Assembly: GCA_001825155.1 (NCBI GenBank)
Contig: MHVH01000004.1
Span: forward strand, 1 to 52,426
Origin: Candidatus Zambryskibacteria bacterium RIFCSPHIGHO2_01_FULL_46_25
GTDB lineage: Bacteria > Patescibacteriota > Minisyncoccia > Phycocordibacterales > Zambryskibacteraceae
Length of the DNA: 52,426 nucleotides
Direction of reading: 5' to 3'
In this document: piece by piece, positions 1-52,426 of the stretch
Numbering within the stretch: position 1 is the first letter of the stretch
Layout of the letters: every line of letters begins with the position of its first letter
Translations under genes and position numbers: made by a program
The notes under the pieces: model-generated
The model's input: only the letters and a program-made list of their open reading frames with translations
What the model was told of the DNA's origin: nothing
Database searches by the model: none

Positions 1-63
1 TAAGTGGGGTAACGAACGCAACCCTCGTTGCCAGTTACAAGTGTCTGGCGAGACTGCCCCGGT

Positions 64-132
64 TTAAATTTTTGAGATTTCCAAGGCAAGGCCTTGGGGA
101 TTCTAAAGGCCTTGCCTTTATCGAAAATTTAA
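64..132 (+). other. 69-nt expansion hairpin that replaces the loop of the helix closed by ccccggt/accgggg.
   Basis: The closing stem ccccggt (57-63) / accgggg (133-139) corresponds to E. coli CCAGU..ACUGG just before GGAGGAAGG. The insert contains a perfect 13-bp stem aaggcaaggcctt/aaggccttgcctt and an outer stem ttaaatttt/aaaatttaa. Confidence 0.6.
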
Positions 133-362
133 ACCGGGGAGGAAGGCGAGGATGACGCCAGGTCAGCATGTCCCTTGATATCTTGGGCTACACGCATAAT
201 ACAATCGCCGCTACAACGCGTTGCGACGGGGCAACCCTGAGCTAATCGTAATAAAAGCGGCGTCAGTTCGGATTGGGGGCTGAAACTCGACCCCATGAAG
301 TTGGAATTGCTAGTAATCGCGGGTCAGCTATACCGCGGTGAATACGTTCTCAAGTCTTGTAC

Positions 363-822
363 TCAGAATAAAATGCGCTTGGCAGTTTGTCAAGGTCTAG
401 TTGGTTAAAATCCAACCTCGAAAGAGTAGCGAACGAACAGGTCCTCAGCCGCGAGGCGTGGACTGAAGGGTTCTAGTAACAAAAGACAGCCTGATCAAAA
501 AAGAGATGCACGACCCCAGCGGTGAGTCTGGGGGAAGTGCCTAGAAAGTCTCGATTAGGATGTCCGGAAAAGAATGACAAATGACCCAAGGAGATCTCAT
601 GTGTTAATGGAAACTTATGCACACGAGAAGTCAGCTGCGTCGTAGTAGGAGCACTATGACATATCATAGTATCTGAAGGACAAAGCCGATGATTTGAAAT
701 AAAATCATCGGACTCGCGTAGTGCGGGAAATCCGCTCGCTACGTCCAAAACCACGAATAACGGGAAGTGGTATGGTCAAAACAGAAATGTTTTGAGGGGA
801 TGCAAAATGTTCCAGGAATTGC
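363..822 (+). other. ORF-less intervening sequence 1 in 16S, near E. coli position 1394/1395. It may be a degenerate or ORF-less intron. Boundaries are +/- 3 nt.
   Basis: Exon similarity stops after cttgtac (362) and resumes at aatccgcccgtcaa (823). Joining the two gives cttgtacaatccgcccgtc, against the consensus CTTGTACACACCGCCCGTC. The interior has several hairpins with GAAA-type loops. The only ORFs in it look spurious. Confidence 0.55.
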
Positions 823-911
823 AATCCGCCCGTCAACTCAAGGGAGATGGGAATACCCGAAGTATCACGTATGTGGTCCCACGGTAAGCTCATTGACAGG
901 GAGTAAGTCGT

Positions 912-1821
912 CCTGCCGAAAAGGCATAGCGACCTGTCAGAGTAATCTGACAGAAAAAATCAACTAAAATCGGTGAAGCCCTCCTCTTTAATTGATATAA
1001 TTAAAGGTATGAAGGTAATACCGAGGGAAGCTAGAAGAATCACTTATTCATCCGAAATACGGAAGCTTAAAAACATTCCGTTGACCGATGAACAACGTGC
1101 AATAGTTGTAGGTGCGATACTGGGAGATGCTTGTCTAAGTCCTAACTGGTCTTTGACAAATCATCGACTCCAGATTACTCGCTCCAAGCAACAGCAAGTG
1201 TACATTGAATGGCAATATGGGAAATTCAAACCGTTCGTACTCACTAAACCTAGATGGTATGAACGAACAAGGTCATACACCATAAGGACCATAAGTCACC
1301 AGGAATTCAGCAATCTGCGTAAAGAGTTTTATCCACAAGGAATAAAAATTTTACCAGACCGTATTGAAGAATACTTGCAGAATCCGTTAACGCTTGCAGT
1401 TTGGTTCATGGATGATGGGAATGCCGTAATCAGAAACGGCAAGGTTGTAGGTTACCACCTCAACACCCAGTCATTCACAAAGGAAGAGAATCAAAAAATT
1501 GCACGATTGTTCGAAGAATTATTCGGAATAAGATTCGTGATTGAGAAAAATAACGGTTCATATCGAATAGGAGTGTGGCAAAAAGATTCGCGAGAAATGT
1601 TTCGCAATCTGATTGATTCACACATAATACCCTCAATGCGATATAAACTCGGATTAATAAGTGATTCTTCTAGCCCCGTAGAGACTGGATTCCCGCAAAC
1701 CGGGATGAAGATAGTGGAAGCATCGGCTTAAGCCGAAGAAACGCCACTATAATACGTTGGCCCCTGCATAATGCAGGGTGAAGATATAGTCCATGCCTTA
1801 ATGAAAATTAGGGGGAACATG
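912..1821 (+). mobile_element. Group I intron in 16S, inserted after the AAGTCGT block, carrying a LAGLIDADG homing endonuclease ORF.
   Basis: The 5' exon ends in T (911) and the intron ends in G (1821). A P1-like hairpin gtcgt|cc tgcc gaaaa ggca ta gcgac places a U.G pair at the splice site. A group-I core-like element aagatatagtcc lies at 1781-1792, and an actaaa-type element lies at 961-973. The exon resumes with aacaagg at 1822. Confidence 0.8.
973..1731 (+). CDS. LAGLIDADG homing endonuclease, double-motif type. The start is GTG at 973 or ATG at 1009.
   Basis: Two LAGLIDADG-type motifs are present: VVGAILGDACLS and LAVWFMDDGNAV. The ORF sits inside the group I intron of the 16S gene. 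Confidence 0.9.
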   Translation: MKPSSLIDIIKGMKVIPREARRITYSSEIRKLKNIPLTDEQRAIVVGAILGDACLSPNWSLTNHRLQITRSKQQQVYIEWQYGKFKPFVLTKPRWYERTRSYTIRTISHQEFSNLRKEFYPQGIKILPDRIEEYLQNPLTLAVWFMDDGNAVIRNGKVVGYHLNTQSFTKEENQKIARLFEELFGIRFVIEKNNGSYRIGVWQKDSREMFRNLIDSHIIPSMRYKLGLISDSSSPVETGFPQTGMKIVEASA

Positions 1822-2006
1822 AACAAGGCACGGGTAGCGGAAGCTGCTCGTGGAGTAATTCAATTTGAAACCTCTAGGGAGACCTAGATTAAGGAGTCGA
1901 TATTGCGTGCAGCAATTGCGCACACAATGGACATTGCCGCGAGTCCTAAAAGCGGTTGGCCAACGGGAAAGTCCGGAACGGAACAGAATAGAGAACGATA
2001 TAGAGA

Positions 2007-2036
2007 AAGCCGCCCGAAAGGAGCGGCTTTCTTGTT
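2007..2036 (+). terminator. Hairpin plus T-rich tail downstream of the 16S region.
   Basis: aagccgccc gaaag gagcggctt is followed by tcttgtt. The stem has one mismatch. Confidence 0.45.
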
Positions 2037-2072
2037 GCAAAATAAGGGTATTTCGATAAGCACGGGAAATGC

Positions 2073-2101
2073 TTGACATTTAACTTCAAATATGATAAGA
2101 T
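2073..2101 (+). promoter_or_regulatory. Sigma70-like promoter for the 2181 ORF.
   Basis: TTGACA (2073-2078), a 17-nt spacer, then TAAGAT (2096-2101). Confidence 0.45.
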
Positions 2102-2180
2102 ACGAAAAGAGTCGACCATGGAACGCACTGGCCCCAGTAAGGCTTAGCGGAATCCGGGCGATATCAAAAGGAGAGGCATC

Positions 2181-2789
2181 ATGGTGTATGTGTACTTAAA
2201 CGAAGAGATCACGGTAGCCGAAGGCTTCAAGATGATCGAGAAGAGCGGGGGAAAGCCGCTCCAGAGGTGGAAAGTGCCTGAGTTCAAGGGTATCGAGATG
2301 TCTCGCGACAGGGGACGTCTCTGCTTTTCCCTCCACTACGCGAATGACATGGTGCCGGAGATTCTCCAGCCGTTCGTCGCAGGTGTGTCATTCCATGAGT
2401 GTTTCGCGCTCCGGCCCGCTCGCGAAACAGGCGTGTACAAGGGCGAGAGCTTCGGCGACGCCTCCGCTGATCTCGACGTGAATTCCTCGAACTACTTCTT
2501 GAGGATTTCCGGGTCGAAGATCGAGGAAATCGCGGCGCTCTACAAGGCGATTCGTACTGGCGCAATCCGGCCGACCGAGAGCTACGAAGGCCATCAGCAG
2601 GGGATGTCCCGCAAGGAGCTCGGACAAGAGCTGGAGGCGACGCAGCGCACCTTGGCTGGCGCTCAGGGTCGACTCGATCAGCTTCAGATTGACCTCGTTC
2701 GGCTTCGCAACCACCTGGTGAAAAACTCGTGGTCGGTCTGTCGCAAAATCACCGTAGGTCGGAAGGTCAACAAGATCCTCTACAACTGA
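2181..2789 (+). CDS. Hypothetical protein with a C-terminal coiled-coil-like segment and no recognisable family.
   Basis: A 202-aa ORF with the SD-like sequence aaaggagag 6 nt upstream of the ATG. It has its own promoter and terminator. Codons look C/G-ending by eye. Confidence 0.6.
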   Translation: MVYVYLNEEITVAEGFKMIEKSGGKPLQRWKVPEFKGIEMSRDRGRLCFSLHYANDMVPEILQPFVAGVSFHECFALRPARETGVYKGESFGDASADLDVNSSNYFLRISGSKIEEIAALYKAIRTGAIRPTESYEGHQQGMSRKELGQELEATQRTLAGAQGRLDQLQIDLVRLRNHLVKNSWSVCRKITVGRKVNKILYN

Positions 2790-2799
2790 CAAGAAGAAA

Positions 2800-2827
2800 G
2801 GCGCCCGGGCACTAGTGCCCGGGCGCC
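2800..2827. repeat. Perfect 28-nt GC-rich palindrome.
   Basis: ggcgcccgggcact/agtgcccgggcgcc, lying 10 nt after the stop codon of the 2181 ORF. Confidence 0.8.
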
Positions 2828-2832
2828 CACAG

Positions 2833-2857
2833 CCCCATCGCAAGATGCGGGTTTTTT
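2833..2857 (+). terminator. Intrinsic terminator.
   Basis: ccccatc gcaa gatgcggg followed by tttttt. Confidence 0.6.
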
Positions 2858-2891
2858 GATTGAAAATTTTATGGTATTGTAGTGTCCGAAA

Positions 2892-2964
2892 GCGCGTATA
2901 GCTCAGCTGGTAGAGCACACGACTGATACTCGTGAGGTCCTTGGTTCGATCCCAAGTGCGCGCA
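2892..2964 (+). tRNA. tRNA-Ile, anticodon GAU. CCA is not encoded.
   Basis: The cloverleaf can be read directly. The acceptor stem is gcgcgta/tgcgcgc and the D stem is gctc/gagc. The anticodon stem is cacga/tcgtg with loop ctGATac. The T arm is cttgg-ttcgatc-ccaag. Confidence 0.9.
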
Positions 2965-2970
2965 CAGCTT

Positions 2971-3447
2971 ATGTTAAATCCTGACAAAAGATTTATGCAG
3001 GCGGCAATTGATGAAGCGCTGGCTGCTCAAAAAAGGGGAGACTACGGAATTGGTGCGGTTATCGTAAAAGACCGAGAAATATTAGTTAGAGCGACAAATA
3101 GATCAAAAATAGATGAAGATGCCACACAACATGCTGAAATAGTAGCTATCCAAAATGCTTCAAAAAAATTAGGATCTCGATATTTAACAAATTGCGTACT
3201 TTATTCGACTCATGAACCATGTCCCATGTGTGCAGCGGCAGCAGTTTGGGCAAAAATGGATGGAATTGTGTTTGGAGCCAAAGTAGAAGACATGGCAGAA
3301 TTTAGAAGCAAAAATGGAAATGAAGTATGGAAGTGGCGCACTATAAATATTTCAGCTTCTGAAGTTTTATCTAAGGGTGAACCAAAATTACATGTGGTGG
3401 GAGAATTTATGAGAGAAGAATGCCGAAAGTTATTCCACAACAAATAA
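2971..3447 (+). CDS. CMP/dCMP-type zinc deaminase, TadA/guanine-deaminase-like.
   Basis: HAE motif (HAEIVAI) and PCxxC motif (HEPCPMCAAA). The start is moved to the ATG at 2971 because the track ORF start overlaps the tRNA. Confidence 0.8.
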   Translation: MLNPDKRFMQAAIDEALAAQKRGDYGIGAVIVKDREILVRATNRSKIDEDATQHAEIVAIQNASKKLGSRYLTNCVLYSTHEPCPMCAAAAVWAKMDGIVFGAKVEDMAEFRSKNGNEVWKWRTINISASEVLSKGEPKLHVVGEFMREECRKLFHNK

Positions 3448-3459
3448 TCATCTCACTTC

Positions 3460-3468
3460 TGCTATAAT
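3460..3468 (+). promoter_or_regulatory. Extended -10 promoter element (TGcTATAAT).
   Basis: tgctataat lies about 10 nt upstream of the long inverted repeat. Confidence 0.35.
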
Positions 3469-3478
3469 ATTTTCATGC

Positions 3479-3600
3479 TCCCGTTAGAAGCCTCGGTCAC
3501 GGTTTCAATAGAAGCTATGTGCAGATATGGAAGATAGCCAAAAATTTATCACCAACATAACTAAGCAAGGCTCGTTGACCGAGACCTGCTTCTAACGGGA
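3479..3600 (+). promoter_or_regulatory. 122-nt element closed by a 13+8 bp long-range inverted repeat. It could be a structured 5' leader or a MITE-like element.
   Basis: tcccgttagaagc (3479-3491) pairs with gcttctaacggga (3588-3600). ctcggtca (3492-3499) pairs with tgaccgag (3576-3583). The 3' arm ends at the first base of the ATG of the 3600 ORF. Confidence 0.4.
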
Positions 3601-3866
3601 TGCCCAAAAGCAGGATAATTCTTACAATAGGTGTCATTGTCGCCCTTCTACCGGTGCTTGGTTTCCCTCACGCTTGGGAAGCCTTTTTTCAGGTTCTCGC
3701 CGGCCTTTCCATAGTTTTTCTCTCCGTCTGGGCGACGATAGATAAGAAGCTCATGCTCAAGGCCAAGGCCCAACAGCGCCAGGCGAGAAAATCAGTCGCC
3801 CCGGAACCAGCCGACATCAAGCCCGTTTATGAACCGCCACAGAACGCGGAAGAACCGGAAATGTAA
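3600..3866 (+). CDS. Small membrane protein with two predicted TM helices and a charged C-terminal tail.
   Basis: An 88-aa ORF with hydrophobic segments IILTIGVIVALLPVLGF and FFQVLAGLSIVFLSVWATI. Its stop overlaps the next start (ATGTAATG). Confidence 0.55.
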   Translation: MPKSRIILTIGVIVALLPVLGFPHAWEAFFQVLAGLSIVFLSVWATIDKKLMLKAKAQQRQARKSVAPEPADIKPVYEPPQNAEEPEM

Positions 3867-5038
3867 TGGATAGACGGCAGCAAGTTCTCGCGTGGTCAGG
3901 AGGAATAGCTCTCCTTTTTATTTTTTCAGCGAACTTCGCCGCACCCTACTTCACTCAAGTAAATTACAGTGCGTCTCTGGCCCTCGATCGCTTGGCTAGC
4001 GCCGGCAACGAAGCGGCGGAAATACCGGCTACACACCTCTCAACACCCGAGCCATTGAAGGCGCTTTATATAACCTCATGCGTAGCTGGTACGCCCAGCT
4101 GGAGGAGCGAGCTCAAGGCTCTGATAGAAACCACAGAGCTCAACGCGATTGTTATAGATATCAAGGATTATACGGGTAGAGTATCGTTTCCAAATGATTA
4201 TCCAGGAACCGGGAATCAGAGAGGCTGTACCGTTTCCGACCTTAAGGTATTTGTCTCGGAGCTCCACGCGAGCAATATATACGTGATAGGGCGCATATCC
4301 GTTTTCCAGGACCTTTCTTACTCAACATTTTTTCCAGAACTTGCGGTGAAGTCTCTTAGTACCGGGGATGTTTGGAGGGATCGCAAAGGCCTCTCATTCG
4401 TCGACGTCGGTGCCAAGCCGTATTGGGATTATATTGTCAAAATTTCAAAAGACGCGTACAACCTCGGCTTCGACGAGCTGAACTACGACTACGTGCGGTA
4501 TCCTTCCGATGGCAATATGCAGGATGTATCATACGTTTGGTCCAACGCCTCAACCACGAAACCGGAAATGCTCGAGAGTTTTTTTGCCTACTTGCGCGAC
4601 AGTCTAGCAAGTTCCGGGGCGAAGCTCTCCGTCGACCTTTTCGGCATGACGACCACGGTAGAAAGCGACATGGGCATCGGCCAACTCTTGGAGAAAGCTT
4701 TGCCGTATTTCGACTACGTAGCGCCAATGGTCTATCCTTCTCATTATCCGCCGACTTGGAACGGCTTTGTCAATCCTGCCGAGTATCCGTATGAGGTGGT
4801 AAAGATTGCGATGTCGAGAGGTCGGGAGAGGGAAGTGATTTTAAATATCGCAAACGGGCTTGCCACTTCTACTCCTTCGAAACTTCGTCCTTGGCTACAG
4901 GACTTTAATCTCGGCGCTACTTACGGTCCGGACAAGGTCCGCGCCCAAATCCAGGCGACATATGATTCTGGTCTCACATCGTGGATGGTATGGAGCGCGG
5001 CTAATAAATACACAAAGGAAGCGTTGTTGCCTGAGTAA
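3866..5038 (+). CDS. Putative glycoside-hydrolase-like protein (DUF4015-type TIM barrel) with an N-terminal membrane anchor.
   Basis: Motifs LNAIVIDIKDYTGRVSF and GFDELNYDYVRYPSDG are typical of that family as I remember it. Confidence 0.7.
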   Translation: MDRRQQVLAWSGGIALLFIFSANFAAPYFTQVNYSASLALDRLASAGNEAAEIPATHLSTPEPLKALYITSCVAGTPSWRSELKALIETTELNAIVIDIKDYTGRVSFPNDYPGTGNQRGCTVSDLKVFVSELHASNIYVIGRISVFQDLSYSTFFPELAVKSLSTGDVWRDRKGLSFVDVGAKPYWDYIVKISKDAYNLGFDELNYDYVRYPSDGNMQDVSYVWSNASTTKPEMLESFFAYLRDSLASSGAKLSVDLFGMTTTVESDMGIGQLLEKALPYFDYVAPMVYPSHYPPTWNGFVNPAEYPYEVVKIAMSRGREREVILNIANGLATSTPSKLRPWLQDFNLGATYGPDKVRAQIQATYDSGLTSWMVWSAANKYTKEALLPE

Positions 5039-5090
5039 ATTTTTTGTGATATAATTTAGACAGAAATCAGATTCTGGAAGGTGGCTGACA

Positions 5091-5177
5091 ATGATCCATA
5101 TCATCGGCATGTTGCTTACGGTGCTGGCCCTCGCCGCGGGCTGCGCTTTTTTGAAAACAGTCCTCGGCAAACGATGA
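5091..5177 (+). CDS. Candidate 28-aa hydrophobic micro-protein (MIHIIGMLLTVLALAAGCAFLKTVLGKR).
   Basis: It is not in the ORF track because it is under 60 aa. An extended -10 tgatataat lies at 5047-5055 and the SD-like ggaaggtgg at 5076-5084. The ATG is at 5091 and the TGA at 5175-5177 abuts the terminator hairpin. It contains a lipobox-like LAAGC. Confidence 0.35.
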   Translation: MIHIIGMLLTVLALAAGCAFLKTVLGKR

Positions 5178-5178
5178 T

Positions 5179-5210
5179 GAGGCCGAAGTCGCGGATGCGA
5201 CTTCGGCCTC
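5179..5210. terminator. Strong hairpin between convergent genes, likely a bidirectional terminator.
   Basis: gaggccgaagtcgc ggat gcgacttcggcctc. Its stem is near-identical to the hairpin at 6474-6502. Confidence 0.6.
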
Positions 5211-5212
5211 TC

Positions 5213-5800
5213 TTAATTGTTATCGGTGAATCTTTTTATAATTTTCGTCGCTTCGTCAATCTGCCGTGACAAATCCGCTTTCGAGGTATCGAAAGTATAA
5301 ACAAACGGGAAATTCAGATTCTCATGAAGCGGTTTACGCTGGTAATAATTTTCAATCATTTGTTCCGCGGTGCCGAGCCAATTCGGTTTTAAATTGCTTA
5401 ATTTATTCAGGATGAATTCTTCGGGAGGATTAATGTGTATCCAGACAATCTTTAATCCGTACTTCTTTGCATGGTCGACCATTATTTTCTGTGTTTTCTC
5501 CGTCACACAGTCATTGTCGTTACAAATGCTATATCCCTGGTCTAGATATTTTGTGGTCACAATTGTAGAGATATCCTGTACTTTATCGTAATTATGACCT
5601 GCGTTTTTGAGCAGTTTGCGGATATCATCTCCAGAAATTCTTATTAAAGACAACTGCTCCGACAGCGGTTTTACCACAGTTGTTTTTCCCGCTCCAACCA
5701 ATCCAACAGGGCAGAGGATAAATTGATGCTTCGGCTTGTCCAGTGGAATAGAAATTTGTTTATGATATTGCTCGGCAAGAACAGAAATGATATCTTCCAT
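5213..5800 (-). CDS. P-loop kinase/ATPase, AAA_33 / zeta-toxin-like fold.
   Basis: Walker A motif GLVGAGKTT near the N-terminus. The length of 195 aa is typical of small nucleotide/sugar kinases. Confidence 0.7.
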   Translation of the reverse strand: MEDIISVLAEQYHKQISIPLDKPKHQFILCPVGLVGAGKTTVVKPLSEQLSLIRISGDDIRKLLKNAGHNYDKVQDISTIVTTKYLDQGYSICNDNDCVTEKTQKIMVDHAKKYGLKIVWIHINPPEEFILNKLSNLKPNWLGTAEQMIENYYQRKPLHENLNFPFVYTFDTSKADLSRQIDEATKIIKRFTDNN

Positions 5801-5919
5801 CTTTTTATTTTAACATTTTTGAACTGTTGTAAATCTCAAAATAACGTAATATAATAAAAATTAGACAGAACTGTGGAAGCTCGGCTTCCACGAATGCTCA
5901 ATTCGAAAGGCAGGACAGC

Positions 5920-6453
5920 ATGGATAAGCGTAGTGAGATAATCCAGGGTAGCAACTCGGCGCGGGAAATCATGAGGGAAGCGCGACGGCGTTTCAAGGAA
6001 ACGCTCAAGCTCAATCCAGTGGCGGCCTACGTGGCGCTCGCGAATACGCACTGTTTACTCATCAGACGCTACATGAGCTGGTGGCAGTGGCTATCCGCGC
6101 TTTCTCACATGGCGTGCGCGATGGGCCACGCCAAGAATGCTTCACTCATTGCCGCTCAGACATCTATCGGGTTGACGGCGGATGAGACCGATGTGGTGGC
6201 GAGAATTTTCGCCAAGTCGCCCTGGTGGCTCGGCGGCGACCGCGCTGTTGCGCTATCGTTTCTCTACATGGCACTTTATCTCGGAAAAGATCCTGGCATG
6301 AAGCCGCACACTCGCGCGCTCATGCTCATGACGCTTGCCGAGATTGAAGTGGATTTTGGCGACGAAGACAATGGTTGGAAGCACTATCAAGAAGCTGTTG
6401 GTCTTTGTCCGGAAATCGAGTCCGAGTGCCACGGGTTCGGCATCAACTTGTGA
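5920..6453 (+). CDS. Hypothetical protein with no recognisable family.
   Basis: A 177-aa ORF. It has a promoter-like TATAAT at 5850-5855 and a terminator hairpin at 6474-6502. Confidence 0.55.
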   Translation: MDKRSEIIQGSNSAREIMREARRRFKETLKLNPVAAYVALANTHCLLIRRYMSWWQWLSALSHMACAMGHAKNASLIAAQTSIGLTADETDVVARIFAKSPWWLGGDRAVALSFLYMALYLGKDPGMKPHTRALMLMTLAEIEVDFGDEDNGWKHYQEAVGLCPEIESECHGFGINL

Positions 6454-6473
6454 GTAGCAGAAAGGGGGATATG

Positions 6474-6502
6474 AGGCCGAAGTCGCGACGCGACTTCGGC
6501 CT
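6474..6502 (+). terminator. Hairpin terminator, a paralogue of the 5179-5210 hairpin.
   Basis: aggccgaagtcgcg a cgcgacttcggcct followed by ttgctttt. The 17-nt string atgaggccgaagtcgcg is identical at 5177-5193 and 6471-6487. Confidence 0.6.
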
Positions 6503-6529
6503 TTGCTTTTCTATGGTAAAATATGAAAA

Positions 6530-8131
6530 ATGCAAGACGAAGACCTCCAGAAAGTGACATATTTTGCCGAGACGGATTCTCGTGGCGAGCGCAAGCCTTT
6601 CGGCATCAAGAACAATGATCGAAGTAAGCACGTCTACGTCATCGGCAAGACCGGCATGGGCAAGTCGACGCTGCTTGAGAACATGGCTATACAAGATATT
6701 CAGAATGGCCGAGGGGTCTGCTTCATCGACCCGCACGGCGGTACAGCCGAGAAGCTTCTCGAGTACATTCCTGAAGAGCGCATCAAGGATGTGCTCTATT
6801 TCGCGCCATTCGACATGGAGTATCCGGTTTCTTTCAATATCATGGAGGACGTCGGCGCGGACAAAAGGCATTTGGTAGTCAATGGCCTCATGTCTGTGTT
6901 TGAGAAGATTTGGGAAGATGCCTGGAGCGCCAGAATGGCTTATATCTTGCAGAACACGCTACTTGCTCTGCTCGAATATCCGGGGGCGACGCTTCTCGCC
7001 GTAAATCGCATGTACACGGACAAGGCCTTTAGACAGAAGGTGGTCGAGAATGTAAGCGACATTTCCGTCAAGAGCTTCTGGACGGAGGAGTATGCCAAGT
7101 TTACCGACAGGTACGCCCAGGAAGCGACGCCAGCCATTCAAAACAAGATTGGTCAATTTGCCGGCAACCCTCTTATCCGAAACATCATCGGCCAGCCGAA
7201 ATCAAGCTTCGACATGAGAGAGATTATGGATGATAAGAAGATTCTCATCGTAAACTTATCAAAAGGCAGGGTGGGAGAAGGCAATGCCCGTCTCTTGGGC
7301 TCAATGCTCGTGACCAAAATTTATCTTGCCGCCATGAGTCGCGCCGATGAGAACGCGCAGTCTCTCGCGAAATTGCCGCAATTCTACCTTTTCGTCGACG
7401 AGTTCCAGAACTTCGCCGACAAATCTTTTGCCGAAATACTTTCTGAAGCGAGGAAATATAAATTGAATCTTACTATCGCGCACCAATATATCGAGCAGAT
7501 GGAAGAAGAGGTGCGTGATGCCGTCTTCGGCAACGTGGGCACGATGATTACCTTCCGCGTCGGCGCCTACGATGCCGACGTGCTCGAGAAGGAGTTCGCC
7601 CCGGTCTTTATCGCGGAGGACTTGGTCAATCTCGGCCTCCGACAGGTTTATCTCAAGCTCATGATAGATGCCGTGACCTCACAGCCATTCTCCGCCGTTA
7701 CCTTGCCTCCCATTCAGCCGCCACGTTCTTCGTATGTCAAGGAGATTACCGATAATTCCCGCAAAGTGTTCTCCAAGCCCAGAAGTGTTGTGGAGAAAGA
7801 AATTATCGACTGGCATGGAGAGGGCAAAGAGGCTCCTGTCGCCGCGCCCCGCTCTAAGGCTATAGATACCAGGAGCTTGGCATCGGAGGCGTCAAGGCCC
7901 AAGGTTATAGATAGAATTGTACCCAAGCTCTCTCTAGATTCACTCAAAAATAAGACTGATAATCAGAGAAAGCCCGATATTAAGAACGTCTCGGCTCTCC
8001 GCGATGCATTGAAACAGGTGGTTGGGGGAAAAAATGAGCAAGAAACTAAGCTAGCACCTAGCACCAAGCCCCTAGAACCTAGAATAGGTCCCACTCCCGA
8101 AGATTTGAAGAAAATTCTGCATGGCGAGTAA
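6530..8131 (+). CDS. TraD/VirD4/HerA-like P-loop NTPase (DUF87-type), soluble, with a low-complexity C-terminal tail.
   Basis: Walker A GKTGMGKST and a Walker-B-like FYLFVDEFQNF. There is no N-terminal TM segment. Confidence 0.7.
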   Translation: MQDEDLQKVTYFAETDSRGERKPFGIKNNDRSKHVYVIGKTGMGKSTLLENMAIQDIQNGRGVCFIDPHGGTAEKLLEYIPEERIKDVLYFAPFDMEYPVSFNIMEDVGADKRHLVVNGLMSVFEKIWEDAWSARMAYILQNTLLALLEYPGATLLAVNRMYTDKAFRQKVVENVSDISVKSFWTEEYAKFTDRYAQEATPAIQNKIGQFAGNPLIRNIIGQPKSSFDMREIMDDKKILIVNLSKGRVGEGNARLLGSMLVTKIYLAAMSRADENAQSLAKLPQFYLFVDEFQNFADKSFAEILSEARKYKLNLTIAHQYIEQMEEEVRDAVFGNVGTMITFRVGAYDADVLEKEFAPVFIAEDLVNLGLRQVYLKLMIDAVTSQPFSAVTLPPIQPPRSSYVKEITDNSRKVFSKPRSVVEKEIIDWHGEGKEAPVAAPRSKAIDTRSLASEASRPKVIDRIVPKLSLDSLKNKTDNQRKPDIKNVSALRDALKQVVGGKNEQETKLAPSTKPLEPRIGPTPEDLKKILHGE

Positions 8132-9233
8132 AAGAATCCTTATTTTTTCCACATCCTACTTTCCGCTTGTTGGCGGGGCGGAGGTGGCTGTCAAGGAAAT
8201 TACGGACAGATTGCCGGAAATCGAGTTTGACTTGATTACTGCCAGACAGCATAAAAAGTTTGCAAACGTTGAGAAGATTGGAAATGTGACCATATACCGC
8301 CTCGGGTTGGGGAATGTGATTCTGGACAAGCTGTTAGTGCCGTATTGGGGGGCAATAAAGGCTGTTAAATTGAATAGGGATAAGCACTACGCAGCCTTCT
8401 GGTGCATTATGGTTTCTTTTGCATCGGGCGCGGCCTATATAGCCAACTGGTTTCAAAAAAAGGTTCCCGTAGTGTTGACTCTGCAGGAGGGCGATTCGGA
8501 AGAGTGGCTACGATATAGATGGTTGGGACTTATCGATTTGTCATGGCGGCTTGCTCTCCGTCGGACGGCTATTCTTACCGCAATCAGTAATTACTTGCTG
8601 GAGAGAGCGAAAAGGCTTGGCTACACAGGAAAATCCTGTGTAATTCCGAACGGTGTTAATGCCGAGCGATTCTTGAATCCTAAATCCAGAATCCTAAATC
8701 CGGACAATGTCGTTCTCATTACCACCTCCAGATTGGTGGAGAAAAATGGTGTGAGCGACATTATCGAAGCGATGAAGTTTCTGCCGGAGAATTTCAAACT
8801 TCAGATCATCGGCTCCGGACCGCTCGAAAAAAGTTTAAATTTTAAAGTTAAAAGTTTAAAATTGGAAAATAAAATAGAATTTATGGGAGAAGTTCCGCAC
8901 TATGATATATCAAAGTATCTGCATGAGGCAGACATTTTTATCAGACCTTCCTTGTCCGAAGGGCAGGGGATATCTTTCATTGAGGCCATGGCCGCCGGAC
9001 TGCCAGTCATCGCCACTCCTGTCGGCGGCATACCGGATTTTATTAGAGATGGAGAGACGGGGTTATTTGTCGAACCCAAGAATCCTCAGCTCATAGCGTT
9101 TCAGGTACAAAAACTCGTCTCCGATAGAGTACTTCGCGATAAAATCACTATCAATGCCAAGCGCATGGTTATGGAAAAATATGATTGGAATTTGCTCGCC
9201 CGCGAGATGGATAGTAAAGTGTTTAATTTATGA
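8121..9233 (+). CDS. Glycosyltransferase family 4.
   Basis: GT4 C-terminal signature RPSLSEGQGISFIEAMAAGLPVIATPVGGIPDFI. Confidence 0.9.
   Translation: MASKRILIFSTSYFPLVGGAEVAVKEITDRLPEIEFDLITARQHKKFANVEKIGNVTIYRLGLGNVILDKLLVPYWGAIKAVKLNRDKHYAAFWCIMVSFASGAAYIANWFQKKVPVVLTLQEGDSEEWLRYRWLGLIDLSWRLALRRTAILTAISNYLLERAKRLGYTGKSCVIPNGVNAERFLNPKSRILNPDNVVLITTSRLVEKNGVSDIIEAMKFLPENFKLQIIGSGPLEKSLNFKVKSLKLENKIEFMGEVPHYDISKYLHEADIFIRPSLSEGQGISFIEAMAAGLPVIATPVGGIPDFIRDGETGLFVEPKNPQLIAFQVQKLVSDRVLRDKITINAKRMVMEKYDWNLLAREMDSKVFNL
8676..8701 (+). repeat. Heptad-periodic mini-element, AATCCTA type, translated in-frame as LNPKSRILNP.
   Basis: AATCCTA AATCCAG AATCCTA AATCC. Confidence 0.6.
8830..8871 (+). 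repeat. Heptad-periodic mini-element, AAAGTTT type, translated as SLNFKVKSLKLENK.
   Basis: aaagttt aaatttt aaagtta aaagttt aaaattg gaaaata. Confidence 0.55.
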
Positions 9234-10186
9234 AGATTTTAATCGCAACTGGATTGGAAAAATCTGACATAGGCGGGCCTTTTCAATACGCCCACAATCT
9301 CAAGGCGGAGTTTGAAAAACTGGGCAATAAAGTGAAGGTGGCAAAATATGGCTCAATAGAAGGCACTTTTTTGGGTATTTGGCCTCACGCCGTCTGGGCG
9401 GACAAAATTCTCGCGCTTGATACATTCTCGGTCGGGGTGCCGGCGGTTCTTGCCGGGAAATTATTGGGGAAGAAGACGATAGTCCGCGTCGGCGGGGACT
9501 TCCTCTGGTCGGCGTACGTAAACAGGACCGGCGTCTCAATAACTCTGCCGGAATTCTATAAAAGCATGCCGGCGCTTAACACGAAAGAAAAAATCATTTT
9601 TCATCTGTACAGATGGGCAATCAGAAACGCCGGCTTCCTGGCCTTCAATACCGAGTGGCAGAGAAGCATTTGGGAGAAAACATACGATATATCGTATGTT
9701 AAATCGGGAGTCGTAAGAAACTTCATTCCGGCTCGCCATAAAATCGGCGAGTCCGCCAATCCGGATAGCGGAAAGAATTTTTTGTGGGCGGGCAGAGTGA
9801 TTCCGGAGAAGAATCCCGGAATGTTAAGGAGTCTTGGCGTCGATATAGTTACCGGAGAAGCCCACGCAAGAGTTTTGGAGAAGATAAAGAATTCTTATGC
9901 CGTAACCTCCCTTGCCTTTACGGACATCTGCCCTAATTTTGTGATAGAAGGCATCTCTTTCGGTAAGCCCTTTGTTATGACTCGCGAAACCGGCCTTGAT
10001 GAAATCTTCCCGAAGGGCGGAATATTTGTCGACCCTCTGGATGAGAAACAGATTAAAGAAGCGATGCAATCGCTTCGCGATGAAAATACTTATAATAAAT
10101 ATACCGATGGCATAAAGAGTCTTAATTTAAGCCATTCCTGGGCTAGGATGGCGGAAGAATTTCTAAGTATATGGAAAAAGATTTGA
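9230..10186 (+). CDS. Glycosyltransferase-like protein, divergent GT-B/GT4-like.
   Basis: ATGA overlap with the upstream GT4 gene. The C-terminal half has the GT-B-like segment FVIEGISFGKPFVMTRETGLDEIF. Confidence 0.6.
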   Translation: MKILIATGLEKSDIGGPFQYAHNLKAEFEKLGNKVKVAKYGSIEGTFLGIWPHAVWADKILALDTFSVGVPAVLAGKLLGKKTIVRVGGDFLWSAYVNRTGVSITLPEFYKSMPALNTKEKIIFHLYRWAIRNAGFLAFNTEWQRSIWEKTYDISYVKSGVVRNFIPARHKIGESANPDSGKNFLWAGRVIPEKNPGMLRSLGVDIVTGEAHARVLEKIKNSYAVTSLAFTDICPNFVIEGISFGKPFVMTRETGLDEIFPKGGIFVDPLDEKQIKEAMQSLRDENTYNKYTDGIKSLNLSHSWARMAEEFLSIWKKI

Positions 10187-11343
10187 AAATTTTAATGATT
10201 TCAAGTGACCGCAATATCCTTACCCCAGGCAGCGCGGTTTCGGAGCGGATGAAGGAATACGGCGGTCTTGTCGAAGAGTTGCATATTGTCTTGCTTTGCG
10301 ATAGCTCGCACACAAGCTCATTGAAAATTGAAAATGGGAAATTGAAAATTGCCGAAGGCGTATACGTCTATCCGACCAATTCTTCCATGAAGATTTTGCG
10401 TCCCCTCGATGCCGCGAGAATAGGCAAGAGAATTGTTTTGAAGAACAAATTCGTACGCGGAGAATGCGTTGTCACCACCCAGGATCCGTTCGAATGTGGC
10501 TGGGCGGGTTTGAATGTTAAGAAAAAGTGGAGAATTCCTCTTGAAGTTCAGCTTCATACCAATCCATTCTCGCCATATTTTGGTGGATTTCAGAATAGAG
10601 TGCGACAGTTTTTCGCAAGAACGGTTCTTGCGAGCGCCGATAATATCCGCGTAGTGTCTGAAAATTTGAGACACAACATTGAAAATTTATTGAAAATTGA
10701 AAATTCTAAATTGAAAATTTTGCCCATTTATGTGGACAAAGACCAGATTGAGAATGGGCAAATCTCCTTCGACCTCCATGCACGCTATCCGTGGCACTTC
10801 ATACTGCTCGCCGCGTCCCGCATTACACCGGAGAAGAATCTAAGTATGGCGCTTCGCGTTCTTGCCTTGGTGCGGGAGCGGTATCCGAGTACCGGACTTG
10901 TTATCGCTGGCTCTGGTTCAGAAGAAAAAGTTTTGAAATCGCTTGTGGAAAAGCTGGGTCTCGCAGGTTTTGTAGAATTTGTCGGTTGGCAGAGCGAGTT
11001 GGCATCCTTCTATAAGACTGCCAATGCGTTTATCCAGACCAGTTTCTACGAAGGATATGGCTTGGCTCTGGTTGAGGCTGGACTCTCCGGTTTGCCGGTC
11101 GTGACAACACCTGTTGGCATCGCAACTGAGCTTGAGAACGGCAAAGACGCCTACATTTTCCCCCACGATCGTCCGGACATGTTCGCCGCCGGCATTGTAG
11201 ACCTTATAGAGAACAACGAGAAGCGGGAGAATCTAAGAGTGAATCTCAAGCACACTCTCGATGCCAGACTCCTTTCTAAGGAGGATTATATGGCTAAGAT
11301 AAGGGATAATTGGGAAAAGACAGCGCTAAAGATCAAACCATGA
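10171..11343 (+). CDS. Glycosyltransferase family 4.
   Basis: QTSFYEGYGLALVEAGLSGLPVVTTPVG signature. It carries two heptad mini-elements in-frame. Confidence 0.85.
   Translation: MEKDLKILMISSDRNILTPGSAVSERMKEYGGLVEELHIVLLCDSSHTSSLKIENGKLKIAEGVYVYPTNSSMKILRPLDAARIGKRIVLKNKFVRGECVVTTQDPFECGWAGLNVKKKWRIPLEVQLHTNPFSPYFGGFQNRVRQFFARTVLASADNIRVVSENLRHNIENLLKIENSKLKILPIYVDKDQIENGQISFDLHARYPWHFILLAASRITPEKNLSMALRVLALVRERYPSTGLVIAGSGSEEKVLKSLVEKLGLAGFVEFVGWQSELASFYKTANAFIQTSFYEGYGLALVEAGLSGLPVVTTPVGIATELENGKDAYIFPHDRPDMFAAGIVDLIENNEKRENLRVNLKHTLDARLLSKEDYMAKIRDNWEKTALKIKP
10320..10350 (+). repeat. Heptad mini-element, ATTGAAA type variant, translated as KIENGKLKI.
   Basis: ATTGAAA ATTGAAA ATGGGAA ATTGAAA ATT. 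Confidence 0.65.
10678..10721 (+). repeat. Heptad mini-element, ATTGAAA type. The core at 10689-10721 is identical to 12662-12694 and 40211-40243. Translated as KIENSKLKIL.
   Basis: attgaaaattgaaaattctaaattgaaaatttt(g) is identical over 34 nt at three loci. Confidence 0.85.
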
Positions 11344-11448
11344 AGCTTCTCATACTCACTCAGAAAGTGGCTCAACAGGACCCTATTTTGGGTTTTTTCT
11401 ACAAGAATTAAAGATATTTGGGAGGAAACCGCAGGCAAAGTGCGATAA
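11340..11448 (+). pseudogene. Remnants of glycosyltransferase paralogues. One is a 23-codon N-terminal stub resembling the 12486 gene. The other is an 11-codon C-terminal stub resembling the end of the 10171 gene.
   Basis: MKLLILTQKVAQQDPILGFFYKN* (11340-11411) resembles MKLLILTQKVAKNDPILGFFVNW at 12486, with many synonymous differences. DIWEETAGKVR* (11413-11448) resembles DNWEKTALKIKP* at 11308-11343. Confidence 0.6.
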
Positions 11449-11473
11449 TTGAACTTTATATAGTTGCCTAATT

Positions 11474-11502
11474 TTGACTAACTTTATAAAGTTTGATAAT
11501 AT
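11474..11502 (+). promoter_or_regulatory. Sigma70-like promoter upstream of the Fic gene.
   Basis: TTGACT (11474-11479), a 17-nt spacer, then TAATAT (11497-11502). Confidence 0.4.
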
Positions 11503-11533
11503 GATGATGTTGTTGAGCAAGCCGTAATCCAAT

Positions 11534-12466
11534 ATGAATACAAGGCAAAAGTTAGAGATTATTCAAAAAATGTCCGGGCTTACCCAGACCAAGCTGGCAG
11601 AGAGATTCGGCGTGTCTTTCGCCGCTTTTAATAGTTGGTGGACAGGCAGATCAACCCCTCGACCCAGGATGCTTGCTTCTATTGATGAATTTTTTTTAGA
11701 ACTGACTGGCCAGAAAGTTATTCCGGAAGATTATCTGACAGCCAAGAAACAATCTTTGAGTAAAAAATCTTCAGAACTTAAAAAAATTATTGCCGAAATT
11801 CTAGCCAACACGGATATACGCGACCAGTTTATATTGAAACTGACTTATCATAGCAATAGCATAGAGGGCAGTACGCTTACTGAGCCGGACACAGCGGCCA
11901 TTCTTTTCGACAACATCGCTCTACCTGACAAAAGTTTGATTGAGCAACTAGAGGCCAAAAATCACCAAACCGCTCTTAATTATTTGTTCGAGCACCTTTC
12001 TAAGGGGAGAAAGATAGATGAGAATCTGATTTTGAAATTGCATGGTATTTTGATGAACGGCATTCGTCCTGATGCCGGAGTCTATCGCTATCACGGCGTT
12101 AGAATTGTCGGTGTTGATCTGCCGACGGCTAACTATATGAGTATCCCCAAACTGATGTCTGAAGTTGTTTCCATTATATCCGGAAAGACCAAAGATGTGG
12201 TCGCGCTCTCGGCCGAGGTTCACGCTAAATTTGAGCAGATCCACCCCTTTTCTGATGGCAATGGTCGTGTGGGGCGCTTACTCATGAATGCCATGCTTTT
12301 AAAGGCTAATATGCCGCCGGCTATTATTCAGCAAGAGCGAAAACAGCTTTACTATAGTTATCTTTATAAAGCTCAAACCAAGGATGACCGAAGCCAGCTC
12401 GAAGATTATATTTGCGATGCGATTATGGATGGATTCAAAATTTTAGAGCGTAAGGATATTAGATAA
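11534..12466 (+). CDS. Fic family protein with an N-terminal XRE-type HTH.
   Basis: Canonical Fic motif HPFSDGNGRVGR. The N-terminus QKMSGLTQTKLAERFGVSFAAFNSWWTG is HTH-like. Confidence 0.9.
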   Translation: MNTRQKLEIIQKMSGLTQTKLAERFGVSFAAFNSWWTGRSTPRPRMLASIDEFFLELTGQKVIPEDYLTAKKQSLSKKSSELKKIIAEILANTDIRDQFILKLTYHSNSIEGSTLTEPDTAAILFDNIALPDKSLIEQLEAKNHQTALNYLFEHLSKGRKIDENLILKLHGILMNGIRPDAGVYRYHGVRIVGVDLPTANYMSIPKLMSEVVSIISGKTKDVVALSAEVHAKFEQIHPFSDGNGRVGRLLMNAMLLKANMPPAIIQQERKQLYYSYLYKAQTKDDRSQLEDYICDAIMDGFKILERKDIR

Positions 12467-12485
12467 TCATTCAGCCCGTCTCTAT

Positions 12486-13418
12486 ATGAAGTTATTAATA
12501 CTTACCCAAAAAGTGGCTAAGAATGACCCTATTTTAGGGTTTTTCGTAAATTGGATAAAAGCTTTTTCTGAGAAATTTGAAAAAATTACCGTCATCTGTT
12601 TAGAGGCCGGCGAATATGATTTACCAGGGAATGTGAAGGTCCTCTCCCTCGGTGAGGAGAAATTGAAAATTGAAAATTCTAAATTGAAAATTTTGGCGAA
12701 ACTTAAATATGCCTGGAATTTCTACAAATACATATTTAAGTTTCGCCATGATTACGACGCTGTCTTTGTTCATATGAATCAGGAGTATGTGATTCTGGGG
12801 TGGAAATTCTGGAAACTTTGGGGCAAAAAAATTTATTTATGGAGGAACCATGCTCACGGAGATTTTTTTACCAGACTCGCAATTTTGGTTTCGGATAAAG
12901 TTTTCTACACGTCTTCGCAATCTTTTACCGCGAAGTTTGGAAAGGCGGTAAGAATGCCCGCGGGCATTGATACAGACTTTTTCAAACCCGATCCGTCGGT
13001 CGCGAGAATTCCGAATTCGGTATTGTTTCTCGGTCGCATCGCACCGGTGAAAAAAGTTATGGAATTCGTCGAATGGGCTGAAACCAAAGGTTTCAGAAAA
13101 GTAACCATAGCCGGCCCTATCGGTGACAAAGAATATGGAGAGAAGGTTTTAAGCATGCTCACTCCAAACATGACATACGTCGGTCCGGTGACGCAGGCGG
13201 CGGCGCTGAAGCTCTATCAAACCCACGAAACTTATGTCAATATGACCCCTGCCGGCAGTTTTGACAAGACTATTTTAGAAGTCGCCGCCTGCGGGACGCG
13301 GGTTAAGGTTGAGAACAATGATTTGAAATTTATGGAAGGTAAAACGGACGCAGAACTAAGAGATTTTGTTGTGGAGAATCATAGTCTGAAAAAGCTTGCA
13401 GATAAACTTGCAGTATGA
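12486..13418 (+). CDS. Glycosyltransferase, GT-B/GT4-like.
   Basis: The locus context supports it, as does a C-terminal half with GRIAPVKK and a Rossmann-like pattern. It carries the 34-nt heptad element in-frame. Confidence 0.65.
   Translation: MKLLILTQKVAKNDPILGFFVNWIKAFSEKFEKITVICLEAGEYDLPGNVKVLSLGEEKLKIENSKLKILAKLKYAWNFYKYIFKFRHDYDAVFVHMNQEYVILGWKFWKLWGKKIYLWRNHAHGDFFTRLAILVSDKVFYTSSQSFTAKFGKAVRMPAGIDTDFFKPDPSVARIPNSVLFLGRIAPVKKVMEFVEWAETKGFRKVTIAGPIGDKEYGEKVLSMLTPNMTYVGPVTQAAALKLYQTHETYVNMTPAGSFDKTILEVAACGTRVKVENNDLKFMEGKTDAELRDFVVENHSLKKLADKLAV
12662..12694 (+). repeat. Heptad mini-element, ATTGAAA type, identical copy, translated as KIENSKLKIL.
   Basis: Identical to 10689-10721 and 40211-40243. 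Confidence 0.85.
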
Positions 13419-14386
13419 TGGAAGCTAAAGCAGTCTCTTATGAAGAAGTTGTCAAGGATATTGGAGAATTTCCCGGTCTGGCTTACGCCCGTGAATTTTT
13501 GTGCTTTCAGGAAAAACACTACTCCTTAAAAAATATATTTTTGAAAATTACCAATGATGGCATTCCAACAGCCATCATTGCAGTTAATTTGAAGAGCAAT
13601 GAGGCATTTTCCGTATATAAAGACTATGCGCACTTGTTTTTTCTTGACACACGGCAGAAAGATTTTAATTGGCTTACCTTGGCCAACGTGGTTAAGAAGA
13701 AAATAGGAGCTTCTTATTTTGAACTACAGTTTGCGCAGTTCGAGGGAACTCCTTCTCATGACGGCTTAGTGCCGTCGCCTCTATCAATTTTCGTTTTATC
13801 GCTCAACAATGAAAAGACGGAAGCTGATCTTCTCAATCTATTTGATAAGAAAACTCGCAACGAAATACGAAAATCTAAAAGATATGGTTTTGAGGTAAAA
13901 ATGATTAGAATTGACATGCTAGATGATATTTATGCCTTGTATATAGAAAATATGAAAAGGCATGGTACGCCGCCGAAACCCATGGGTTATTTTGAAGATC
14001 TGTTTCATTGCTTTGGTGAAAAGTGCAAGTGTTTAGGGGTTTTATCGAACGGCGAACTTGTCGGGCTTAATATTTTCCAAGTTAATAAAGATTATCTTCG
14101 ATTAATTTTTAATTTATCTAAAGTTAAGTTCTGGAATGCTTGCGTGAACAACCTTCTCTATTATGAGACCATTGAGTGGGCTGCGTTGAATGGTGTGAAA
14201 ATTATTGATTTTGGGCCCAGTCTAAATAATGACCACGGACATAATCGATTTAAGCTTGGGTTTGGAGCGAAAAGAATGCCAATCTTTTCTGTCGTCGACG
14301 CCGGAGTAGTATTTCGTTTTAGGAAATGGATAAGACAGAAATGGTATAATCTGCGACTTCGATATGCCAAGACTTTTAATGTATAA
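13415..14386 (+). CDS. FemAB/BioF2-like GNAT-fold acyl- or aminoacyl-transferase.
   Basis: Its length and the central KKTRNEIRKSKRYGFEV segment are typical of FemAB-family proteins. This is recalled from memory and not searched. Confidence 0.55.
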   Translation: MMEAKAVSYEEVVKDIGEFPGLAYAREFLCFQEKHYSLKNIFLKITNDGIPTAIIAVNLKSNEAFSVYKDYAHLFFLDTRQKDFNWLTLANVVKKKIGASYFELQFAQFEGTPSHDGLVPSPLSIFVLSLNNEKTEADLLNLFDKKTRNEIRKSKRYGFEVKMIRIDMLDDIYALYIENMKRHGTPPKPMGYFEDLFHCFGEKCKCLGVLSNGELVGLNIFQVNKDYLRLIFNLSKVKFWNACVNNLLYYETIEWAALNGVKIIDFGPSLNNDHGHNRFKLGFGAKRMPIFSVVDAGVVFRFRKWIRQKWYNLRLRYAKTFNV

Positions 14387-14402
14387 ATAGACTGCAAAAA
14401 AG

Positions 14403-15146
14403 ATGTTCCGATACCTCAAATCGTTACCGCGCGTTCTCTACATATATCTTAAGGACAAGTTAATTCTAAAAAAGCGCGTGGCAATATTAATGTACCATTC
14501 AGTTTCGGATGACAATAATGAATTTTTCACGGTAAGTTCTAAAAATTTCATGAGTCAGATGAATTATTTGTATGAAAATAATTACGTAATATTATCTTTA
14601 CACGACCTAATAGAATATATAAATAGTAAGAAAAAAATACCTAAAAAAAGCGTAGTTTTGACCCTTGATGATGGATATGAAGATAATTATCTGACAGTTT
14701 TTCCGATGCTAAAAAAGTATAATTTCCCAGCCACTATTTTCCTCATCACGGGTCTGGTCGGCAATAAAAATTATTCCAATAGAGGTATTAAACTGCCAAT
14801 GTTGGACTGGGGTCAGATACAAGAAATGCATTCCTCTGGACTCATAGATTTTCAACCGCATACAGTTTCTCATCCACGGCTCTCCATCTCATTGCCAAAC
14901 GAAGTTATATATGAGATGGAGGATTCAAAGAAAGAAATCGAGAGAAGGCTTGGCAAAAAGTGCACTCTCTTTGCTTATCCAAAAGGGGACTATAATATAA
15001 GTACTATAGAAATAGCCGGTCGAATTTTCGATGGCGCAGTCACTACAGATATGGGCTTTACAAATTTCAGAAGTAGCCTATTATCTTTGAGGAGAAATTC
15101 CGTGCACTCTCAAACAGACAGCCTTACATTCAAATTAAAGATATGA
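14403..15146 (+). CDS. Polysaccharide deacetylase, NodB homology domain.
   Basis: LTLDDGYEDNY (Asp-Asp metal motif) and HTVSHPRL (His motif). Confidence 0.85.
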   Translation: MFRYLKSLPRVLYIYLKDKLILKKRVAILMYHSVSDDNNEFFTVSSKNFMSQMNYLYENNYVILSLHDLIEYINSKKKIPKKSVVLTLDDGYEDNYLTVFPMLKKYNFPATIFLITGLVGNKNYSNRGIKLPMLDWGQIQEMHSSGLIDFQPHTVSHPRLSISLPNEVIYEMEDSKKEIERRLGKKCTLFAYPKGDYNISTIEIAGRIFDGAVTTDMGFTNFRSSLLSLRRNSVHSQTDSLTFKLKI

Positions 15147-16246
15147 AAATTTGCATTCTTACACAGACATTTAACCCTCGGGCGGGTGCGGGGGTCTTCA
15201 CCAGTAATATTGTTGATGGGGTCATGCGTGACAGACCGGGTGTTGAGTTCTCCATCATTACCGGTGAGGATTATATTAAACCAAGCGTCCATAAAATCTT
15301 GAAGAACTGGTTCTATATTAGGAATAAGATAAGAGAAGCCGACCTCGTGCACGCAATAGATGGATATCCGTATGGAGTTATAGCCTGTCTTGCCAACATT
15401 GGAATATCAAAATCTGTCGTCATAACGACTATCGGTTCCGGGTCCATTAGGAAACTTGGTAGTTTTGGTTGGAGGCCATGTTTGCTAAGATGGGCTTATA
15501 GACGAGCAACTCGAGTCACGGCTATTAGCCAATACGTTGCGGGAGAGATAAAAAAAGTTTTACCCAGGCTCTCCATCAAGGTGATTAATCCCGGCGTTGA
15601 TTATGATTTTTATGCCGGGAAAAGTAATAAAGATGGTTCGGATATCTATACTGGATTTGAGTACATAATCACACAGGGGGAGTTTAAGAGACGTAAGGGA
15701 TACACCGAGATATTACCTATAGTGAAGAAAATAATGGATGTTTACCCCGAGATCAGATATATTATCGTGGCTGACGCTAGAGATAACCGACCGTATCAAA
15801 AGGAACTCTATGCATTGATGGATAAATTAGGAATTCGTAGCAAGGTCATAATAAAAAGTGGTTTGAGCCAAGAAGAACTCCGAGAAGTTTATCGAAATGC
15901 TATTCTTTATCTGACTCTACCGGTCAATATTGATGGTGATATCGAGGGCTTCGGTATGGCTATTACGGAAGCGGCTGCCACTGGTACGCCGGCTATTGTA
16001 GGCAAGGGGAGCGGTGCTGATGATGCTGTTTCAGATGGGCAAAGTGGGTTTCTGGTAGACGGGGAGGACGAAGAACAGGTAGTGGAAAAAATTCTATCAA
16101 TCGTCGATAATAAGCAGCTGCGTGAAAGACTCTCAAATGGGGCAAAAAAGTGGGCGAGTGAGAATAGTTGGGAGAATAAGGTAAAACAGTATATAGATTT
16201 ATATGAAAAAAATATTAATACCCATATTTCACGGCCATATTGCTAG
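15143..16246 (+). CDS. Glycosyltransferase family 4.
   Basis: EGFGMAITEAAATGTPAIVGKGSGADDAV signature, with an ATGA overlap with the upstream gene. Confidence 0.85.
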   Translation: MKICILTQTFNPRAGAGVFTSNIVDGVMRDRPGVEFSIITGEDYIKPSVHKILKNWFYIRNKIREADLVHAIDGYPYGVIACLANIGISKSVVITTIGSGSIRKLGSFGWRPCLLRWAYRRATRVTAISQYVAGEIKKVLPRLSIKVINPGVDYDFYAGKSNKDGSDIYTGFEYIITQGEFKRRKGYTEILPIVKKIMDVYPEIRYIIVADARDNRPYQKELYALMDKLGIRSKVIIKSGLSQEELREVYRNAILYLTLPVNIDGDIEGFGMAITEAAATGTPAIVGKGSGADDAVSDGQSGFLVDGEDEEQVVEKILSIVDNKQLRERLSNGAKKWASENSWENKVKQYIDLYEKNINTHISRPYC

Positions 16247-17549
16247 AAATATTCTCCGCACAGGGGTTTTAAATGAATTGAAAAAAGAAGTAGAAGTGGT
16301 ATTGCTTGTTCCTGATTTCAAACGCGATTTATATGCAAAAGAATTCGGAGATAATAACGTAATACTCGAATCAGTTCCGCCAATTAACCATTCCAAATTA
16401 GATAAGTTCTTTAGGGCTTTCTACTACTACTTTGTGGATACTGATACGGTACATATAATTCAAGCCGAACAATTTCTTTTTGAAAGAAGATATTTCAAAT
16501 ACTGGACAACCAGAATTCTCACTAAAATATTCGGCAACATTCCCTTGCTTAGAAAATTGATAAGAGTTTTGGATAAGCTTTCTTTTAACGATACTTTATT
16601 TACTAAAATATTCGATAAATATAATCCTGACATCGTTTTTATTCCTTCCATAACTGCCGATGACGAAAGTCTGGTGCTGCGCCAGGCGAGGTCGCGCGGT
16701 GTAAGGACGGTAGGGATGGTGCGCTCTTGGGACAACATTTCGGTTAATAAGGGAAATGTGCGTATCTTTCCCGATAAAATGCTCGTCCATACCAATATAT
16801 TGAAGAGTGATCTTATTCGCTATGCTGATTACCCTTCCGACAAAATTGAAGTAGTAGGTATGACTCATTTTGACTATTACATTACTGATAGGCGCATCCC
16901 ACGGGACGAATTTTTCAGACAAATTGGTGGTAACCCAAATAAAAAGACAATATATTTCATGCCTATTGGACTCTCTGATATAGATGAAGATAAATACATG
17001 CTTAAGCTTCTCGAATCATGGGTTCAAAGCGAACCAGCGTTCTCGAATACTCAACTCATGCTCTCAACTCATCCGAATGCAAGCAAGCCAGTAGACTACG
17101 CTTCCCCGGAGACTTTATTTATAAAATTTCCCGGGGTTATCAATTATCCCGGTGGTAAGCCCACGGACAGAGAAATAACAAAACCGGACATGGAACTCAT
17201 GGCATCCGCTATCTACCACTCTGACGTGGTGGTCAATTATCAGGGTACGACCACAATTGATGTCTCTGCTTTTGACAAGCCGGTAATAAACATAGCGTTT
17301 GATGGCATGAAAGATAAGCCTTATCTCAAAAGTGTTAGACGCTTTTATGATTACATTCATTATCTGCCGATTATAAAAAGCGGCGGAGTAAGGCTCGCGC
17401 ATAGCTCAGAAGAACTTCGCAAACAAATTATTGAATATTTGGATAATCCCCAAAAAGACAAGGAGGGAAGGAAAATAATAGTTGAAGAACAGGTACCTAT
17501 GCACGATGGTTACGCATCAGCGAGGACGGCTAAGGCTATATGTTCTTGA
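16203..17549 (+). CDS. Uncharacterised protein, probably a GT-B-fold transferase (TagF/capsule-like).
   Basis: A 448-aa ORF. The C-terminal segment SDVVVNYQGTTTIDVSAFDKPVINI resembles GT-B nucleotide-sugar-binding halves. No confident family could be assigned. Confidence 0.45.
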   Translation: MKKILIPIFHGHIARNILRTGVLNELKKEVEVVLLVPDFKRDLYAKEFGDNNVILESVPPINHSKLDKFFRAFYYYFVDTDTVHIIQAEQFLFERRYFKYWTTRILTKIFGNIPLLRKLIRVLDKLSFNDTLFTKIFDKYNPDIVFIPSITADDESLVLRQARSRGVRTVGMVRSWDNISVNKGNVRIFPDKMLVHTNILKSDLIRYADYPSDKIEVVGMTHFDYYITDRRIPRDEFFRQIGGNPNKKTIYFMPIGLSDIDEDKYMLKLLESWVQSEPAFSNTQLMLSTHPNASKPVDYASPETLFIKFPGVINYPGGKPTDREITKPDMELMASAIYHSDVVVNYQGTTTIDVSAFDKPVINIAFDGMKDKPYLKSVRRFYDYIHYLPIIKSGGVRLAHSSEELRKQIIEYLDNPQKDKEGRKIIVEEQVPMHDGYASARTAKAICS

Positions 17550-17554
17550 ATATC

Positions 17555-18619
17555 CTAAACCAGGTCGGATAGCTTAATTTGAGTGTCAACTGGGATATTT
17601 TTGGAAGCTTTTTTACCCAGCACTTTTGTGAAGTGGATTGCTTTTATTTCTCCGGTGCCTGGGCGTTTGACCCAAATATTTTCTTTGGTAAATTTCTCAC
17701 CTTTTTTTATAGACCTGATTGACACGACGCAAGCGTAAGCAAAATCTATCGTCGGTTTCTCTTCTTTTAAAATTAATTTTTTACCTCCCAATGCTTGATG
17801 TATAGCCCGAGAGCCGATGATCATTTCTTTTAATTCTTTTGGATCTATTGATATAGGCACATCTGGTCCAGACCAACTTTTATTAACGGTAAAATGCTTC
17901 TCTAGTATCGAGGCATTCAAGGCGACTGCTCCAAGACAAGTATAAATGCCCAAAGAATGATCAGAGAGACCCAACACTGCTCTAGGAAAAGCTTTTTGCA
18001 GTTCTTTAATAGCTCCTAGGCGCACCTTGTCATAAGGAGTGGGGTACATTGATGTGACATGTAGTAGTGCGTATTGTACTTTATGTTTTTCCAAAATCTT
18101 GACCGCAATTCTGACAGAGGCGATGTTGTTCATTCCGGTGCTCAAGATAATTGGCTTGCCGAAAGAGGCGATGTGTTCAATTAGAGGGTAGTTGTTGCAT
18201 TCTCCCGATCCTATCTTGTAAGCAGATACCCTCATTCGCTCCAGTCTATCCGCCGCAGCTCGCGAGAACGGAGTAGATAGATAAATCATTCCTTTATTCT
18301 CCGTATATTTTTTAAGCTCCCCCTCAGTCTTTTCGTTGAAGGCGGCCTTACTCATAATGTCCCAGATGGAAACTTTCGCATTCCCAGGGATGGTCTTTTT
18401 AGCAGCAGGGACCATCTCATCTTCAATGACATGAGATTGAAATTTGACACACTCCGCTCCAGCCGCCTTAGCCCAGTCAATCATCCTCTTAGCCTTCTTA
18501 ACACTTCCTCCATGATTTATGCCTATTTCGGCAATGACAAACGGCGGGTATTCGGCTCCAATCTTCCGACCCTCTATATTTATGAAAGGTTTCTTCATAT
18601 ATGTGACTAAACTTATCAT
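17555..18619 (-). CDS. neuB: N-acetylneuraminate (nonulosonate) synthase.
   Basis: N-terminal FVIAEIGINHGGSVKKAKRMIDWAKAAGAECVKFQ and a C-terminal SAF-like domain. Confidence 0.9.
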   Translation of the reverse strand: MISLVTYMKKPFINIEGRKIGAEYPPFVIAEIGINHGGSVKKAKRMIDWAKAAGAECVKFQSHVIEDEMVPAAKKTIPGNAKVSIWDIMSKAAFNEKTEGELKKYTENKGMIYLSTPFSRAAADRLERMRVSAYKIGSGECNNYPLIEHIASFGKPIILSTGMNNIASVRIAVKILEKHKVQYALLHVTSMYPTPYDKVRLGAIKELQKAFPRAVLGLSDHSLGIYTCLGAVALNASILEKHFTVNKSWSGPDVPISIDPKELKEMIIGSRAIHQALGGKKLILKEEKPTIDFAYACVVSIRSIKKGEKFTKENIWVKRPGTGEIKAIHFTKVLGKKASKNIPVDTQIKLSDLV

Positions 18620-18656
18620 TGTTTACCTTTTAGGCCAAATTCTGTAAAGTACAGGT

Positions 18657-19382
18657 ATGAATAGACCTAAGATATTTGGCGTTGTGCCTGCTAGGAGCAA
18701 CTCAGGTGGCATACCTGACAAGAATGTTAAGCTTCTTTTGGGGAAGCCGCTCTTGGCTTGGAGCGTTGAAGCCGGGATGAAAAGCGATGTTCTAGACAAG
18801 GTTATATTGCTTACAGATAGCAATGATTACGCAGAGATTGGCAAGAAATATGGGGCTGAAGTACCTTGGTTAGAACCAAGAGAATATGCCGGCAATACTT
18901 CGCATGTTTTCCATGCTATCAAATGGCTGATCCTGAAACTTGAAGAAGTTGCTGATAAGCCTGATTACATTGTTCTTCTTGAGCCAACCGCCCCGGCCCG
19001 CCAAGTGGAACATATACGCGAGCTTGTAAAAATTGTGTTGGATAATGGTGCTGATTCAGGTTTTACGGTGATACCAGTCAATGCAAACTCAAGTGCCTAT
19101 TGGCAATTTTCAATTGACAAAGAGAATCATCCCAATCTTGTAATGGGCGGTCCCTTCAAGGAAATAATTAGACAGAGACAACTTCTGCCGCAGTTGTTTA
19201 TCCGTGGCGGTTCCACTTACATCTCAAAGACAGAGTGCCTGCTTAAAGAGAATCCAGATATGTACGGAGACGATATTCGTGTTCTATCGATTGATTCTAA
19301 GTATGCAGTAGATTTAGATTCTGAAGAAGACTGGTTTCTGGCCGAAAAATATCTAAAGGGACTTTTCAAAGATGCAAGATAA
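18657..19382 (+). CDS. neuA: Acylneuraminate cytidylyltransferase (CMP-nonulosonate synthetase).
   Basis: N-terminal FGVVPARSNSGGIPDKNVKLLLGKPLLAWS signature. Confidence 0.85.
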   Translation: MNRPKIFGVVPARSNSGGIPDKNVKLLLGKPLLAWSVEAGMKSDVLDKVILLTDSNDYAEIGKKYGAEVPWLEPREYAGNTSHVFHAIKWLILKLEEVADKPDYIVLLEPTAPARQVEHIRELVKIVLDNGADSGFTVIPVNANSSAYWQFSIDKENHPNLVMGGPFKEIIRQRQLLPQLFIRGGSTYISKTECLLKENPDMYGDDIRVLSIDSKYAVDLDSEEDWFLAEKYLKGLFKDAR

Positions 19383-20529
19383 AAAACGAAAAATATGTGT
19401 ACTTGTGCTTAACCGCTCGGAGTATTCGAGACTGAAGCCGCTTATTAAGGTTTTAATATCTGATGACCGAATTGAGTTGTCTATTGTTACCTTAAAGAGT
19501 CGTTATGCAAACAATGAAATTCTTTTCAAGAATGATAATTTACCTTTGACGCATGTTATAAATCTAGATATTAAGGCGCGAGAATTGTCCGAAATGCCTA
19601 AGGCAATTGGCCGGTTGCTAGAAAAGTTCGGAGATTTATTCCATAGGAACAAGCCTGATGCGGTCGTCATTCATGGTGATCGTTATGAGGCTATAGCCGC
19701 CGCACTCGCTGCGACGTTCAATAATATATACATTGCGCATTTACAAGGCGGAGAGGTCACAGGAACGGCAGATGAACATATACGTCACGCTATTACTAAA
19801 CTTGCTCACCTCCACCTCACTTCAACAATTGAAGCCCGCAATAGAATAATCAAACTAGGAGAACCAGAAGAATCGGTAATCAATACAGGATGTCCCGGGG
19901 TTGATTTGCTTCTAAATACGCCGGCGTTTTCTTTTTTGGAGCTTAGGTATGAATTATACAAATCAGCAAACAACCGAATTGAAATACTGGAGAAGTTCCG
20001 AGATGATTATATGCTTGTCATGCAATCTTCTGTTACCACAGAAGATGATAAAGCAGAAGATCAGATAATAGCCACGCTCAAAGCGCTTGATAATTTCAAA
20101 GAAACCAAAGTAATTATGCTTCCGAATCCAGATGCTGGCGGGGATAAGATAGAGAGAGAAATTAAAAAATTCGTTTCAAAACGCAATGATTTTATTATCT
20201 TCAAGCATTTTCCGCCTGAGTTATTTGTTAATCTAATGCGCAATACAAGGGTGATGGTTGGGAATTCCTCGGCTGGTATCCGCGAAACCGGGTATTTTGG
20301 CGTGCCCACGGTCAATATCGGTACCAGACAGATAGGTAGAGAAAGATCAGAAAATATAATTGATGTAGGAAATGATGAAAAAGAAATAACTGCGGCTATA
20401 CGAAAACAATTAGAACACGGTCCATATAAACCAGAAAGGATATACGGGGAAGGAAACGCGGCGGCTAAGATAGCGGAAATACTATCCTCTGTCGACTTCA
20501 GCAAGATTCAGAAACAGATAACATACTAA
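19372..20529 (+). CDS. neuC: UDP-N-acetylglucosamine 2-epimerase, hydrolysing type.
   Basis: HGDRYEAIAAALAATFNNIYIAHLQGGEVTGTADEHIRHAITKLAHLH matches the NeuC-type signature. Confidence 0.8.
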   Translation: MQDKKRKICVLVLNRSEYSRLKPLIKVLISDDRIELSIVTLKSRYANNEILFKNDNLPLTHVINLDIKARELSEMPKAIGRLLEKFGDLFHRNKPDAVVIHGDRYEAIAAALAATFNNIYIAHLQGGEVTGTADEHIRHAITKLAHLHLTSTIEARNRIIKLGEPEESVINTGCPGVDLLLNTPAFSFLELRYELYKSANNRIEILEKFRDDYMLVMQSSVTTEDDKAEDQIIATLKALDNFKETKVIMLPNPDAGGDKIEREIKKFVSKRNDFIIFKHFPPELFVNLMRNTRVMVGNSSAGIRETGYFGVPTVNIGTRQIGRERSENIIDVGNDEKEITAAIRKQLEHGPYKPERIYGEGNAAAKIAEILSSVDFSKIQKQITY

Positions 20530-20530
20530 A

Positions 20531-21223
20531 ATGCTTGGACTTAAATATTTCAACCCGAAAGATATTAAGGGTCATAAGGAGCTTATACAGAAATATCTAA
20601 ATGAAGAAGGAGGCAGTCCTGTAATATTCTCCGGGAGAGCTGGAAAACTTGTAGAGGAATTTGTGCCCACAAGAGACGCAAAGATTCTCGATCTTGCTCC
20701 TGCAACAGGGACACTGCAGGAGCAACTTTTATCAGTCGGGTATCAGAATTTATATGCCGCGGATGTTGATGATTATAGGAGAGTAAAGAACATAAAGGAA
20801 TTTAAAAAAGTTGACTTCTGTTTTGATAAACTACCCTGGCCGGACTCTTTTTTTGATGCTATCACAAGTTTCGAAACCATAGAACATCTCGAGAATCCGC
20901 ACCACTTTATTAGGGAAATTAATCGGATATTGAAGCCTGAAGGGACATTTATTTTATCTATGCCCAATATTGACCATATATTTAACAGAATATTCTTTCT
21001 TCGAAAAGGCGATATGCCGCGTTGGAGAAAAAATAATAACCACATATCAATGTTTCCTAAAGGTGTTTTCGAAAAGTCATTCCTACCTTATTTTGACGTA
21101 GTTCATCGCGGATTTTTTTGGGGTCATTTTCCCTACAGATTTCTCTCAAAACTCAAGGGATATCCAGAAAATAAGTGGTTTGCTCACACCGCCTATTGGG
21201 TTTTCAAGCCGAAAACTAAATGA
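20531..21223 (+). CDS. Class I SAM-dependent methyltransferase.
   Basis: ILDLAPATG (motif I) and LKPEGTFILSMPN (post-motif). Confidence 0.8.
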   Translation: MLGLKYFNPKDIKGHKELIQKYLNEEGGSPVIFSGRAGKLVEEFVPTRDAKILDLAPATGTLQEQLLSVGYQNLYAADVDDYRRVKNIKEFKKVDFCFDKLPWPDSFFDAITSFETIEHLENPHHFIREINRILKPEGTFILSMPNIDHIFNRIFFLRKGDMPRWRKNNNHISMFPKGVFEKSFLPYFDVVHRGFFWGHFPYRFLSKLKGYPENKWFAHTAYWVFKPKTK

Positions 21224-22320
21224 AAATAGTTTATATCAGCCAAATCAGAATACCCACCAGAAACGCCCACGGTTTTCAGATTATAAATATGTGCGCTGCA
21301 TTCGCTGCACAAGGGATAGCAGTGGAGCTTCTAGTTCCATGGAGGAACAATTTGTTGAAAGACGACCCATTTGATTTTTACCATGTGCCGAAAAATTTTA
21401 AGATACAAAAAGTTCCTGCCATCGACCTTTATTTTCTGCGTTTTGTGCCGGAGAAAATATCTTCGTTTGTGCTCCTTTTCTCTTTTTTAATATCGGCTCG
21501 TATTTACCTCTGGTTTCATAAAGGTGACGCATTATATACTCGCGAGAAATATGCGGCCTTATTTTTTAAAAACTTTATATACGAGATACATATGCCAGAG
21601 CAAATGCGATTCCATGGATTTAAGCCGAAGAAAGTAATAGTGCTGACAAATTATATTAAAAGTGAATTGGTTCGCTTAGGCATATCCGGAGATAAAATAC
21701 TTGTAGCGCCTGACGCTGTTAACCTCGAAATGTTTTCCAAGGTTAGTAAAGAGGAAGCAAGAAAGCGTCTTGGCCTTCCTCTCGATAAATCTATTGTGCT
21801 TTACTGTGGTAATTTTAAGGTGTGGAAAGGGGTAGATACGCTCGCAGAGGCGGCTAGCCTGCTTCCTGATGTGCTTGTGGTAATGGTGGGAGCGACTAAA
21901 GAATCTGATTTAAAGCGCATTCAAGAAAAAGTGCGAGGATGTGAGAATGTCATAGTTGAGGGATTCAAATCACCCGAAGAATTACCAGTGTATCTCGCGG
22001 CTGCAGATGTGCTTGTTCTCCCCAACACGGCAAAAGACGAAAACTCTCTGCTTTTTACCTCGCCCCTCAAACTTTTTGAATATATGGCTGCTGGTAGGCC
22101 CATTATTGCATCAGACCTGCCTTCTTTACGAGAGATATTGGATAATAGCAATGCGATATTTTTCAAACCGGATTTGGCAAAGAGTCTGTCTGAGACCACC
22201 CTAACACTTCTTGCTCATCCGGAATTACAGGAAAGACTAGCTAATCAGGCGCTTAAAGATGTGGAGGAATATACTTGGGACAAGAGGGCCAAGTCAGTCA
22301 TGGATTTTCTAAAGAAATAA
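21220..22320 (+). CDS. Glycosyltransferase family 4.
   Basis: SPLKLFEYMAAGRPIIASDLPSLREIL signature. Confidence 0.8.
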   Translation: MKIVYISQIRIPTRNAHGFQIINMCAAFAAQGIAVELLVPWRNNLLKDDPFDFYHVPKNFKIQKVPAIDLYFLRFVPEKISSFVLLFSFLISARIYLWFHKGDALYTREKYAALFFKNFIYEIHMPEQMRFHGFKPKKVIVLTNYIKSELVRLGISGDKILVAPDAVNLEMFSKVSKEEARKRLGLPLDKSIVLYCGNFKVWKGVDTLAEAASLLPDVLVVMVGATKESDLKRIQEKVRGCENVIVEGFKSPEELPVYLAAADVLVLPNTAKDENSLLFTSPLKLFEYMAAGRPIIASDLPSLREILDNSNAIFFKPDLAKSLSETTLTLLAHPELQERLANQALKDVEEYTWDKRAKSVMDFLKK

Positions 22321-22322
22321 TT

Positions 22323-22970
22323 ATGGGTTTATTATCGAAAATTGCTAGAAGAAAAATGGACGAAAAAGTAGCACCATATGCTAGTGATAAGGAGACACTA
22401 GAAGTCGGTGCTTATGGGAGGCCGAGCTATGGAAGATATTTCCCCAATAAGGTTGGTCTTGATATTAGAAATGGACCTGGCGTAGATGTGGTTTCTAGCG
22501 TCTATGGATTACCTTTCGATGATAGTAGTTTTGATATCGTTTTATGTATGGTTGTACTAGAACATCTAGAAGATCCAAAAAAAGCGATTGCTGAAATGCT
22601 TCGTGTGCTCAGACCAGGCGGTAAGATACTTATATCTGTACCATTTCTTTTCCCCATTCATGATTCCCCCAATGACTTTTGGAGATTTACGAAATACGGG
22701 CTCAGGGTGCTATTTAAAGATTGGAATATTGTTGAATTAAGTGCAGAGACGAATTTTAACGAGACGTTCGCTGTTCTCTTGCAAAGGGTCGGATATCAGA
22801 CAAAATTTTATGCAAACCCGATTTTCAAAGTATGTATTTTTTCATTAGCATGGATCCTTGCTCGAATACCAACGATGACAAAGAATATTTATGGAAATAT
22901 CGAGAAAAGTGTTCTCGAACCAGAAGCATTTACCAGCTCATTTTTTCTAGTCGCTTGCAAGAAAAAATAA
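22323..22970 (+). CDS. Class I SAM-dependent methyltransferase, type 11-like.
   Basis: FDIVLCMVVLEHLEDP and LRPGGKILISVP. The start is set at the ATG at 22323, just after the upstream stop. Confidence 0.8.
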   Translation: MGLLSKIARRKMDEKVAPYASDKETLEVGAYGRPSYGRYFPNKVGLDIRNGPGVDVVSSVYGLPFDDSSFDIVLCMVVLEHLEDPKKAIAEMLRVLRPGGKILISVPFLFPIHDSPNDFWRFTKYGLRVLFKDWNIVELSAETNFNETFAVLLQRVGYQTKFYANPIFKVCIFSLAWILARIPTMTKNIYGNIEKSVLEPEAFTSSFFLVACKKK

Positions 22971-24644
22971 TCAAGTTTCTAGTGTTTGTATCTCCTTTTT
23001 AATAAAATCAGCCAGACGTATAGCTAAGGCGCAAATGGTGTAGGTAGGATTAGCACAGCCACTGGTGGGAAAGACCGAACCGCCGCAAATGTAGAGATTC
23101 TCCACACCATGAACTCGTAAATCACTATTAACCACAGAAGTTAACGGATCTATGCCCATTCTCGTGCCGCCAAGGTGGTGACTTGCCTCAGCATTGATTG
23201 GCCACGGGCGGACCTTTTCCAGGTCGCTTTCTAGTGTACCGATTTTATTTTTTTCAATTTCTTCACCAAACAGTCTATGGAGTTCTATGAGTGATCGGCG
23301 GTCAAGCGTCGATGTATTCAAAGCCACAGATGGTAAAGCGTTTCCATTAGCATCGAGTTTATCGCTTAAAGTAAGCCGATTTTCTGGTATTGGTTCCATC
23401 TCCATGAAATTTCGTAATCGTACCGTTTTTACCAGGAGTTCCTTCTTGTTGTTAAGACGATAATAAATATAGGAAAATATTGCCGGCATATCCGTAATTA
23501 TTGTCCAGACAGATGACAACCAGTTAATTTTTTGATTAAACCCACGCTTCTCATTTACTTCGTCCCCAGTTTCATTCCAATCTCGCAATTGAACTATGTT
23601 TTTTTGTTTTTGTTTCCACCAGTTAAGAAAGCGCTTCGCTTTTTTCACTATAATTATTAATGCAGTAATTCCTTGACTGTCTGTCCATGAAAAGATTGGT
23701 TCGAAACGGAGGTAGCTGTTGAGTACTTTTAAAGAACGTTCAGAATCGTCTTGGAGTCGGATTCCCGCATATCCAGACCATCCATCACGCAGATATCCGA
23801 ATAAGTGCGGTAAATTTTTTACGGGTTTTGTCAGTTTAATAATTCCAAAGTTCCCTTTTGGATGGTTCATAAGGTATCGACCAACCTGGTCATGATTATT
23901 CCCCAAACCATGAGGATTTGTATTCCGTGAGAGTAAAAGAAGACGGGCATTTTCCAGTCCTCCGGTTGCCAAGACAAACATTTTTGCAGATATTTTTCGC
24001 GCATCATTGTTTGGAGTCCGGATATCAGCACTTGTCACGTAAGTTTGTTGCGTATCCTTCTTTGATGATAAAGAGGTAACCGTCGCGTTCAGATACAGGT
24101 CTACGTTATGGGCGTTAAATATAGAATGTAATTTTTGTCCGAAATTCCACGGAGGATCTTTGGCGATAAAAGTTTTTTCGAGTATGCGTGATGAGGAGAA
24201 TGCAAAGTCCCCAGCATCTCTGGCTTCTGCTAGCCATGATCCATCAAACGATTCAAGAGAGGGAAAGCCGTATCGTGTGGCTCTACGATAATATGGTTTG
24301 AGATCGGAAAGAGTTAGAGGCCAACCTGTTGAGTGTGAAAGATAGGGACGATTTTCCAAATCGATTTGGTCAAGAGGCGCAGAAAGGCTAGACCATGTGG
24401 TGGATGCTCCACCCAAAACTCTCTCTCTTGACGATGGTCGAATGAATATTTCCCCAGTATTTTTAACCTCACGCAATGCGTCTGCATATGGAGTTTTTCC
24501 TACTTCGCCGCTTTCTATCACGGCGATGCGCTTTCCTGAGCTGGCCAATTCGTTTGCTAGGGTTAGTCCTGCGGGGCCAGAGCCAATAATACAGATGTCG
24601 TAGTGACCACTTGGCGTTTCTTTCGTAATATCTTTTAGAGCCAT
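22971..24644 (-). CDS. GMC-family FAD-dependent oxidoreductase.
   Basis: N-terminal dinucleotide fold DICIIGSGPAGLTLANELA. The C-terminus HHLGGTRMG...NLYICGGSVFPTSG is typical of GMC enzymes. Confidence 0.8.
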   Translation of the reverse strand: MALKDITKETPSGHYDICIIGSGPAGLTLANELASSGKRIAVIESGEVGKTPYADALREVKNTGEIFIRPSSRERVLGGASTTWSSLSAPLDQIDLENRPYLSHSTGWPLTLSDLKPYYRRATRYGFPSLESFDGSWLAEARDAGDFAFSSSRILEKTFIAKDPPWNFGQKLHSIFNAHNVDLYLNATVTSLSSKKDTQQTYVTSADIRTPNNDARKISAKMFVLATGGLENARLLLLSRNTNPHGLGNNHDQVGRYLMNHPKGNFGIIKLTKPVKNLPHLFGYLRDGWSGYAGIRLQDDSERSLKVLNSYLRFEPIFSWTDSQGITALIIIVKKAKRFLNWWKQKQKNIVQLRDWNETGDEVNEKRGFNQKINWLSSVWTIITDMPAIFSYIYYRLNNKKELLVKTVRLRNFMEMEPIPENRLTLSDKLDANGNALPSVALNTSTLDRRSLIELHRLFGEEIEKNKIGTLESDLEKVRPWPINAEASHHLGGTRMGIDPLTSVVNSDLRVHGVENLYICGGSVFPTSGCANPTYTICALAIRLADFIKKEIQTLET

Positions 24645-24721
24645 TAAAAAATTGTATCACAATCTCCTGTGGTATTTGGCTGTACTATGGTATAGGATAT
24701 GTTTCGCTCGCGATAATTCCT

Positions 24722-25816
24722 ATGACTCCTAAAATAGCTATAATTCTCGGTACTCGTCCAGAAATTATAAAAATGTCTCCTATTGTAAAGGCTTTTCAAA
24801 ACAGGGCCATAGATTTTTTTATTCTCCATACCGGTCAACATTATAGTTACGAATTAGATAAAAAAATGTTCGAAGATCTAGGAGTTCCCGCTCCTAAATA
24901 TAATTTGCATATCGGAGGTGAACCCTATCGAAAACAAGTTGGGTTTATGATAAGAGATGTAAGTAATATTCTAAAAAAAGATCGACCCGGCGCAATTATT
25001 GTGCAAGGCGATACCACATCTGTTCTGACAGGAGCACTTTCTGCTAATAAGCTCGGTATTCCCGTAGCTCATCATGAAGCGGGGCTTCGCAGTCACGACC
25101 TTTCTATGCTTGAAGAAGAAAATCGAATAATCACAGATCACATTTCAGATTATCTTTTTGTTCCTACCAAAGATGCTCTCAAAAATTTAATTGAAGAAGG
25201 TATTGATGAGGAAAAAGTTTTTTTAACGGGCAATACTATTGTTGATACGGTTATCCAAAATGTTAAAATTGCAGAAACAAAAGCCACTAAGTTTAAAGAA
25301 TTAGGTCTCATTCCCAAGGGGTATATTCTTGCTTCTGTTCATCGCGCGGAAAATGTAGATGTAAAAGAAAGATTGTTTTGCATTATAGAAGGATTAGAGA
25401 TGACAGCAAAAAAAATTGGTATTTCTGTTGTCTTGCCACTTCACCCGAGAACTTCTATTAGACTCAAGGAATTCAACATCGCTATCCCGTCTTCTATACA
25501 TTGTATTGATCCCGTGGGGTTTCTAGACTTGCTAGTCTTAGAAAAAAATGCCGCACTTATTATGACTGATTCCGGCGGACTTCAAGAAGAAGCTTTTATT
25601 TTGAATGTTCCTTGTGTTACCCTTCGTGATAACACGGAGAGACCAGAAACGATTAAGTACGGGGCCAATATCTTAGCTGGAACCAATCCTGAAACTATTG
25701 TGCAATCTGCACGGGTGATGATGGAAAAAAACTTGAATTTAACTACCCACGACAATCCCTTTGGCGATGGTCGAGCCGGGGAGCGCATCGTTGATATTCT
25801 TTTGAAGTCTCTATGA
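24722..25816 (+). CDS. wecB: UDP-N-acetylglucosamine 2-epimerase, non-hydrolysing.
   Basis: GTRPEIIKMSPI, VQGDTTSVL and TDSGGLQEEA motifs. Confidence 0.9.
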   Translation: MTPKIAIILGTRPEIIKMSPIVKAFQNRAIDFFILHTGQHYSYELDKKMFEDLGVPAPKYNLHIGGEPYRKQVGFMIRDVSNILKKDRPGAIIVQGDTTSVLTGALSANKLGIPVAHHEAGLRSHDLSMLEEENRIITDHISDYLFVPTKDALKNLIEEGIDEEKVFLTGNTIVDTVIQNVKIAETKATKFKELGLIPKGYILASVHRAENVDVKERLFCIIEGLEMTAKKIGISVVLPLHPRTSIRLKEFNIAIPSSIHCIDPVGFLDLLVLEKNAALIMTDSGGLQEEAFILNVPCVTLRDNTERPETIKYGANILAGTNPETIVQSARVMMEKNLNLTTHDNPFGDGRAGERIVDILLKSL

Positions 25817-26982
25817 GGATTCTTATGACAAGCGAATCGTTTCTTCCACAGATGGGTGGCGGAGAAATGCATGTCTGGTATCTATGTGACCGATTAGTAA
25901 AAGCTGGTCACGATCTCACCTTGGTTACAAATGAGCCAGACGGGCCATTACCATCGGGGGCAAGACCAATTTCTTACAAGGTTATTCGTATCTTGTGGGG
26001 AAAAAAGAACTTTTTCCACTTATTTAAGACTCTCTGGAAATTAGCAGGGGAATCAGACGTATTGCATGCCCACTTTTCCTATCGTTTGGCAGCACTTCTT
26101 GGCATTATCGGTCTCGTGCGACATAAACCGGTGGCTATCACTCTTCACGGGCGCGGAACGCTTGATGAGCCGGGTGTCCAATTTCCCTATAAACAAGTTC
26201 ATGCCTTATACCGATGGTTCTCACTCAATTTGGCCACGGTCATTATCGCTACTTCTGAAGACATGGCGGCGGCCGCACGACCCCACCTCTGCAATCACGA
26301 GAAAATGCTCAATATCTTTAATGGAGTGGACATCTCTCTATTTCATCCCAATATACCTCTTGCACAGGTTCTTGCCGATCGTTACAAAGGGAAAAAAGTG
26401 GTCGTAACGGTTCGTCGGCTCGTCCCAAAAACAGGCATCCACTATTTAGTGGAAGCAATGCCGGAACTTATCAAACTGGTTCCAAATGTCATTTTTATCA
26501 TGGTCGGCACGGGACGTATGGAGGATTATATTCGAAAAAGGATCAGAGAACTTAAGCTTAGTGATTATATTAAAATGGTTGGAGAAGTGGATAATGATAA
26601 GGTTCCGCAGTATATGCAATTAGCGGATGTGGTTGTATTCCCATCAACTGCAGAGTCTTCAAGTATTGCTTGTGCCGAAGCCATGGCTCTCGGTAAGGCG
26701 GTCGTAGCCAGCCGTGTTGGTGGTCTGATCGAACTTATTGGGAAAAAAGAAGAGCGTGGTCGCCTTGTCACCCTGGTCCCATGGGAAAGCTCAGATTATA
26801 ATGCACCTATACGATTGGCCGCCGATCGCTACACAGCTTTGGCGCGAATAATTGCCGATTCCTTGATAGAAGGAGATACTGAAAGGAAAAACAAGGCGTT
26901 ACTCTATGCGCAGACAGAACTCGATTGGTCCGTCATTGCAAAAAAGACAGTTGCCGTATATGAACAATCCAGACATCATTAA
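25813..26982 (+). CDS. Glycosyltransferase family 4.
   Basis: FPSTAESSSIACAEAMALGKAVVASRVGGLIELI signature. Confidence 0.85.
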   Translation: MRILMTSESFLPQMGGGEMHVWYLCDRLVKAGHDLTLVTNEPDGPLPSGARPISYKVIRILWGKKNFFHLFKTLWKLAGESDVLHAHFSYRLAALLGIIGLVRHKPVAITLHGRGTLDEPGVQFPYKQVHALYRWFSLNLATVIIATSEDMAAAARPHLCNHEKMLNIFNGVDISLFHPNIPLAQVLADRYKGKKVVVTVRRLVPKTGIHYLVEAMPELIKLVPNVIFIMVGTGRMEDYIRKRIRELKLSDYIKMVGEVDNDKVPQYMQLADVVVFPSTAESSSIACAEAMALGKAVVASRVGGLIELIGKKEERGRLVTLVPWESSDYNAPIRLAADRYTALARIIADSLIEGDTERKNKALLYAQTELDWSVIAKKTVAVYEQSRHH

Positions 26983-27772
26983 AGAATTTTATCGAGGGTA
27001 CGCCGACCGCATCGTTAGTAAACGGTGGCGTTCGAAATACCCGCTTCGCGCTTATGTTCACGAACGGCAGTATCAGAGCGTTTTGTCTTATGTAAAACCA
27101 GGGATGAACGTGCTTGATGCCGGCTGTGGCGAAGGAATTCTTTCTCTTATGATGGCAGAAAAAGGAGCCTGCGTGACGGGAGTTGATTTGTCCATTCCCA
27201 ATGTTGAAGTCTGTATAAAGAGAGCCGCAGAACATAATCTTTCTGGAAGGGTTTCATTTCAGACTGGTGATGTAGAGCATTTACCATTTGAAGACAATTT
27301 TTTTGATCTTGTCGTTAGCTCGCATGTGTTGGAACATGTGCCGGACTTTAACAAAGGTTTATCTGAAGTTATGAGAGTCACCAAGCGGCGAGCGGTTGTT
27401 GCTATCCCCACAATCAATAATCCATGTTCGTGGATTCAAGTTGGAAGAGGTTGGTATTATCTCAAGGGATCTCGGTCATTTCTTGCCTTACCTTATGGTC
27501 TTATTCTTGCTTTATTTGCTTTGGTTTCAGGACGTGAGGGTGTTAATGAGTCCTATGGCAGAGAAGATATTCCACACATATTTCGATTTATTCATGCGAT
27601 GGAAAAGAGAATTTCTGCAGTAGGGGTACACCTGGTTTCTTATGAGGCTACCAGTCTTCTTCTTCCTTACTTCTCATTTTTTCTGCCGGTTGTAAACTAT
27701 TTCGATCGATATAAAGGTAAACCAATTCTGCGTAATTTTGGATACGGCACAACCTTTCTTATTGAGAAATAA
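26960..27772 (+). CDS. Class I SAM-dependent methyltransferase.
   Basis: VLDAGCGEGIL motif I and FDLVVSSHVLEHVPD. The start is set at the internal ATG at 26960. Confidence 0.8.
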   Translation: MNNPDIIKEFYRGYADRIVSKRWRSKYPLRAYVHERQYQSVLSYVKPGMNVLDAGCGEGILSLMMAEKGACVTGVDLSIPNVEVCIKRAAEHNLSGRVSFQTGDVEHLPFEDNFFDLVVSSHVLEHVPDFNKGLSEVMRVTKRRAVVAIPTINNPCSWIQVGRGWYYLKGSRSFLALPYGLILALFALVSGREGVNESYGREDIPHIFRFIHAMEKRISAVGVHLVSYEATSLLLPYFSFFLPVVNYFDRYKGKPILRNFGYGTTFLIEK

Positions 27773-29033
27773 TGGCTCTCTTTATTGTGTTCCGAAAAAT
27801 GATAAAACTTATAAAACTAGACAGAATTCTCACAATGACGCGAGCCAGTATTAGTCCAAGCAGTCCCCAATATATAATTGAAACAATTACTGTAATTATT
27901 TGAATGATTGATGTGCTGATACTGGCTAAATATTGTTCCTTTATTTTTTTTCTGGCTGCGAGGTAAACATCCGCTGGAAAGAAGGTGATGTTTATGAGTG
28001 AGAGTGAAAATATCTGAGAATAAAAAACAGCATCCAGATAATTCGGGAAAAATATCCTGAATATTAATGGAGCGATGGCAATGTAGGTGAGGGATAACCC
28101 TAGTCCGAGAAAAAAGAGTAAAACAAACTTGCGATTATTACCCAATTCAATCTCTTTATCAGTACGCTCCATGAATTTGGGAAACATAAGGTTACGCAAC
28201 CCCTTGAGGGGGCCCTTCGTCTGATTTGGTATGGCAACGGCGAAGTTATAAATAGCAAGTTCTACCGCTCCAATGTAATGGAAAACCAATATCTGGTCTA
28301 GATATGCGGCTATGCCGGAGAGAATGTTGATGAGACTTAAGTGCTTGCCGTAGCTCAGTGTCCCATGATCGATACTTTCTCCGGGATGATAGACCTTGAG
28401 AACACGCCTGTAAAGTATTAGACCAATAACAGTGTTCGAAGCGAGATAAGAAGTTACCAGCCAAACTGGGTTCGTGGTGACTAACATAGTTATAACGAGA
28501 CAGAAAATAGGGAAGAGGTTACCGATTACATCGAAATACATGGCGCTTCTCTTAAAGTCCTTCTTTGCTAAGAGATATGAGTTATATAAATTAGTGCTCT
28601 GAAAAATTGGCCAGAGCGACCCGACCACGAGAAAAGAAATGCCGAGGGTAGAGTTTCCATTGATGAAATAGTAGGTGGACAATGCTAATGCCACGATAAA
28701 GAATAAAACATTCCATTTTAAATTTTGCCAGAAGGCGTAGACGAGGGTGCCATCATGGCCGTTGCTAACAGAGCGTAAAACGGCAGAGGGCAAGCCTGAA
28801 AGGGTAAATGCCCCTAGGAGGCCCACTATAGATAGAATGTATTTGTACTGGCCATAAGCTTCCTTGGTGACAAAATGAGCAAAAGCAACGGCTAGGAAGA
28901 AGGAGGACAGGGAAACGACAGTTTGCGCCAGTGTGAACCAGAAGCCTCCCTTGGCCAAATAGACCATGTCAGTTTTAAAGAAATCCTCACTTCGACGAAG
29001 GAGCTGGTAAGCCTTATTTCGCATATTTTGCAT
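27759..29033 (-). CDS. Polysaccharide/oligosaccharide flippase, Wzx/MOP superfamily.
   Basis: A 424-aa polytopic membrane protein with about 12 hydrophobic segments, lying in a glycan locus. Confidence 0.7.
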   Translation of the reverse strand: MQNMRNKAYQLLRRSEDFFKTDMVYLAKGGFWFTLAQTVVSLSSFFLAVAFAHFVTKEAYGQYKYILSIVGLLGAFTLSGLPSAVLRSVSNGHDGTLVYAFWQNLKWNVLFFIVALALSTYYFINGNSTLGISFLVVGSLWPIFQSTNLYNSYLLAKKDFKRSAMYFDVIGNLFPIFCLVITMLVTTNPVWLVTSYLASNTVIGLILYRRVLKVYHPGESIDHGTLSYGKHLSLINILSGIAAYLDQILVFHYIGAVELAIYNFAVAIPNQTKGPLKGLRNLMFPKFMERTDKEIELGNNRKFVLLFFLGLGLSLTYIAIAPLIFRIFFPNYLDAVFYSQIFSLSLINITFFPADVYLAARKKIKEQYLASISTSIIQIITVIVSIIYWGLLGLILARVIVRILSSFISFIIFRNTIKRAIISQ

Positions 29034-29075
29034 GTATTACTGCTATGATAGGATAGTATCCATACAAAGTAAAAG

Positions 29076-30704
29076 ATGTCATTGTCAAGAATTAGAATAA
29101 AAAATGGTAGTATTTTGGTTGCAATCTTATTGGCGATTTTTCTTCTGGTTCAAGTTACTGTCTCAATATTTTTTCTCAATACATGGTTTGACGAAGCGGA
29201 CTATGGTTACAAAGCATGGCTTGTCGGTAAAGGTCTTGCGGAACCTTTTATGGACTTTAGGTTGAAGCACGGACCGGTTGCTTTTTATAGCCAATTATTG
29301 CTTCAAGACATCGTTGGTCCAAGCTTGATAGCAAGCAGGGTATTTTCGGTTTTCTTTCTTTTGGTGTCGCTTGTCTTGATTTTCCTTTTAATAAAACGTT
29401 TGAGTAATAAATGGTTTGGCTTGGTTGCGGCGGCTTTAGTCATTTGCAATCCATTCTTAGTCACCTTGTATTCTTCGGCCGTTCCATACTCATTGACCAT
29501 GTTTTTCTCAATATTGACCATATGGTTTATTGCCACGGATTCTGGTGATGATAAGAACATAAGGAGAGCAATTATTCTTTCTGGTGTAATGGCAGGCATG
29601 GCTTTCCTGGTTCGATATAACATGTTTCCTCTTATGGTCATCCTTTGGTTATTTGTCTTCTGGAAGTGGCGCAGTTGGAAATACTTTATTTACGCTGTCT
29701 CATCGTCTATTGCCACCGTTGTTATTTTGTTGGTGCCGTTTCTACTGATTGATCTCCAATACACAATTAATCAGATTCTCTTTATGTTCAGTGCAGATCC
29801 GGTGATCCTCGATGTGCCAAAAGGGTCTTTTACTGCTGGGTGGCAGCCGCTGGGTAGCAGGATTAGTATTATTGGGTCTGTGCTTACACGATATTTTTAC
29901 ATGTGGGTAGTGCTTCTAGCCGTTATTTTCTTGGACATAAAAAACTTTGTCTTTAAACAAAAATTTTTTTTAAGTGATAGTCCCATCTTGGCGCTTAGTG
30001 CTTCTCTGGCGGTAGTGTTTTTTGTATCTCATTTTCTCTATTTACCCCGCGAAACTTTCGCGATCTACTCACTGTATCTTGCGTCGTTCCTGGTGATCTT
30101 TGCTACTTTAGCCACCTATAAAACATACGAGCACATAAGAAGTAATTTACCGGAATCTTTTAATCTTTCCGGATTCTCTTGTCTCGTAATCGCTGTTTTA
30201 TTATTGACCCCAATTTCAATAGGGAGTTTCAGTCATATAATCGGTAGTATTTCGGATCCATTGAACTTTGAAGATTCGGATGTAAGTCGGGTAAGGAAAG
30301 GGGCATATTTTTTGGCATCACTAACCTCTACCAACGATATTATCTTAACTGTCGATGACCCCCATCATGTTTTTCTTGCGGGTAGATATGAAATCCCTCC
30401 TCTTATCAATAAGTACTTCACATATAAAGATATTGACGATGAATCAATGCTTCAGCGATTTGACCTTTATAATGATAAAATGTTTCTCCACTGGCTTGAA
30501 GAAACTGCCACTGTCGTGGTTTTTCAGAGAGATGGGTTAGATGAAAGGCTAAACAGAATAAGTGGTTCAAATAAAGAAATGCCCAAAGATTTCAAGAGAA
30601 TCTTAGAAGAAAAGTTCGTGCTTGCCGGAACCATTGAGAGTGTCTATCCTAGACGTTATGCTCAAGATGAATCAGTAATGGATGTGTATAAGAAGAAAAA
30701 GTGA
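29076..30704 (+). CDS. GT-C-fold membrane glycosyltransferase, ArnT/PMT (GT39/GT83)-like.
   Basis: A 542-aa polytopic protein with an early extracytoplasmic loop FDEADYGY (DE/DxD-like) and a soluble C-terminal domain. It lies immediately upstream of a polyprenyl-phosphate GT2 gene. Confidence 0.65.
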   Translation: MSLSRIRIKNGSILVAILLAIFLLVQVTVSIFFLNTWFDEADYGYKAWLVGKGLAEPFMDFRLKHGPVAFYSQLLLQDIVGPSLIASRVFSVFFLLVSLVLIFLLIKRLSNKWFGLVAAALVICNPFLVTLYSSAVPYSLTMFFSILTIWFIATDSGDDKNIRRAIILSGVMAGMAFLVRYNMFPLMVILWLFVFWKWRSWKYFIYAVSSSIATVVILLVPFLLIDLQYTINQILFMFSADPVILDVPKGSFTAGWQPLGSRISIIGSVLTRYFYMWVVLLAVIFLDIKNFVFKQKFFLSDSPILALSASLAVVFFVSHFLYLPRETFAIYSLYLASFLVIFATLATYKTYEHIRSNLPESFNLSGFSCLVIAVLLLTPISIGSFSHIIGSISDPLNFEDSDVSRVRKGAYFLASLTSTNDIILTVDDPHHVFLAGRYEIPPLINKYFTYKDIDDESMLQRFDLYNDKMFLHWLEETATVVVFQRDGLDERLNRISGSNKEMPKDFKRILEEKFVLAGTIESVYPRRYAQDESVMDVYKKKK

Positions 30705-31657
30705 CAACTAATATAAATCAAATAAAAAGAATATCAGTAATTGTTCCCGTATATAATGAGGCCGGAAACATTATCCCACTTCATAAAGAGATAAAAGATT
30801 CTCTTGCTTCTATCAAGTCTAATATTGAGATTATTTATGTGAATGACGGAAGCACTGACGATTCGCTGATTGAAATGTGCTCACTTCAAGATGTTTCTAT
30901 ATTAGATCTAAATCGAAATTACGGACAATCGGTGGCACTTGATGCGGGCTTCAAAGCGGCAACAGGTGAGATTATCGTCACATTGGATGGAGATGGGCAA
31001 AATGATCCTTGCGACATTCCTCATCTTCTTCAAAAATTTGAAGAAGATCATCTGGATGTCGTAGCCGGTTGGAGAAAAAAAAGAAACGACCCGTGGAATA
31101 TTCGATTTATCACAGACGTAGCAAGATTTTTTCGGAGATTGATTATCGGTGATATTATTCATGACTCAGGATGCACATTGCGTGTATACCGGCGAGCTGC
31201 TGTGAAGAGTTTAGACATAGGGGGAGAAATGCATCGCTACATTCTAGCCCTTCTTAAGTGGAAGGGTTTTCGTATAGGAGAATTGGAAGTAAATCATCGA
31301 TTACGTACTCGTGGTAGAAGCAATTATGGATCTTCCAAAGCTTTTCGTGGCCTTATTGATCTCGTATACATTTGGTTTATACATAAATACTCGGACAGGC
31401 CAGTACACTTGTTCGGGTACATGGGTTTAACTTCTTTAGGACTCGCTGGGCTATCTTTATTCTGGTCTCTTTATGAAAAAATTATGAAGGGACTTAGTCT
31501 AAATAGGAATGGCTGGTTCTTTATTGGCTCCTTCTTCTTTTTGGCGGGAATAATATTTTTCAGTTTTGGAATTGTAATCGACATAGTTATTCGGATGCAG
31601 CTTACTCTATCTCCGAATGAAAAACGCTACTATATTAGAGAAATCATAAAGAAATGA
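30701..31657 (+). CDS. GT2 polyprenyl-phosphate glycosyltransferase, ArnC/Dpm1/GtrB-like, with C-terminal TM helices.
   Basis: VIVPVYNEAGNI, the DGD motif LDGDGQNDP, and two C-terminal hydrophobic helices. Confidence 0.85.
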   Translation: MTTNINQIKRISVIVPVYNEAGNIIPLHKEIKDSLASIKSNIEIIYVNDGSTDDSLIEMCSLQDVSILDLNRNYGQSVALDAGFKAATGEIIVTLDGDGQNDPCDIPHLLQKFEEDHLDVVAGWRKKRNDPWNIRFITDVARFFRRLIIGDIIHDSGCTLRVYRRAAVKSLDIGGEMHRYILALLKWKGFRIGELEVNHRLRTRGRSNYGSSKAFRGLIDLVYIWFIHKYSDRPVHLFGYMGLTSLGLAGLSLFWSLYEKIMKGLSLNRNGWFFIGSFFFLAGIIFFSFGIVIDIVIRMQLTLSPNEKRYYIREIIKK

Positions 31658-32778
31658 AAAGGATTTTAGTTTTGAATTATGAGTTCCCGCCACTTGGCGG
31701 AGGAGGCGGAATTGCTGCACGCGTCTTTGCTAAAGGATTGATTCAAAATGGATACGAAGTTGATTACCTAACGAGTGGATTCAAAGGGTTGAAAACCCTT
31801 GAAGTAATCGACGGCATAAACGTATATAGAGTCCCTGTACTTGGAAGGAAAAATGTTGCTACAGCAAACATGTTTTCCATGTTCTGTTACCTAATAACAG
31901 GGTTTTGGAAGGGGATTCAGTTGTGTAGACAGCGTCGATATGATTTGATTAGTACTTATTTTGTGGTTCCAACTGGCCCTCTTGGCTACGTGCTCAGTAA
32001 GCTGTATAGAATTAAAAATACCTTGTCAATTCTTGGTGGTGACATTTACGACCCGACAAAAACCAGCTCACCTCACCGGCATTGGTTTTTACGTATGCTT
32101 GTAAGATTTTTACTAAACCATGCTGACAGAATAGTCGCGGATTCTAGCGATATCAAAGGAAATGCAATCAAGTATTATAATCCGAAAAATACCATAGACA
32201 TAATTCCGCCTTCATATGAGCCACTCCTGTTTACTCCTGTTAAAAGACAAAAACTAAGTTTAGATGAAAATCTTTTTTACACCATTAGTATCGGTCGCCT
32301 GGTGAAACGCAAAGGATTTGATTTTTTGATCCGTAGTATTATGCATACCAGAGACAATAATGTGCACGCGCTGATAATAGGAGAGGGACCGGAAAAGGAC
32401 AATCTTTCTGTCCTCGCGCGTGATCTAAGAGTCGAGAAACAAATTCATTTTCTTGGGTTTGTAAGTGAAGAAAGGAAATTTCAATATCTCTCAAACGCAA
32501 ACGTATACATACTAAGTTCAGTCCATGAAGGATTTGGTATAGTTCTTCAGGAAGCGATGCAGGTCGGTTTGCCTATAATTTCTACAAATACTGGTGGACA
32601 AACGGATGTGTTAGGAAATAAAAATTCAAACGTTCTTTTAGAATCCAGAGATCCACAAGAACTAGCCGATGTGATAGTTCGCTTTAAAACTGCGCCAAAT
32701 AAACTATCCAGGGAAAATATGGAAGCAATACAAACCTATGCGCCTCATCTGCTTGCCAAAAAATACGTGGAAATATGA
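31654..32778 (+). CDS. Glycosyltransferase family 4.
   Basis: SSVHEGFGIVLQEAMQVGLPIISTNTGGQTDVL signature. Confidence 0.85.
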   Translation: MKRILVLNYEFPPLGGGGGIAARVFAKGLIQNGYEVDYLTSGFKGLKTLEVIDGINVYRVPVLGRKNVATANMFSMFCYLITGFWKGIQLCRQRRYDLISTYFVVPTGPLGYVLSKLYRIKNTLSILGGDIYDPTKTSSPHRHWFLRMLVRFLLNHADRIVADSSDIKGNAIKYYNPKNTIDIIPPSYEPLLFTPVKRQKLSLDENLFYTISIGRLVKRKGFDFLIRSIMHTRDNNVHALIIGEGPEKDNLSVLARDLRVEKQIHFLGFVSEERKFQYLSNANVYILSSVHEGFGIVLQEAMQVGLPIISTNTGGQTDVLGNKNSNVLLESRDPQELADVIVRFKTAPNKLSRENMEAIQTYAPHLLAKKYVEI

Positions 32779-33719
32779 TTAATGACCGAAAAATGTCAAA
32801 ATTTGTTCGAGTAATTATCTCAGTTATTTTATTAGTCATTCTCTTTAAACTTATAGATTGGTCTATTTTCTTAGAACAGATAGCAAGAGTTAGCTTGTTA
32901 CCGGCGATAATAACTATCCCTCTATTTTTTCTGGGAGTATTTTTTTCGGTTCTACGGTGGCGATTAATTTTGGATTTTCTTGGTATTCATATTTCAAAAA
33001 AAGTGGCGTTCAGGCTATATCTTGAAGGATCATTTTTGAATAATTTCATACCAACATCTGTTGGGGGAGATATATATAAATATTTTATCCTTTCTCGACT
33101 TCAACCGCTTAAAAAAAAGGAGGCTTTTGTGTCACTGTTTTTTGAAAGGGGAGCTGGCCTCCTTACTTTTTTTGTCCTAAATTTACTGCTTAGCATATTT
33201 TTCTATCGATTGATTTTTGAGCATAAGGCTTTATTTTTATTCGAAGTCTTAATTTTTATTGTTTTTTTAGCTTTTTTGTTCTTTTTATTTTCTATTCACA
33301 ACAGTCTAAAGATAGGCAGAATAATAAAAAAATATATAGATAAATTCGAGTTCTCATCGATTCCATTGAATTGGGTAAACAAAGTTTGGGTTCTGCCTGC
33401 TGTAATATATTCTGTATTTTTTACTATCGTTATTGTTGCGATTCGCTTTAGTTACTTGTTGGCCCTTGGCGCTTCTTTCCCTATAATGCATTTGCTATTT
33501 TTTACGACTATCATTCAATTGGCGGGGGTATTACCCGTATCATTAAATTCGATAGGAATATCGGAGGGGCTGATTGTTTTTCTGTATAGTCTTGTTGGAA
33601 TATCTCCAGAGATTGCATTTGCTGTGGCGATTCTAGAGCGGTTTATAATGATAGTTGCAAGCAGTGTGGGCGCAACAACTTTCCATAAGAAATATAGGCA
33701 TGACCTCCATGTATCTTAA
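32775..33719 (+). CDS. Flippase-like membrane protein, lysylphosphatidylglycerol-synthase TM-region / UPF0104-like.
   Basis: A polytopic protein with the NNFIPTSVGGDIYK segment that I recall as characteristic of this family. Confidence 0.55.
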   Translation: MINDRKMSKFVRVIISVILLVILFKLIDWSIFLEQIARVSLLPAIITIPLFFLGVFFSVLRWRLILDFLGIHISKKVAFRLYLEGSFLNNFIPTSVGGDIYKYFILSRLQPLKKKEAFVSLFFERGAGLLTFFVLNLLLSIFFYRLIFEHKALFLFEVLIFIVFLAFLFFLFSIHNSLKIGRIIKKYIDKFEFSSIPLNWVNKVWVLPAVIYSVFFTIVIVAIRFSYLLALGASFPIMHLLFFTTIIQLAGVLPVSLNSIGISEGLIVFLYSLVGISPEIAFAVAILERFIMIVASSVGATTFHKKYRHDLHVS

Positions 33720-34593
33720 AGAAAAAATAAAGGATCTTCTTCCCGCGCCTGTATTTCGACTTGCAAAGAAAATTTGGGTTTATTTTTTCATGAATCCAAA
33801 CAGTCTGATTATGAAAATATGGCTAGTTAATTTTAGGCAGCCAGAATTTGTACCCATCTGTTTCAATGGGTATAGTTTCGATATTTTGATTGATCCCAAG
33901 AACGGCCGTGTTGATAACTTTATTTTTATCAATAGAGTTTGGGACGAAATGATCTCTGATGTGCTTTTGGATAATCTTTATCCGGGAGGAACGTTTATAG
34001 ATGTGGGGGCAAATATCGGATATTTCTCACTTCTTGCTTCAAGGCTCGTTGGGGGTAATGGAACTGTGCAAGCATTCGAACCGGTTAAACAATTATCTAC
34101 GCAGTTTTCAACGAGCATAAGAAAAAATAATTTTGACAATATTTATTTACACCGATATGCGTGTGGTTCAGAGACTAGAGAAATGGATATTATGGTAAAT
34201 AAACAGAACGTTGGCGGCTCGAGTTTGATTGAGGCAAAGAATCCGCTCGGATCTATACATGAGCGCATTCAGATTAGAAAAATGGACGATATGCTTAAAA
34301 ATATACAGCACATAGATATGATAAAAATCGATGTGGAAGGTTATGAATTTGAAGTTTTGAAAGGGGCTGAAAATTTAATAAAAAAACATAAGCCAAAGAT
34401 TATATTTGAGTTTAATCCTGTAATTTACGAGGCAAGTCTCACTGGCTCCTCGCTCCAGTTGCTTAAATTTCTTACTGAACACCACTATGTGATTCAAACC
34501 TTGAGAGGGGAACTGTTGTTTGAAAAAGATTTTCCAAAGCTTATCGAGCGTCTGAAACGTTCAAACCGTCAAATTGATCTTTTTTGCAAATGA
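33700..34593 (+). CDS. FkbM-family methyltransferase.
   Basis: FIDVGANIGYFSL and IKIDVEGYEFEVLKGA motifs. The start is set at an internal ATG. Confidence 0.8.
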   Translation: MTSMYLKEKIKDLLPAPVFRLAKKIWVYFFMNPNSLIMKIWLVNFRQPEFVPICFNGYSFDILIDPKNGRVDNFIFINRVWDEMISDVLLDNLYPGGTFIDVGANIGYFSLLASRLVGGNGTVQAFEPVKQLSTQFSTSIRKNNFDNIYLHRYACGSETREMDIMVNKQNVGGSSLIEAKNPLGSIHERIQIRKMDDMLKNIQHIDMIKIDVEGYEFEVLKGAENLIKKHKPKIIFEFNPVIYEASLTGSSLQLLKFLTEHHYVIQTLRGELLFEKDFPKLIERLKRSNRQIDLFCK

Positions 34594-34623
34594 TGGTTGT
34601 ATATAAGAGAAAATAATAATATC

Positions 34624-34851
34624 ATGTCGCCAGATACCGATACTTTCTTTAAGCGAACGAAGCGGCTTTTTTTCGACAAAAAGTTTTTACACTATCTTTG
34701 GACAAGTATTTTCATCTCGGTTCTCAATATTGTTTTCCTATACGTCTTTATTGACATCTTAGGTATCCCTACAATTATCTCAAGTACGGCAGTCATCGGC
34801 AGCACCTTTATTATCCGATACATCCTCTTCGATTTCTTTAAAGTGCTCTGA
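34624..34851 (+). CDS. GtrA-like small membrane protein, short form.
   Basis: Two hydrophobic helices plus the FLHYLWTSIFISVLNIVFLYVF pattern. It sits next to a GtrB/ArnC-like GT2 gene. Confidence 0.5.
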   Translation: MSPDTDTFFKRTKRLFFDKKFLHYLWTSIFISVLNIVFLYVFIDILGIPTIISSTAVIGSTFIIRYILFDFFKVL

Positions 34852-34897
34852 GATTTGAATATCGTAGCTTCCATTGTAATTGGCGCTAAAACGTGAT

Positions 34898-35854
34898 ATG
34901 GTTGCATTTATGGAAAAAGGTTCAAGGTTACAGCTGTCTATCGTCATTCCGGCTTACAATGAAGCGGAATCCGTGGCGAAACTTCATGCCGAGCTTCTCC
35001 AAGTGCTTAATTCCCTTGGTAAAAGTTTTGAGATCATTTTTATTAACGATGGCTCAACCGATGCTACGCTCTCGGAGCTCAAGAAGCTTAAGCCGATTCG
35101 CATCATCTCTTTTTCAAGAAATTTTGGTAAATCACAGGCCTTGCAAGCCGGGTTTAGTGCGTCGAGAGGGGAACACATCTTTACCATGGACAGTGATTTG
35201 CAGGATGACCCCGCAGAGTTACCTAATTTTCTAAAGAAGATGGAGGAGAGTGGCGTCGAACTTGTCTGCGGTTGGAAAAAAAATCGCTCGGACAGCTTTA
35301 TGAAGCGCTTAGTTTCCAAGGTAGCCAACGGTCTGACTGGATTTTTTACTGGTACTAAAGTTCATGATATGAATTGTGGTTTTAAGCTTTATTGTAAGGA
35401 GGTGGTTAAGAACCTGAATCTCTATGGTGATATGCATCGCTATATACCAGCGCTTGTCGCGACTCAAGGATTCAAAATAGCCGAAATTCAGATTAATCAT
35501 AGGGAAAGAAAATTCGGGATTTCTAAATATGGCAATTTTCGCCGCTTTTCGAAAAGCTTTTTTGATTTTGTCACTCTTATCCTTATGCGACGCTTCATCG
35601 ATAGACCGATGCATTTTTTCGGTATAATAGGCATGATTTCCGCGTTTTGCGGAATGGTCATTCTTGCTTATCAGGCTTATATAAAAATATTTAAAGGGGT
35701 GCTTATTGGCAATCACCCCATCCTTCTTCTTGGCGTGCTCTTGGTGGTAATCGGAGTTCAGCTCTTTTCTTCCGGCTTTTTGGGTGAACTAGTTATTCGG
35801 CAAGGCCAGAGACAGGCTCTCTACACTATCCGTGAAGAAACCGAACGATCATAA
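34898..35854 (+). CDS. GT2 polyprenyl-phosphate glycosyltransferase, ArnC/Dpm1/GtrB-like.
   Basis: IVIPAYNEAESV, MDSDLQDDP and C-terminal TM helices. It is a paralogue of the 30701 gene. Confidence 0.85.
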   Translation: MVAFMEKGSRLQLSIVIPAYNEAESVAKLHAELLQVLNSLGKSFEIIFINDGSTDATLSELKKLKPIRIISFSRNFGKSQALQAGFSASRGEHIFTMDSDLQDDPAELPNFLKKMEESGVELVCGWKKNRSDSFMKRLVSKVANGLTGFFTGTKVHDMNCGFKLYCKEVVKNLNLYGDMHRYIPALVATQGFKIAEIQINHRERKFGISKYGNFRRFSKSFFDFVTLILMRRFIDRPMHFFGIIGMISAFCGMVILAYQAYIKIFKGVLIGNHPILLLGVLLVVIGVQLFSSGFLGELVIRQGQRQALYTIREETERS

Positions 35855-37475
35855 AAGTAATCAGTTTCTTGAGGTTGCGCTTGAACAGATTCCCAGATTG
35901 CTCGGCCAGCTCAATCGCAATCCATCTTCGCTTTCATATGGCTCATTTGACCGCGCCTACTGGCATTATCGCACAAACGATATTAGCTGTGCGCGATATC
36001 AGGAAGCCGTCTTAACTCTTGCTTATCTTTATTCCAATTTATTTGAAGGGAACATATATTATAAGGATGGCAATATTTTAAATTATATACGAGCGGCACT
36101 TTCCTTCTCCATCTCTATTCAAAATAAAGATGGCTCCTTTAATGAATGGTATCTCAATGAGGGATCGTTCGTGGCCACATCTTTTATAACGGCAGCTTTG
36201 GCGCGCACTCTTCTTATTTTAGATAAATCTGACATTTCTAATTATGCCGATTGCATATTGATGCTCAAACGTTCAGCTGATTGGTTGAGGAAAAGGGACG
36301 AGACGCTCGTTTATAATCAATTTGCTGGGGCTGCCACGGCTTCGGTTCTCGTGTATAAACTCACTGGCGACGAGTCATATAAAACTTCTGCAAAAGAGAA
36401 AATTGACACTATTATTAATAAACAAAACGATGAGGGATGGTGGAATGAATATGGTGGCCCTGATATCGGCTATTTATCCTTGATGATAGATTATCTTATG
36501 AAATACTATGAAATCATTAATGATGAAAGAGTAGTAGAAGCTGTCAAAAAGGCTGAGGCATTTATTGTAAATTTTCTACATCCAAATTTTACTGCAGGCG
36601 GTGAATATATGTCTCGTAATACGGAGTATCTCATTCCTTCCGGTTTCGTTTTCTCTTCGCGTTATGACCCAAACGGTTTAATATTGTCTAATTTTACAGT
36701 AGCATCACTCGAACTTAAGGCCGGAGTTCAACCAGAGAATCTCGATGATCGATATCTGTGCTACATACTCTATAATTGGATTGAAGCCGGACTGAATTTC
36801 AATGAGAATAAGCCTTTTGAGAGTACCGCCAAATATTTATGGTTTCGCCGCATGAGAAAATTCTTTAAGGAGTCCGGTTTATTTGTTTTTCAAAATGACA
36901 AATATTATTTTGTAGCTAACCTAAAAAAGGGTGGGGTATTTAGGATTTACACATCAGTAGGTTATACCTATCTTGACTCAGGTATTGAGGTGGCGTCCGC
37001 TGGAAAATCGTATATTTCCAATATATTGAATCCAAACAGCATTTTTTTTGCAAACGAGAACTCATTATCGACAAGGGGTACTGTTCATATGATCAAAGAA
37101 CCTCTTATGAAAACATCCACAATGATTTTTTTTAAAATCTTCCAACTCTTGTTTGGTAACATAGGATGGATACAACGGTTAATTAAAAAAATCTTAAGAA
37201 AAAAAATGATTGTTTATCAATCTAAACAAAATTTACGTTTTGCGCGGTTATTCGAACTTAAACCGGATTCCATAATAGTGAAAGACCTCGTGTATGGTAT
37301 TGTTCCGGAAGCCAATGTTAAAGTAGGTACAAAGTCCTCATACACATTTATTCCAAGTTCTAAGTATTTCACTGCGCAAGAATTAGCACATGGTAGGCTT
37401 GAACCAAAGGAAGAACGGAATTACGATAATAAATTAGCATTACTAACGTTAAATCGTTTCTGGGATAATATGTAA
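35832..37475 (+). CDS. Hypothetical 547-aa protein, possibly an alpha/alpha-toroid fold.
   Basis: Repeated DGSFNEWY and DEGWWNEYGG type motifs. The start is GTG, overlapping the upstream gene. No confident family could be assigned. Confidence 0.5.
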   Translation: MKKPNDHKSNQFLEVALEQIPRLLGQLNRNPSSLSYGSFDRAYWHYRTNDISCARYQEAVLTLAYLYSNLFEGNIYYKDGNILNYIRAALSFSISIQNKDGSFNEWYLNEGSFVATSFITAALARTLLILDKSDISNYADCILMLKRSADWLRKRDETLVYNQFAGAATASVLVYKLTGDESYKTSAKEKIDTIINKQNDEGWWNEYGGPDIGYLSLMIDYLMKYYEIINDERVVEAVKKAEAFIVNFLHPNFTAGGEYMSRNTEYLIPSGFVFSSRYDPNGLILSNFTVASLELKAGVQPENLDDRYLCYILYNWIEAGLNFNENKPFESTAKYLWFRRMRKFFKESGLFVFQNDKYYFVANLKKGGVFRIYTSVGYTYLDSGIEVASAGKSYISNILNPNSIFFANENSLSTRGTVHMIKEPLMKTSTMIFFKIFQLLFGNIGWIQRLIKKILRKKMIVYQSKQNLRFARLFELKPDSIIVKDLVYGIVPEANVKVGTKSSYTFIPSSKYFTAQELAHGRLEPKEERNYDNKLALLTLNRFWDNM

Positions 37476-37505
37476 CCTGCATGAATAAACAAACCCTATC
37501 GATAT

Positions 37506-38150
37506 ATGGACCAGAGAGTAAAAAAGAGGTTTAATAACGTGGCGTCTTCCAAGACGTTCCGCAATATCTGCCGCAAGTTCTCGCTAGTGGGAAAGTCAGT
37601 GCTTGATATTGGCTGCTCCAATGGAGAGTTCTTAGTCCATTTCGGTCAAGACAGCATAGGGCTGACAGTTCTAGAGGAAGAAGTAAGCGCGGGGCAGGAA
37701 GCTGGCCTTGATGTAAGGCTGGCAAATGTCGAGGATGATAATTTTTCTCTGGATTGCAAATTCGATGTAATCTTTGCCAATAACATCTTCGAGCATCTTC
37801 AGTCACCGCACAACTTTCTCATCAGAATAAAAGAGTTTCTAAAGCCTGGAGGCCTTCTGATTCTTGGCGTACCCTGCATCCCTTACCTGACTCCATTGGT
37901 TCGTTTAAAAAAATTCAGAGGATCTCTGGCTTCGCTCCATATAAACTTTTTTACCCGCTCAAGTCTAATTAAGACTGTTCAGTATGCCGGCTGGGATGTT
38001 CACGAAGCTAGGGGATTCCGCTTTAGAAATGCCGTGCTTGATTATCTGCTGAATCCAATATATCCTCACTTTTACGTTATAGCTTGCGCTAATCCCGACT
38101 TCCGCTACTCAGCCAAGCGTGTAAAGGAGTTGGAAGGGTATAATAGATAA
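37506..38150 (+). CDS. Class I SAM-dependent methyltransferase.
   Basis: VLDIGCSNGEF motif I and LKPGGLLILGVP. Confidence 0.75.
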   Translation: MDQRVKKRFNNVASSKTFRNICRKFSLVGKSVLDIGCSNGEFLVHFGQDSIGLTVLEEEVSAGQEAGLDVRLANVEDDNFSLDCKFDVIFANNIFEHLQSPHNFLIRIKEFLKPGGLLILGVPCIPYLTPLVRLKKFRGSLASLHINFFTRSSLIKTVQYAGWDVHEARGFRFRNAVLDYLLNPIYPHFYVIACANPDFRYSAKRVKELEGYNR

Positions 38151-38159
38151 ATCAAATTT

Positions 38160-40211
38160 ATGATTAAAGATATTTTTAAAAAAACAATATTTGTAGGGCT
38201 GTTTCTGGTGCCCTTCATACCGTTTCTCGTCTTCTCGTCGTTTTTCTTCCCCTATATCACGACCAAGGCGTTTACTTGGAGAATCATTGTTGAGGTGGTA
38301 TTCGCCGCATGGCTTATCCTGGCAGTCTGGGAGCCGGAGTACAGGCCCAAAAAATCCATTCTTCTATACTCAGTGTTTACCTTTCTTGCAGTTATCGGGT
38401 TGGCGGACCTTTTCGGCGTTGATCGCTCCGCGAGCTTCTGGAGCAATTTCGAGCGTATGGAGGGATACATTTCGCTTCTTCATCTTGGCGCGTTCTTCCT
38501 CGTAATCAGTTCGGTCTTCAAAGAGGAACACTGGAAGAGCTGGTGGAATACTTCTCTTGTTGCCTCAGCCATTATGGGTGGCTACGCCTTTATGCAAATT
38601 ATCGGCGCGATGTCGCCTTCGCAGGGAGGGGTGCGCGTCGACGGTACCTTCGGCAACGCCATATATCTCGCGGTCTATATGCTCATACACATTTTCATCG
38701 CGCTCTTCTACATGCTCCGCGGCTGGAAGAATAGAAATCTCAGGTGGACATACGGTATTCTTGTCCTTTTTCAAATATTTATCATCTACTACACCGCGAC
38801 CAGAGGCGCAATTCTCGGCCTTTTGGGTGGACTCTTCATCGTGGCGCTTATAAATGTGATGAATAAGGAAGACACGGCGGTAAGGAAAGCAAGCATGGCC
38901 CTCATCGCGGCAATTGTTGTATTGATTGGAGGTTTTTTCCTCGCCAAGAACACGACCTTCGTATCCCAAAGTCCCGTTCTCTCTCGCTTCTCGACACTTA
39001 CCTTGGCGGAGATAAAGAATCAAGGCCGTTATTATGTTTGGCCGATTGCGCTTGAAGGTTTCAAGGAGAAGCCGATATTGGGCTGGGGGCAGGAGAACTT
39101 CGGTTACGTGTTCCAGAAGCACTACAAGCCGGAAATGTATCGCCTCGAGCCCTGGTTCGACCGCGCGCACAACATCTTTCTCGACTGGGCCGTTGTCGGC
39201 GGTATTCTTGGCCTTCTCTCGTATCTTGGGCTCTACGCGGCATTCTTATACATAGTGTGGCGCAGGGAAGATAATTTTACTTTTTCCGAGAAGTCGGTAC
39301 TTACCGGGCTTTTGGCCGCTTACTTCTTCCACAATTTTTTCGTCTTCGACCATCTTACAAGTTATGTGCTCTTCTTCTCCCTTCTTGCGTATCTTCAGTC
39401 TAGAGTCCCGGGACAGGTTGTATCGGCAAAAATTATTTCGGATTCGAAAATAAAAAAGATTGCTCTTCCGGCCGTGGCGCTTGTTCTGGCGTTCTCCTTG
39501 AGTTACATAAATTTCAAACCTCTGCTTGCCAATGTTTATCTGATAGAAGCGTTGAAGTCTATCCAGCTTAGCGATTCAGCGAAAGCGTCCGGATATTTCG
39601 AGAAAGCATACAAGACATCAAAGCTCGGGCGGCTTGAAGTCATGGAGCATATGGCAAACAACATCTCATCCATATTCTCAGGCAATCTTTCGAGTGAAGA
39701 AAAGGGCGCCTTCTACGCGTTCTCGAGCAATGCCGCGAAGGCGCAAGCCGAATTTTATACGAACTCAGCCCGTACCCAGCTTATGGCCGGCTCATTCTTC
39801 TCCGACATTGGTCTGCCTAACGAGGCGAGGCCGTACTTTGAGCGGGCAAGGGAGCTCTCTCCGGGCAAGCAACAGGCCTACTTCGAGCTCGGGGCCATAA
39901 GGATTAATTTGGGAGACCCGGTTGGGGCACAAGAGTTTTTCAAAGAGGCATATGAGCTGTCGCCGGATTACGTTGAAGCAAGGATAATTTACTTTATTGG
40001 GGCTATATATACTGGCGACAGGGGGCTTGAGAGGGAGCTTGCCGCTCAGATTCCTGAGAAACAGAGAATTTTTGATGACAGAGTCGTCTCGGCGCTATTT
40101 ACCAACAAAAGATTTTCCGAATTGATTGCGTTGTTCGAACGTAGGAAAGAGCTCGACCCGCAAAACTCCGCGACATATGACGATTACATCCGCCAAATCA
40201 GAAGTCAGTAA
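38160..40211 (+). CDS. O-antigen ligase / Wzy_C-family membrane protein with a C-terminal TPR domain.
   Basis: The protein is polytopic. The FDRAHNIFLDWAVVGGILG loop is typical of the Wzy_C family. The C-terminus has TPR-like repeats (YFERARELSPGKQQAYFELG, FFKEAYELSPDY). Confidence 0.8.
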   Translation: MIKDIFKKTIFVGLFLVPFIPFLVFSSFFFPYITTKAFTWRIIVEVVFAAWLILAVWEPEYRPKKSILLYSVFTFLAVIGLADLFGVDRSASFWSNFERMEGYISLLHLGAFFLVISSVFKEEHWKSWWNTSLVASAIMGGYAFMQIIGAMSPSQGGVRVDGTFGNAIYLAVYMLIHIFIALFYMLRGWKNRNLRWTYGILVLFQIFIIYYTATRGAILGLLGGLFIVALINVMNKEDTAVRKASMALIAAIVVLIGGFFLAKNTTFVSQSPVLSRFSTLTLAEIKNQGRYYVWPIALEGFKEKPILGWGQENFGYVFQKHYKPEMYRLEPWFDRAHNIFLDWAVVGGILGLLSYLGLYAAFLYIVWRREDNFTFSEKSVLTGLLAAYFFHNFFVFDHLTSYVLFFSLLAYLQSRVPGQVVSAKIISDSKIKKIALPAVALVLAFSLSYINFKPLLANVYLIEALKSIQLSDSAKASGYFEKAYKTSKLGRLEVMEHMANNISSIFSGNLSSEEKGAFYAFSSNAAKAQAEFYTNSARTQLMAGSFFSDIGLPNEARPYFERARELSPGKQQAYFELGAIRINLGDPVGAQEFFKEAYELSPDYVEARIIYFIGAIYTGDRGLERELAAQIPEKQRIFDDRVVSALFTNKRFSELIALFERRKELDPQNSATYDDYIRQIRSQ

Positions 40212-40243
40212 TTGAAAATTGAAAATTCTAAATTGAAAATTTT
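40211..40243 (+). repeat. Heptad mini-element, ATTGAAA type, identical copy. It is intergenic and abuts the TAA stop of the 38160 gene.
   Basis: Identical to 10689-10721 and 12662-12694. Confidence 0.85.
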
Positions 40244-40410
40244 GCTCCAGTAAGTTATCCACACATTTTTCGTCTTATCTATTGTATACGCGCGCGGTAA
40301 GTACGATAATTAATACAAGCGCAGAAGTTTTTCCATCACGTAGGACGTGACAAGAAAATTTTTGCGACAGATGTTACTAATAATTTTCCGAGGTACCTCG
40401 GAATCACACA

Positions 40411-40482
40411 ATGGCAAAGAAAAAGAAGGCTGCAAAGAAGACTACAAAGAAGCGAAAGGCTTCCAAGAAGAGACGAGCATAG
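40411..40482 (+). CDS. Candidate 23-aa highly basic micro-protein (MAKKKKAAKKTTKKRKASKKRRA).
   Basis: The ORF is below the track threshold. A hairpin followed by a T-run lies at 40506-40529, and the palindrome ccgaggtacctcgg lies just upstream. The SD is weak. Confidence 0.3.
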   Translation: MAKKKKAAKKTTKKRKASKKRRA

Positions 40483-40505
40483 TCTTATTTTGTGCTTATG
40501 AAAAA

Positions 40506-40529
40506 ACGGCCCCCGCAAGGGCGTTTTTT
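40506..40529 (+). terminator. Intrinsic terminator.
   Basis: acg(g)ccc ccgcaa gggcgt followed by tttttt. Confidence 0.6.
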
Positions 40530-40560
40530 CTTGCCTAAAATATGCTAAAATAGCGCTCTA

Positions 40561-43071
40561 ATGGCCATATTATCAGGCTTATTCGGCTCTCCGGAAGAAA
40601 AGAAGCTTCGCCAGTGGCGCCCGCTTGTTGAGCGCGTCAATTCGTTTGAGCCAGAGATGGAGAAGCTCTCAAACGAAGAATTAAAAGGGAAGACACTCGA
40701 ATTCAAAAACCGCCTTTCAAAAAGCGAATCGCTTGATGCGCTTCTGCCGGAAGCTTTTGCTGCCGTACGTGAAGCGGCCAAGCGCACATCAAGACTCAAG
40801 CAGAGGCATTTCGACGTGCAGATTCTCGGCGGTATCGCGATGTACAACGGCGGCATCGCTGAAATGAAGACTGGCGAGGGCAAGACACTCGTCGCGACTC
40901 TGCCGGCATATCTCGTGGCGCTCGAAGGCAAGGGTGTGCATGTGATTACCGTCAACGACTATCTCTCCCGCCGCGATGCCGTGTGGATGGGTGAGATTTA
41001 CGCGGCGCTTGGCCTCTCGGTTGGCGTGCTCAACGACCAGGCTTCGTATCTTTATGACGAATCGCACCAGACCCAGGAAGCCGACAAAGAAAGGGACGAA
41101 ACAGGCTCTTTCCGCGTCGTTTACGACTTTCTTCGCCCCGCGACAAAACAGGACGCCTACCGAGCGGACATTACTTATGGCACGAACAATCAATTTGGCT
41201 TTGATTATCTGAGGGATAACCTTGTTTATGATAGAGAGAATCTCGCTCAGCGCGATTATCACTACGCGATTGTCGACGAGATTGACTCGATTCTTATCGA
41301 CGAGGCCAGAACGCCGCTTATCATCTCCGGCAATACCGGCGCCGCCGGCGAACTTTATACAAGATTCGCGAAGATTGCCGGCTCCCTCGATGAAAACAAG
41401 GATTATGCTGTGGATGAGAAACTCAAGGCAATTTCACTTACGGACGATGGCATAAGCAAGGCGGAGAAAATGCTTGGCGTCGAAAATATTTATACCCAAG
41501 GAGGCATCAAGTATGTCCACCATCTCGAAACGGCGGTTAAGGCGAAAGCTCTTTACCACAAAGATAAGGAATATGTGGTAAAAGACGATGAAGTAGTAAT
41601 CGTTGATGCTTTTACCGGTCGTCTACAGCCCGGCAGGCGCTGGTCCGAAGGCCTTCATCAAGCCATAGAGGCCAAGGAAGGAGTAAGGATAAAGGAGGAG
41701 AGCCGCACTTACGCGTCAATCACATTCCAGAACTATTTCAGGATGTACAAGCGCCTATCCGGCATGACCGGTACGGCGCTTACTTCCAAAGAAGAATTTT
41801 ACAAAGTTTACGGGCTTGAAACTTATGTTGTGCCAACTCACAAGCCGGTTGCCAGGACCGACCATGGCGATCTTATTTTCCAAACACAGGCAGGCAAGAT
41901 GAAGGCGGTGGCGAAGAAGGCAAAGGAGTTGAGCCAAAAGGGTCAGCCATTGCTTATAGGCACGGTCTCAATCGAGCACAACGAGCTACTCTCCGAGTAT
42001 CTCAAGAGCGAGGGCATCAAGCATATCGTCTTAAACGCCAAGAACCACGAGCAGGATGCCCAGATTTACGCTCAAGCGGGCAAAAAGGGCTCCGTAACCG
42101 TGGCAACCAACATGGCTGGTCGAGGTGTTGACATCAAGCTCGGCGGCAATCCTTCCACGCCGGAACAATACGAAGAGGTCAAATCTCTTGGCGGACTTTT
42201 TGTCCTTGGTACCGAGCGTCACGACGCGCGCCGCATCGACAACCAGTTGCGCGGTCGTGCCGGACGCCAGGGTGATCCGGGAGCAACACAATTCTTTGTC
42301 TCGCTCGAAGATTCACTTATGCGAATCTTCGCCGTAGACGCCATCAAGAAGATGATGGGCCGTTTCAATATTCCCGAAGACGAGCCGATAGAGAACAAGC
42401 TCATTACCAACTCTCTCGAGAAGGCGCAGGAGAAGATTGAGGGCTTCAACTTCGACGCGAGGAAGCATGTGCTCGAGTTCGATGACGTACTCAACTTCCA
42501 ACGAAGCATCATCTACAAGAAGAGAAGAAAGGTGCTTGTTGGCAGCGAAGGTGATGTCAAAGATTATCTGGTGGAAGTCGGCAATAGTCTAGAATCTGAG
42601 CTTAAAGAAAAATTTGATTCCAAGCTCGCAAGCGAGAAGGCCTTCGAGCCCGTCGCGCTCGAAGCGTGGCGCAGGATTATTATCCAGACAATGGACCTCT
42701 TTTGGGTTGAACATCTGGAGATGATGGAATATCTGCGCGGCAGCGTGAATCTGCGAGCTTACGGCCAGCGCGATCCGCTTGTGGAATACAAGAAGGATGG
42801 TCTCCGATTCTTCCGAGAGATGGAGGCATCCATCGGTCGCCAAATTGCCGAGTTTGTTGTCACGCTTGACCTCGATGTGCTTACCGGTATCAAAGCTTCG
42901 CCCATAGAAGCCGAAGCCAAGGTTGTGGGGCATAGCGAGAGCAAGCCGATTTCCGCCAAGCCCGAAGCAGGGAGGAACGACCCATGTCCTTGCGGTAGCG
43001 GCAAGAAGTATAAGAAGTGTGGACTCCTCAACACTCCGGAACACCAACAAAGAATAGCTTCTATAAAATAA
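40561..43071 (+). CDS. secA: Preprotein translocase ATPase SecA.
   Basis: The sequence is SecA-like across its full length, including the GEGKT Walker A, TGMTGTA, and the C-terminal zinc motif CPCGSGKKYKKCG. Confidence 0.95.
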   Translation: MAILSGLFGSPEEKKLRQWRPLVERVNSFEPEMEKLSNEELKGKTLEFKNRLSKSESLDALLPEAFAAVREAAKRTSRLKQRHFDVQILGGIAMYNGGIAEMKTGEGKTLVATLPAYLVALEGKGVHVITVNDYLSRRDAVWMGEIYAALGLSVGVLNDQASYLYDESHQTQEADKERDETGSFRVVYDFLRPATKQDAYRADITYGTNNQFGFDYLRDNLVYDRENLAQRDYHYAIVDEIDSILIDEARTPLIISGNTGAAGELYTRFAKIAGSLDENKDYAVDEKLKAISLTDDGISKAEKMLGVENIYTQGGIKYVHHLETAVKAKALYHKDKEYVVKDDEVVIVDAFTGRLQPGRRWSEGLHQAIEAKEGVRIKEESRTYASITFQNYFRMYKRLSGMTGTALTSKEEFYKVYGLETYVVPTHKPVARTDHGDLIFQTQAGKMKAVAKKAKELSQKGQPLLIGTVSIEHNELLSEYLKSEGIKHIVLNAKNHEQDAQIYAQAGKKGSVTVATNMAGRGVDIKLGGNPSTPEQYEEVKSLGGLFVLGTERHDARRIDNQLRGRAGRQGDPGATQFFVSLEDSLMRIFAVDAIKKMMGRFNIPEDEPIENKLITNSLEKAQEKIEGFNFDARKHVLEFDDVLNFQRSIIYKKRRKVLVGSEGDVKDYLVEVGNSLESELKEKFDSKLASEKAFEPVALEAWRRIIIQTMDLFWVEHLEMMEYLRGSVNLRAYGQRDPLVEYKKDGLRFFREMEASIGRQIAEFVVTLDLDVLTGIKASPIEAEAKVVGHSESKPISAKPEAGRNDPCPCGSGKKYKKCGLLNTPEHQQRIASIK

Positions 43072-43072
43072 C

Positions 43073-43097
43073 CACTTGGAAACTCAGTTTCCAAGTG
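43073..43097. repeat. REP-like 25-nt palindrome, copy 1. It lies between the secA stop and the RAYT start.
   Basis: cacttggaaact c agtttccaagtg. Confidence 0.85.
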
Positions 43098-43110
43098 CTA
43101 TTATTTAAAC

Positions 43111-43776
43111 ATGAGAAAGGTTACATTTCTAGATGGAGAGTACTACCATATTTATAATCGGGGAGTTGATAAGCGTGTAATTTTTAATGATGATAAAGAC
43201 TTTGAGAGATTTCTGGTAAGTATGAATGATTTCAATTCGGTGGAGCCAATTGGGAGTATTTATGAGCACTCATTTCATAAAAAGTCTCGACTTGGAAACT
43301 CAGTTTCCAAGTCAGAGCCTAAATCAACAAAAAAGAAGATTAAGCCGCTGGTTGATTTTGTGGCTTATTGTCTTAATAAGAATCATTTCCATTTTATTGT
43401 TAAACAAGTATCAGATAGAGGTGTAGAGAAGCTAATGCATAGATTGGGACTTGGATTCACAAAGTATTTTAACTTAAGACATGAAAGAACCGGCTCATTG
43501 TTTCAAGGGCCATTTCAAGCTGTACATATTGATTCCAACGAGTATCTACTCTATGTTGGCGCATATGTGAATTTGAATAATTTAATTCACGGATATATAA
43601 ATTCTACAGAATTTAGATCAAGCTGGGGCGAATACACAGGCAGGGGATACGGAGGTTTTTGCAAGGTCGATATAATCTTGGGGCAATACAAAAATAGTGG
43701 CGAATACAAAAAGATTGCCGAACAGACTACGAGGGAGATTAAAAGAAAGCGTGATTTAGATCACTTGGAAACTTAG
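43111..43776 (+). CDS. IS200/IS605-type Y1 (HUH) transposase of the REP-associated (RAYT, COG1943-like) kind.
   Basis: HUH motif NHFHFIV. The segment GSLFQGPFQAVHIDSNEYLLYVGAYVNLN includes the catalytic-Tyr region. The gene is bracketed by the palindromes at 43073 and 43762. Confidence 0.8.
   Translation: MRKVTFLDGEYYHIYNRGVDKRVIFNDDKDFERFLVSMNDFNSVEPIGSIYEHSFHKKSRLGNSVSKSEPKSTKKKIKPLVDFVAYCLNKNHFHFIVKQVSDRGVEKLMHRLGLGFTKYFNLRHERTGSLFQGPFQAVHIDSNEYLLYVGAYVNLNNLIHGYINSTEFRSSWGEYTGRGYGGFCKVDIILGQYKNSGEYKKIAEQTTREIKRKRDLDHLET
43290..43312. repeat. REP-like palindrome, copy 2. It lies inside the RAYT ORF and is translated as LGNSVSK.
   Basis: acttggaaact c agtttccaagt. Confidence 0.8.
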
Positions 43777-43786
43777 TTTCCAAGTG
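43762..43786. repeat. REP-like palindrome, copy 3. Its central T creates the TAG stop of the RAYT gene.
   Basis: cacttggaaact t agtttccaagtg. The stop codon is at 43774-43776. Confidence 0.85.
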
Positions 43787-43826
43787 GGGGATTTTTCAAG
43801 TGTTTTTCTGGTATTATTTAAATTCC

Positions 43827-44399
43827 ATGCAAGAAGCGCTCAATATATTACGTCTTATAAACGATGTTGTGCTCGAACCCAATATCACGAGCGCTATTAT
43901 TATTCTTATCTTCGCCTTCGCGAACGAGCTTGTCGCCGTGGTGCCTTACGCGCTCATTCTCTCGGGTCAGCTTATTTTCCTCGACGATACGCTCTCTCTC
44001 GCTCTTTTGGCGAAGCTTCTCGTCTTCGTAGCGGTGCCTGTCGGTCTCGGTAGCGCCATTGGCACGATTCCGTTCTATCTTCTTGCTTACTTTGGAGGCA
44101 AGCCGGTTGTAAACAAATTCCACAAATATTTGCGTTTCTCGTGGCATGATGTGGAGAAGGTAAGCGCTCGCTTCACAGGCGTTTGGTATGACGAGATAAT
44201 CTTCTGGGTTCTCAGGATGGTGCCGGTTGTGCCTTCTCTTCCGCTGTCTCTCACCGCGGGTTTTTTCCGCATGCGTTTCTGGCCTTACTTCGTCTTGACC
44301 GCGGTTGGGTTAACGGTAAGAATGGTGCTTACGCTTCTGCTCGTCGGCTTCGGTGTAGGCGGACTGTCCGGGCTTCTATTTTTGATTTATAATAGTTAA
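43827..44399 (+). CDS. DedA/SNARE-associated (VTT) family membrane protein.
   Basis: A polytopic protein with the YFGGKPVVNKF segment typical of DedA. The start is set at the ATG at 43827, because the track ORF begins at a GTG just downstream of the REP. Confidence 0.7.
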   Translation: MQEALNILRLINDVVLEPNITSAIIILIFAFANELVAVVPYALILSGQLIFLDDTLSLALLAKLLVFVAVPVGLGSAIGTIPFYLLAYFGGKPVVNKFHKYLRFSWHDVEKVSARFTGVWYDEIIFWVLRMVPVVPSLPLSLTAGFFRMRFWPYFVLTAVGLTVRMVLTLLLVGFGVGGLSGLLFLIYNS

Positions 44400-44403
44400 C
44401 AAT

Positions 44404-44778
44404 ATGAAAAAAATTATTTGGGCGGTCATAGTCTTGGTGGTATTGGCGGGGCTTGTGTGGCTTGTGAAAACTCCCGGCAAGTCGGGCGAGCTCGATGCCT
44501 TCGCCCAATGTATCTCGGAGAGCGGGGCCAAATATTACGGGGCATTCTGGTGCCCCAACTGCAAAAATCAAGAAGCTCGCTTCGGCCGTTCGGCAAAACT
44601 CTTGCCGCGCATCGAGTGCTCAACGCCGGACGGCAAAGATCAGTTACCAGTTTGCGCGGAGGCCAAAATAGAAGGTTATCCCACTTGGGATTTCGCGGAC
44701 GGCAGGAGAGAAATAGGCAATCTCTCGCTTGAGAAACTTGCCGAGTTCACGGGCTGCCCGCTCACTCAACCAGAATAA
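44404..44778 (+). CDS. Membrane-anchored thioredoxin-like protein of the type normally fused to VKOR.
   Basis: An N-terminal TM helix. It also has YYGAFWCPNCKNQEARFG, a second Cys pair IECSTPDG...PVCAEAKIEGYPTW, and a cis-Pro-like YPTW. Confidence 0.7.
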   Translation: MKKIIWAVIVLVVLAGLVWLVKTPGKSGELDAFAQCISESGAKYYGAFWCPNCKNQEARFGRSAKLLPRIECSTPDGKDQLPVCAEAKIEGYPTWDFADGRREIGNLSLEKLAEFTGCPLTQPE

Positions 44779-44781
44779 GTC

Positions 44782-45321
44782 ATGGTAGAACTTGTAAAAT
44801 CTTTTTTGCCTTATGCCGTGCTCGTCTCGCACGTTCTACTGGTGGCGCTCTTTCTCGCGATAATTTTCCGTAAATCGTGGGGGAGAAAGGCGTCCGCCTT
44901 TCTCAACCAGCGCGCTTTGACATTCGGTTTAATAATTTCCCTCGGCGCCATTGTCGGTAGCCTCTTCTATTCCGAAATTGTGGGATATGAGGCTTGTGTG
45001 CTTTGCTGGTGGCAGAGAGTTTTTCTCTATCCGCAACTTGTTCTGTTCACAATAGCTCTGTGGAAGAATGACCGGTCCGTCTTCGGCTACTCGTTTGTCC
45101 TCTCGTCTCTTGCGGGTATCGTTGCTTTATACCAGGCCTATGTTAATTGGGGCGGAGCTTCTCTCTTGCCATGCACGGCGGCCGAAGGCGCCTGCGCGAA
45201 AATTTTTGTCATGGAGTTCGGCTATATCACTATCCCTGTTATGTCGCTTACAGTTGTTTTCTATCTCCTGCTTCTCGCCTGGATAAACCGCTTGTATCGA
45301 AATGAAAATCGCAACGCATAA
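44782..45321 (+). CDS. DsbB/BdbC-family disulfide bond formation protein.
   Basis: CVLCWWQRVFLYP (first Cys pair), PCTAAEGAC (second pair) and four TM segments. Confidence 0.8.
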   Translation: MVELVKSFLPYAVLVSHVLLVALFLAIIFRKSWGRKASAFLNQRALTFGLIISLGAIVGSLFYSEIVGYEACVLCWWQRVFLYPQLVLFTIALWKNDRSVFGYSFVLSSLAGIVALYQAYVNWGGASLLPCTAAEGACAKIFVMEFGYITIPVMSLTVVFYLLLLAWINRLYRNENRNA

Positions 45322-46168
45322 CGGACACTTTCATACCGACGAACTCATGGCTGTCGCGGCGTTGCTTATAAAATTTCCCGATGCGGAAGTGGTGCGGACG
45401 CGAGACGAAGAGATTATCAAGCAATCTGATATAGCGGTCGATGTCGGGCAGATTTGTGACCCCGTTTCTATGCGCTTCGACCACCATCAGCCGGGCGGTG
45501 CCGGGAAAAGGGAGAATGGCATCCCGTATGCCTCTTTCGGCTTAGTGTGGAAAGAATATGGGGCAGAACTTGCCGGAGGGAAGGAAGAAGCGTTAGTAGT
45601 TGACGAGAAACTTGTGGCTGGTATCGACGCGGCAGACAACGGCGTATCGGTTTGCAATCATAAATTCGAAGACCTAGAAGAATACAGCATCGGAAATTTC
45701 TTCGAATCTTTTGCGGGCAGGGCGAAATCAATGGACGAGCTTGATCGCGGCTTCTTCGAATCGTTGCTTATAGCATGTGATCTCTTGGCAAGAGAGATTG
45801 CTATAGCGCGGGAACAGGTGGCTGATTGGCGCAAGGTCCGCGAGATATACGAGCAGTCGCCGGATAAGCGTGTAATCATTTTGCCGGGAAATTTGTCATG
45901 GAAGCGAGCGCTCATACCAACTGATGCCATCTACGCCATCTATTTTAGAACTGATGGCAAATGGGGCCTCCAAGTCGTTCCTCAGGCACGCGGTTCATAT
46001 GAAGCCAAGAGAAAATTACCCCAAACTTGGGCGGGACTTGTCGATGCAGAGCTTGCTAAGGTGACAGGTGTTTCTGATGCCATCTTTTGCCACAGTGCCC
46101 GATTTCTCGCCACGACTTTGAGCAAAGAAGGCGCTATCAAGCTTGCGGAAATCGCTCTAAAGTCCTAA
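45302..46168 (+). CDS. MYG1/UPF0160 family metal-dependent hydrolase.
   Basis: N-terminal IATHNGHFHTDELMAVAAL and the later DHHQ motif. Confidence 0.85.
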   Translation: MKIATHNGHFHTDELMAVAALLIKFPDAEVVRTRDEEIIKQSDIAVDVGQICDPVSMRFDHHQPGGAGKRENGIPYASFGLVWKEYGAELAGGKEEALVVDEKLVAGIDAADNGVSVCNHKFEDLEEYSIGNFFESFAGRAKSMDELDRGFFESLLIACDLLAREIAIAREQVADWRKVREIYEQSPDKRVIILPGNLSWKRALIPTDAIYAIYFRTDGKWGLQVVPQARGSYEAKRKLPQTWAGLVDAELAKVTGVSDAIFCHSARFLATTLSKEGAIKLAEIALKS

Positions 46169-46184
46169 TCTACGAATTATCCAA

Positions 46185-46568
46185 ATGCTACAAATAGCTA
46201 CAAATAAAGAAAAGGATTCAAAATTACTATACCCTAAATTATCTTACGAGATAGTCGGAATGTGTTTTGAGGTTCATAACGAGTTAGGTCAATTTGCTAG
46301 AGAAAAGCAGTATGCCAATCTCGTAGAACAGAAGCTTAAGAATAAAGGTATAAAATATGAAAGGGAGTGCCCACTCGGAGATTCTGGCAATATTGTTGAT
46401 TTTGTGATAGAAAACAAGATCGTGCTTGAGTTAAAGACTGTTAGAGTGTTAGGTCGCACCCATTATCGGCAATTACAGAATTACCTTCAACAGACTAAAG
46501 TGGAGCTTGGTTTACTTCTGAACTTTAGTGACAAGCTCTTAAGCCCAAAAAGAGTGCTGAAAGTATGA
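46185..46568 (+). CDS. GxxExxY protein, PD-(D/E)XK-like.
   Basis: The segment SYEIVGMCFEVHNELG...EKQYANLVEQKLKNKGIKYERE is family-typical, and so is the size of 127 aa. Confidence 0.85.
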   Translation: MLQIATNKEKDSKLLYPKLSYEIVGMCFEVHNELGQFAREKQYANLVEQKLKNKGIKYERECPLGDSGNIVDFVIENKIVLELKTVRVLGRTHYRQLQNYLQQTKVELGLLLNFSDKLLSPKRVLKV

Positions 46569-46618
46569 AATTATTTGTAGATATTAGCAGCCAGTAAAAC
46601 CCATAAATTATTAGTAGC

Positions 46619-47590
46619 ATGTTTATAGACGAAATCACTCTCCATCTCAAGGCGGGTCGCGGTGGCGACGGCGTGGTGCGTTGGCGGCACGAGAAAGGCA
46701 AAGACAAGGGCGGTCCATCCGGAGGCAATGGCGGCAAGGGTGGTGATGTGTATGCTATTACCGTAAGAGATATTGGTATTCTGGCGAGCTACAGGAATGT
46801 AAAAGAATTCGAAGCGGGCAGAGGGAATGATGGTTTCAAGGATTTGAAACAAGGCGCCGAGGGCAAGGATGTGGAAATAAAATTTCCTGTCGGTGCTCGC
46901 GTTACGAATCGCACGACAGGCCATTTCATCGAGCTTCTTAAGGATGGAGAAAAAGTTTTGCTTCTCAAGGGCGGCAGGGGAGGTATGGGCAATGAACATT
47001 TTAAAGGCTCTACTAACGTGAGGCCCAGGCAGTCTACGGATGGAGAAATTGGTGAAGAGGCAGATTTCTACACCGAGCTCCTTCTGATGGTCGATTTGGG
47101 CCTTATTGGTCTTCCAAATGCTGGCAAATCAAGCCTGCTTAACGCCCTGACGAATGCTCAGGCCAAGGTGGGCAATTTCCCCTTCACAACCCTTAACCCT
47201 GGTCTAGGAAGCTTCTACGGCCTTGTTCTGGCCGATATCCCAGGGCTCATAGAGGGGGCGGCGGATGGTAAAGGTCTTGGTCATAAGTTCCTGCGGCATA
47301 TCGAGCGCACCAAGGCGCTTCTTCACTGCGTTTCTTCAGAATCAGAAGACCCGCTCGAAGCGTACCGGATTGTGAGAAACGAACTCGGGCTCTATAATAA
47401 AGCCATCACGGGTAAGCCGGAGATAGTCGTGCTGACGAAGACTGATACTGTTTCAGAAGCAGAAGTGAAAGAAAAGATTAAAGCGCTTAAATCAGTTTCC
47501 AAGGATATTGTCCCGATTTCAATTTTGGATGATGAGCTAATTAAAAATTTAAAATTTAGAATTTCCAATTTAAAATTTAATGAAAATTGA
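46619..47590 (+). CDS. obg: GTPase Obg.
   Basis: The N-terminal Obg fold begins MFIDEITLHLKAGRGGDG. The G1 motif is GLPNAGKSS and the G3 motif is DIPGLIEGA. The last ~15 aa are encoded by a heptad mini-element. Confidence 0.95.
   Translation: MFIDEITLHLKAGRGGDGVVRWRHEKGKDKGGPSGGNGGKGGDVYAITVRDIGILASYRNVKEFEAGRGNDGFKDLKQGAEGKDVEIKFPVGARVTNRTTGHFIELLKDGEKVLLLKGGRGGMGNEHFKGSTNVRPRQSTDGEIGEEADFYTELLLMVDLGLIGLPNAGKSSLLNALTNAQAKVGNFPFTTLNPGLGSFYGLVLADIPGLIEGAADGKGLGHKFLRHIERTKALLHCVSSESEDPLEAYRIVRNELGLYNKAITGKPEIVVLTKTDTVSEAEVKEKIKALKSVSKDIVPISILDDELIKNLKFRISNLKFNEN
47492..47504. repeat. Half-REP relic inside obg.
   Basis: tcagtttccaagg matches the right arm of the 25-nt palindrome over 12 nt. 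Confidence 0.4.
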
Positions 47591-47594
47591 AAAT
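47546..47594 (+). repeat. Heptad mini-element, AATTTAA / TGAAAAT type, spanning the obg stop and the gatB start.
   Basis: aatttaa aatttag aatttcc aatttaa aatttaa tgaaaat tgaaaat. The gatB ATG is at 47580 and the obg TGA at 47588. Confidence 0.65.
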
Positions 47595-49022
47595 TATCGA
47601 CTTACCGTAGGATTGGAGATTCACGCGGAATTGAAGACCAGAACCAAGATGTTCTGTCAGTCGAAAAACGATACTGATGAAACGCGCCCCAATGTCAATA
47701 CTTGCCCTGTCTGCATGGGTTATCCCGGTACTCTGCCCGTTATCAATAAAGAAGCTGTAAGGTCGGTTCTGCGCCTTGGAGTAGCCGTAGGCGGCAAAAT
47801 TGCCGACTATACCGAGTTCGACCGCAAAAATTACTTCTACCCCGATATTCCCAAAGGTTACCAGATAAGCCAATATAAGCACCCGCTCGTAAGCGGGGGC
47901 GAGCTTGCCGGAGTAAAACTCACCAGAATCCACTTGGAAGAAGACACAGCGAGATCCTTGCACGAACTTGGAAACTCAGTTTCCAAGTGTCTTTTGGAAA
48001 CTGAGTTTCCAAGTGGGGAGTCTTATCTCGATTTCAACCGAGCAGGGGTTCCACTTATGGAAATGGTAACCGAGCCCGTGATACATACCGCAGAAGAAGC
48101 TGTGAAGTTCGCAAAAGAGCTCAAACTTCTTCTGCAGTATCTGGGCATCTCGCTGGCCAATATGGAGAAGGGCGAGATGAGGGTCGAAGCTAACGTAAGC
48201 GTTAGCTTCGACAAATCACAAAACCCAAACTCCAAATCTCAAACAAATCCTAAACTAGGCACAAAGGTAGAAATAAAAAACCTCAATTCATTCAAGGCCC
48301 TAAGCCAGGCCATAGAATTCGAACACCAGAGGCAGGTAGAGATACTGGAGAGAGGGGAGAGTGTAATCCAAGAAACTCGCGGCTGGGATGAGAACAAATC
48401 CGAGACATTTTCGCAAAGGGCGAAGGAAGAGTCTCATGATTACAGGTATTTCCCCGACCCGGACCTTCCAAAGATTTTCTTAAGCGAAATGCCCGACTTC
48501 GCTCCGACGGAGCTTCGTCGGGCGCTGCCCGAGTTGCCATGGGACAAGAGAGAACGTCTTTTGAAGTTGGGCATCTCATCCGAGCACGCGGAAATTTATG
48601 TTACCCAGCCCGAATGGGGGGAGTATTTTGAAGAGGTATTCAACCACTTGGAAACTGAGTTTCCAAGTGGTGCTCAGCTGGCTTCCAACTACATAACTTC
48701 GGAATTAAAAAAACCGGTGGACGCTGGCGCGTTTGCCGACACCATGCGCATGATTGTTTCCGGGAAAATATCTTCCAGAGGAGCGAAAGAAATTTTGAAA
48801 ACGTTGCAGGAGAAAGGCGGCGAGCCAAGGGCAATCGCCGAGGAGAAAAATTTGATGCAAGAGAGCGACAGAGAGATTTTGAGAAAAATTGTTGAGGAGG
48901 TTTTGGCAGAAAACAAAAAAGCCCCGGTCCAGTTTCTGGTGGGGCAGGCGATGAAGAAGTCGGAAGGCAGGGCGAATCCGGTTATCCTTCAGGAACTATT
49001 CGTCGAGATGCTGAATCGTTAG
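47580..49022 (+). CDS. gatB: Asp/Glu-tRNA amidotransferase subunit B. It contains three REP insertions and one heptad-type insertion, all in-frame.
   Basis: GLEIHAELKTRTKMFC, CPVCMGYPGTLP, LDFNRAGVPLMEMVTEP, EIKNLNSF and a C-terminal YqeY-like tail. Confidence 0.95.
   Translation: MKIENYRLTVGLEIHAELKTRTKMFCQSKNDTDETRPNVNTCPVCMGYPGTLPVINKEAVRSVLRLGVAVGGKIADYTEFDRKNYFYPDIPKGYQISQYKHPLVSGGELAGVKLTRIHLEEDTARSLHELGNSVSKCLLETEFPSGESYLDFNRAGVPLMEMVTEPVIHTAEEAVKFAKELKLLLQYLGISLANMEKGEMRVEANVSVSFDKSQNPNSKSQTNPKLGTKVEIKNLNSFKALSQAIEFEHQRQVEILERGESVIQETRGWDENKSETFSQRAKEESHDYRYFPDPDLPKIFLSEMPDFAPTELRRALPELPWDKRERLLKLGISSEHAEIYVTQPEWGEYFEEVFNHLETEFPSGAQLASNYITSELKKPVDAGAFADTMRMIVSGKISSRGAKEILKTLQEKGGEPRAIAEEKNLMQESDREILRKIVEEVLAENKKAPVQFLVGQAMKKSEGRANPVILQELFVEMLNR
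47966..47989. repeat. REP-like palindrome, copy 4 (centre C), in gatB, translated as LGNSVSK.
   Basis: acttggaaact c agtttccaagtg. Confidence 0.85.
47994..48015. repeat. REP-like palindrome, copy 5 (centre G, opposite orientation). It forms a head-to-head doublet with copy 4 and is translated as LETEFPSG.
   Basis: ttggaaact g agtttccaagtg. Confidence 0.85.
48213..48254 (+). repeat. Heptad-periodic A3-N-CC-type tract in gatB, translated as KSQNPNSKSQTNPK.
   Basis: aaatcac aaaaccc aaactcc aaatctc aaacaaa tcctaaa. Confidence 0.5.
48645..48669. repeat. REP-like palindrome, copy 6 (centre G), in gatB, translated as HLETEFPSG.
   Basis: cacttggaaact g agtttccaagtg. Confidence 0.85.
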
Positions 49023-49235
49023 TTTCTTGATTTGTTTCTTGGCGTTCGATTTGTCCGTGCCGCTTTCAATATCCTCGATAATGTGTTCCAGCGAGGAGAG
49101 CTTATAGACGCGATAGTTGTTCATGGGGTGTCTCTGGGCTCTGAACTTGCCGGATTTATCCCAGTTCCGAAGTGTGAGAGGGGAAACTCCCAGGATCTCA
49201 GCCGCTTCCTTGATGGAGAAATAGATATCTTTCAT
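48996..49235 (-). CDS. Small MerR/excisionase-type HTH DNA-binding protein.
   Basis: FSIKEAAEILGVSPLTLRNWDKSGKF..YRVY pattern. Confidence 0.75.
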   Translation of the reverse strand: MKDIYFSIKEAAEILGVSPLTLRNWDKSGKFRAQRHPMNNYRVYKLSSLEHIIEDIESGTDKSNAKKQIKKLTIQHLDE

Positions 49236-49298
49236 GGTTCGACTCGAAGGGTCATAAACATTACTAATTTAGCATATGTGTTAATATATACAAGTATC

Positions 49299-49817
49299 AT
49301 GAAGCGTAAAATTTTATCAGTATTCATAGTGTCTTTTGTAGCTGCTGTTCTCATTAGGGCTTTTGTTATCGAAGGATTCTTCGTCGTGGGGGATTCCATG
49401 GAGCCGGTCATACATTCCGGAGATTACGTGTTCATCAACAAACTCGCTTTCGCAAAGAGGGAACCTCGACGCGAAGAAATAGTGATAGCCTCTTCTCGAG
49501 GAGGAGAGAGACTCATTAAGAGAATTATAGGATTGCCCGGTGAGCGCGTATCAATAGAAGATGGCAAGATAGTGATTAAGTCCGGTCGCTTGGATGAAGG
49601 AGATGTGTTGGAAGAAATCTATTTAAACAATGGGCAAACTTCGTCTACCACCGGCATTTCTCTCATAAAACTCGATCCGGGAGAATATTTCGCCCTGGGG
49701 GACAATCGGAACGTAAGCATTGATTCTCGGGAGCTTGGTCCGATAGATATATGGGATATAAAGGGAAGTGTCATAGGGTCTTTTAATTTAACGCATTTAA
49801 AGTATAAAGGTTTTTAA
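49299..49817 (+). CDS. lepB: Signal peptidase I.
   Basis: An N-terminal TM helix, the catalytic Ser box GDSMEP, the Lys box IKRIIGLPGE, and GDNRNVSIDSR. The start is set at the ATG at 49299. Confidence 0.9.
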   Translation: MKRKILSVFIVSFVAAVLIRAFVIEGFFVVGDSMEPVIHSGDYVFINKLAFAKREPRREEIVIASSRGGERLIKRIIGLPGERVSIEDGKIVIKSGRLDEGDVLEEIYLNNGQTSSTTGISLIKLDPGEYFALGDNRNVSIDSRELGPIDIWDIKGSVIGSFNLTHLKYKGF

Positions 49818-49867
49818 ATCTTTCTAAGTATAGATTAGTAAGGTTTAGATATGTTTATAGACATATC

Positions 49868-49972
49868 AAATCCTAAATCCTAAGCACTAAATCCTAAATA
49901 ATCTTTAGTTTTCAATTTAATATTTGTAATTTGCAATTTGTTTAGGATTTAGGATTTTTTTATTTAGGATTT
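49868..49972. repeat. Composite intergenic element. AATCCTA-type heptads form an imperfect inverted repeat around a core of ATTTACA/ATTGAAA-type heptads in reverse orientation.
   Basis: The left arm is aaatcctaaatcctaagcactaaatcctaaata (49868-49900). The right arm is tttaggatttaggatttttttatttaggattt (49941-49972). The core is ..ttttcaatttaatatttgtaatttgcaatttg. Confidence 0.65.
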
Positions 49973-50024
49973 GCTCTTCGAATTGTCCACAGAATTCTAT
50001 ATTTTTTTGAATTATTCGAAGAGC
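49973..50024 (+). promoter_or_regulatory. 11-bp inverted repeat directly upstream of the large surface-protein gene. It could be an operator or a 5'-UTR hairpin.
   Basis: gctcttcgaat (49973-49983) pairs with attcgaagagc (50014-50024). The ATG is at 50029. Confidence 0.35.
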
Positions 50025-50028
50025 AAAA

Positions 50029-52426
50029 ATGTATAATAAATACAACGTGAAAGAACAACCGATACAGGATATCGGCACCCCAAAAAACCAGCAAGATGCT
50101 TCCGAAGACGCTGTCAGGTGGCTTTCGATGTCTGAAGCCGCACTCCTCACTCCTTACAGCGCGGAATATCTTTCACTTCTGGCGCGTAAAAAAAAGATTG
50201 CTTCGAAGAAAATCGGCAATGCTTGGTATACGACGAAGGAAGTTCTTGATGCTTACATGAAGCGGCAGATGGCGCGAACTGAGTTGGCAAATGGTGGCGC
50301 GCAATCGGTAAGTGAGATGGTGAAGTCCGCTCTCGAGCCTTGGCATACCTACGGGCAAGATATAAGAAAATATCGTCTTGAGCAGGAGCTTGCGACCGGT
50401 ATGTCGCCGCAAGTTGAGCACGTGGAGCGCGCGCTTGAAAGAGTGTTGGACAAAAAAATTTCCAATTTACAATTTCCAATTTACAATGAAGATTCCAAAT
50501 CAAAATCGGAAAGTAAAATTCGCAAACATTTTAAAATCGCGACTTCGAGCAAGGTGCTCGTCGCGATAACGCTCGCGGCAATTGTGCTCTTCTCGGTCTT
50601 GCCGGTGCCGTTCGTCTTCAGCTTTGTATCGCGCTCCGTTGATTACGTCAAAGAGGCAATCAATGACGCCAATACGGTCATGGGTTTCCGACCCGGCACT
50701 CACGCCAATGAAATTCTACTCCTCGACAAAGAGGGCAATGTTTCGATTATGGGCCATATTGAAACGGAGGGTCAGCTACGGTCATATGTTGCCGATGGCA
50801 TCGCGCCCCTGGTTGTCGACTCTACAACAACGGTAAAAAATCTCTCCGCGGATAGCGTGGACAACATTTCCGCGGAAGAATTCACGCTCGCCTTCGTGAC
50901 CAAGAACGGCAATATGACCACGGAGAACGTTTACTTCGAAGGCAATGTCGAGGTCGGCGAAACTCTAAAGGTCAGAGGGGCAACAGAACTTCTCTCGACG
51001 CTTGAGGTAAGTGGCAAGCTAAAAGCCTTTGGCGAAGCCGAATTCCGGCAAGCGATTGAGGTTCTTGGCCCGGCATACTTCGAAAGCTTGGTGACTCTCG
51101 CGGGCGACGCAAAAATAAAAGGCAACCTTGATGTGAGCAAAAATATTACCGTTCGAGGGAGCGTTGAGTCGAACAGCGCAATTATCGGCAAGAGCGGTTC
51201 CTTCGGCTCTCTCGGCGTTTCCGGCAGTTTCTCGGCCGGCGGCAAGATTACTCTCGGCAACGAGAAAGATACGCTCACTATCAACTCCAAGAACGTTACG
51301 ATTGACAGCTCCGGCAACGCGAGCTTCGACGGCGGTGTGAGCGCCACGAGCCTCTCCGCAACGGACTTGATTGTAACGAACGCCACGACCACAAACTTCT
51401 TCACGGACGTTTTTCGCGCCGCCCTTACCACCATCACCTCCCTTATTGCCGATGATATTACCACCGGAGCGCTTACCGCGACTAATTCCACTTCCACCAA
51501 CGCCACTTCAACCAATTTTTACGCGGAGGATGCCACCATAGACAGTCTTACGACCGCCGAGATAACTATTACCGACCTCCTCTTCACCCGCGCCACAGGC
51601 ACTTCCGCTACGACGACGAATCTGTTCTCGTCGCAATTTACAAGTAACAATTTACAATTTACAAACGGACTCGGGACGTATGCAACTATAACCAACGCAA
51701 CGACCACGAACTTCTTCTCCACTATTGGCCGATTCACGGATTTGTTCTCGGATAACTTCGATGCCAGCAGTTTTACCTTCGTCAACGCCACTGGCACGAA
51801 TGCCACCACAACCAGCTCCTTCGCCGAGACCGCATCTTCAACGAATCTCTTCTCCACCAACTTCAACCTAGGCACAGGTTCTCTCGGTTACGCGACAATA
51901 TCCGACCTCATCTTCACCCGCGCCACCGGCACATCCGCTACCACCACGAGCTTCTTCTCGACTACTGCCTCTTCCACCAATCTCTTCTCCTCACTTCTTT
52001 CTGTCGGCGGCACTCAAGGTTTGAATGTGATTGCCGGCGGGAATGTTGGCATCGGGACGACTGCTCCCACAGGCGCTTTGGATGTATACCCGTCCGGCGG
52101 CGGTTCTGCGACTTTAGGCAATAGTTTATCAGTCTGGGCATTAGGGGGCGGTGCTAATGGCATATATGCCCAACTTGGATTGGGATACAAGGGTACGAAC
52201 GGTGTCCCGCCTGGAGTAATTGCCTGGCAGGCCAATACCAACAATGCTTATCAAGGCGACTTAGTTTTCGCTCTGAGAAATACAGATAGTTATACAGCGG
52301 CTCCCGTCCAAATGATGACCATTAAACCTTCCGGCAACGTCGGCATCGGGACGACGGGGCCGGTATCGGCTTTGCAAGTTAATTCAGAAATATCTGTCGG
52401 AGCAACTGATAATGACCGCGGAATTA
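50029..52426 (+). CDS. Large surface protein, partial because it runs off the window end. Its parts are an N-terminal HTH-like domain, one TM helix, and a Thr/Asn/Ser-rich repeat region with tail-fibre-like GNVGIGTT motifs.
   Basis: I translated this frame by hand from the ATG at 50029 and found no stop up to 52426. It is absent from the ORF track because it has no stop. The N-terminus is WLSMSEAALLTPYSAEYLSLLARKKKI..WYTTKEVL. The TM helix is VLVAITLAAIVLFSVLPVPFVF. The repeats are ATGTSATTTNLFS / ATTTNFFS. The motifs GNVGIGTTAPTGALDV and GNVGIGTTGPVSALQV are also present. Confidence 0.8.
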   Translation, partial: MYNKYNVKEQPIQDIGTPKNQQDASEDAVRWLSMSEAALLTPYSAEYLSLLARKKKIASKKIGNAWYTTKEVLDAYMKRQMARTELANGGAQSVSEMVKSALEPWHTYGQDIRKYRLEQELATGMSPQVEHVERALERVLDKKISNLQFPIYNEDSKSKSESKIRKHFKIATSSKVLVAITLAAIVLFSVLPVPFVFSFVSRSVDYVKEAINDANTVMGFRPGTHANEILLLDKEGNVSIMGHIETEGQLRSYVADGIAPLVVDSTTTVKNLSADSVDNISAEEFTLAFVTKNGNMTTENVYFEGNVEVGETLKVRGATELLSTLEVSGKLKAFGEAEFRQAIEVLGPAYFESLVTLAGDAKIKGNLDVSKNITVRGSVESNSAIIGKSGSFGSLGVSGSFSAGGKITLGNEKDTLTINSKNVTIDSSGNASFDGGVSATSLSATDLIVTNATTTNFFTDVFRAALTTITSLIADDITTGALTATNSTSTNATSTNFYAEDATIDSLTTAEITITDLLFTRATGTSATTTNLFSSQFTSNNLQFTNGLGTYATITNATTTNFFSTIGRFTDLFSDNFDASSFTFVNATGTNATTTSSFAETASSTNLFSTNFNLGTGSLGYATISDLIFTRATGTSATTTSFFSTTASSTNLFSSLLSVGGTQGLNVIAGGNVGIGTTAPTGALDVYPSGGGSATLGNSLSVWALGGGANGIYAQLGLGYKGTNGVPPGVIAWQANTNNAYQGDLVFALRNTDSYTAAPVQMMTIKPSGNVGIGTTGPVSALQVNSEISVGATDNDRGI
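50458..50487 (+). repeat. Heptad mini-element, ATTTCCA/ATTTACA type, translated as ISNLQFPIYN.
   Basis: atttcca atttaca atttcca atttaca at. Confidence 0.6.
51635..51662 (+). repeat. Heptad mini-element, AATTTAC type, translated as QFTSNNLQFT.
   Basis: aatttac aagtaac aatttac aatttac. Confidence 0.6.

Follow-up and report, generated by a model that had tools for sequence, protein, structure and literature searches.

The question raised by this locus is how short tandem repeats of a 7-base unit arise in, and are accommodated by, coding sequence. The host is a tiny uncultivated groundwater CPR bacterium (Parcubacteria/Zambryskibacteria) with many short 7-base tandem repeat tracts, and the window analyzed here is a 52,426-nt stretch of its DNA; all coordinates below refer to its plus strand. 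A preliminary description had reported 7-nt-periodic tracts translated in a glycosyltransferase (GT4) gene, obg, gatB and a surface-protein gene; these were recovered, and every coding tract keeps its frame open. The excess of AT-rich period-7 sequence also held against composition-matched controls: a self-match scan detected nine period-7 tracts in the window, whereas 60 shuffles under a block-wise second-order Markov model averaged 0.05 and never exceeded 1. Periods 14 and 21, as multiples of 7, gave five and two tracts in the same scan, and all remaining periods in the range 1-24 gave 0 or 1 each, with no enrichment. TRF returned 14 period-7 rows of 2.1-6.0 copies, and ten of 13 tracts in the window are coding and translated in frame. 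Because 21 nt correspond to seven codons, the encoded peptides repeat every seven residues, as had been proposed. The AT-rich tracts have G+C contents of 0.10-0.22 within host genes of 0.43-0.51, and their lysine codons are strongly skewed (AAA:AAG of 23:1, versus 115:105 outside); they are therefore not ordinary coding sequence. These are real heptanucleotide repeats, many of them translated, even in essential genes.

Related genomes display the same bias. A total of 1.19 Mb from 80 other Parcubacteria contained 29 period-7 tracts, against one to three for each of periods 4, 5, 8, 10, 11 and 13; over all 85 related Parcubacteria loci, period 7 outnumbers adjacent periods about tenfold, and the bias is therefore clade-wide. 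Outside the window genome and locus L017, tracts in the related loci are singletons, each with a unique unit (a count over 83 loci, omitting L017 and also L010, which has possible weak partners), a pattern more in keeping with local birth than with a spreading element. Non-coding DNA makes up no more than 6% of bases in the clade sample, yet holds 22 of its 52 tracts, and is at least ten times richer in tracts per base. Tract lengths cluster at 30-34 nt with no geometric fall-off, which may partly be an effect of detection.

The explanation we favor, with a probability of roughly 0.5, is that we are dealing with heptanucleotide simple-sequence repeats on which frame and stop-codon constraints have acted as a filter, with some copying. 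A mutational process with a 7-nt register, for which we infer replication slippage or realignment as the most likely basis, would make and homogenize short arrays from short seeds, and selection would retain only harmless ones, namely those in spacers between genes or in the linkers, loops, termini and surface helices of proteins. Within genes, array length can change only by 21 nt (three units, or seven codons), and where a unit carries TAA, TAG or TGA on the coding strand each third unit must be mutated; together these constraints yield the recurrent order of two units, a deviant, a further unit and a part-unit. Frame-compatible versions might occasionally be copied elsewhere, for example by ectopic templated repair or gene conversion. 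Once interrupted, tracts are stable.

The stop-codon constraint is directly visible. Since 7 and 3 have no common factor, an array runs through all three frames in every three units, and a perfect array of a stop-containing unit has an in-frame stop in each third unit. None of the 12 coding tracts with stop-containing units is perfect, and all 12 would carry an in-frame stop if they were; nine of 18 coding tracts with stop-free units in the clade sample are perfect (Mann-Whitney p = 3e-4 versus stop-containing). Metagenomic sequences provide a larger sample for one unit: a perfect (ATTGAAA)n meets a stop in each of the three frames of its own strand and so is unreadable there, and none of 121 perfect arrays lay within a same-strand ORF. 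In all 13 ATTGAAA copies that do lie in such an ORF the TGA is altered, mostly by one base (to TGT, TTA, TGG, TCA, TCC or GGA). The deviating units, described earlier as part of a shared architecture, are not a design feature: in coding tracts they fall at the positions where a perfect array would be stopped in frame, and most of what is peculiar in the architecture can be traced to the requirement for an open reading frame. As long non-coding tracts are also imperfect, stop avoidance does not account for all deviant units.

A CTAGCAC tract missing from the preliminary list (8051-8084; TRF span 8051-8082; also supported by scan, translation and Pfam) encodes LAPSTKPLEPRI in the C-terminal linker of a VirD4/TraG-like ATPase (gene 6530-8131). 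The third of its units (CTAGCAC CTAGCAC CAAGCCC CTAGAAC CTAGAA) takes away an in-frame TAG, and orthologues have a variable linker of similar length at this point. The GT4 gene (8121-9233) contains two tracts. The first, of AATCCTA/AAATCCN type (8675-8701; TRF period 14 at 100%, plus period 7), encodes LNPKSRILNP, the linker joining two Rossmann domains, which in an AlphaFold model is coil within the lowest-pLDDT block; its deviant CCAGAAT removes an in-frame TAA. An orthologous tract occurs in L091 (protein 76% identical), and in L092 an equally long hairpin palindrome occupies the site. The second, of AAAGTTT/AAATTTT type (8829-8874; TRF 8830-8860/8874, and scan), encodes KSLNFKVKSLKLENKI at a G+C content of 0.11 versus 0.46 in the remainder of the gene. 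This segment has equal length in about 70 homologues and represents a canonical helix, LEKxLKxKxKxLKLExRVEF (in the model, helix 236-245, a loop and a strand start); periodicity is seen in the window and in L092, whereas L091, the closer of the two, shows none. Placement in the protein is mixed, the first tract being a flexible linker and the second a regular Rossmann-fold helix.

A second group of tracts is built on ATTGAAA. At 10320-10351, in a glycosyltransferase gene (10171-11343), a tract with the deviant ATGGGAA encodes SLKIENGKLKIA and is exactly 21 nt (three units, seven codons) longer than the corresponding sequence in L091-L094; its 10-nt seed, TCATTGAAAATTTCC, is retained in L091, so that this tract can be read as an in-situ expansion. 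Farther along the same gene, the tract at 10678-10722 (the 10689 tract; deviant ATTCTAA) encodes LLKIENSKLKIL in a segment of equal length in all orthologues: L091 has an orthologous tract with the ATTCTAA deviant, L092 an AAATCTT tract, and L093 and L094 ordinary sequence. A further tract at 12658-12695, in a glycosyltransferase-like gene (12486-13418), encodes KLKIENSKLKIL; the same site holds a perfect (AATTTAC)x4.3 array in L092, and the outgroup L094 is without nine codons there, making the tract +27 nt. As read from the sequence, a tract at 40207-40253 lies directly 3' of the stop of a Wzy_C/TPR gene (38160-40211) and continues in its frame to a second TAA; it is non-coding, yet bears the stop-removing deviant unit (TCT). 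The 10678, 12658 and 40207 tracts share three identical 35-nt copies, with the same two-base deviant unit and unrelated flanks. Such identity is beyond independent slippage, and a copying step must be added to the slippage reading; copying would account for three identical 35-mers with one deviant unit, one copy of which is non-coding.

Tracts on the opposite strand enlarge this group and reduce the number of independent types, which had been put at four or more besides ATTGAAA: several of the AT-rich types are the ATTGAAA unit read from the other strand. The sequence 47544-47578 is 86% reverse-complementary to the ATTGAAA element (12660 copy), its deviant unit TTAGAAT included, and 50454-50487 is 88% identical to 47543-47576. 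The tract concerned, at 47539-47595, spans the end of obg and the start of gatB and comprises AATTTAA/AATTTAG/AATTTCC units followed by two plus-strand ATTGAAA-type units (TRF: 47539-47580, AATTTAA; 47581-47595, TGAAAAT). From it come the Obg tail LIKNLKFRISNLKFNEN* with its stop codon and the first residues of GatB, MKIEN; the gatB ATG (47580-47582) and the obg stop (TGA, 47588-47590) both fall inside it, and the array's own in-frame TGA serves here as the stop codon. The earlier proposal that the tract builds the gene junction is borne out to that extent, but an overlapping obg/gatB junction is also found in tract-free relatives, whose Obg tail is of similar length (for example LIKNFKKWIIN* in L001).

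TRF placed period-7 arrays where the preliminary description had located its tracts, with the qualification that the A3-N-CC tract in gatB (48213-48257), whose product KSQNPNSKSQTNPKL lies in a surface loop of GatB, is a low-complexity A/C-rich sequence and by itself not specifically 7-periodic (identities at lags 6, 7 and 8 of 51%, 53% and 49%; shuffle p = 0.05). Decay of an AAATCN tract is its probable origin. Neither the solved GatB structures nor 62 of 81 Parcubacteria GatB proteins contain this inserted segment, which shares its loop, its 15-codon length and its 3' part with heptad tracts in L014 and L028. AAATC-type tracts occupy this loop in four non-sister lineages, three of which share the 15-codon insert with the same 3' part; the AAATC seed was found in 0 of the 62 short GatB loops, those of the nearest relatives among them, a distribution that counts against growth from resident seeds.

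These observations bear on a reading that we consider rather unlikely, namely that the tracts are very small mobile or copy-paste elements of about 30-45 nt, written into permissive sites by an enzyme or by templated insertion, with heptad periodicity a property of the element or template, in the manner of Nostoc SDRs or smaller-scale RPEs. It would accommodate the identical 35-nt copies, one of them after a stop codon and bracketed by CAGTAA, and the GatB inserts, along with a deviant unit, AAGCAC, found both in the gatB tract of L028 and in the intergenic 49868 tract of the window. In L017, where one tract lies directly 5' of the gatB ATG, a 23S_rRNA_IVP gene has been inserted between obg and gatB with nearly identical tracts on either side in inverted orientation, and a 3.4-kb segment is bounded in the same way. 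Comparable sites are also occupied by a 25-nt palindrome family that is clearly dispersed, and filled and empty sites are seen among orthologues at 10320 (+21 nt), at 12660 (+27 nt versus L094) and in the GatB loop. The 10320 case, however, can equally be counted as tandem growth from a seed already in place, and singletons, each with its own unit, make up most of the tracts in the 85 related loci. Nor were all tracts inserted as mini-elements: at the second GT4 tract, the 10689 tract and most of the Obg tail, the repeats cover ancestral segments whose length is unchanged in orthologues, and they align codon by codon with the ordinary sequence of relatives; positions are often ancestral, although the periodic sequence itself is not conserved. 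Single tracts are without terminal inverted repeats or consistent target duplication, the CAGTAA direct repeats around the 42-nt block 40212-40253 being the sole duplication-like signature, and no transposase, reverse transcriptase or RAYT-like gene was found in the 52-kb window. Simple-sequence repeats remain our preferred reading, with points of their own to answer: an essential gene cannot traverse +7 or +14 intermediates, which counts against growth by slippage, as do the 30-34 nt length cluster and the imperfection of long non-coding tracts.

Selection on the protein offers another route to heptads, and one that we rate as highly improbable: periodicity would be a by-product of selection for amphipathic Lys/Leu/Ile heptad helices in AT-rich codons. 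The second GT4 tract and the Obg tail do encode amphipathic helices with a Leu-Lys pattern recurring every seven residues, but such a period requires only a 21-nt repeat in the DNA, not one of 7 nt. Copies are identical in DNA, with no synonymous differences, tract codon usage is unlike that of host genes, and other tracts encode Pro/Ser/Asn loops. Opposite-strand copies also exist, and the intergenic copies largely refute this reading.

The surface-protein gene and its upstream region supply the remaining tracts. Within this large gene (from 50029), an AATTTCC/AATTTAC tract (50457-50487; TRF 14-nt period at 100%, and scan), whose unit is without a stop trinucleotide, encodes KISNLQFPIYN immediately before a membrane-spanning helix, and a CAATTTA tract with the deviant CAAGTAA (51634-51664; TRF and scan) encodes QFTSNNLQFTN. 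Fifty-seven nt upstream of the gene lies an intergenic composite of three tracts (49867-49973; TRF 49868-49899, 49922-49941 and 49941-49957), with a left arm of AAATCCT AAATCCT AAGCACT AAATCCT, a center of TTNNAAT units (reverse ATTGAAA-like) and a right arm that is an inverted copy of the left. Its predicted fold is a long, strong hairpin (-31.6 kcal/mol, z = -5.1). Structures of this kind raise the prospect that tracts are nucleic-acid signals at gene boundaries, either putative protein-binding sites or RNA structures for termination, processing or translational coupling, a role of the sort proposed for TAACTGA repeats (PMC4679880). Tracts do occur before the GT4 start (8051), after the Wzy stop (40210), at the obg/gatB junction (47539) and just upstream of gatB in L017, and their density is much higher in non-coding DNA. 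Yet units vary between genomes even at orthologous sites, the sister species L091 is without both the periodicity at the second GT4 tract and the 10320 tract, many tracts sit deep within ORFs at unrelated positions, and no common flanking motif was seen. We regard a signal function as distinctly improbable.

Comparison with known systems places the tracts nearest to heptameric simple-sequence repeats, which are over-represented in many bacteria: these include STRR in Calothrix and Nostoc, GGGGA(T/C)T in Nostoc and GGGAATC in Xanthomonas (PMC4692102, citing Mazel 1990 and Mrazek 2007). As there, tandem 7-nt units occur in few copies, with several unit families per genome, period 7 exceeds adjacent periods, and occasional convergent inverted pairs have hairpin potential. 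The mechanism and function of those repeats are unexplained, with slippage over a polymerase footprint as the proposed cause, and the described cases are G-rich, mainly intergenic and variable in length between related strains. The window tracts differ in being mostly AT- or A/C-rich, translated in frame, interrupted, invariant among strains and in a CPR host. They are a new, mostly coding variant of the known, still mechanistically unexplained bacterial heptanucleotide repeats, and we put at about even odds that they represent a local, unusually dense, largely intragenic form of the 7-nt repeat excess known elsewhere in bacteria. TAACTGA heptamer direct repeats of Beggiatoaceae, Cyanobacteria and Bacteroidetes (PMC4679880) similarly form short arrays (2-6 copies), often by start codons and some within ORFs, in distant phyla and with no known mechanism; unlike that one dominant conserved unit, many units are found here, even at orthologous sites.

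Palindromic structure and a length of about 100-150 nt characterize Rickettsia palindromic elements (RPEs); the small dispersed repeats (SDRs) of Nostoc measure 21-27 nt and are mostly intergenic. Like these, the heptad tracts are short dispersed DNA, in frame at permissive surface positions, with no encoded transposase; unlike them, they are tandem, mostly unique per site and sometimes replace rather than insert.

Stability was assessed in 19 assemblies from different samples (98.8-100% identity), which contained no indels or SNPs inside tracts, against about 195 SNPs and 13 indels elsewhere. The earlier suggestion of length or phase variation accordingly found no sign in these near-identical assemblies, nor was contemporary slippage seen in them, which is a point against the slippage reading. 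The same data make it very doubtful that the tracts are contingency loci, at which slippage by 7 nt would act as an on-off switch for surface-glycan and surface-protein genes. A 7-nt unit does shift the frame, glycosyltransferase and surface-protein genes do contain many of the tracts, and heptanucleotide phase-variable loci are known in Haemophilus (PMC2651432). The contingency repeats of Haemophilus influenzae share with the tracts a unit that is not a multiple of three and a location in surface-structure genes (PMC2651432), but they are long, perfect and polymorphic, whereas the window tracts are all short, interrupted and monomorphic, and also occur in gatB and obg. Between species, tract unit and length do differ.

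Tandem Repeats Finder (TRF) assigned a period of 7 nt to 14 of the 31 arrays in the window, and a self-match scan (matches scored +1 and mismatches -2 at each lag, threshold 12), controlled by 60 block-wise second-order Markov shuffles, returned nine period-7 tracts versus a shuffle mean of 0.05 and a maximum of one. Periods 14 and 21 were likewise enriched (five and two tracts, respectively), and the same scan revealed no enrichment at any other period from 1 to 24 in the window. The preliminary description, which had proposed a family of translated period-7 "mini-elements" and had named a frequency no higher than in shuffled sequence as grounds for abandoning it, is sustained in this respect: all of its tracts were located, the host reading frames stay open across them, and a further tract of CTAGCAC type (8051-8084) was recognized. 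With the exception of one tract the translated family stands, although the term "mini-elements" is overstated for several members; the exception is the A3-N-CC array in gatB (48213-48257), whose identity at lags 6, 7 and 8 is 51%, 53% and 49%, respectively (p = 0.05), and which is not specifically 7-periodic. Nor do the AT-rich types constitute independent families, as their mutual likeness attests: the tract at the obg/gatB boundary (47539-47595) is 86% reverse-complementary to the ATTGAAA element, deviant unit included, and 88% identical to the tract at 50457, while the centre of the element at 49867-49973, around which a promoter and terminator scan yielded nothing useful, is a reverse ATTGAAA-like array.

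The AT-rich tracts have a G+C content of 0.10-0.22, compared with 0.43-0.51 in their genes, and a lysine codon ratio (AAA:AAG) of 23:1, compared with 115:105 outside; predicted tract-encoded peptides include KLKIENSKLKI, LNPKSRILNP and KSQNPNSKSQTNPK. The genes concerned, in a parcubacterial (CPR) genome near Candidatus Zambryskibacteria, encode a VirD4/TraG-like ATPase (6530-8131), a GT4 glycosyltransferase (8121-9233) 76% identical to its counterpart in Zambryskibacteria RIFCSPLOWO2_02_FULL_51_21, a second GT4 glycosyltransferase (10171-11343), a GT-like protein (12486-13418), a Wzy_C/TPR protein (38160-40211), Obg (46619-47590), GatB (47580-49022; at most 67% identical to that of any species representative) and a very large surface protein (from 50029). 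The glycan-synthesis cluster at 13-38 kb is free of tracts, and no transposase or reverse transcriptase gene occurs in the whole 52-kb window.

The period-7 bias is clade-wide. In 80 gatB neighbourhoods of other Parcubacteria, together 1.19 Mb, we counted 29 period-7 tracts at threshold 11, versus one to three for each of periods 4, 5, 8, 10, 11 and 13; periods that are multiples of three gave 13-29 tracts, the level expected from coding repeats. At the stricter threshold of 12, tract density was 172 per Mb in the window versus 14 per Mb in the related loci, a difference of about 12-fold, and tracts outside the window genome and L017 (another Paceibacterota genome) were singletons, with a different unit in each. 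Since 22 of 52 tracts are non-coding and bases outside long ORFs make up no more than 6%, per-base density is at least 10 times higher in non-coding DNA. Beyond the clade, scans for (AAATCC+N)x3 retrieved at least 120 matches at each of periods 7 and 8 from public genome contigs, and at least 120 at each of periods 7 and 10 and 59 at period 8 from viral contigs; as all of these counts but the last are lower bounds, neither a comparison of periods nor a pan-bacterial conclusion is drawn from them. Among the matches listed, (AAATCCG)n and (AAATCCA)n tracts, mostly of four to five units, occur in many phyla (loci L099-L218), including Verrucomicrobiota, Acidobacteriota, Chloroflexota, Cyanobacteria and Planctomycetota, and in low-GC genomes, again among the matches listed, they often lie within long ORFs and encode peptides of the NPKSEIRNPK or NPKSKIQNPK type; ORF calls around AAATCCR tracts of other phyla, unreliable in GC-rich genomes, were set aside.

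A heptanucleotide excess in bacteria has been on record since 1990 and 2007, so far without explanation. Heptameric simple sequence repeats are reported to be over-represented in many bacterial genomes, with known examples in the STRR of Calothrix and Nostoc, GGGGA(T/C)T in Nostoc and GGGAATC in Xanthomonas, inverted pairs included; one hypothesis relates the preference for 7 nt to the stretch of DNA that the polymerase grips (PMC4692102). TAACTGA heptamer repeats, often situated just upstream of start codons, are known from Beggiatoaceae, Cyanobacteria and Bacteroidetes (PMC4679880). The window tracts share with these repeats tandem 7-nt units, a period-specific excess and the coexistence of several unit families, but most of them are translated, the arrays are short and interrupted, strains do not vary in them, and their host belongs to a CPR lineage, for which the literature searched contained no earlier report of heptamer repeats. 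They place a 7-nt bias at work in very small genomes, where the tracts are tolerated and translated within essential genes.

The characteristic architecture of the tracts is largely a matter of reading-frame arithmetic. As 7 and 3 are coprime, a heptad array runs through all three frames in every 21 nt; its length within a gene can therefore change only by 21-nt steps, and a unit containing a stop codon presents an in-frame stop at every third unit. ATTGAAA contains TGA, tandem AAATCCT, AAAGTTT and AAAATTT create TAA, and CTAGCAC contains TAG, and in each coding tract of these types the deviating unit occupies the exact position of the would-be stop. In the clade sample, perfect arrays make up none of the 12 coding tracts whose unit contains a stop, versus nine of the 18 whose unit is stop-free (Mann-Whitney p = 3e-4), the latter exemplified by (AATTTAC)x4.3, (AACACCC)x4.5 and (GGAATCA)x4.3 in loci L092, L010 and L048, respectively. 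Metagenomes interrogated with the pattern ATTGAAAATTGAAAATNNNAAATTGAAAATT, in which an array is perfect when NNN is TGA, contained 121 perfect ATTGAAA arrays, 50 of them non-coding, 71 opposite an ORF and none readable on the same strand, while in copies lying within same-strand ORFs the triplet was always altered (to TGT, TTA, TGG, TCA, TCC or GGA). The rule leaves part of the architecture unexplained, because long non-coding tracts contain deviant units as well. It predicts the inner layout (periods of 7 and 3, length changes of 21 nt, one unit in three deviating so as to remove a stop) and offers annotators a means to flag such segments as repeat-derived insertions or overlays, as opposed to conserved protein motifs.

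Conservation of the segments as ancestral sequence, which the preliminary description had set against its own reading, received a mixed answer from orthologue alignments: some tracts are insertions, and others overlie ancestral sequence of equal length. The tract at 10320 adds exactly 21 nt (seven codons) relative to four orthologues, the closest of which (L091) keeps its seed, TCATTGAAAATTTCC; the tract at 12658-12695 adds 27 nt relative to L094, and L092 carries at that site a perfect array with a nearly complementary unit. The second tract of the first GT4 gene (8829), by comparison, matches codon for codon, at unchanged length, a canonical helix (LEKxLKxKxKxLKLExRVEF) seen in about 70 homologues; it is periodic in the window and L092, not in the closer L091. 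Length is also unchanged at 10678-10722, where L094 reads KIDSKKVTVLP and L091 already has a tract with an identical deviant unit. For the GT4 protein, AlphaFold modelling (pLDDT 91.8) puts tract 1 (8675) in the interdomain linker, the least confident block, and tract 2 in a regular helix with a strand after it.

At the obg/gatB boundary the array was said to supply the end of one gene and the start of the next, and so to build their junction. It does supply both: its own in-frame TGA is the obg stop, and gatB starts at an ATG located 8 nt upstream of that TGA, inside the same heptad units. The tract did not create the junction, however, since in relatives the Obg tail is about equal in length (for example LIKNFKKWIIN-stop in L001) and the two genes also overlap; it was accommodated within an existing junction, to which it now gives stop and start. 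In L017 a gene for a 23S rRNA-intervening-sequence protein (PF05635, 23S_rRNA_IVP; 8446-8893), flanked by inverted heptad tracts, is inserted between obg and gatB. The same locus has near-identical inverted tracts (76-135 and 3558-3603) bracketing a 3.4-kb segment; these were rejected as rRNA processing stems, Rfam finding no rRNA between them and the segment containing three ORFs.

A surface loop of GatB (ANISVSK..LGTK; 48195-48266) is, on comparison of 81 Parcubacteria, an insertion hot spot, and the window's own loop tract is an insertion. The loop spans five to seven residues in 62 genomes, none of these short loops containing the AAATC seed; in the other 19 (among them L001, L002, L010, L014, L016, L017, L022, L028, L036, L044, L046, L070 and L072) it is enlarged by unrelated inserts, 10-35 residues long, comprising heptad tracts (five), hairpin palindromes (about six) and 21-nt repeats. 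The nearest relatives of insert-bearing genomes usually have a short loop, and L072 and L080, 93% identical, differ by 16 codons in loop length. Tracts also mark permissive loops such as this one, the inserts of the 19 genomes being independent. The window, L014 and L028, which are not mutual nearest relatives, have a 15-codon insert in common, with the same start and 3' part, and the deviant unit AAGCAC occurs both in the gatB tract of L028 and in the intergenic tract at 49868 of the window. The window also contains a second kind of mini-element, a perfect 25-nt palindrome, CACTTGGAAACT(C/G)AGTTTCCAAGTG, in six copies versus none expected (43071-43097, 43288-43313, 43762-43787, 47965-47989, 47991-48016 and 48644-48670); three lie in frame in gatB and encode ETEFPSG, and the two neighbouring copies at 47965-48016 form an insertion that the GatB proteins of 80 other Parcubacteria all lack.

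The most likely origin of the tracts, to which we assign a probability of about 0.5, is slippage in a heptanucleotide register, which would generate arrays on which selection then acts, with occasional copying to other sites as an added step. Selection for heptads at the protein level was rejected because intergenic and DNA-identical copies exist. The sequence AATTGAAAATTGAAAATTCTAAATTGAAAATTTTG occurs in three copies that agree at all 35 nt and have unrelated flanks; one (40206-40253) lies just past the Wzy_C stop codon, in the frame of that gene, and ends at a second TAA, its 42-nt block bracketed by CAGTAA direct repeats. Either an insertion at the stop codon or the recent truncation of a tail encoded by the tract could have left this block; that an untranslated copy retains the stop-removing deviant unit implies that it was copied from, or formerly was, a coding version. 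It is because of these identical copies, the seed-free short GatB loops, the insert common to genomes that are not nearest relatives, the AAGCAC unit found at two sites and the inverted tracts around the inserted gene of L017 that copying was added to slippage, and that the main rival, a very small mobile element, was kept, unlikely as we judge it. Doubtful to a similar degree is a dedicated copy-and-paste or templated-insertion process in Parcubacteria, writing heptad tracts of 30-45 nt and 25-nt palindromes into permissive loops and termini. Were it true, its targets would include the essential genes gatB and obg, its elements would be smaller by a factor of 3-4 than every in-frame mobile element known, and they would continually remodel the protein surfaces and gene junctions of minimal genomes; copying, if it proves an active mechanism, would reveal very small genetic elements of a new class.

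Variation in tract length or phase, for which the preliminary description had suggested a test, left no sign at the consensus level. Nineteen assemblies of this population, drawn from separate samples and projects (including ANAN16 and PRJNA268031, from Rifle groundwater; 98.8-100% identical to the window), were compared with it at 3-16 kb and 36-52 kb; the roughly 195 SNPs and 13 indels by which they depart from it all fall outside heptad tracts and palindromes. This invariance led us to reject phase variation, and agreement among 19 independent assemblies to reject an assembly artefact. Outside the tracts, a 1-nt deletion splits gatB in L090 (window 47748), a 16-nt deletion splits the Wzy_C gene in L085 (39727-39742) and the glycosyltransferase gene at 10171 is split in L344 (about 10990); each reflects an assembly error or a minority allele.

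Several other features of the window were recorded. A Fic/DOC gene (11534-12466) is closely preceded by a 60-70 nt copy (11340-11400), 78% identical, of the 5' end of the GT-like gene at 12486-13418; this partial copy, together with the lack of a Fic gene between the two GT genes of L092, suggests that the Fic gene was inserted along with partial duplication of its target. The tract at 12660 was rejected as an edge of the duplicated fragment, as the similarity ends after about 70 nt. The interval from the Wzy_C gene to secA contains a tiny ORF rich in Lys and Arg (MAKKKKAAKKTTKKRKASKKRRA; 40413-40482), with an internal 12-nt repeat (TRF) and a similar counterpart in the divergent strain L086. 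The window opens inside a 16S rRNA gene, of which it contains the 3' third (1-379), followed about 600 nt downstream by a LAGLIDADG_2 homing-endonuclease ORF (973-1731) that contains an inverted repeat of 26 nt (1030-1055 and 1649-1674; 96% complementary).

What the first reader, a model, noticed from the sequence alone, without database searches (positions are those of the whole stretch)
10689..40243. A 34-nt AT-rich heptad element, identical at three loci: twice in-frame inside glycosyltransferases and once intergenic
The string attgaaaattgaaaattctaaattgaaaattttg occurs identically at 10689-10722, 12662-12695 and 40211-40244. A close variant lies at 10320-10350.

Its internal structure is ATTGAAA ATTGAAA ATTCTAA ATTGAAA ATT, with a 7-nt period and a deviating third unit. 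In the two coding copies it is read in the same frame as KIENSKLKIL, within otherwise unrelated parts of two different glycosyltransferase genes. The third copy starts on the last base of a TAA stop.

The surrounding genes have clearly diverged; compare the synonymous differences between the 11340 stub and the 12486 gene. Perfect identity over 34 nt against that background argues for recent spread or conversion rather than shared ancestry. The element has no terminal inverted repeats, no obvious hairpin and no linked transposase, so it does not fit REP, MITE or CRISPR models.
Basis: seen in the sequence. Interest (0 to 1): 0.75.

Follow-up and report, generated by a model that had tools for sequence, protein, structure and literature searches.

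The report
Tiny heptad-repeat insert copied into genes
The 34-base string is a stop-codon-free version of a roughly 31-base block of seven-base repeats that has been copied, letter for letter, into about 30 unrelated places, mostly inside genes, in ultra-small groundwater bacteria, adding the same ten amino acids to many proteins.

Summary
The 34-mer is exact at 10689, 12662 and 40211, and a 28/31 variant lies at 10320. The window comes from a Candidatus Azambacteria (Patescibacteria/CPR) genome.

The string is one of about 14 period-7 arrays in the window, each roughly 31-35 nt. Its odd third unit (TCT, or GGG at 10320) falls exactly where a perfect (ATTGAAA)n would put an in-frame TGA. Every coding array in the window deviates at its would-be stop in the same way.

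The exact 31-nt core occurs in 68 metagenome contigs, in 38 flank contexts (about 30 unrelated sites). Its ends are sharp. It mostly reads LKIENSKLKI inside LepA, RecR, RecG, TsaD, glycosyltransferases and others.

Orthologues carry it patchily at the same loops with different junctions. The same slots can instead hold reverse arrays, arrays of other units, or nested hairpin inserts.

Codon identity is 98% inside the element against 47% at conserved residues beside it. The identity is therefore at DNA level, not peptide level. No copy is polymorphic within the population.

Best reading: a very small, non-autonomous dispersed repeat of the heptanucleotide (STRR/LSSR) kind, spread by copy or conversion. 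Only stop-free copies at tolerant loops survive. The mechanism is inferred, not shown.

The parts
10689..10722 (+). Copy 1 of the 34-mer. It lies in GT4 gene 10171-11343 and encodes LKIENSKLKIL (aa 174-184): the end of helix 164-174, a loop, and strand 181-183.
   Evidence: the same site is filled in orthologues L175, L170, L148, L172, L142, L177, L150, L191
10678..10688 (+). Out-of-phase partial unit ATTGAAAATTT directly upstream of copy 1. It gives the '(E)NL' extension, and its AAATTT junction recurs upstream of the element in several unrelated genes.
   Evidence: (family D6)
12662..12695 (+). Copy 2 of the 34-mer, in glycosyltransferase-like gene 12486-13418, at the loop LSLGEE-[KLKIENSKLKILA]-KLKY. 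Most orthologues have 3-4 residues there.
40211..40244 (+). Copy 3 of the 34-mer. It abuts and shares bases with the TAA stop of the Wzy/TPR gene 38160-40211, in the same frame. The arrangement is the same in L156 and L158.
10320..10351 (+). GGG variant of the same array (SLKIENGKLKIA), forming part of a beta-hairpin in the N-terminal domain. The closest relative has GGA at the same site, so this copy was inherited vertically.
47544..47578 (-). Reverse-oriented, diverged copy that keeps the AATTCTAAATT core (about 86% complementary to the element). It lies at the 3' end of obg and is read as IKNLKFRISNLKF.
   Evidence: (I1-I3)
47581..47595 (+). Two further TGAAAAT units spanning the obg stop and the gatB start (MKIEN...).
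8051..8082 (+). Heptad array with unit CTAGCAC in the C-terminal tail of the TraG/VirD4-like gene. Its third unit deviates (TAG to AAG) exactly at the would-be in-frame stop.
8675..8701 (+). Heptad/14-mer array (GAATCCT/AAATCCA) in GT4 gene 8121-9233.
8829..8874 (+). Heptad array (AAAGTTT type) in GT4 gene 8121-9233, encoding KSLNFKVKSLKLENK.
49868..49899 (+). Intergenic heptad array (AAATCCT) with a deviating third unit. It forms an inverted pair with 49939-49957.
   Evidence: I23
49922..49957 (+). Intergenic arrays (ATTTGTA, then TTTAGGA, the reverse complement of AAATCCT).
50457..50487 (+). Heptad/14-mer array AATTTCC/AATTTAC, 31 nt.
51634..51664 (+). Heptad array CAATTTA with one deviating unit, 31 nt.

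Best explanation
The 34-mer is a coding-compatible variant of a discrete heptanucleotide array of about 31-32 nt: (A)ATT(GAAAATT)4 with one GAA spacer changed to CTA. It belongs to a large population of period-7 arrays in Patescibacteria genomes.

Shown:
- It behaves as a unit with sharp ends. The unit sits, letter for letter, at about 30 unrelated genomic sites in many species.
- In the + orientation only one reading frame is open, and only because TCT replaces the TGA of a perfect array. That frame gives LKIENSKLKI, which is what nearly all coding copies encode.
- Copies sit at helix-end/loop/strand positions or surface hairpins of proteins. They often replace a native segment of similar length.
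- The same protein 'slots' in orthologues hold this array, its reverse complement, arrays of other units, or nothing.

Inferred:
- Arrays are copied between loci without any element-encoded enzyme. The likely route is short-patch ectopic recombination, template switching or gene conversion, seeded by the AT-rich microhomology that arrays and AT-rich codons provide.
- Selection then keeps only copies that are stop-free, in frame and structurally tolerated.
- Arrays decay by point mutation and nested insertion and are sometimes overwritten. This would explain pristine and degenerate copies lying side by side.
- The three identical copies in the window reflect this within-lineage homogenisation to the lineage's own TCT 'dialect'. 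In this clade the copied unit includes the extra 3' TTG.

No cellular function is required. The element acts as selfish or neutral DNA that adds 10-11-residue modules to proteins.
For: - Exact triple occurrence, none expected by chance.
- In the window, period 7 gives 8-10 arrays against 0-1 for any other non-multiple lag from 3 to 21; lag 14, its multiple, picks up the same arrays. In 567 kb of related contigs it gives 149 against at most 9 for lags 4-12.
- Non-ascertained arrays cluster at 31-36 nt.
- The exact TCT 31-mer occurs in 68 metagenome contigs. These fall into 38 flank contexts with no conserved flank beyond -1 = A.
- Forty-seven of the 68 metagenome copies lie in an open stretch of at least 100 codons in the single open + frame. 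Host proteins, assigned by reading conserved motifs rather than by a family search, include LepA, RecR, RecG, TsaD, a MurC-like ligase, YchF and ribosomal protein L22.
- Among glycosyltransferase orthologues the distribution is patchy and has three junction types at one site.
- At the copy-2 slot, independent junctions occur, plus a perfect reverse array.
- The same slot holds other heptad arrays, (AAAAGCT)n and (AGAAGCA)n, in L179 and L181.
- GC-rich hairpin inserts are nested inside arrays.
- Codon identity is 98% in the element against 47% at conserved flank residues. In the peptide-only sample, 4 of 5 carry the exact 31-mer and the fifth has one synonymous change.
- The closest relative shares both junctions of copy 1 but has TGG instead of TCT.
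- All coding arrays in the window deviate exactly at their would-be in-frame stops.
- Perfect arrays are never forward-coding, whereas sense variants are.
- Escape variants differ by lineage.
- An AF2 model (pLDDT 95) places the peptides in regular secondary structure.
- Short-patch integration of ectopic single strands at microhomologies is a documented bacterial mutation mechanism (bioRxiv 10.1101/2023.11.22.568220, seen).
Against: - No copying event was caught in the act. All copies are fixed in relatives at >=94% identity.
- No empty/filled pair of closely related sequences was available, so the exact insert length and any target change remain undefined.
- Most DNA copies were found by an exact-match search, which biases towards perfect copies. 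Only five were sampled independently of their DNA.
- The conservation of copy 3 is unremarkable, because its downstream intergenic neighbourhood is itself about 90% conserved.
- Short-patch recombination does not obviously explain the uniform 31-32 nt size, the strict 7-nt period across many different unit sequences, or clean +33-nt insertions such as in LepA.
- DNA-level purifying selection on a functional motif would also give perfect identity.
Confidence: 0.55

Rival explanations
1. The array is a functional DNA motif kept identical by purifying selection or molecular drive. Candidates are a DNA-uptake signal for the competence machinery these bacteria depend on, a binding array for a nucleoid or RHH-type protein, or an internal promoter. 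It spreads among orthologues by homologous recombination of preferentially acquired fragments.
For: - Perfect nucleotide conservation against 55-74% identical flanks.
- Replacement rather than insertion at several sites, as expected for uptake-sequence drive.
- Presence in both orientations and in many species of the same habitats.
- Every copy carries a sigma-70-like TTGAAA-17-GAAAAT match, 9 of 12.
- Uptake sequences in coding regions are known to sit in tolerant frames and loops (general knowledge of Neisseria DUS and Pasteurellaceae USS).
Against: - Arrays of at least 25 different unit sequences share the same size and period in the related contigs, and 87 in the species-genome loci. One sequence-specific reader cannot explain that.
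- Many degenerate copies exist.
- Density is low for an uptake signal, at about 3 exact copies in 52 kb.
- Three different junction types at one orthologous site argue against simple homologous spread.
- The promoter match is an unavoidable property of the repeat itself.
Confidence: 0.2
2. These are ordinary microsatellite dynamics. Each array arose in place by replication slippage of a local 7-mer, and the same stop-escape change was fixed independently.
For: - Heptanucleotide repeats are the commonest long simple-sequence repeats in many bacteria, and a polymerase-slippage origin has been proposed (Mrazek et al. 2007, as summarised in PMC4679880).
- Perfect (ATTGAAA)4.4 arrays occur in many phyla.
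- Unit sequences differ between arrays.
Against: - TGA to TCT needs two substitutions, yet the identical irregular 31-mer is found in 38 flank contexts, about 30 unrelated sites.
- A shared out-of-phase 5' extension (AAATTT) recurs in unrelated genes.
- The three window copies also share a further 3' TTG.
- One-step escape variants (TGG, GGA, TTA, TGT) dominate elsewhere.
- No length polymorphism was seen within the population.
Confidence: 0.1
3. The arrays are contingency loci. Gain or loss of a 7-nt unit inside glycosyltransferase genes switches surface-glycan genes on and off.
For: - Arrays sit in several glycosyltransferase genes of a polysaccharide cluster.
- A 7-nt unit is not a multiple of three, so a unit change would shift the frame.
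- Phase-variable glycosyltransferases are well known in other bacteria (general knowledge).
Against: - At most two perfect units are contiguous.
- No length variants occur among population members from several samples.
- The same element sits in housekeeping genes such as LepA, RecR, RecG and TsaD.
Confidence: 0.04
4. Selection acts on the peptide LKIENSKLKI as a useful protein module, or the segment is simply ancestral coding sequence inherited vertically.
For: - The same peptide occurs at the same positions in orthologues.
- It forms regular helix-end/loop/strand structure.
- Site 1 shows normal vertical descent, GGG against GGA in the nearest relative.
Against: - Synonymous sites are frozen: 98% codon identity against 47% in the flanks.
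- One copy is non-coding.
- Reverse-strand copies encode an unrelated peptide, NFQFRIFNFQ.
- The distribution on the orthologue tree is patchy.
Confidence: 0.06

Closest known systems
Heptanucleotide long simple-sequence repeats, including cyanobacterial STRR sequences and the TAACTGA repeats of Beggiatoaceae, Cyanobacteria and Bacteroidetes (Mrazek et al. 2007; MacGregor 2015, PMC4679880)
   Same: - Tandem 7-nt units in short arrays.
- Many arrays per genome with different units, often mixed side by side.
- Scattered phylogenetic distribution.
- No known mechanism or function.
   Different: - Here most copies lie inside genes and are translated.
- Array size is narrow, about 31-36 nt.
- One irregular array is dispersed as an exact copy across unrelated sites and species.
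- The hosts are Patescibacteria. No paper in the searched library combined Patescibacteria or Candidate Phyla Radiation with heptamer or heptanucleotide repeats.
Small dispersed repeats (SDR, 21-27 nt) of Nostoc and relatives (Elhai et al. 2008, Genome Res 18:1484; recalled from memory, paper not held)
   Same: - Very small repeats (under 40 nt), apparently mobile, with no coding capacity.
- Associated with tandem heptamer arrays, with nested insertions.
- The GC-rich hairpin inserts inside arrays and the window's 23-27-nt palindrome family look like direct analogues.
   Different: - The 34-mer itself has no hairpin, whereas SDR4-6 share a conserved fold.
- SDRs were described in cyanobacteria, not in Patescibacteria.
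Rickettsia palindromic elements (RPE; Ogata et al. 2000; mentioned in PMC1779305 and PMC10969869)
   Same: Non-autonomous repeats inserted in frame into many unrelated protein-coding genes, including housekeeping genes, at positions the fold tolerates, adding a peptide segment.
   Different: - RPEs are 100-150 bp and palindromic.
- This element is 31-34 nt, non-palindromic and built of heptads.
- It often replaces native residues rather than only adding to them.
DNA uptake sequences (Neisseria DUS, Pasteurellaceae USS)
   Same: - An exact short motif conserved across species.
- Found in coding regions in tolerated frames, and in both orientations.
- Accumulates by replacement rather than insertion.
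   Different: - Much lower density here.
- Many unrelated unit sequences share the same architecture.
- No uptake data exist.
[quoted passage not shown]
   Same: Ectopic single strands replace short genomic patches using microhomologies, without dedicated element-encoded enzymes.
   Different: SPDIR products are rare and vary in size and sequence. It is offered here only as a candidate mechanism, not as a demonstrated one.

Membership tests
Heptanucleotide tandem repeats (LSSR / STRR type) | Head-to-tail repeats with a 7-nt unit | tested here: met
   TRF gives period 7 and 4.4-4.7 copies. In lag autocorrelation only lag 7 and its multiple 14 stand out.
Heptanucleotide tandem repeats (LSSR / STRR type) | Many such arrays per genome, with period 7 in excess over other periods | tested here: met
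   About 14 arrays in the 52-kb window. In related contigs, 149 arrays at lag 7 against at most 9 at lags 4-12.
Heptanucleotide tandem repeats (LSSR / STRR type) | Canonical STRR units (CCCCAGT, TTGGTCA, CAACAGT) in heterocystous cyanobacteria, mostly intergenic (from memory) | tested here: not met
   The unit is ATTGAAA. The host is Candidatus Azambacteria. Most copies are inside ORFs.
MITE | Terminal inverted repeats and target-site duplication | tested here: not met
   No inverted arms within or around the element. No repeated flank across 38 contexts.
REP / REPIN | Imperfect palindrome forming a stable hairpin; associated RAYT transposase | tested here: not met
   MFE -2.1 kcal/mol, z = 0.18. 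No such gene among the window ORFs scanned. The rest of the genome was not available.
CRISPR array | Identical repeats at regular spacing, separated by unique spacers of similar length | tested here: not met
   Copies are 1973 and 27549 nt apart and lie inside genes.
Selfish in-frame inserts of the RPE type | The same repeat inserted in frame in many unrelated protein-coding genes | tested here: met
   Forty-seven of the 68 metagenome copies lie in an open stretch of at least 100 codons in the LKIENSKLKI frame, in proteins read by their motifs as LepA, RecR, RecG, TsaD and others.
Selfish in-frame inserts of the RPE type | 100-150-bp palindromic consensus, genus Rickettsia | tested here: not met
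   31-34 nt with no palindrome, in Patescibacteria.
Cyanobacterial SDR elements | 21-27 nt with a conserved predicted hairpin supported by compensatory changes (from memory) | tested here: not met
   No fold for the 34-mer. The separate palindrome family in the window does fold (-9.8 kcal/mol, z = -5.6).
Cyanobacterial SDR elements | Found embedded within tandem heptamer arrays, with nested insertions | tested here: inconclusive
   GC-rich hairpin inserts do sit inside arrays in L205 and L206. Those are different sequences from the finding.
DNA uptake sequence | One motif at about one copy per kb on both strands, with biased uptake of DNA carrying it | not testable with these tools
   The density seen is about 3 exact copies per 52 kb. 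No whole genome or uptake assay was available.
Phase-variable contingency SSR | Unit-number polymorphism within populations that switches the reading frame | tested here: not met
   All cluster members at >=94% identity carry identical arrays.

The most novel reading that the evidence does not exclude
Patescibacteria harbour an undescribed class of ultra-small (31-34 nt), structure-less, non-autonomous mobile repeats built of 4.4 heptanucleotide units.

These repeats copy themselves into coding sequence within a genome, and possibly between genomes. They recurrently overwrite the same helix-loop-strand slots of proteins.

They have evolved lineage-specific stop-escape dialects at one codon (TCT, TGG, TGT, TTA, GGA). 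Those dialects mark copying lineages and make the long-unexplained origin of bacterial heptamer repeats traceable.
Probability: 0.4. Interest if true: 0.75.

Novelty: new variant of a known kind. Interest (0 to 1): 0.6.

Why it matters
Heptanucleotide repeats have been known in bacteria since about 1990, but their origin and function remain unexplained.

Here the arrays lie in coding sequence, which adds two things:
- A built-in marker. The codon that replaces the in-frame stop distinguishes copying from independent slippage.
- A selective filter. It shows which protein positions accept a 10-residue module.

If the copying interpretation holds, three things follow:
- It would be among the smallest dispersed elements known.
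- It would be a steady source of small protein insertions and replacements in the streamlined genomes of ultra-small bacteria.
- It would offer a practical way to test whether heptamer arrays spread by short-patch recombination of taken-up or ectopic DNA.

There is also a practical warning. These arrays can mimic conserved peptide motifs in alignments of CPR proteins.

Tried and rejected
- Hairpin or RNA structure: the element folds no better than shuffles. Rfam gave nothing at the gathering threshold beyond the 16S rRNA end and a tRNA, and only sub-threshold chance-level hits around copy 3.
- Promoter: every copy gives a 9/12 sigma-70 match, but this is intrinsic to the repeat and cannot be tested here.
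- Linked enzymes: none found in the window.
- Phage origin: only 10 hits in 2.9 million viral contigs. Not pursued.
- Peptide-level selection: rejected by the codon-identity test.
- Assembly artefact: rejected, because identical proteins occur on many independent contigs.
- Population polymorphism or empty sites among close relatives: none found.
- Early misreading, corrected: several metagenome copies seemed to lie in 3' UTRs before terminator hairpins. The ORF analysis corrected this; they are inside genes.
- Whether the insertion of copy 3 created the stop codon: this cannot be decided. Removing 33 nt restores an ORF ending SQLLQ*, but orthologues end natively at the same place.
- Conservation of copy 3: not informative, because the adjacent intergenic DNA is about 90% conserved.
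- Run-length analysis of perfect repeats gave no clean size peak. A first array detector was too strict and was replaced.
- The third protein search, with the Wzy C-terminal half, returned only 6 hits.
- Elhai et al. 2008 could not be read and is cited from memory.

Full report
**1. Observation.** The 34-mer ATTGAAAATTGAAAATTCTAAATTGAAAATTTTG is exact at 10689-10722, 12662-12695 and 40211-40244 on the + strand. None is expected in shuffles. A variant at 10320-10350 matches 28 of the 31 core bases, with TCT replaced by GGG. The 7-nt period is confirmed.

Copies 1 and 2 lie in two different genes: 10171-11343, a GT4 glycosyltransferase by Pfam, and 12486-13418, which has only weak, sub-threshold GT1-type matches but whose orthologues often carry GT family 1 domains. 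Both are read in the same frame as LKIENSKLKIL. Copy 3 starts on the last base of the TAA stop of a Wzy/TPR gene and is in that same frame relative to the ORF. The element has no significant fold (z = 0.18) and no inverted arms. The 30 window ORFs scanned with Pfam hold no transposase, reverse transcriptase or integrase.

The window carries a 16S rRNA 3' end, a tRNA-Ile, a long polysaccharide and glycosyltransferase cluster, secA, obg and gatB. Its proteins cluster with a Candidatus Azambacteria record. They occur identically on up to 27 contigs, the longest 81 kb, so this is not an assembly artefact.

**2. Anatomy and the odd third unit.** A perfect (ATTGAAA)n contains TGA, and because 7 and 3 are coprime that TGA falls in every reading frame once per 21 nt. 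In the frame used by the genes, the perfect array would read LKIEN*KLKI. TCT (or GGG at 10320) sits exactly on that codon.

The same holds for every other coding array in the window. In the CTAGCAC array the change is TAG to AAG. The GAATCCT, AAAGTTT and AATTTAA arrays also deviate at their would-be stops. With TCT, only one + frame is open; on the reverse strand two frames are open.

In a scan of one genome per species, perfect arrays were never forward-coding. Sense variants were: 9 forward, 8 reverse, 21 outside long ORFs.

**3. The element is not alone.** Lag-7 autocorrelation finds 8-10 arrays in the window, against 0-1 for any other non-multiple lag from 3 to 21; lag 14 picks up the same arrays. 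The units differ: ATTGAAA, CTAGCAC, AAATCCT, AAAGTTT, AATTTAC/AATTTCC, CAATTTA. The lengths cluster at 31-35 nt.

A reverse-oriented, diverged copy that keeps the AATTCTAAATT core lies at the end of obg (I1-I3).

In 567 kb of related contigs, period 7 gives 149 arrays against at most 9 for lags 4-12. The non-ascertained arrays peak at 31-36 nt and are mostly of AATTnnn type.

**4. Outside the window.**
Hits included Bacteroidota, Patescibacteria, Cyanobacteria, Acidobacteriota and Planctomycetota.
- Of 155 matches, 111 were the perfect array, and total length was modally 31-32 nt, that is (A)ATT(GAAAATT)4.
- Variants were mostly one-step changes of TGA. TCT occurred only in two Zambryskibacteria, TGT in Saccharibacteria, Paceibacterota and Nealsonbacteria, TGG in Shapirobacteria and Niyogibacteria, and TTA in Levybacteria and Staskawiczbacteria.
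- *Metagenomes.* The exact TCT 31-mer occurs in 68 contigs, one copy each. They fall into 38 flank contexts, about 30 non-orthologous sites. No flank position is conserved except -1 = A in 23 of 38. Seven contexts (8 counting the near-match in L121) share an out-of-phase AAATTT 5' extension.
- *Viral contigs.* Only 10 hits.

**5. Coding context.** Forty-seven of the 68 metagenome copies lie in an open stretch of at least 100 codons in the LKIENSKLKI frame. Some lie in reverse frames that read NFQFRIFNFQ.

Host proteins were assigned by reading conserved motifs in the translations, not by a family search. They include LepA, RecR, RecG, TsaD (two different sites), a MurC-like ligase, YchF, Fpg, the C-terminus of ribosomal protein L22, an O-antigen ligase and several transferases. 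Several hosts carry further heptad-derived segments.

**6. Orthologous sites.**
- *Gene 10171, 120 orthologues at 60-72% identity.* Site 1 is an 11-residue insertion, SLKIEN[G/S]KLKI, present in about 13. At site 2 about 10 have LKIENSKLKI in place of a native segment of 9-10 residues. These are scattered over a neighbour-joining tree and show three different junction contexts.
- *Other arrays at the same slot.* In other orthologues site 2 holds (AAAAGCT)n in L179 and (AGAAGCA)n in L181.
- *Gene 12486, 120 orthologues.* The loop LSLGKE-x-SK..Y usually has 3-4 residues. In others it carries KLKIEN[S/W]KLKI, the reverse array (NFQFSIFNFQ, a perfect (AATTTTC)4 in L194), or 7-residue palindromic hairpin inserts. 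The window and L189/L190 have different junctions at this slot, so these are independent events. A second slot (EKV-[LKIENSKLKI]-NYVGPV) is filled in four other orthologues (P0165, P0166, P0191, P0251).
- *Nested inserts.* GC-rich hairpin inserts interrupt arrays in L205 and L206.

**7. DNA-level identity, not peptide-level.** Flanks of the site-2 copies are 53-84% identical, mostly 55-74%. At conserved amino acids in the flanks, codon identity is 47% (565 of 1204). Inside the element it is 98% (441 of 450).

Half of those sequences were found through their DNA, so I also sampled five orthologues chosen only by peptide. Four had the exact 31-mer and one had a single synonymous change. Peptide selection therefore cannot explain the identity.

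**8. Age and descent.** All array copies are fixed among cluster members at >=94% identity.

The nearest relative of the 10171 gene (L205, 71% amino-acid identity) has GGA where the window has GGG at site 1. That is ordinary vertical descent. At site 2 it shares both junctions with copy 1 but carries TGG instead of TCT, plus a nested insert. A swap of the escape codon at an orthologous array fits conversion to the lineage's own variant. The three window copies also share a 3' TTG beyond the 31-mer.

Copy 3 is shared with L156 and L158. The coding DNA upstream is about 62% identical, but the intergenic DNA downstream is about 90% identical. That conserved stretch includes a perfect DnaA box at 40255-40263. 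The conservation of copy 3 is therefore not informative on its own. Orthologous proteins end natively at the same place, so the element sits at or after the native stop.

**9. Structure.** An AlphaFold2 model of the 10171 protein (pLDDT 95) places site 1 in a beta-hairpin (strands 57-61 and 64-68). It places site 2 at the end of helix 164-174, a loop, and strand 181-183 leading into LPIYVD. The peptide fills a standard Rossmann helix-loop-strand position. RecR, TsaD and the second slot of the 12486 family show the same placement when their sequences are compared by eye with native segments recalled from memory; no alignment was run for this.

**10. Explanation.** The best-supported reading is a discrete, non-autonomous dispersed repeat of the heptanucleotide kind. 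It is copied or converted between loci and filtered by selection for stop-free, in-frame, structurally tolerated copies. Decay and overwriting then produce the mix of pristine and degenerate arrays.

The copying step is inferred. Short-patch integration of ectopic single strands at microhomologies is a documented candidate. It does not explain the fixed period and size.

Rivals:
- A selected DNA motif, such as an uptake signal, binding array or promoter. It remains viable at about 0.2.
- Independent slippage. Disfavoured by the recurrence of a two-step irregular variant with sharp ends.
- Phase variation. Disfavoured by the absence of polymorphism and by the housekeeping hosts.
- Peptide selection or pure ancestry. 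Refuted as general explanations.

**11. Comparison with known systems.**
- It meets the structural definition of heptanucleotide LSSR/STRR repeats. Mrazek et al. 2007 and MacGregor 2015 are summarised.
- It behaves like Rickettsia palindromic elements in inserting in frame into unrelated genes.
- It parallels the cyanobacterial association of small dispersed repeats with heptamer arrays. That comparison rests on Elhai et al. 2008, which I recall from memory because the paper is not held.
- It fails the defining features of MITE, REP and CRISPR.
- No paper in the searched library combined Patescibacteria or Candidate Phyla Radiation with heptamer or heptanucleotide repeats.

**12. Verdict.** I rate it a new variant of a known kind, with interest 0.6.

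Noticed in passing
window 43071-43097, 43288-43312, 43762-43787, 47966-47989, 47994-48016, 48644-48669: A second family of tiny repeats: a 23-27-nt perfect palindrome, (C)ACTTGGAAACT[C/G/T]AGTTTCCAAGT(G). It forms a strong hairpin (-9.8 kcal/mol, z = -5.6). Three copies lie inside gatB, read as LGNSVSK or LETEFPSG depending on orientation; one lies in ORF 43111-43776; two are intergenic.
   Followed up: partly
window 11340-12485: A Fic/HTH gene (11534-12466) plus a 20-codon stub (11340-11400, MKLLILTQKVAQQDPILGFF) sits between the two glycosyltransferase genes. The stub duplicates the N-terminus of the 12486 gene. In about 10 related contigs the two genes abut or overlap directly, so this looks like an inserted cassette with a duplicated junction.
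   Followed up: partly
window 40245-40400 (DnaA box at 40255-40263): The intergenic DNA downstream of copy 3 is about 90% identical to L156 and L158, while the coding DNA upstream is only about 62% identical. It contains a perfect DnaA box, TTATCCACA. It may be a conserved regulatory or RNA region ahead of a 23-codon, very basic ORF (about 40412-40483). Rfam gave no convincing match.
   Followed up: partly
L001-L120 (species-representative genomes): Perfect (ATTGAAA)4.4 arrays, modally 31-32 nt long, occur in very distant and even GC-rich phyla (Bacteroidota, Acidobacteriota, Planctomycetota, Nitrospirota, Cyanobacteria). They are often next to arrays of other heptamers. The narrow size across phyla is unexplained.
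   Followed up: partly
L205 about 3090-3220 and L206 about 350-500: GC-rich inserts of 34 and 72 nt that form hairpins are nested inside AT-rich heptad arrays of glycosyltransferase orthologues and are translated in frame (for example ASPRRSIGEGQGN).
   Followed up: partly
L125 about 2050-2080; L148 about 2920-2950: 21-nt palindromes occupy the same protein loop as window copy 2, as in-frame 7-residue inserts: GTCAAACAC-TCG-GTGTTTGAC and GTCCAAAGC-CGA-GCTTTGGAC.
   Followed up: no
window 973-1731: A LAGLIDADG homing-endonuclease ORF lies between the 16S rRNA 3' end (1-379) and tRNA-Ile (2892-2965). A 26-nt inverted repeat lies at 1030-1055 and 1649-1674.
   Followed up: no
window 48233-48255: An 11-nt tandem repeat (CAAATCCCAAA) in gatB lies in the segment encoding KSQNPNSKSQTNPK. 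Compared from memory with Bacillus subtilis GatB, this looks like an insertion; no alignment was run.
   Followed up: no
window 49868-49886 / 49939-49957: Two heptad arrays of complementary units, (AAATCCT)n and (AGGATTT)n, form a 19-nt inverted pair 52 nt apart in the intergenic region after the signal-peptidase gene.
   Followed up: no
window 51565-52379: Long direct repeats with a period of 294-330 nt (72-82% identical). They suggest a repetitive protein gene that runs off the end of the window.
   Followed up: no

Follow-up and report, generated by a model that had tools for sequence, protein, structure and literature searches.

The window (the whole 52,426-nt stretch of DNA analysed here) carries on its forward strand, at positions 43111–43776, an HUH/Y1 gene of the RAYT type that encodes a protein of 221 aa and is recognized by profile, fold and alignment. 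Its neighbors are secA and a gene for a VTT-domain protein. Three copies of the palindrome ACTTGGAAACT-N-AGTTTCCAAGT lie around and inside this open reading frame, at 43073–43097, 43289–43313 and 43762–43786, and all three had been located correctly in the initial annotation. The upstream copy (UP; CACTTGGAAACTCAGTTTCCAAGTG, 43073–43097, no strand assigned) has a 12-bp stem and a 1-nt center, C. It begins 1 nt past the secA stop codon (43069–43071) and leaves 13 nt between its end and the ATG, forming a terminator-like hairpin right behind secA that overlaps a promoter-like site for the RAYT gene. The copy at internal site 1 (S1; 43290–43312 on the plus strand, or the 25 nt from 43289 to 43313 when the G/C pair is counted) is translated as LGNSVSK at residues 61–67, or (R)LGNSVSK(S) at residues 60–68. 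These residues belong to a surface loop that is predicted to be disordered, with a model pLDDT below 50 for residues 58–73. The 3′ copy (END; 43762–43786, no strand assigned) is followed by a T-run and is terminator-like; its central T at position 43774 creates the TAG stop codon of the gene (43774–43776).

A second internal site (S2; 43598–43615, plus strand) holds a weak, non-cognate palindrome, TAAATTCTACAGAATTTA, with an 8-bp stem. It is located directly past the invariant His160 and folds at −3.4 kcal/mol (z = −2.4). The cognate copies, in contrast, each fold as single-stranded DNA into a single hairpin at −10.4 to −13.6 kcal/mol (z from −6.5 to −7.3). Comparison with homologous genes (see below) leads us to infer that S2 in the window is the decayed remnant of a former hairpin site. 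Six matches to the palindrome are present in the window, where 0.00 are expected from 100 dinucleotide shuffles, which rules out chance as an explanation. A CRISPR array is ruled out by the irregular spacing of the palindromes, and an assembly artifact by the recurrence of the same architecture in dozens of independent MAGs. An Rfam scan of the region from 42.5 to 49.2 kb matched no RNA family at E ≤ 1.

The protein has the HUH motif NHFHFIV, with H92 and H94 encoded at 43384–43392, and a putative catalytic tyrosine, Y152, in the sequence AYVNLN (codon 43564–43566). All three residues are invariant across 61 aligned sequences. The AlphaFold model (pLDDT 83.9) places the HUH motif in a strand spanning residues 93–99 and Y152 in a helix spanning residues 143–154. 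The C-terminal helical region that follows is specific to the family. A profile search had been proposed as a check on the assignment, and its outcome depends on what is searched: the whole protein scores 21.1 bits against Pfam Y1_Tnp (PF01797), below the gathering score of 23, whereas the catalytic core, once the insert and tail peculiar to the family are removed, reaches 24.9 bits over profile positions 6–119 of 121. All 61 of the aligned family members match Y1_Tnp, with a best E-value of 7.4e-10. The top Foldseek match in the PDB is 4er8_A, from the complex of Escherichia coli TnpA-REP with a REP hairpin (E = 1.3e-4, probability 1.00, TM-score (target) 0.59), followed by TnpA chains of IS608, ISDra2 and IS200 with probabilities of 0.82–1.00. 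The NCBIfam equivalog NF047646 (REP_Tyr_transpos) is matched at 23 bits, under its cut-off of 80, and a search of the PDB with a family sequence profile returned no chain at E ≤ 1. It is thus the fold match and Pfam that connect the protein to characterized RAYTs. Taken together, sequence and model support the RAYT-like Y1/HUH assignment of the initial annotation and indicate an intact, IS200-like protein. Y152 would be its catalytic tyrosine, and the protein would be expected to bind and cut the palindrome hairpin. The RAYT protein is recorded on 34 contigs. More than 4200 homologues are found at E ≤ 1e-3, the named ones being from Patescibacteria groups; judged by sequence, proteins of this RAYT type form a large clade that is mainly patescibacterial.

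The UP copy coincides with a promoter-like site on the plus strand (43076–43104), defined by consensus match only. A −35 box, TTGGAA (43076–43081), lies inside the left arm of the palindrome and is followed, after a 17-nt spacer, by the extended −10 element TGcTATTAT (43096–43104), whose TG is supplied by the palindrome. The distance from the −10 element to the ATG at 43111 is 6 nt, a leaderless geometry. Of 78 RAYT genes, 54 have a TAnnnT sequence 4–9 nt ahead of the ATG, TG-extended in 36, as compared with 34% and 14%, respectively, among 625 control ORFs. We predict that the UP copy contributes both the −35 box and the TG to the extended −10 element in a promoter of leaderless type, although −10-like sequences are frequent ahead of control genes as well.

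Is the arrangement peculiar to this genome? A census of 79 homologous Patescibacteria genes indicates that it is not. An upstream hairpin stands about 40 nt before the ATG in 63 genes (its center is 26–28 nt before the ATG in 31 of 60), and a 3′ hairpin is found at or shortly past the stop codon in 60. The S1 loop carries a hairpin in 49 homologues, among them the syntenic orthologue L239 (66% protein identity); S2 carries one in 38, and all four sites are filled in 19. We note that the patchy occupancy of S1 and S2 is compatible with either repeated gain or repeated loss.

The initial annotation had described a transposase hit by its own element, with an unusual stop codon taken from it; on this reading the internal copy would be a recent, accidental self-insertion and the stop codon within a palindrome a one-off oddity. 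The first of these ideas draws on the existence of hairpin-less sites, on the S1 loops of some homologues without a hairpin there, which are 7–10 aa shorter, and on the ability of the element to land in coding DNA, as its lineage-specific copies in gatB attest. The second is partly borne out: in L239 the palindrome follows a TAA stop and a short spacer, where the window has a deletion of ∼30 nt, and it is because of this deletion that the window ORF is fused 13 nt into the END palindrome. That fusion is specific to the window lineage, whereas a 3′ hairpin at or just past the stop is general in the family. An accident is difficult to reconcile with the filling of S1 and S2 at identical alignment positions in 49 and 38 of the 79 genes, the 66%-identical syntenic orthologue among them, or with the co-variation of internal and flanking copies at each locus. 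We consider this explanation unlikely.

The co-variation is evident at several levels. The hairpin differs between genomes through compensatory changes in the stem, but is usually uniform across the sites of one gene: the 9-nt inner arm is identical in 57 of 69 loci that have at least two hairpins, and the dominant inner arms of 75 loci comprise 60 distinct sequences. The foot of the hairpin, ACTTGG…CCAAGT, is conserved, whereas the inner stem and loop are lineage-specific. Paralogues in the same genome carry private variants; those of L108 and L116 are just one compensated base pair apart. Divergence of the inner stem follows divergence of the RAYT protein (Mantel r = 0.21, with none of 2000 permutations as high). 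Finally, codon identity at identical amino acids is 33–53% outside the palindromes and from 6/6 to 16/16 inside them; at S1, every synonymous position is identical between genomes that are otherwise saturated. This pattern suggests that selection or homogenization acts on the palindromes at the level of DNA.

Further copies are present in gatB (47580–49022, plus strand), which encodes subunit B of the Asp/Glu-tRNA amidotransferase (E = 2.9e-98 to 3al0_B). Three in-frame, translated copies, at 47966–47988, 47992–48014 (2 mismatches) and 48646–48668, confirm the earlier proposal that the palindromes dispersed in this part of the window are the same element. The first two are inverted copies 3 nt apart, with centers C and then G, and constitute a REPIN-like doublet (47966–48014, plus strand) that is translated as LGNSVSKCLLETEFPS, folds into one 21-bp hairpin at −23 kcal/mol and is not found in any other GatB orthologue compared. 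The third is a single cognate palindrome whose stem is lengthened to 14 bp (48643–48671, plus strand; translated as NHLETEFPSG). Relative to the usual 3-aa loop, the net length at the first gatB site is about +14 aa; at site 3 it is only +2 aa relative to L239. The nearest GatB orthologues, none above 67% identity, diverge too far in the two loops to mark insertion boundaries or a target duplication. A pair of empty and filled sites was not found either, the 90%-identity cluster of the window GatB consisting of identical or truncated sequences that all bear the inserts. UP, S1 and all three gatB copies have C/G centers, whereas the syntenic relative L239 has A/T centers and no gatB copies. Together with the lineage-specific gatB copies, the shared centers suggest recent activity of the element in the window lineage.

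The enrichment that had been predicted for the palindrome elsewhere is also found in a wider sample. In the window there are three copies beyond those at the RAYT gene, against none expected, and across loci there are 22 cognate palindromes outside the RAYT gene in 744 kb, against 0.31 predicted from non-cognate palindromes. The exact 23-mer is common to many Patescibacteria classes. The palindrome also occurs in solitary form, with no transposase gene beside it. The expectation of a single-copy RAYT with many REPs is only weakly borne out: there is one RAYT gene in the window, but the copies are few, about 15 exact ones in 0.92 Mb of a relative's LBYD01 contigs. Outside the RAYT gene we find roughly one copy per 34–77 kb, a low number for REPs of the classical kind and one that implies a weak or rare drive. 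At the RAYT gene itself the density reaches 3–4 copies per 0.75 kb and exceeds that elsewhere more than 100-fold. In contrast to REPs, which are extragenic, 49 of 82 dispersed copies (about 60%) lie within open frames of at least 150 aa, and confirmed host genes are gatB, topA, pheT, dnaX, argS, mnmA and a dinB-like gene. Most copies are singlets, although doublets whose members abut or overlap turn up in other genomes too. In 18 of 102 cases the copy caps a longer stem, specific to the locus, that adds 4 bp or more, where about 0.4 would be expected by chance, and the same PheT site has different palindromes in two relatives.

These distributions bear on the possibility that the palindromes are sites of the host (terminators, operators of dimeric proteins or uptake-signal-like sequences) kept by selection or biased recombination, with a Y1 gene that is regulated by them or tolerates them but does not move them. 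Intergenic copies do resemble terminators and promoter parts, the same 23-mer is shared by many classes, and conservation at the nucleotide level would suit a binding site equally well. Host sites offer no reason, however, for in-frame locations in gatB, topA, pheT, dnaX and argS, and they do not account for a private variant for each RAYT paralogue of a genome or for the excess density at the RAYT gene. The closest structure to the protein is, moreover, that of an enzyme bound to such a hairpin. This explanation also appears unlikely.

The RAYT gene follows secA in the window, L239, L097 and L151, with proteins that are 47–66% identical. Synteny at this level of divergence argues for vertical inheritance and against an ordinary insertion sequence. 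Such an element, of the IS200/IS605 type, would have the flanking hairpins as its left and right ends and transpose as a cassette of ∼0.75 kb. The compactness of the unit, bounded by hairpins at fixed distances from start and stop, is what such a model would predict, as is the Y1_Tnp domain, and some genomes do have two family members. The second copies are divergent paralogues with different hairpins, however, and the 52 kb contain a single copy. At either end stands the same perfect palindrome, in place of distinct, imperfect left- and right-end hairpins, and the palindrome is also found alone. Viral contigs gave no hits and contained no copy of the palindrome, so nothing points to transport by phage. 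We regard an ordinary insertion sequence as very unlikely.

Hardly credible as a sufficient account is template-switching during replication (quasi-palindrome correction or snap-back synthesis), which would make, perfect and extend hairpins without enzyme-specific transposition and would explain why stems stay perfect despite sequence drift through compensated changes, why some run into native flanking codons as inverted copies (for example, CACCA…TGGTG at S2), why a 13-bp palindrome lies on the conserved VEANVS codons of gatB (48183–48212) and why perfect hairpins with a stem of 10 bp or more number 14 in the window, against a chance estimate of about 0.35 based on window length and loop range, but which could neither put the same 23-mer at unrelated loci nor keep the four sites of one gene and the dispersed copies identical. 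Template-switching may well act alongside the enzyme.

The reading we favor, and think probable if well short of certain, is that the gene encodes a vertically inherited, intact, single-copy HUH/Y1 nuclease of the RAYT type, acting on single-stranded DNA, whose own hairpin is built into its transcription unit at four conserved places. It draws on the observed anatomy of the locus and its conservation, on the co-variation, cognate specificity and nucleotide-level conservation of the hairpins, and on the synteny and the fold. The UP hairpin would terminate the preceding gene and give the −35 box and the TG of the extended −10 element for a leaderless transcript. The S1 hairpin would be accommodated in the disordered surface loop and the S2 hairpin, decayed in the window, just past the helix of the catalytic tyrosine, while the END hairpin at the stop codon would serve as terminator. 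The enzyme is expected to bind and cut the hairpins on single-stranded DNA, and copying or replacement may favor DNA that already forms hairpins as well as permissive sites. We propose that such copying or replacement keeps the copies of one gene and genome alike, a form of concerted evolution. Occasionally, the enzyme would seed new copies elsewhere, some of them in frame within essential genes, as in gatB. Autoregulation would probably result from its binding to the promoter copy.

A bolder version can be held only tentatively. The Patescibacteria may possess a self-referential cassette in which the hairpin serves as promoter, as two translated loops and as terminator, with a domesticated Y1 nuclease that maintains the identity of these copies, and of a small dispersed population, by copying or replacement targeted to the hairpin apex. 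The internal copies would then be functional, for copy control, for autoregulation or as master copies, rather than passive scars. Apex-targeted copying or replacement would, in such a cassette, result in REP-type elements that are mainly inside essential genes and translated.

The role of single-copy domesticated transposases, and the way in which REPs spread, are long-standing puzzles of the RAYT/REP system. The Patescibacteria clade offers an unusually legible version, with a hairpin that is short, perfect, low in copy number and co-varying with its enzyme. This hairpin recurs at set places in the promoter, the coding region and the terminator of the enzyme gene. With these properties, recognition specificity, autoregulation and copying lend themselves to direct tests that use an oligonucleotide of 25 nt and a protein of 221 aa. 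REP-type elements are also not necessarily extragenic: in the gene-dense, reduced genomes of the CPR they can be translated inserts of roughly 8–16 aa in essential proteins. This is relevant for the annotation of CPR genomes, for protein-family alignments and for the survival of selfish DNA in streamlined genomes.

The closest known counterpart is E. coli TnpA-REP (RayT/YafM) with its REP/BIME sequences (Nunvar 2010, PMC2817692; Messing 2012, structure 4ER8, PMC3479197; Corneloup 2021, PMC8266576). The two share the HUH/Y1 fold, this being the best structural match, as well as a chromosomally fixed gene between cognate hairpins, single-copy as far as the window shows, and a dispersion of those hairpins in the genome, where they double as terminator-like structures. 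The window protein is nonetheless remote in sequence (23 bits against the NCBIfam cut-off of 80) and longer: about 35 aa are inserted ahead of the HUH strand, and some 60 aa form a helical region at the C terminus. Its hairpins are perfect palindromes of 23–25 nt without a GTAG tag, copies also lie within the enzyme's own coding sequence and promoter, and they number in the tens rather than the hundreds, most of the dispersed ones being intragenic. A 1-kb stretch with E. coli rayT is uninformative on internal REPs, since our detector (stem of at least 8 bp, at most one mismatch) gave no hairpin at all there.

With the RAYT/REPIN systems of Pseudomonas (Bertels and Rainey 2011, PMC3116915; Bertels et al. 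2017, PMC5581495), the window system shares probable vertical inheritance and the pairing of each REP family with one RAYT, several such RAYT–REP pairs, each with its own sequence, being present per genome. It also shares REP doublets that form a single long hairpin, as does the gatB doublet. The low copy number resembles that of Groups 1 and 4 of those studies, whose flanking 16-mer has 12–14 occurrences, whereas the REPINs of Groups 2 and 3 are extragenic and abundant, unlike the copies described here. In the literature searched, there is no report of REPs at conserved sites within a RAYT coding sequence or as a promoter and nothing on REP/RAYT in the CPR, an absence that is no proof.

The IS200/IS605 family (TnpA of IS200, IS608 and ISDra2) has in common with the window system the Y1_Tnp domain, recognition of a single-stranded DNA hairpin, which is predicted here, and a compact unit bounded by hairpins. 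IS200, too, carries a hairpin upstream, which blocks read-through. Unlike these elements, the window gene is not multi-copy, is syntenic over long divergence and has identical perfect palindromes at its ends, no tnpB and a hairpin that spreads alone.

The translated copies also recall the Rickettsia palindromic elements (RPE), reportedly described by Ogata and co-workers in 2000 as palindromic selfish DNA that lies in frame in housekeeping genes and is translated. RPEs are ∼100–150 bp in size, and we know of no cognate enzyme for them. The unit here is smaller, 23–49 nt, adding roughly 8–16 aa. As for RPEs and for the MITEs in Coxiella genes (PMC5896051), the result is an extra translated peptide segment in a permissive loop; unlike RPEs, however, the element described here is tied to a specific Y1 gene, and that gene itself bears the element.

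The 221-aa RAYT ORF (43111–43776, forward strand) lies between secA (40561–43071) and a gene for a VTT-domain membrane protein. The whole protein scores 21.1 bits against Pfam Y1_Tnp (threshold 23), over residues 81–154 only, and 23 against the NCBIfam RAYT equivalog (cut-off 80); the catalytic core, with the family-specific insert and C-terminal region removed, reaches 24.9 bits across nearly the full Y1_Tnp profile. More than 4200 homologues are found at E ≤ 1e-3, with lengths of 211–242 aa; those bearing a name belong to Patescibacteria groups, and some sources label them transposase or RayT. Y1_Tnp is matched by 61 of 61 aligned family members (best E-value 7.4e-10), and H92 and H94 of the HUH motif, as well as Y152, are invariant. 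An AlphaFold model based on 61 sequences (pLDDT 83.9, pTM 0.82) has a single low-confidence stretch, residues 58–73, which corresponds to the translated internal palindrome. Among PDB folds it most closely matches 4er8_A, in which E. coli TnpA-REP is in complex with its hairpin substrate, a REP (E = 1.3e-4; probability 1.0); the IS608, ISDra2 and IS200 transposases come next. The sequence profile of the family matches no PDB chain, indicating that these proteins are a distinct and distant clade within the Y1 superfamily. In loci L081, L084, L086, L101 and L111 we also note a second, divergent Y1 paralogue (30–58% identical) a few kb away from the first; that of L081 adjoins secA directly, on the opposite strand.

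Six copies of the 23-nt core ACTTGGAAACT-N-AGTTTCCAAGT are present in the 52 kb (0.00 expected). The upstream copy (core from 43074) is part of a 25-nt palindrome, 43073–43097, that begins 1 nt past the secA stop and ends 13 nt 5′ of the RAYT ATG. The internal copy (43290) is translated as LGNSVSK, and the 3′ copy (43763) has a central T that gives the TAG stop at 43774–43776; read from the sequence, a C or A at this position would make the ORF 16 codons longer. The initial annotation had described these positions, the translated internal copy and the stop codon taken from the 3′ copy, and all of these details are re-found. The other three copies, at 47966, 47992 (two mismatches) and 48646, lie within gatB, where the in-frame reading is LGNSVSKCLLETEFPSG and HLETEFPSG. 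Every copy folds into a stable single-stranded DNA hairpin (−10 to −14 kcal/mol, z ~ −7). The adjacent gatB copies have opposite centers (C, then G) and fold jointly as a single hairpin (21 bp, −23 kcal/mol); they constitute a REPIN-like doublet.

Is this arrangement peculiar to the gene in the window? Hairpins with at least nine paired bases, one mismatch allowed, were placed on the protein alignment for 79 loci encoding RAYT relatives, on contigs from one genome per species. They are present upstream of the ATG in 63 genes, at or just past the stop in 60, at the site of the window's internal copy (S1) in 49 and at a second internal site (S2), right after the invariant His160 and behind the catalytic-Tyr helix, in 38; 19 genes have all four. 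Several genes counted as lacking the upstream hairpin have imperfect palindromes at that position. The hairpin arrangement is an architecture of the RAYT family and not an accident of this gene. The initial annotation had instead proposed that the transposase was hit by its own element; the family-wide architecture contradicts an accidental self-hit, which we now consider unlikely.

The foot of the hairpin, ACTTGG/CCAAGT, is mostly retained between loci, while the inner 4–5 bp and the loop differ through compensated changes; a few lineages (L139, L155 and L124) have quite different palindromes. Sites of one locus usually bear the same variant: of the 69 loci that have two or more hairpins, 57 show an identical 9-nt inner arm at their sites, and there are 60 distinct dominant inner arms among 75 loci. 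Two paralogues in one genome, L108 and L116, have private variants that are one compensated base pair apart, and private variants are likewise found for L103/L140 and L110/L129. Divergence of the inner stem tracks that of the RAYT protein (Mantel r = 0.21; 0 of 2000 permutations as high). Six genomes have the window's palindrome in common although their RAYT proteins are mostly just 54–67% identical, the exception being the close pair L026/L044 (92%). At positions with the same amino acid, the codon is identical in 33–53% of cases outside the palindromes and in 6/6 to 16/16 inside shared ones. Selection at the protein level cannot account for this pattern; the alternatives are selection on the DNA (or RNA) sequence itself and constant overwriting of the copies from a common pool.

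Outside the RAYT gene, 22 cognate palindromes are found in 744 kb of flanks, compared with 0.31 predicted from the palindromes of other loci. The window's exact palindrome turns up in 79 stretches that span many Patescibacteria classes, with 15 copies on three LBYD01 contigs of one Moranbacteria MAG (0.92 Mb in total). Among copies away from RAYT loci, 49 of 82 distinct ones fall within open frames 150 aa or longer (79% for random positions), and confirmed hosts are topA, pheT, dnaX, argS, mnmA, genes for a dinB-like polymerase and radical-SAM enzymes and, in the window, gatB. Where several genomes share an orthologous insertion, the palindrome is intact and the flanking codons have diverged. 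The dispersed copies are cognate, few and mostly within genes. Host regulatory sites unrelated to the enzyme could also be palindromic and conserved as DNA, but this explanation fits poorly with in-frame copies in essential genes and with variants private to paralogues, and we regard it as improbable. A recurrent doublet of ~42 nt (14 codons), translated (D)LETKFPSGNLVS(K), consists of one copy abutted by a second, 5′-truncated one; several genomes carry it (L028, L029, L041, L042, L043, L047 and L057), in topA among other genes. Palindrome-bearing contigs with MAG labels of Gammaproteobacteria, Paludibacter or Bdellovibrionales (L004, L007, L015, L034, L064, L069 and L076) are probably mislabelled or mis-binned CPR contigs.

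A second Zambryskibacteria MAG, L239, encodes a RAYT 66% identical to that of the window within a common gene order (Wzy_C, secA, RAYT, VTT, ..., DsbB, MYG1, ..., Obg, GatB, MerR). The secA–RAYT pairing is also kept in L097 and L151, and the shared order indicates an old, chromosomally fixed gene. An ordinary IS200-type element is contradicted by this synteny, by the single gene copy in the window and by the solo palindromes, and is very unlikely. The L239 upstream, S1 and 3′ copies have A/T centers, the last beyond a TAA stop and short spacer, and its gatB has no palindrome copies. Relative to L239, the upstream and S1 copies of the window have both changed to a central C, three C/G-centered copies are new in gatB and a deletion of ~30 nt has joined the ORF to the 3′ copy, which retains a W center, here the T that provides the stop. 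Just two others among 72 GatB orthologues have any hairpin in gatB. The loci also differ in an extra 137-aa ORF between secA and RAYT (L239 5531–5944; window 43072–43110) and in a PaaX_M-domain gene (L239 9163–9729) whose place is taken in the window by an unrelated 127-aa ORF (46185–46568).

The left arm of the upstream copy contains a −35-like TTGGAA, followed after a 17-nt spacer by an extended −10 composed of the palindrome's last two bases (TG) and cTATTAT, which ends 6 nt before the ATG in a leaderless geometry. The pattern extends through the family: in 31 of 60 loci the palindrome is centered 26–28 nt upstream of the ATG. TAnnnT occurs 4–9 nt before the ATG in 54 of 78 RAYT genes, 36 of them TG-extended, versus 34% and 14% of 625 control ORFs. 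Based on these consensus matches, we infer that the upstream copy forms part of the RAYT promoter. Both the upstream and 3′ copies of the window have an intrinsic-terminator-like score. The motif in about a third of the control ORFs (at least 150 aa, L080–L158) suggests that leaderless transcripts may be common in these Patescibacteria.

The surroundings of the copies give hints of how new ones arise. Eighteen of 102 copies cap a longer stem that adds 4–16 bp of locus-specific sequence (~0.4 expected by chance), and several outer stems resemble pre-existing terminator hairpins or another palindrome. In pheT of L066 (4218–4254) the ACTTGG palindrome is nested in a 7-bp outer stem, CCATTCC/GGAATGG; the same site in L077, a 73%-identical orthologue, is occupied by an unrelated palindrome, CCAACATT-G-AATGTTGG, in two copies. 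The native His codon is drawn into some S2 stems through an inverted copy, CACCA...TGGTG, by which the residues "LV" are added. The S2 loop is of unchanged length in genes without a cognate hairpin there, implying decay or replacement and not an empty site; loops are 7–10 aa shorter in some genes without the S1 hairpin. No empty/filled site pair was found among the orthologues compared. We read these features as hairpin-targeted copying or replacement, possibly aided by template switching; template switching alone, which could not spread one 23-mer to unrelated loci, is a very unlikely explanation.

Hairpins with stems of 10 bp or more number 14 in the window, against an estimated expectation of ~0.35. 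In gatB, 48183–48212 is a perfect palindrome, GTCGAAGCTAACG-TAAG-CGTTAGCTTCGAC, with a 13-bp stem encoding VEANVSVSFD. The conserved GatB motif VEANVSVS accounts for its left arm and part of the right one, and the final 6 nt (FD) resemble an inverted copy of its start, suggesting that template switching may have lengthened the stem. A different palindrome, TCGCAAGAAC-G-GTTCTTGCGA (10613–10633, peptide FARTVLA), lies in a family-1 glycosyltransferase gene and is identical to one within gatB of another Patescibacteria MAG (L159 1157–1177); it would represent a second mobile, translated family. Two copies of a GC-rich family, (A)GGCCGAAGTCGC...GCGACTTCGGCCT, have 14-bp stems (5179–5210 and 6474–6502), with no related Y1 gene in the window and no copies in the fetched loci. 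Long perfect palindromes with 10–14-bp stems also lie in open frames at 2800–2827 (212 aa, without a Pfam match), 9679–9700 (a weak glycosyltransferase match), 31023–31048 (a GT2 glycosyltransferase gene) and 44883–44904 (the DsbB gene).

Taken together, we favor a domesticated RAYT-type nuclease as the probable explanation. The recognition hairpin of this enzyme would form part of its own promoter, of two permissive loops and of its terminator; the enzyme would keep all of these, together with a small set of dispersed copies, alike while now and then seeding new in-frame copies. In the literature searched we found no account of a REP/RAYT system from CPR bacteria, and none of REPs that occupy conserved positions in the coding sequence or promoter of a RAYT gene. 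The system resembles those described as RAYT/REP(IN) in Escherichia and Pseudomonas in its HUH/Y1 fold, the cognate hairpins on both flanks of the gene, apparently vertical inheritance, a single hairpin family for each enzyme and the presence of doublets, but the Patescibacteria REPs are neither extragenic nor abundant, and the enzyme misses the NCBIfam equivalog threshold. Rickettsia palindromic elements are likewise translated inserts, whereas those described here are much shorter and can be linked to an identifiable enzyme.

Follow-up and report, generated by a model that had tools for sequence, protein, structure and literature searches.

An in-frame family of REP-like hairpins in gatB and other genes of Patescibacteria, accompanied by a RAYT-like gene

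The short palindromes present in the essential gatB gene of the window (the whole 52,426-nt stretch of DNA analysed here, from a tiny bacterium of groundwater) probably belong to a REP/RAYT system, the in-frame copies of which would be translated in tolerant protein loops, with the hairpin itself being kept or overwritten at the nucleotide level. A hairpin family of this kind, mainly intragenic and spread across Patescibacteria, looks new, and so does the presence of two in-frame copies inside most of the RAYT-like genes. The positions of all features are collected in Table 1.

The hairpin unit and the RAYT-like gene

In gatB the palindrome ACTTGGAAACT-N-AGTTTCCAAGT occurs three times, twice as the halves of a doublet and once by itself. 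A preliminary description of this DNA had defined the repeat as a palindrome of 25 nt; the three copies were found again, and the unit length had to be corrected, since conservation extends over a core of 23 nt (ACTTGG-nnn-CT-N-AG-nnn-CCAAGT), only about half of the copies having the C and the G at the two ends of the 25-mer. As the core is a near-perfect palindrome, its orientation is visible only in the central base. The head-to-head arrangement of the doublet, with opposite central bases, had been called REPIN-like, which agrees with its 21-nt arms being 100% complementary. A search of the window with CACTTGGAAACTSAGTTTCCAAGTG, allowing at most 3 mismatches, revealed six copies, compared with 0.00 expected by chance; four of the six are located wholly within coding sequence and a fifth lies across a stop codon. 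When about 110 oriented copies, among the matches listed, were compared column by column, no GTAG/CGTC tag appeared and no conservation reached more than one base beyond the 23-mer; for positions 42800-49300, Rfam yielded no family up to an E value of 1.

Table 1. Positions of the hairpin copies, the RAYT-like gene and gatB in the window
Feature	Position	Strand	Description
REP copy between secA stop codon and RAYT start	43073..43097	+	0 mismatches, central C; terminator-like and promoter -35-like pattern matches
RAYT-like HUH/Tyr transposase gene (predicted), 221 aa	43111..43776	+	4 kb upstream of gatB
REP copy inside RAYT-like gene, site A	43289..43313	+	2 mismatches, central C; in-frame LGNSVSK
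Different small palindrome at RAYT site B	43595..43618	+	found in the window
REP copy, 3' end of RAYT-like gene	43762..43786	+	1 mismatch, central T; central TAG is the stop codon of the gene (ORF end 43776); terminator-like, with T-run
gatB, intact host gene, 480 aa	47580..49022	+	single uninterrupted ORF
REPIN-like doublet	47966..48014	+	GatB residues about 129-145; arms 47966-47986 and 47994-48014, spacer 7 nt
REP copy 1 of doublet	47966..47988 (25-mer 47965-47989)	+	1 mismatch, central C; 11-nt arms, 100% complementary; read as LGNSVSK
REP copy 2 of doublet	47994..48014 (25-mer 47991-48015)	+	2 mismatches, central G; left arm truncated; read as LETEFPS(G)
REP copy 3, singleton	48643..48671 (core 48646-48668, 25-mer 48645-48669)	+	0 mismatches, central G; flanks lengthen stem to 14 bp; read as NHLETEFPSG

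The remaining copies surround or interrupt a gene whose product is a putative transposase of the HUH/Tyr type. The scores of this protein lie under the cut-offs of Pfam Y1_Tnp (21.1 bits, cut-off 23) and NCBIfam REP_Tyr_transpos (23 bits, cut-off 80), and a PDB sequence search with the family profile gave nothing useful. Three features nevertheless point to a RAYT fold with its catalytic motifs, as predicted from the model; (i) H92-F-H94 and Y152 (motif YVNLN) are invariant in 39 homologues; (ii) the AlphaFold2 model places H92/H94 and Y152 on a strand and a helix, as this fold predicts; (iii) the top PDB match of the model in Foldseek is 4ER8_A (E 4.6e-6, TM 0.64 on target), a structure of E. 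coli RAYT in complex with a REP hairpin, followed by the TnpA proteins of IS608, ISDra2 and IS200. The family comprises more than 6,500 homologues, and the 120 listed with an organism name belong to Patescibacteria; most homologues have a precomputed PF01797 match, and for some the source gives the name RayT.

The gene is situated between secA and a VTT-domain gene both in the window and at locus L116, the two being distant relatives; at locus L122 the same gap holds no RAYT-like gene. Flanking hairpins likewise accompany the RAYT-like gene at loci L116, L118, L119 and L120, where the hairpin variant differs from one locus to the next. Within the gene, site A (residues 58-73 of the model) forms a loop with pLDDT <50, and its motif occurs in 68 of the 120 homologues. 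A REP-like motif at site B occurs in 93 of the 120, and the inner pair is equal at both sites in 48 of 53 RAYT-like proteins. The earlier assignment of the palindromes as REP-type and RAYT-linked is thereby borne out: they flank an HUH/Tyr gene whose model best matches E. coli RAYT. The RAYT-like protein may bind, cut and mobilise these hairpins, for which the single stem variant common to all repeats around one RAYT gene is indirect evidence.

Doublet and singleton in gatB

The gatB product matches Pfam GatB_N and GatB_Yqey, reaches 496 bits against the NCBIfam GatB equivalog (cut-off 338), is matched by PDB GatB chains with a best E of 3e-98, and carries the right residue at every column invariant among 34 aligned GatBs. 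The reading frame stays open through all three copies, as had been described, and its translation contains the peptides LGNSVSK and LETEFPSG reported before, the latter also as HLETEFPSG. The inserts are probably translated as extra protein loops, in which case the predicted junction peptides would be SLHELGNSVSK, CLLETEFPSGESYLDFNR and EEVFNHLETEFPSGAQLASNYITSELK, and their effect on GatB may be near-neutral. The exact protein is found on at least 24 contigs. The related contig L114 departs from the window upstream of 47614 and retains all three copies.

The doublet has genuinely been inserted, into a loop tolerant of insertions. GatB thereby gains a net 13-14 aa as compared with orthologues, and the doublet is present in 3 of the 120 closest GatBs and absent from the other 117; the earlier claim that it represents extra residues where other GatBs are short, rather than ancestral sequence, is confirmed by this alignment. 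The loop that had been expected at this place was also found, residues 129-143 having pLDDT <50 in the predicted model, and the length at this position varies among solved GatB structures. Between filled and empty alleles the net gain is 39-42 nt, compared with 42-49 nt for the doublet; the boundaries of the insertion are ambiguous, and small indels distinguish the flanks of the two alleles. As RNA, the doublet has a folding energy of -37.5 kcal/mol (z -6.6).

The singleton, which had also been regarded as an insertion, is instead a replacement at a site already occupied by a hairpin. Little length is gained relative to orthologues, and the same site in relatives holds other palindromes with the same outer stem, in several orthologues one that is read as LGGxTAK. 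In the predicted model this copy covers the end of helix 344-357 and the next loop; its folding energy as RNA is -19.8 kcal/mol.

Distribution, constraint and alternative explanations

The balance between coding and intergenic copies, raised in the preliminary description, was followed up across Patescibacteria: 62 of 112 copies, among the matches listed, are located in ORFs of at least 150 aa (about 55%). Strong in-frame Pfam domains were found in 19 of 20 tested ORFs with copies; these are housekeeping genes and include PGK, DnaX, TopA, ArgRS, PheT, TGT, TsaD and SMC. The 23-mer occurs in dozens of unrelated genes of other genomes, where doublets with a 19-nt offset are also present, and in several host genes identical sites are occupied across species. 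Copies outside long ORFs form the tip of longer stems, some of which are followed by T-runs. The highest count in the collection scan was at least 13 separate 8-kb blocks in one Patescibacteria assembly.

Constraint has been observed at two levels, which supports both sides of the earlier proposal of a protein-level filter or an active role of the hairpin. The reading frame is subject to a filter at the protein level, the hydrophobic frame TWKLSFQV being under-used (9 of 61 where half would be expected; p 1.5e-7). The hairpin, for its part, is constrained at the nucleotide level. The inner-stem variant is uniform within the REPs of each genome (AAA/TTT, AGA/TCT, CGG/CCG or AAG/CTT), a single variant is common to the repeats around one RAYT gene, 94% of the stem cells pair, and 6 of the 12 pairs have changed on both sides; none of 500 stem shuffles reached the observed covariation score. 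Within the doublet, the codons of conserved residues are identical at their synonymous sites in 13/13, 11/11 and 12/12 cases, compared with 35-46% elsewhere in gatB (Fisher p from 2e-6 to 1e-4), and the codons directly beside it have diverged.

The REP/RAYT explanation would work as follows. The RAYT-like protein would make or renew copies on single-stranded DNA, and in very compact genomes the surviving copies would be mostly those that are in frame, free of stop codons and placed in protein surface loops able to tolerate them. The doublet in gatB would have entered a disordered loop as about 14 residues and the singleton would have re-coded a helix end and the adjoining loop, both being translated with GatB function retained. 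Occupied sites would be old, and the hairpin at each site would be either kept perfect or replaced by the current variant of the genome; the agent of this upkeep would act at the nucleotide level, through recognition by RAYT or through re-copying. A further-reaching form, in which the REP/RAYT of Patescibacteria resides mainly in coding sequence, fixed old sites (in loops of essential proteins and at two places within the RAYT-like gene) are repeatedly overwritten in place by the RAYT-matched variant and a function is selected, can be put forward only tentatively. If true, it would amount to concerted, site-specific replacement of hairpins within genes and would imply a selected function of the hairpins or of the RAYT, for example autoregulation through the gene's own in-frame hairpins, and not the mere tolerance of selfish DNA.

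A related alternative overlaps with the REP/RAYT explanation and differs from it solely in claiming a selected function: the in-gene hairpins would be kept for a role in DNA or RNA, for the host or in partnership with RAYT, and the peptide would be a by-product. Possible roles are RAYT binding or autoregulation, mRNA pause or stability elements, and replication or supercoiling sites. The frozen sites of the doublet beside diverged codons could reflect a host function of the hairpin rather than a tolerated passenger, and the same direction is indicated by the strictly compensatory stem changes, the two fixed REP-like sites with equal inner pairs in most RAYT-like genes, the identical sites filled across species, and the longer stems with T-runs outside long ORFs. 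However, the host genes are unrelated and share no common theme, the doublet is missing from most GatB orthologues, the Rfam comparison gave no family match, and overwriting by an active RAYT gives an equal frozen-site signal with no benefit to the host. This alternative is possible, with the weight of probability against it.

It is rather improbable that the doublet was gained recently and independently three times at one and the same nucleotide, guided by a target preference of the transposase. The three GatBs that carry it are scattered in the neighbour-joining tree, none being the closest relative of another and each standing beside insert-free relatives, the junction between the two copies differs among the three lineages, and unrelated repeat inserts occupy the same loop in other orthologues. 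The tree, however, is star-like, with very long terminal branches and no support values. Moreover, all three doublets have a common right junction (CCAAGT followed by GRR GAG TC), and the adjacent flank ESYLDFN is common to their GatBs and found in 0 of the 117 others; this flank is old, as its synonymous divergence equals that of the remaining gene.

Explanations by an assembly artefact, a pseudogene or removal of the hairpins from the RNA are very unlikely. Six or more independent assemblies, made from different samples with different assemblers, agree exactly in their gatB DNA, which disposes of the chimera considered in the preliminary description; a decayed gene, considered there as well, is rejected by the intact ORF, the residues present at all invariant columns and the score above the equivalog cut-off; and the units measure 23, 29 and 49 nt, so that their clean removal would shift the frame. 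An origin of the palindromes as ancestral GatB sequence or by chance is barely conceivable: the site of the singleton has indeed long been occupied by hairpins (LGGxTAK in several orthologues), but 117 of 120 GatBs are without the doublet, 0 copies are expected by chance, and the 23-mer is also present at the RAYT-like gene, both inside it and beside it, as well as in dozens of unrelated genes of other genomes.

Comparison with known systems

The system resembles the REP/REPIN-RAYT systems of Proteobacteria, such as E. coli TnpA-REP and the Pseudomonas REPINs, in several respects; (i) short palindromes exist as singletons and inverted doublets; (ii) an HUH/Tyr transposase-like gene is flanked by its cognate repeat; (iii) the fold, predicted here, is RAYT-like; (iv) the repeat sequence and the transposase gene covary between genomes. 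There are also differences. Classical REPs carry a GTAG/CGTC tag, whereas the hairpin of Patescibacteria is devoid of it and, unlike them, is a near-perfect 23-nt palindrome. The extragenic location of classical REPs is not shared, the majority of copies among the matches listed (62/112) being in ORFs, and the two in-frame copies within most members of the RAYT-like family are a further difference. Pseudomonas REPINs typically number hundreds per genome (10.1101/2021.07.10.451892), in contrast to the at least 13 blocks counted here in the assembly with the most.

In-frame RAYT-linked REPs, which the preliminary description had taken to be unknown, have already been published. The passages of Di Nocera et al. 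(2013; PMC3733652) consulted here describe REPs and REP dimers inside ORFs, including those of tRNA synthetases and of replication and repair genes, where the dimers encode 20-30 residues and were judged to be tolerated decorations. The REPs in those passages bear GTAG/CGTC tags and no Patescibacteria are named among the hosts studied; frozen synonymous sites, overwriting of occupied sites and REPs within the transposase gene are likewise absent from them. The same passages place the short Rickettsia elements RPE-4 and RPE-6 with the GTAG/CGTC REPs.

The Rickettsia RPEs (Ogata et al. 2000, as reported in parts of PMC3184786 and PMC3733652) are, as here, palindromes that interrupt essential genes of a reduced genome while keeping the frame, and according to these reports they are probably translated as part of the protein surface, the function of the protein not being destroyed. 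Their length, given in the part of PMC3184786 consulted as about 105-146 bp, contrasts with the 23 nt of the present unit and the 49 nt of its doublet (7-17 residues). A further difference is the RAYT-like gene located 4 kb from the hairpins in gatB. We know of no cognate transposase tied to the long RPEs.

The single-domain HUH/Tyr fold, predicted here, is common to the TnpA of IS200/IS605 elements (IS608, ISDra2). Their substrates are hairpins in single-stranded DNA, and excision and insertion are seamless, with no target duplication. Such chemistry would suit a clean in-frame gain and loss. In contrast to these elements, the RAYT-like gene seems not to move with its ends as a unit, the ends of an IS are much longer than the repeats, and tnpB is absent.

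A literature search on REP/RAYT and on palindromes inserted in frame, covering the Candidate Phyla Radiation, Patescibacteria and Parcubacteria, gave no relevant paper, and a survey of HUH endonucleases contains no mention of these groups. Intragenic REPs as such are known from the Rickettsia RPEs and from the consulted passages of Di Nocera et al. (2013), and it appears that only the setting in Patescibacteria and the scale are undescribed.

The RAYT-linked family presented here is located mostly in essential genes, probably read as protein, nucleotide-perfect amid drifting codons, and found within its own transposase-like gene. It departs from the usual picture. In definitions and models, REPs and REPINs are extragenic, and their long persistence has been argued to need the avoidance of genes. 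If the interpretation is true, the hairpins mark, as a map drawn by nature, the loops of core proteins that tolerate insertions, and they provide a clean covariation system in which the specificity between RAYT and hairpin can be tested. They would also be a warning for annotation and phylogeny, as lineage-specific "inserts" in proteins of Patescibacteria may often be translated repeats.

Palindromes within gatB

Through a search allowing up to three mismatches, six copies of CACTTGGAAACTSAGTTTCCAAGTG have been identified in the window against a chance expectation of zero; three of them lie in gatB and the remaining three at 43073-43786, around the RAYT-like gene. The preliminary description had claimed three in-frame palindromes in gatB, two of them head to head with opposite central bases, and both points hold: the 480-aa frame stays open through all three copies, reading LGNSVSK-CL-LETEFPSG in the doublet and NHLETEFPSG in the singleton, and the doublet arms are 100% complementary across 21 nt. 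RNA folding gives -37.5 kcal/mol (z -6.6) for the doublet and -19.8 kcal/mol for the singleton.

Hairpins, genes and other repeats in the window
Feature	Position	Strand	Remark
RAYT-like gene	43111-43776	+	between secA and a VTT-domain gene
hairpin copy	43073		just upstream of the RAYT-like gene
hairpin copy	43289		inside the RAYT-like gene, in frame
hairpin copy	43762		over the RAYT-like stop codon; its central TAG is the stop
gatB	47580-49022	+	480-aa GatB; Pfam GatB_N and GatB_Yqey
gatB copy 1	47965-47989		central C
gatB copy 2	47991-48015		central G; left arm truncated
gatB copy 3	48645-48669		central G
inverted repeat in gatB coding sequence	48085-48099 / 48126-48140		15 nt, 93% complementary, 26 nt apart
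perfect palindrome inside gatB	48183-48212		13-nt arms (GTCGAAGCTAACG taag CGTTAGCTTCGAC)
MerR/HTH_17 ORF	48996-49235	-	79 aa; overlaps gatB 3' end by 27 nt
AT-rich repeat	10325-10350, 10687-10719, 12660-12692, 40209-40241, 47538-47578, 49900-49939, 50457-50482

The feature is real DNA and gatB is a live gene. A pseudogene is contradicted by the retention of the matching residue in every column invariant across 34 aligned GatBs; the protein also exceeds the 338-bit cut-off of the NCBIfam GatB equivalog, at 496 bits, and matches solved GatB chains (E 3e-98). The identical 480-aa GatB occurs on at least 24 contigs, and an assembly chimera is dismissed by six contigs obtained from various samples with various assemblers, a groundwater series among them, whose gatB DNA shows 0-1 differences from the window and carries all three copies. 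Since the hairpin units measure 23, 29 and 49 nt, clean excision of a unit at the RNA level would break the frame; gatB would thus be coherent only with the hairpins translated. The convergent overlap with the MerR/HTH_17 ORF is also called in three related contigs (L115, L121, L122).

The doublet is an insertion into a tolerant loop. Among the 120 closest GatBs (63-75% identical, from Ca. Zambryskibacteria and relatives) it is present in three, namely the window genome (counted once, via its near-identical cluster-mate P0001), P0002 and P0113. Most others possess H-D-K-G-E-E-S at this position, and the net gain is 13-14 residues; the absence from 117 orthologues confirms that the residues are extra, as previously claimed, and not ancestral. 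In the GatB model, residues 129-143 form a loop with pLDDT below 50 between strands 112-121 and 158-164. The length of this loop varies among solved GatBs, and unrelated repeat-derived inserts occupy it in other orthologues. The bearers are not mutual closest relatives (the L115 GatB is 79% identical to that of the insert-free L122 and 72% to that of the window), and repeated insertion at a hotspot may be considered. They share the right junction and a flank, ESYLDFN, that is absent from the remaining 117 GatBs, and a single old insertion, maintained perfect and lost in many lineages, is favoured.

The claim of three inserted copies stands for the doublet and fails for the singleton, where the window GatB exceeds insert-free relatives by only two residues. 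At this third site, several orthologues have LGGxTAK, encoded by another 23-nt palindrome with a shared outer stem: ACTTGG-AAACTGAGTTT-CCAAGT in the window, ACTTGG-CGGTGAAACCG-CCAAGT in L115 and ACTTGG-CGGTCCGACCG-CCAAGT in L122; P0081 has LGNGVSK. Because orthologues hold palindromes with the same outer stem, their sequences indicate that the third site has long been occupied by a hairpin whose sequence was exchanged, the singleton being a replacement. In the GatB model it covers the last part of helix 344-357 together with the loop after it.

The hairpin is under nucleotide-level constraint, as reflected in its genome-specific stem variants (next section) and in two comparisons. Across 22 copies, 94% of cells are paired, with both partners changed in 6/12 pairs and a lone partner changed in none, a covariation score reached by 0/500 shuffles. 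In gatB orthologues picked by protein search, independently of the repeat, doublet codons for conserved residues are identical in 13/13, 11/11 and 12/12 cases (pairwise comparisons), against 35-46% in the rest of gatB (Fisher p from 2e-6 to 1e-4); the codons directly flanking the doublet have diverged.

The RAYT-like gene and its hairpins

Matches of the RAYT-like protein to Y1_Tnp and REP_Tyr_transpos are sub-threshold. It has more than 6,500 homologues; the 120 listed with an organism name are all from Patescibacteria, most of those listed carry a precomputed PF01797 match, and some bear the name RayT. All of 39 aligned homologues retain H92-x-H94 and Y152. The AlphaFold2 model (pLDDT 82) matches best 4ER8, the E. 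coli RAYT in complex with a REP hairpin (E 4.6e-6), followed by the IS608, ISDra2 and IS200 transposases. The homologues, the invariant residues and the modelled fold together suggest that element and gene work like REP and RAYT. Classical REPs bear a GTAG or CGTC tag, whereas the Patescibacteria hairpin has neither.

All copies around each RAYT-like gene have one inner-stem variant in common: AAA/TTT in the window and L116, AGA/TCT in L118, CGG/CCG in L119 and AAG/CTT in L120. Within the gene, LGNxVSK-type motifs occur at site A (43289-43313; a disordered loop in the model) in 68/120 listed homologues and at site B in 93/120. The same inner residue pair is found at both sites in 48 of the 53 homologues having both, and its types (N/V, S/A, D/V, G/A, N/I, S/T) all have codons able to be reverse complements; H/M, also capable of this, occurs at single sites. 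At site B (43595-43618), where most homologues have the REP-like motif, the window holds another small palindrome, TAAATTC taca GAATTTA.

In the window and L116 the secA-VTT gap (43071-43111, 43776-43800) is filled by the gene and its flanking hairpins; in L122 the neighbours lie 10 nt apart (L122:5525-5535), with no RAYT-like gene between them. The upstream hairpin (43076-43104) contains a -35-like TTGGAA, then TG-TATTAT 17 nt on, and by this consensus match the repeat could supply the promoter of the gene. Both hairpins beside the gene fit a terminator pattern.

Other repeats in and near gatB

A second, AT-rich family with a 7-nt period (AAATTGAAAATTGAAAATTCTAAATTGAAAATT) gives 20 matches in the window against 0.13 expected, three of them near-identical copies of ~34 nt. 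Its sequence at 47538-47600 makes up the Obg C-terminus (LKFRISNLKFNEN) and the GatB start (MKIEN). Many orthologues have MKIENSKIKN-type N-termini or loop inserts NFQFPISNFQ or ENSKLKIEN, which apparently derive from this family. Contig L114, otherwise 99.96% identical, departs from the window upstream of 47614 (L114:1-194), its GatB beginning MYRPTIG...; the break coincides precisely with the AT-rich repeat where gatB begins, and reflects either strain variation or joining at that repeat during assembly.

The palindrome at 48183-48212 encodes the conserved VEANVSVS and FD, the first two residues of a lineage-specific low-complexity insert (DKSQNPNSKSQTNPK; about 48205-48250, residues about 210-225, core 215-223 with pLDDT below 50), and may have arisen by inverted copying of adjacent sequence. 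Many orthologues have RSDLK..SKVGP in this loop, which in L115 is a doublet of the small palindrome AAGGTC[C/G]GACCTT with opposite central bases. Further GC-rich inserts occur elsewhere in GatB orthologues.

Distribution and relation to known systems

A scan of species-representative genomes revealed at least 113 blocks with the 19-mer, of which the majority of those listed come from many Patescibacteria lineages, most copies having a central T or A. Among the matches listed, 62/112 copies fall in ORFs encoding 150 aa or more. Strong in-frame domains were present in 19/20 tested host ORFs, including PGK, MnmA, DnaX, phosphoglucomutase, TsaD, topoisomerase I, DinB, SMC, ArgRS, PheT and TGT, and several host genes have a copy at the identical site across species. 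In-ORF copies are read as LETxFPS (29), LGNxVSK (23) or the hydrophobic TWKLSFQV (9); the last is under-used relative to the expected 1:1:2 (p 1.5e-7), a bias indicative of protein-level filtering. Copies not in long ORFs often cap longer, copy-specific stems, as though the element occupied the loop of a hairpin or terminator that was already there. At L003, L053, L084, L085, L091, L109 and other scan loci the copy-specific flanks are often mutual reverse complements and lengthen the stem by 5-16 bp.

Palindromic elements inserted in frame have been described in Rickettsia (PMC3184786, PMC3733652). The preliminary description considered such insertion unknown for RAYT-linked REPs; this was wrong, because intragenic GTAG/CGTC REPs, also in tRNA synthetase genes, have been published for several species (PMC3733652). 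REPINs have been described as almost exclusively extragenic (10.1101/2021.07.10.451892), and the literature search uncovered no paper describing elements of this sort from Patescibacteria. The in-gene hairpin feature is real, its translation and RAYT-driven mobility being putative. Compared with the known systems, four aspects appear to be new: (i) the mainly intragenic habit; (ii) the overwriting of occupied sites; (iii) the freezing of synonymous sites; (iv) the in-frame copies inside the RAYT-like gene.
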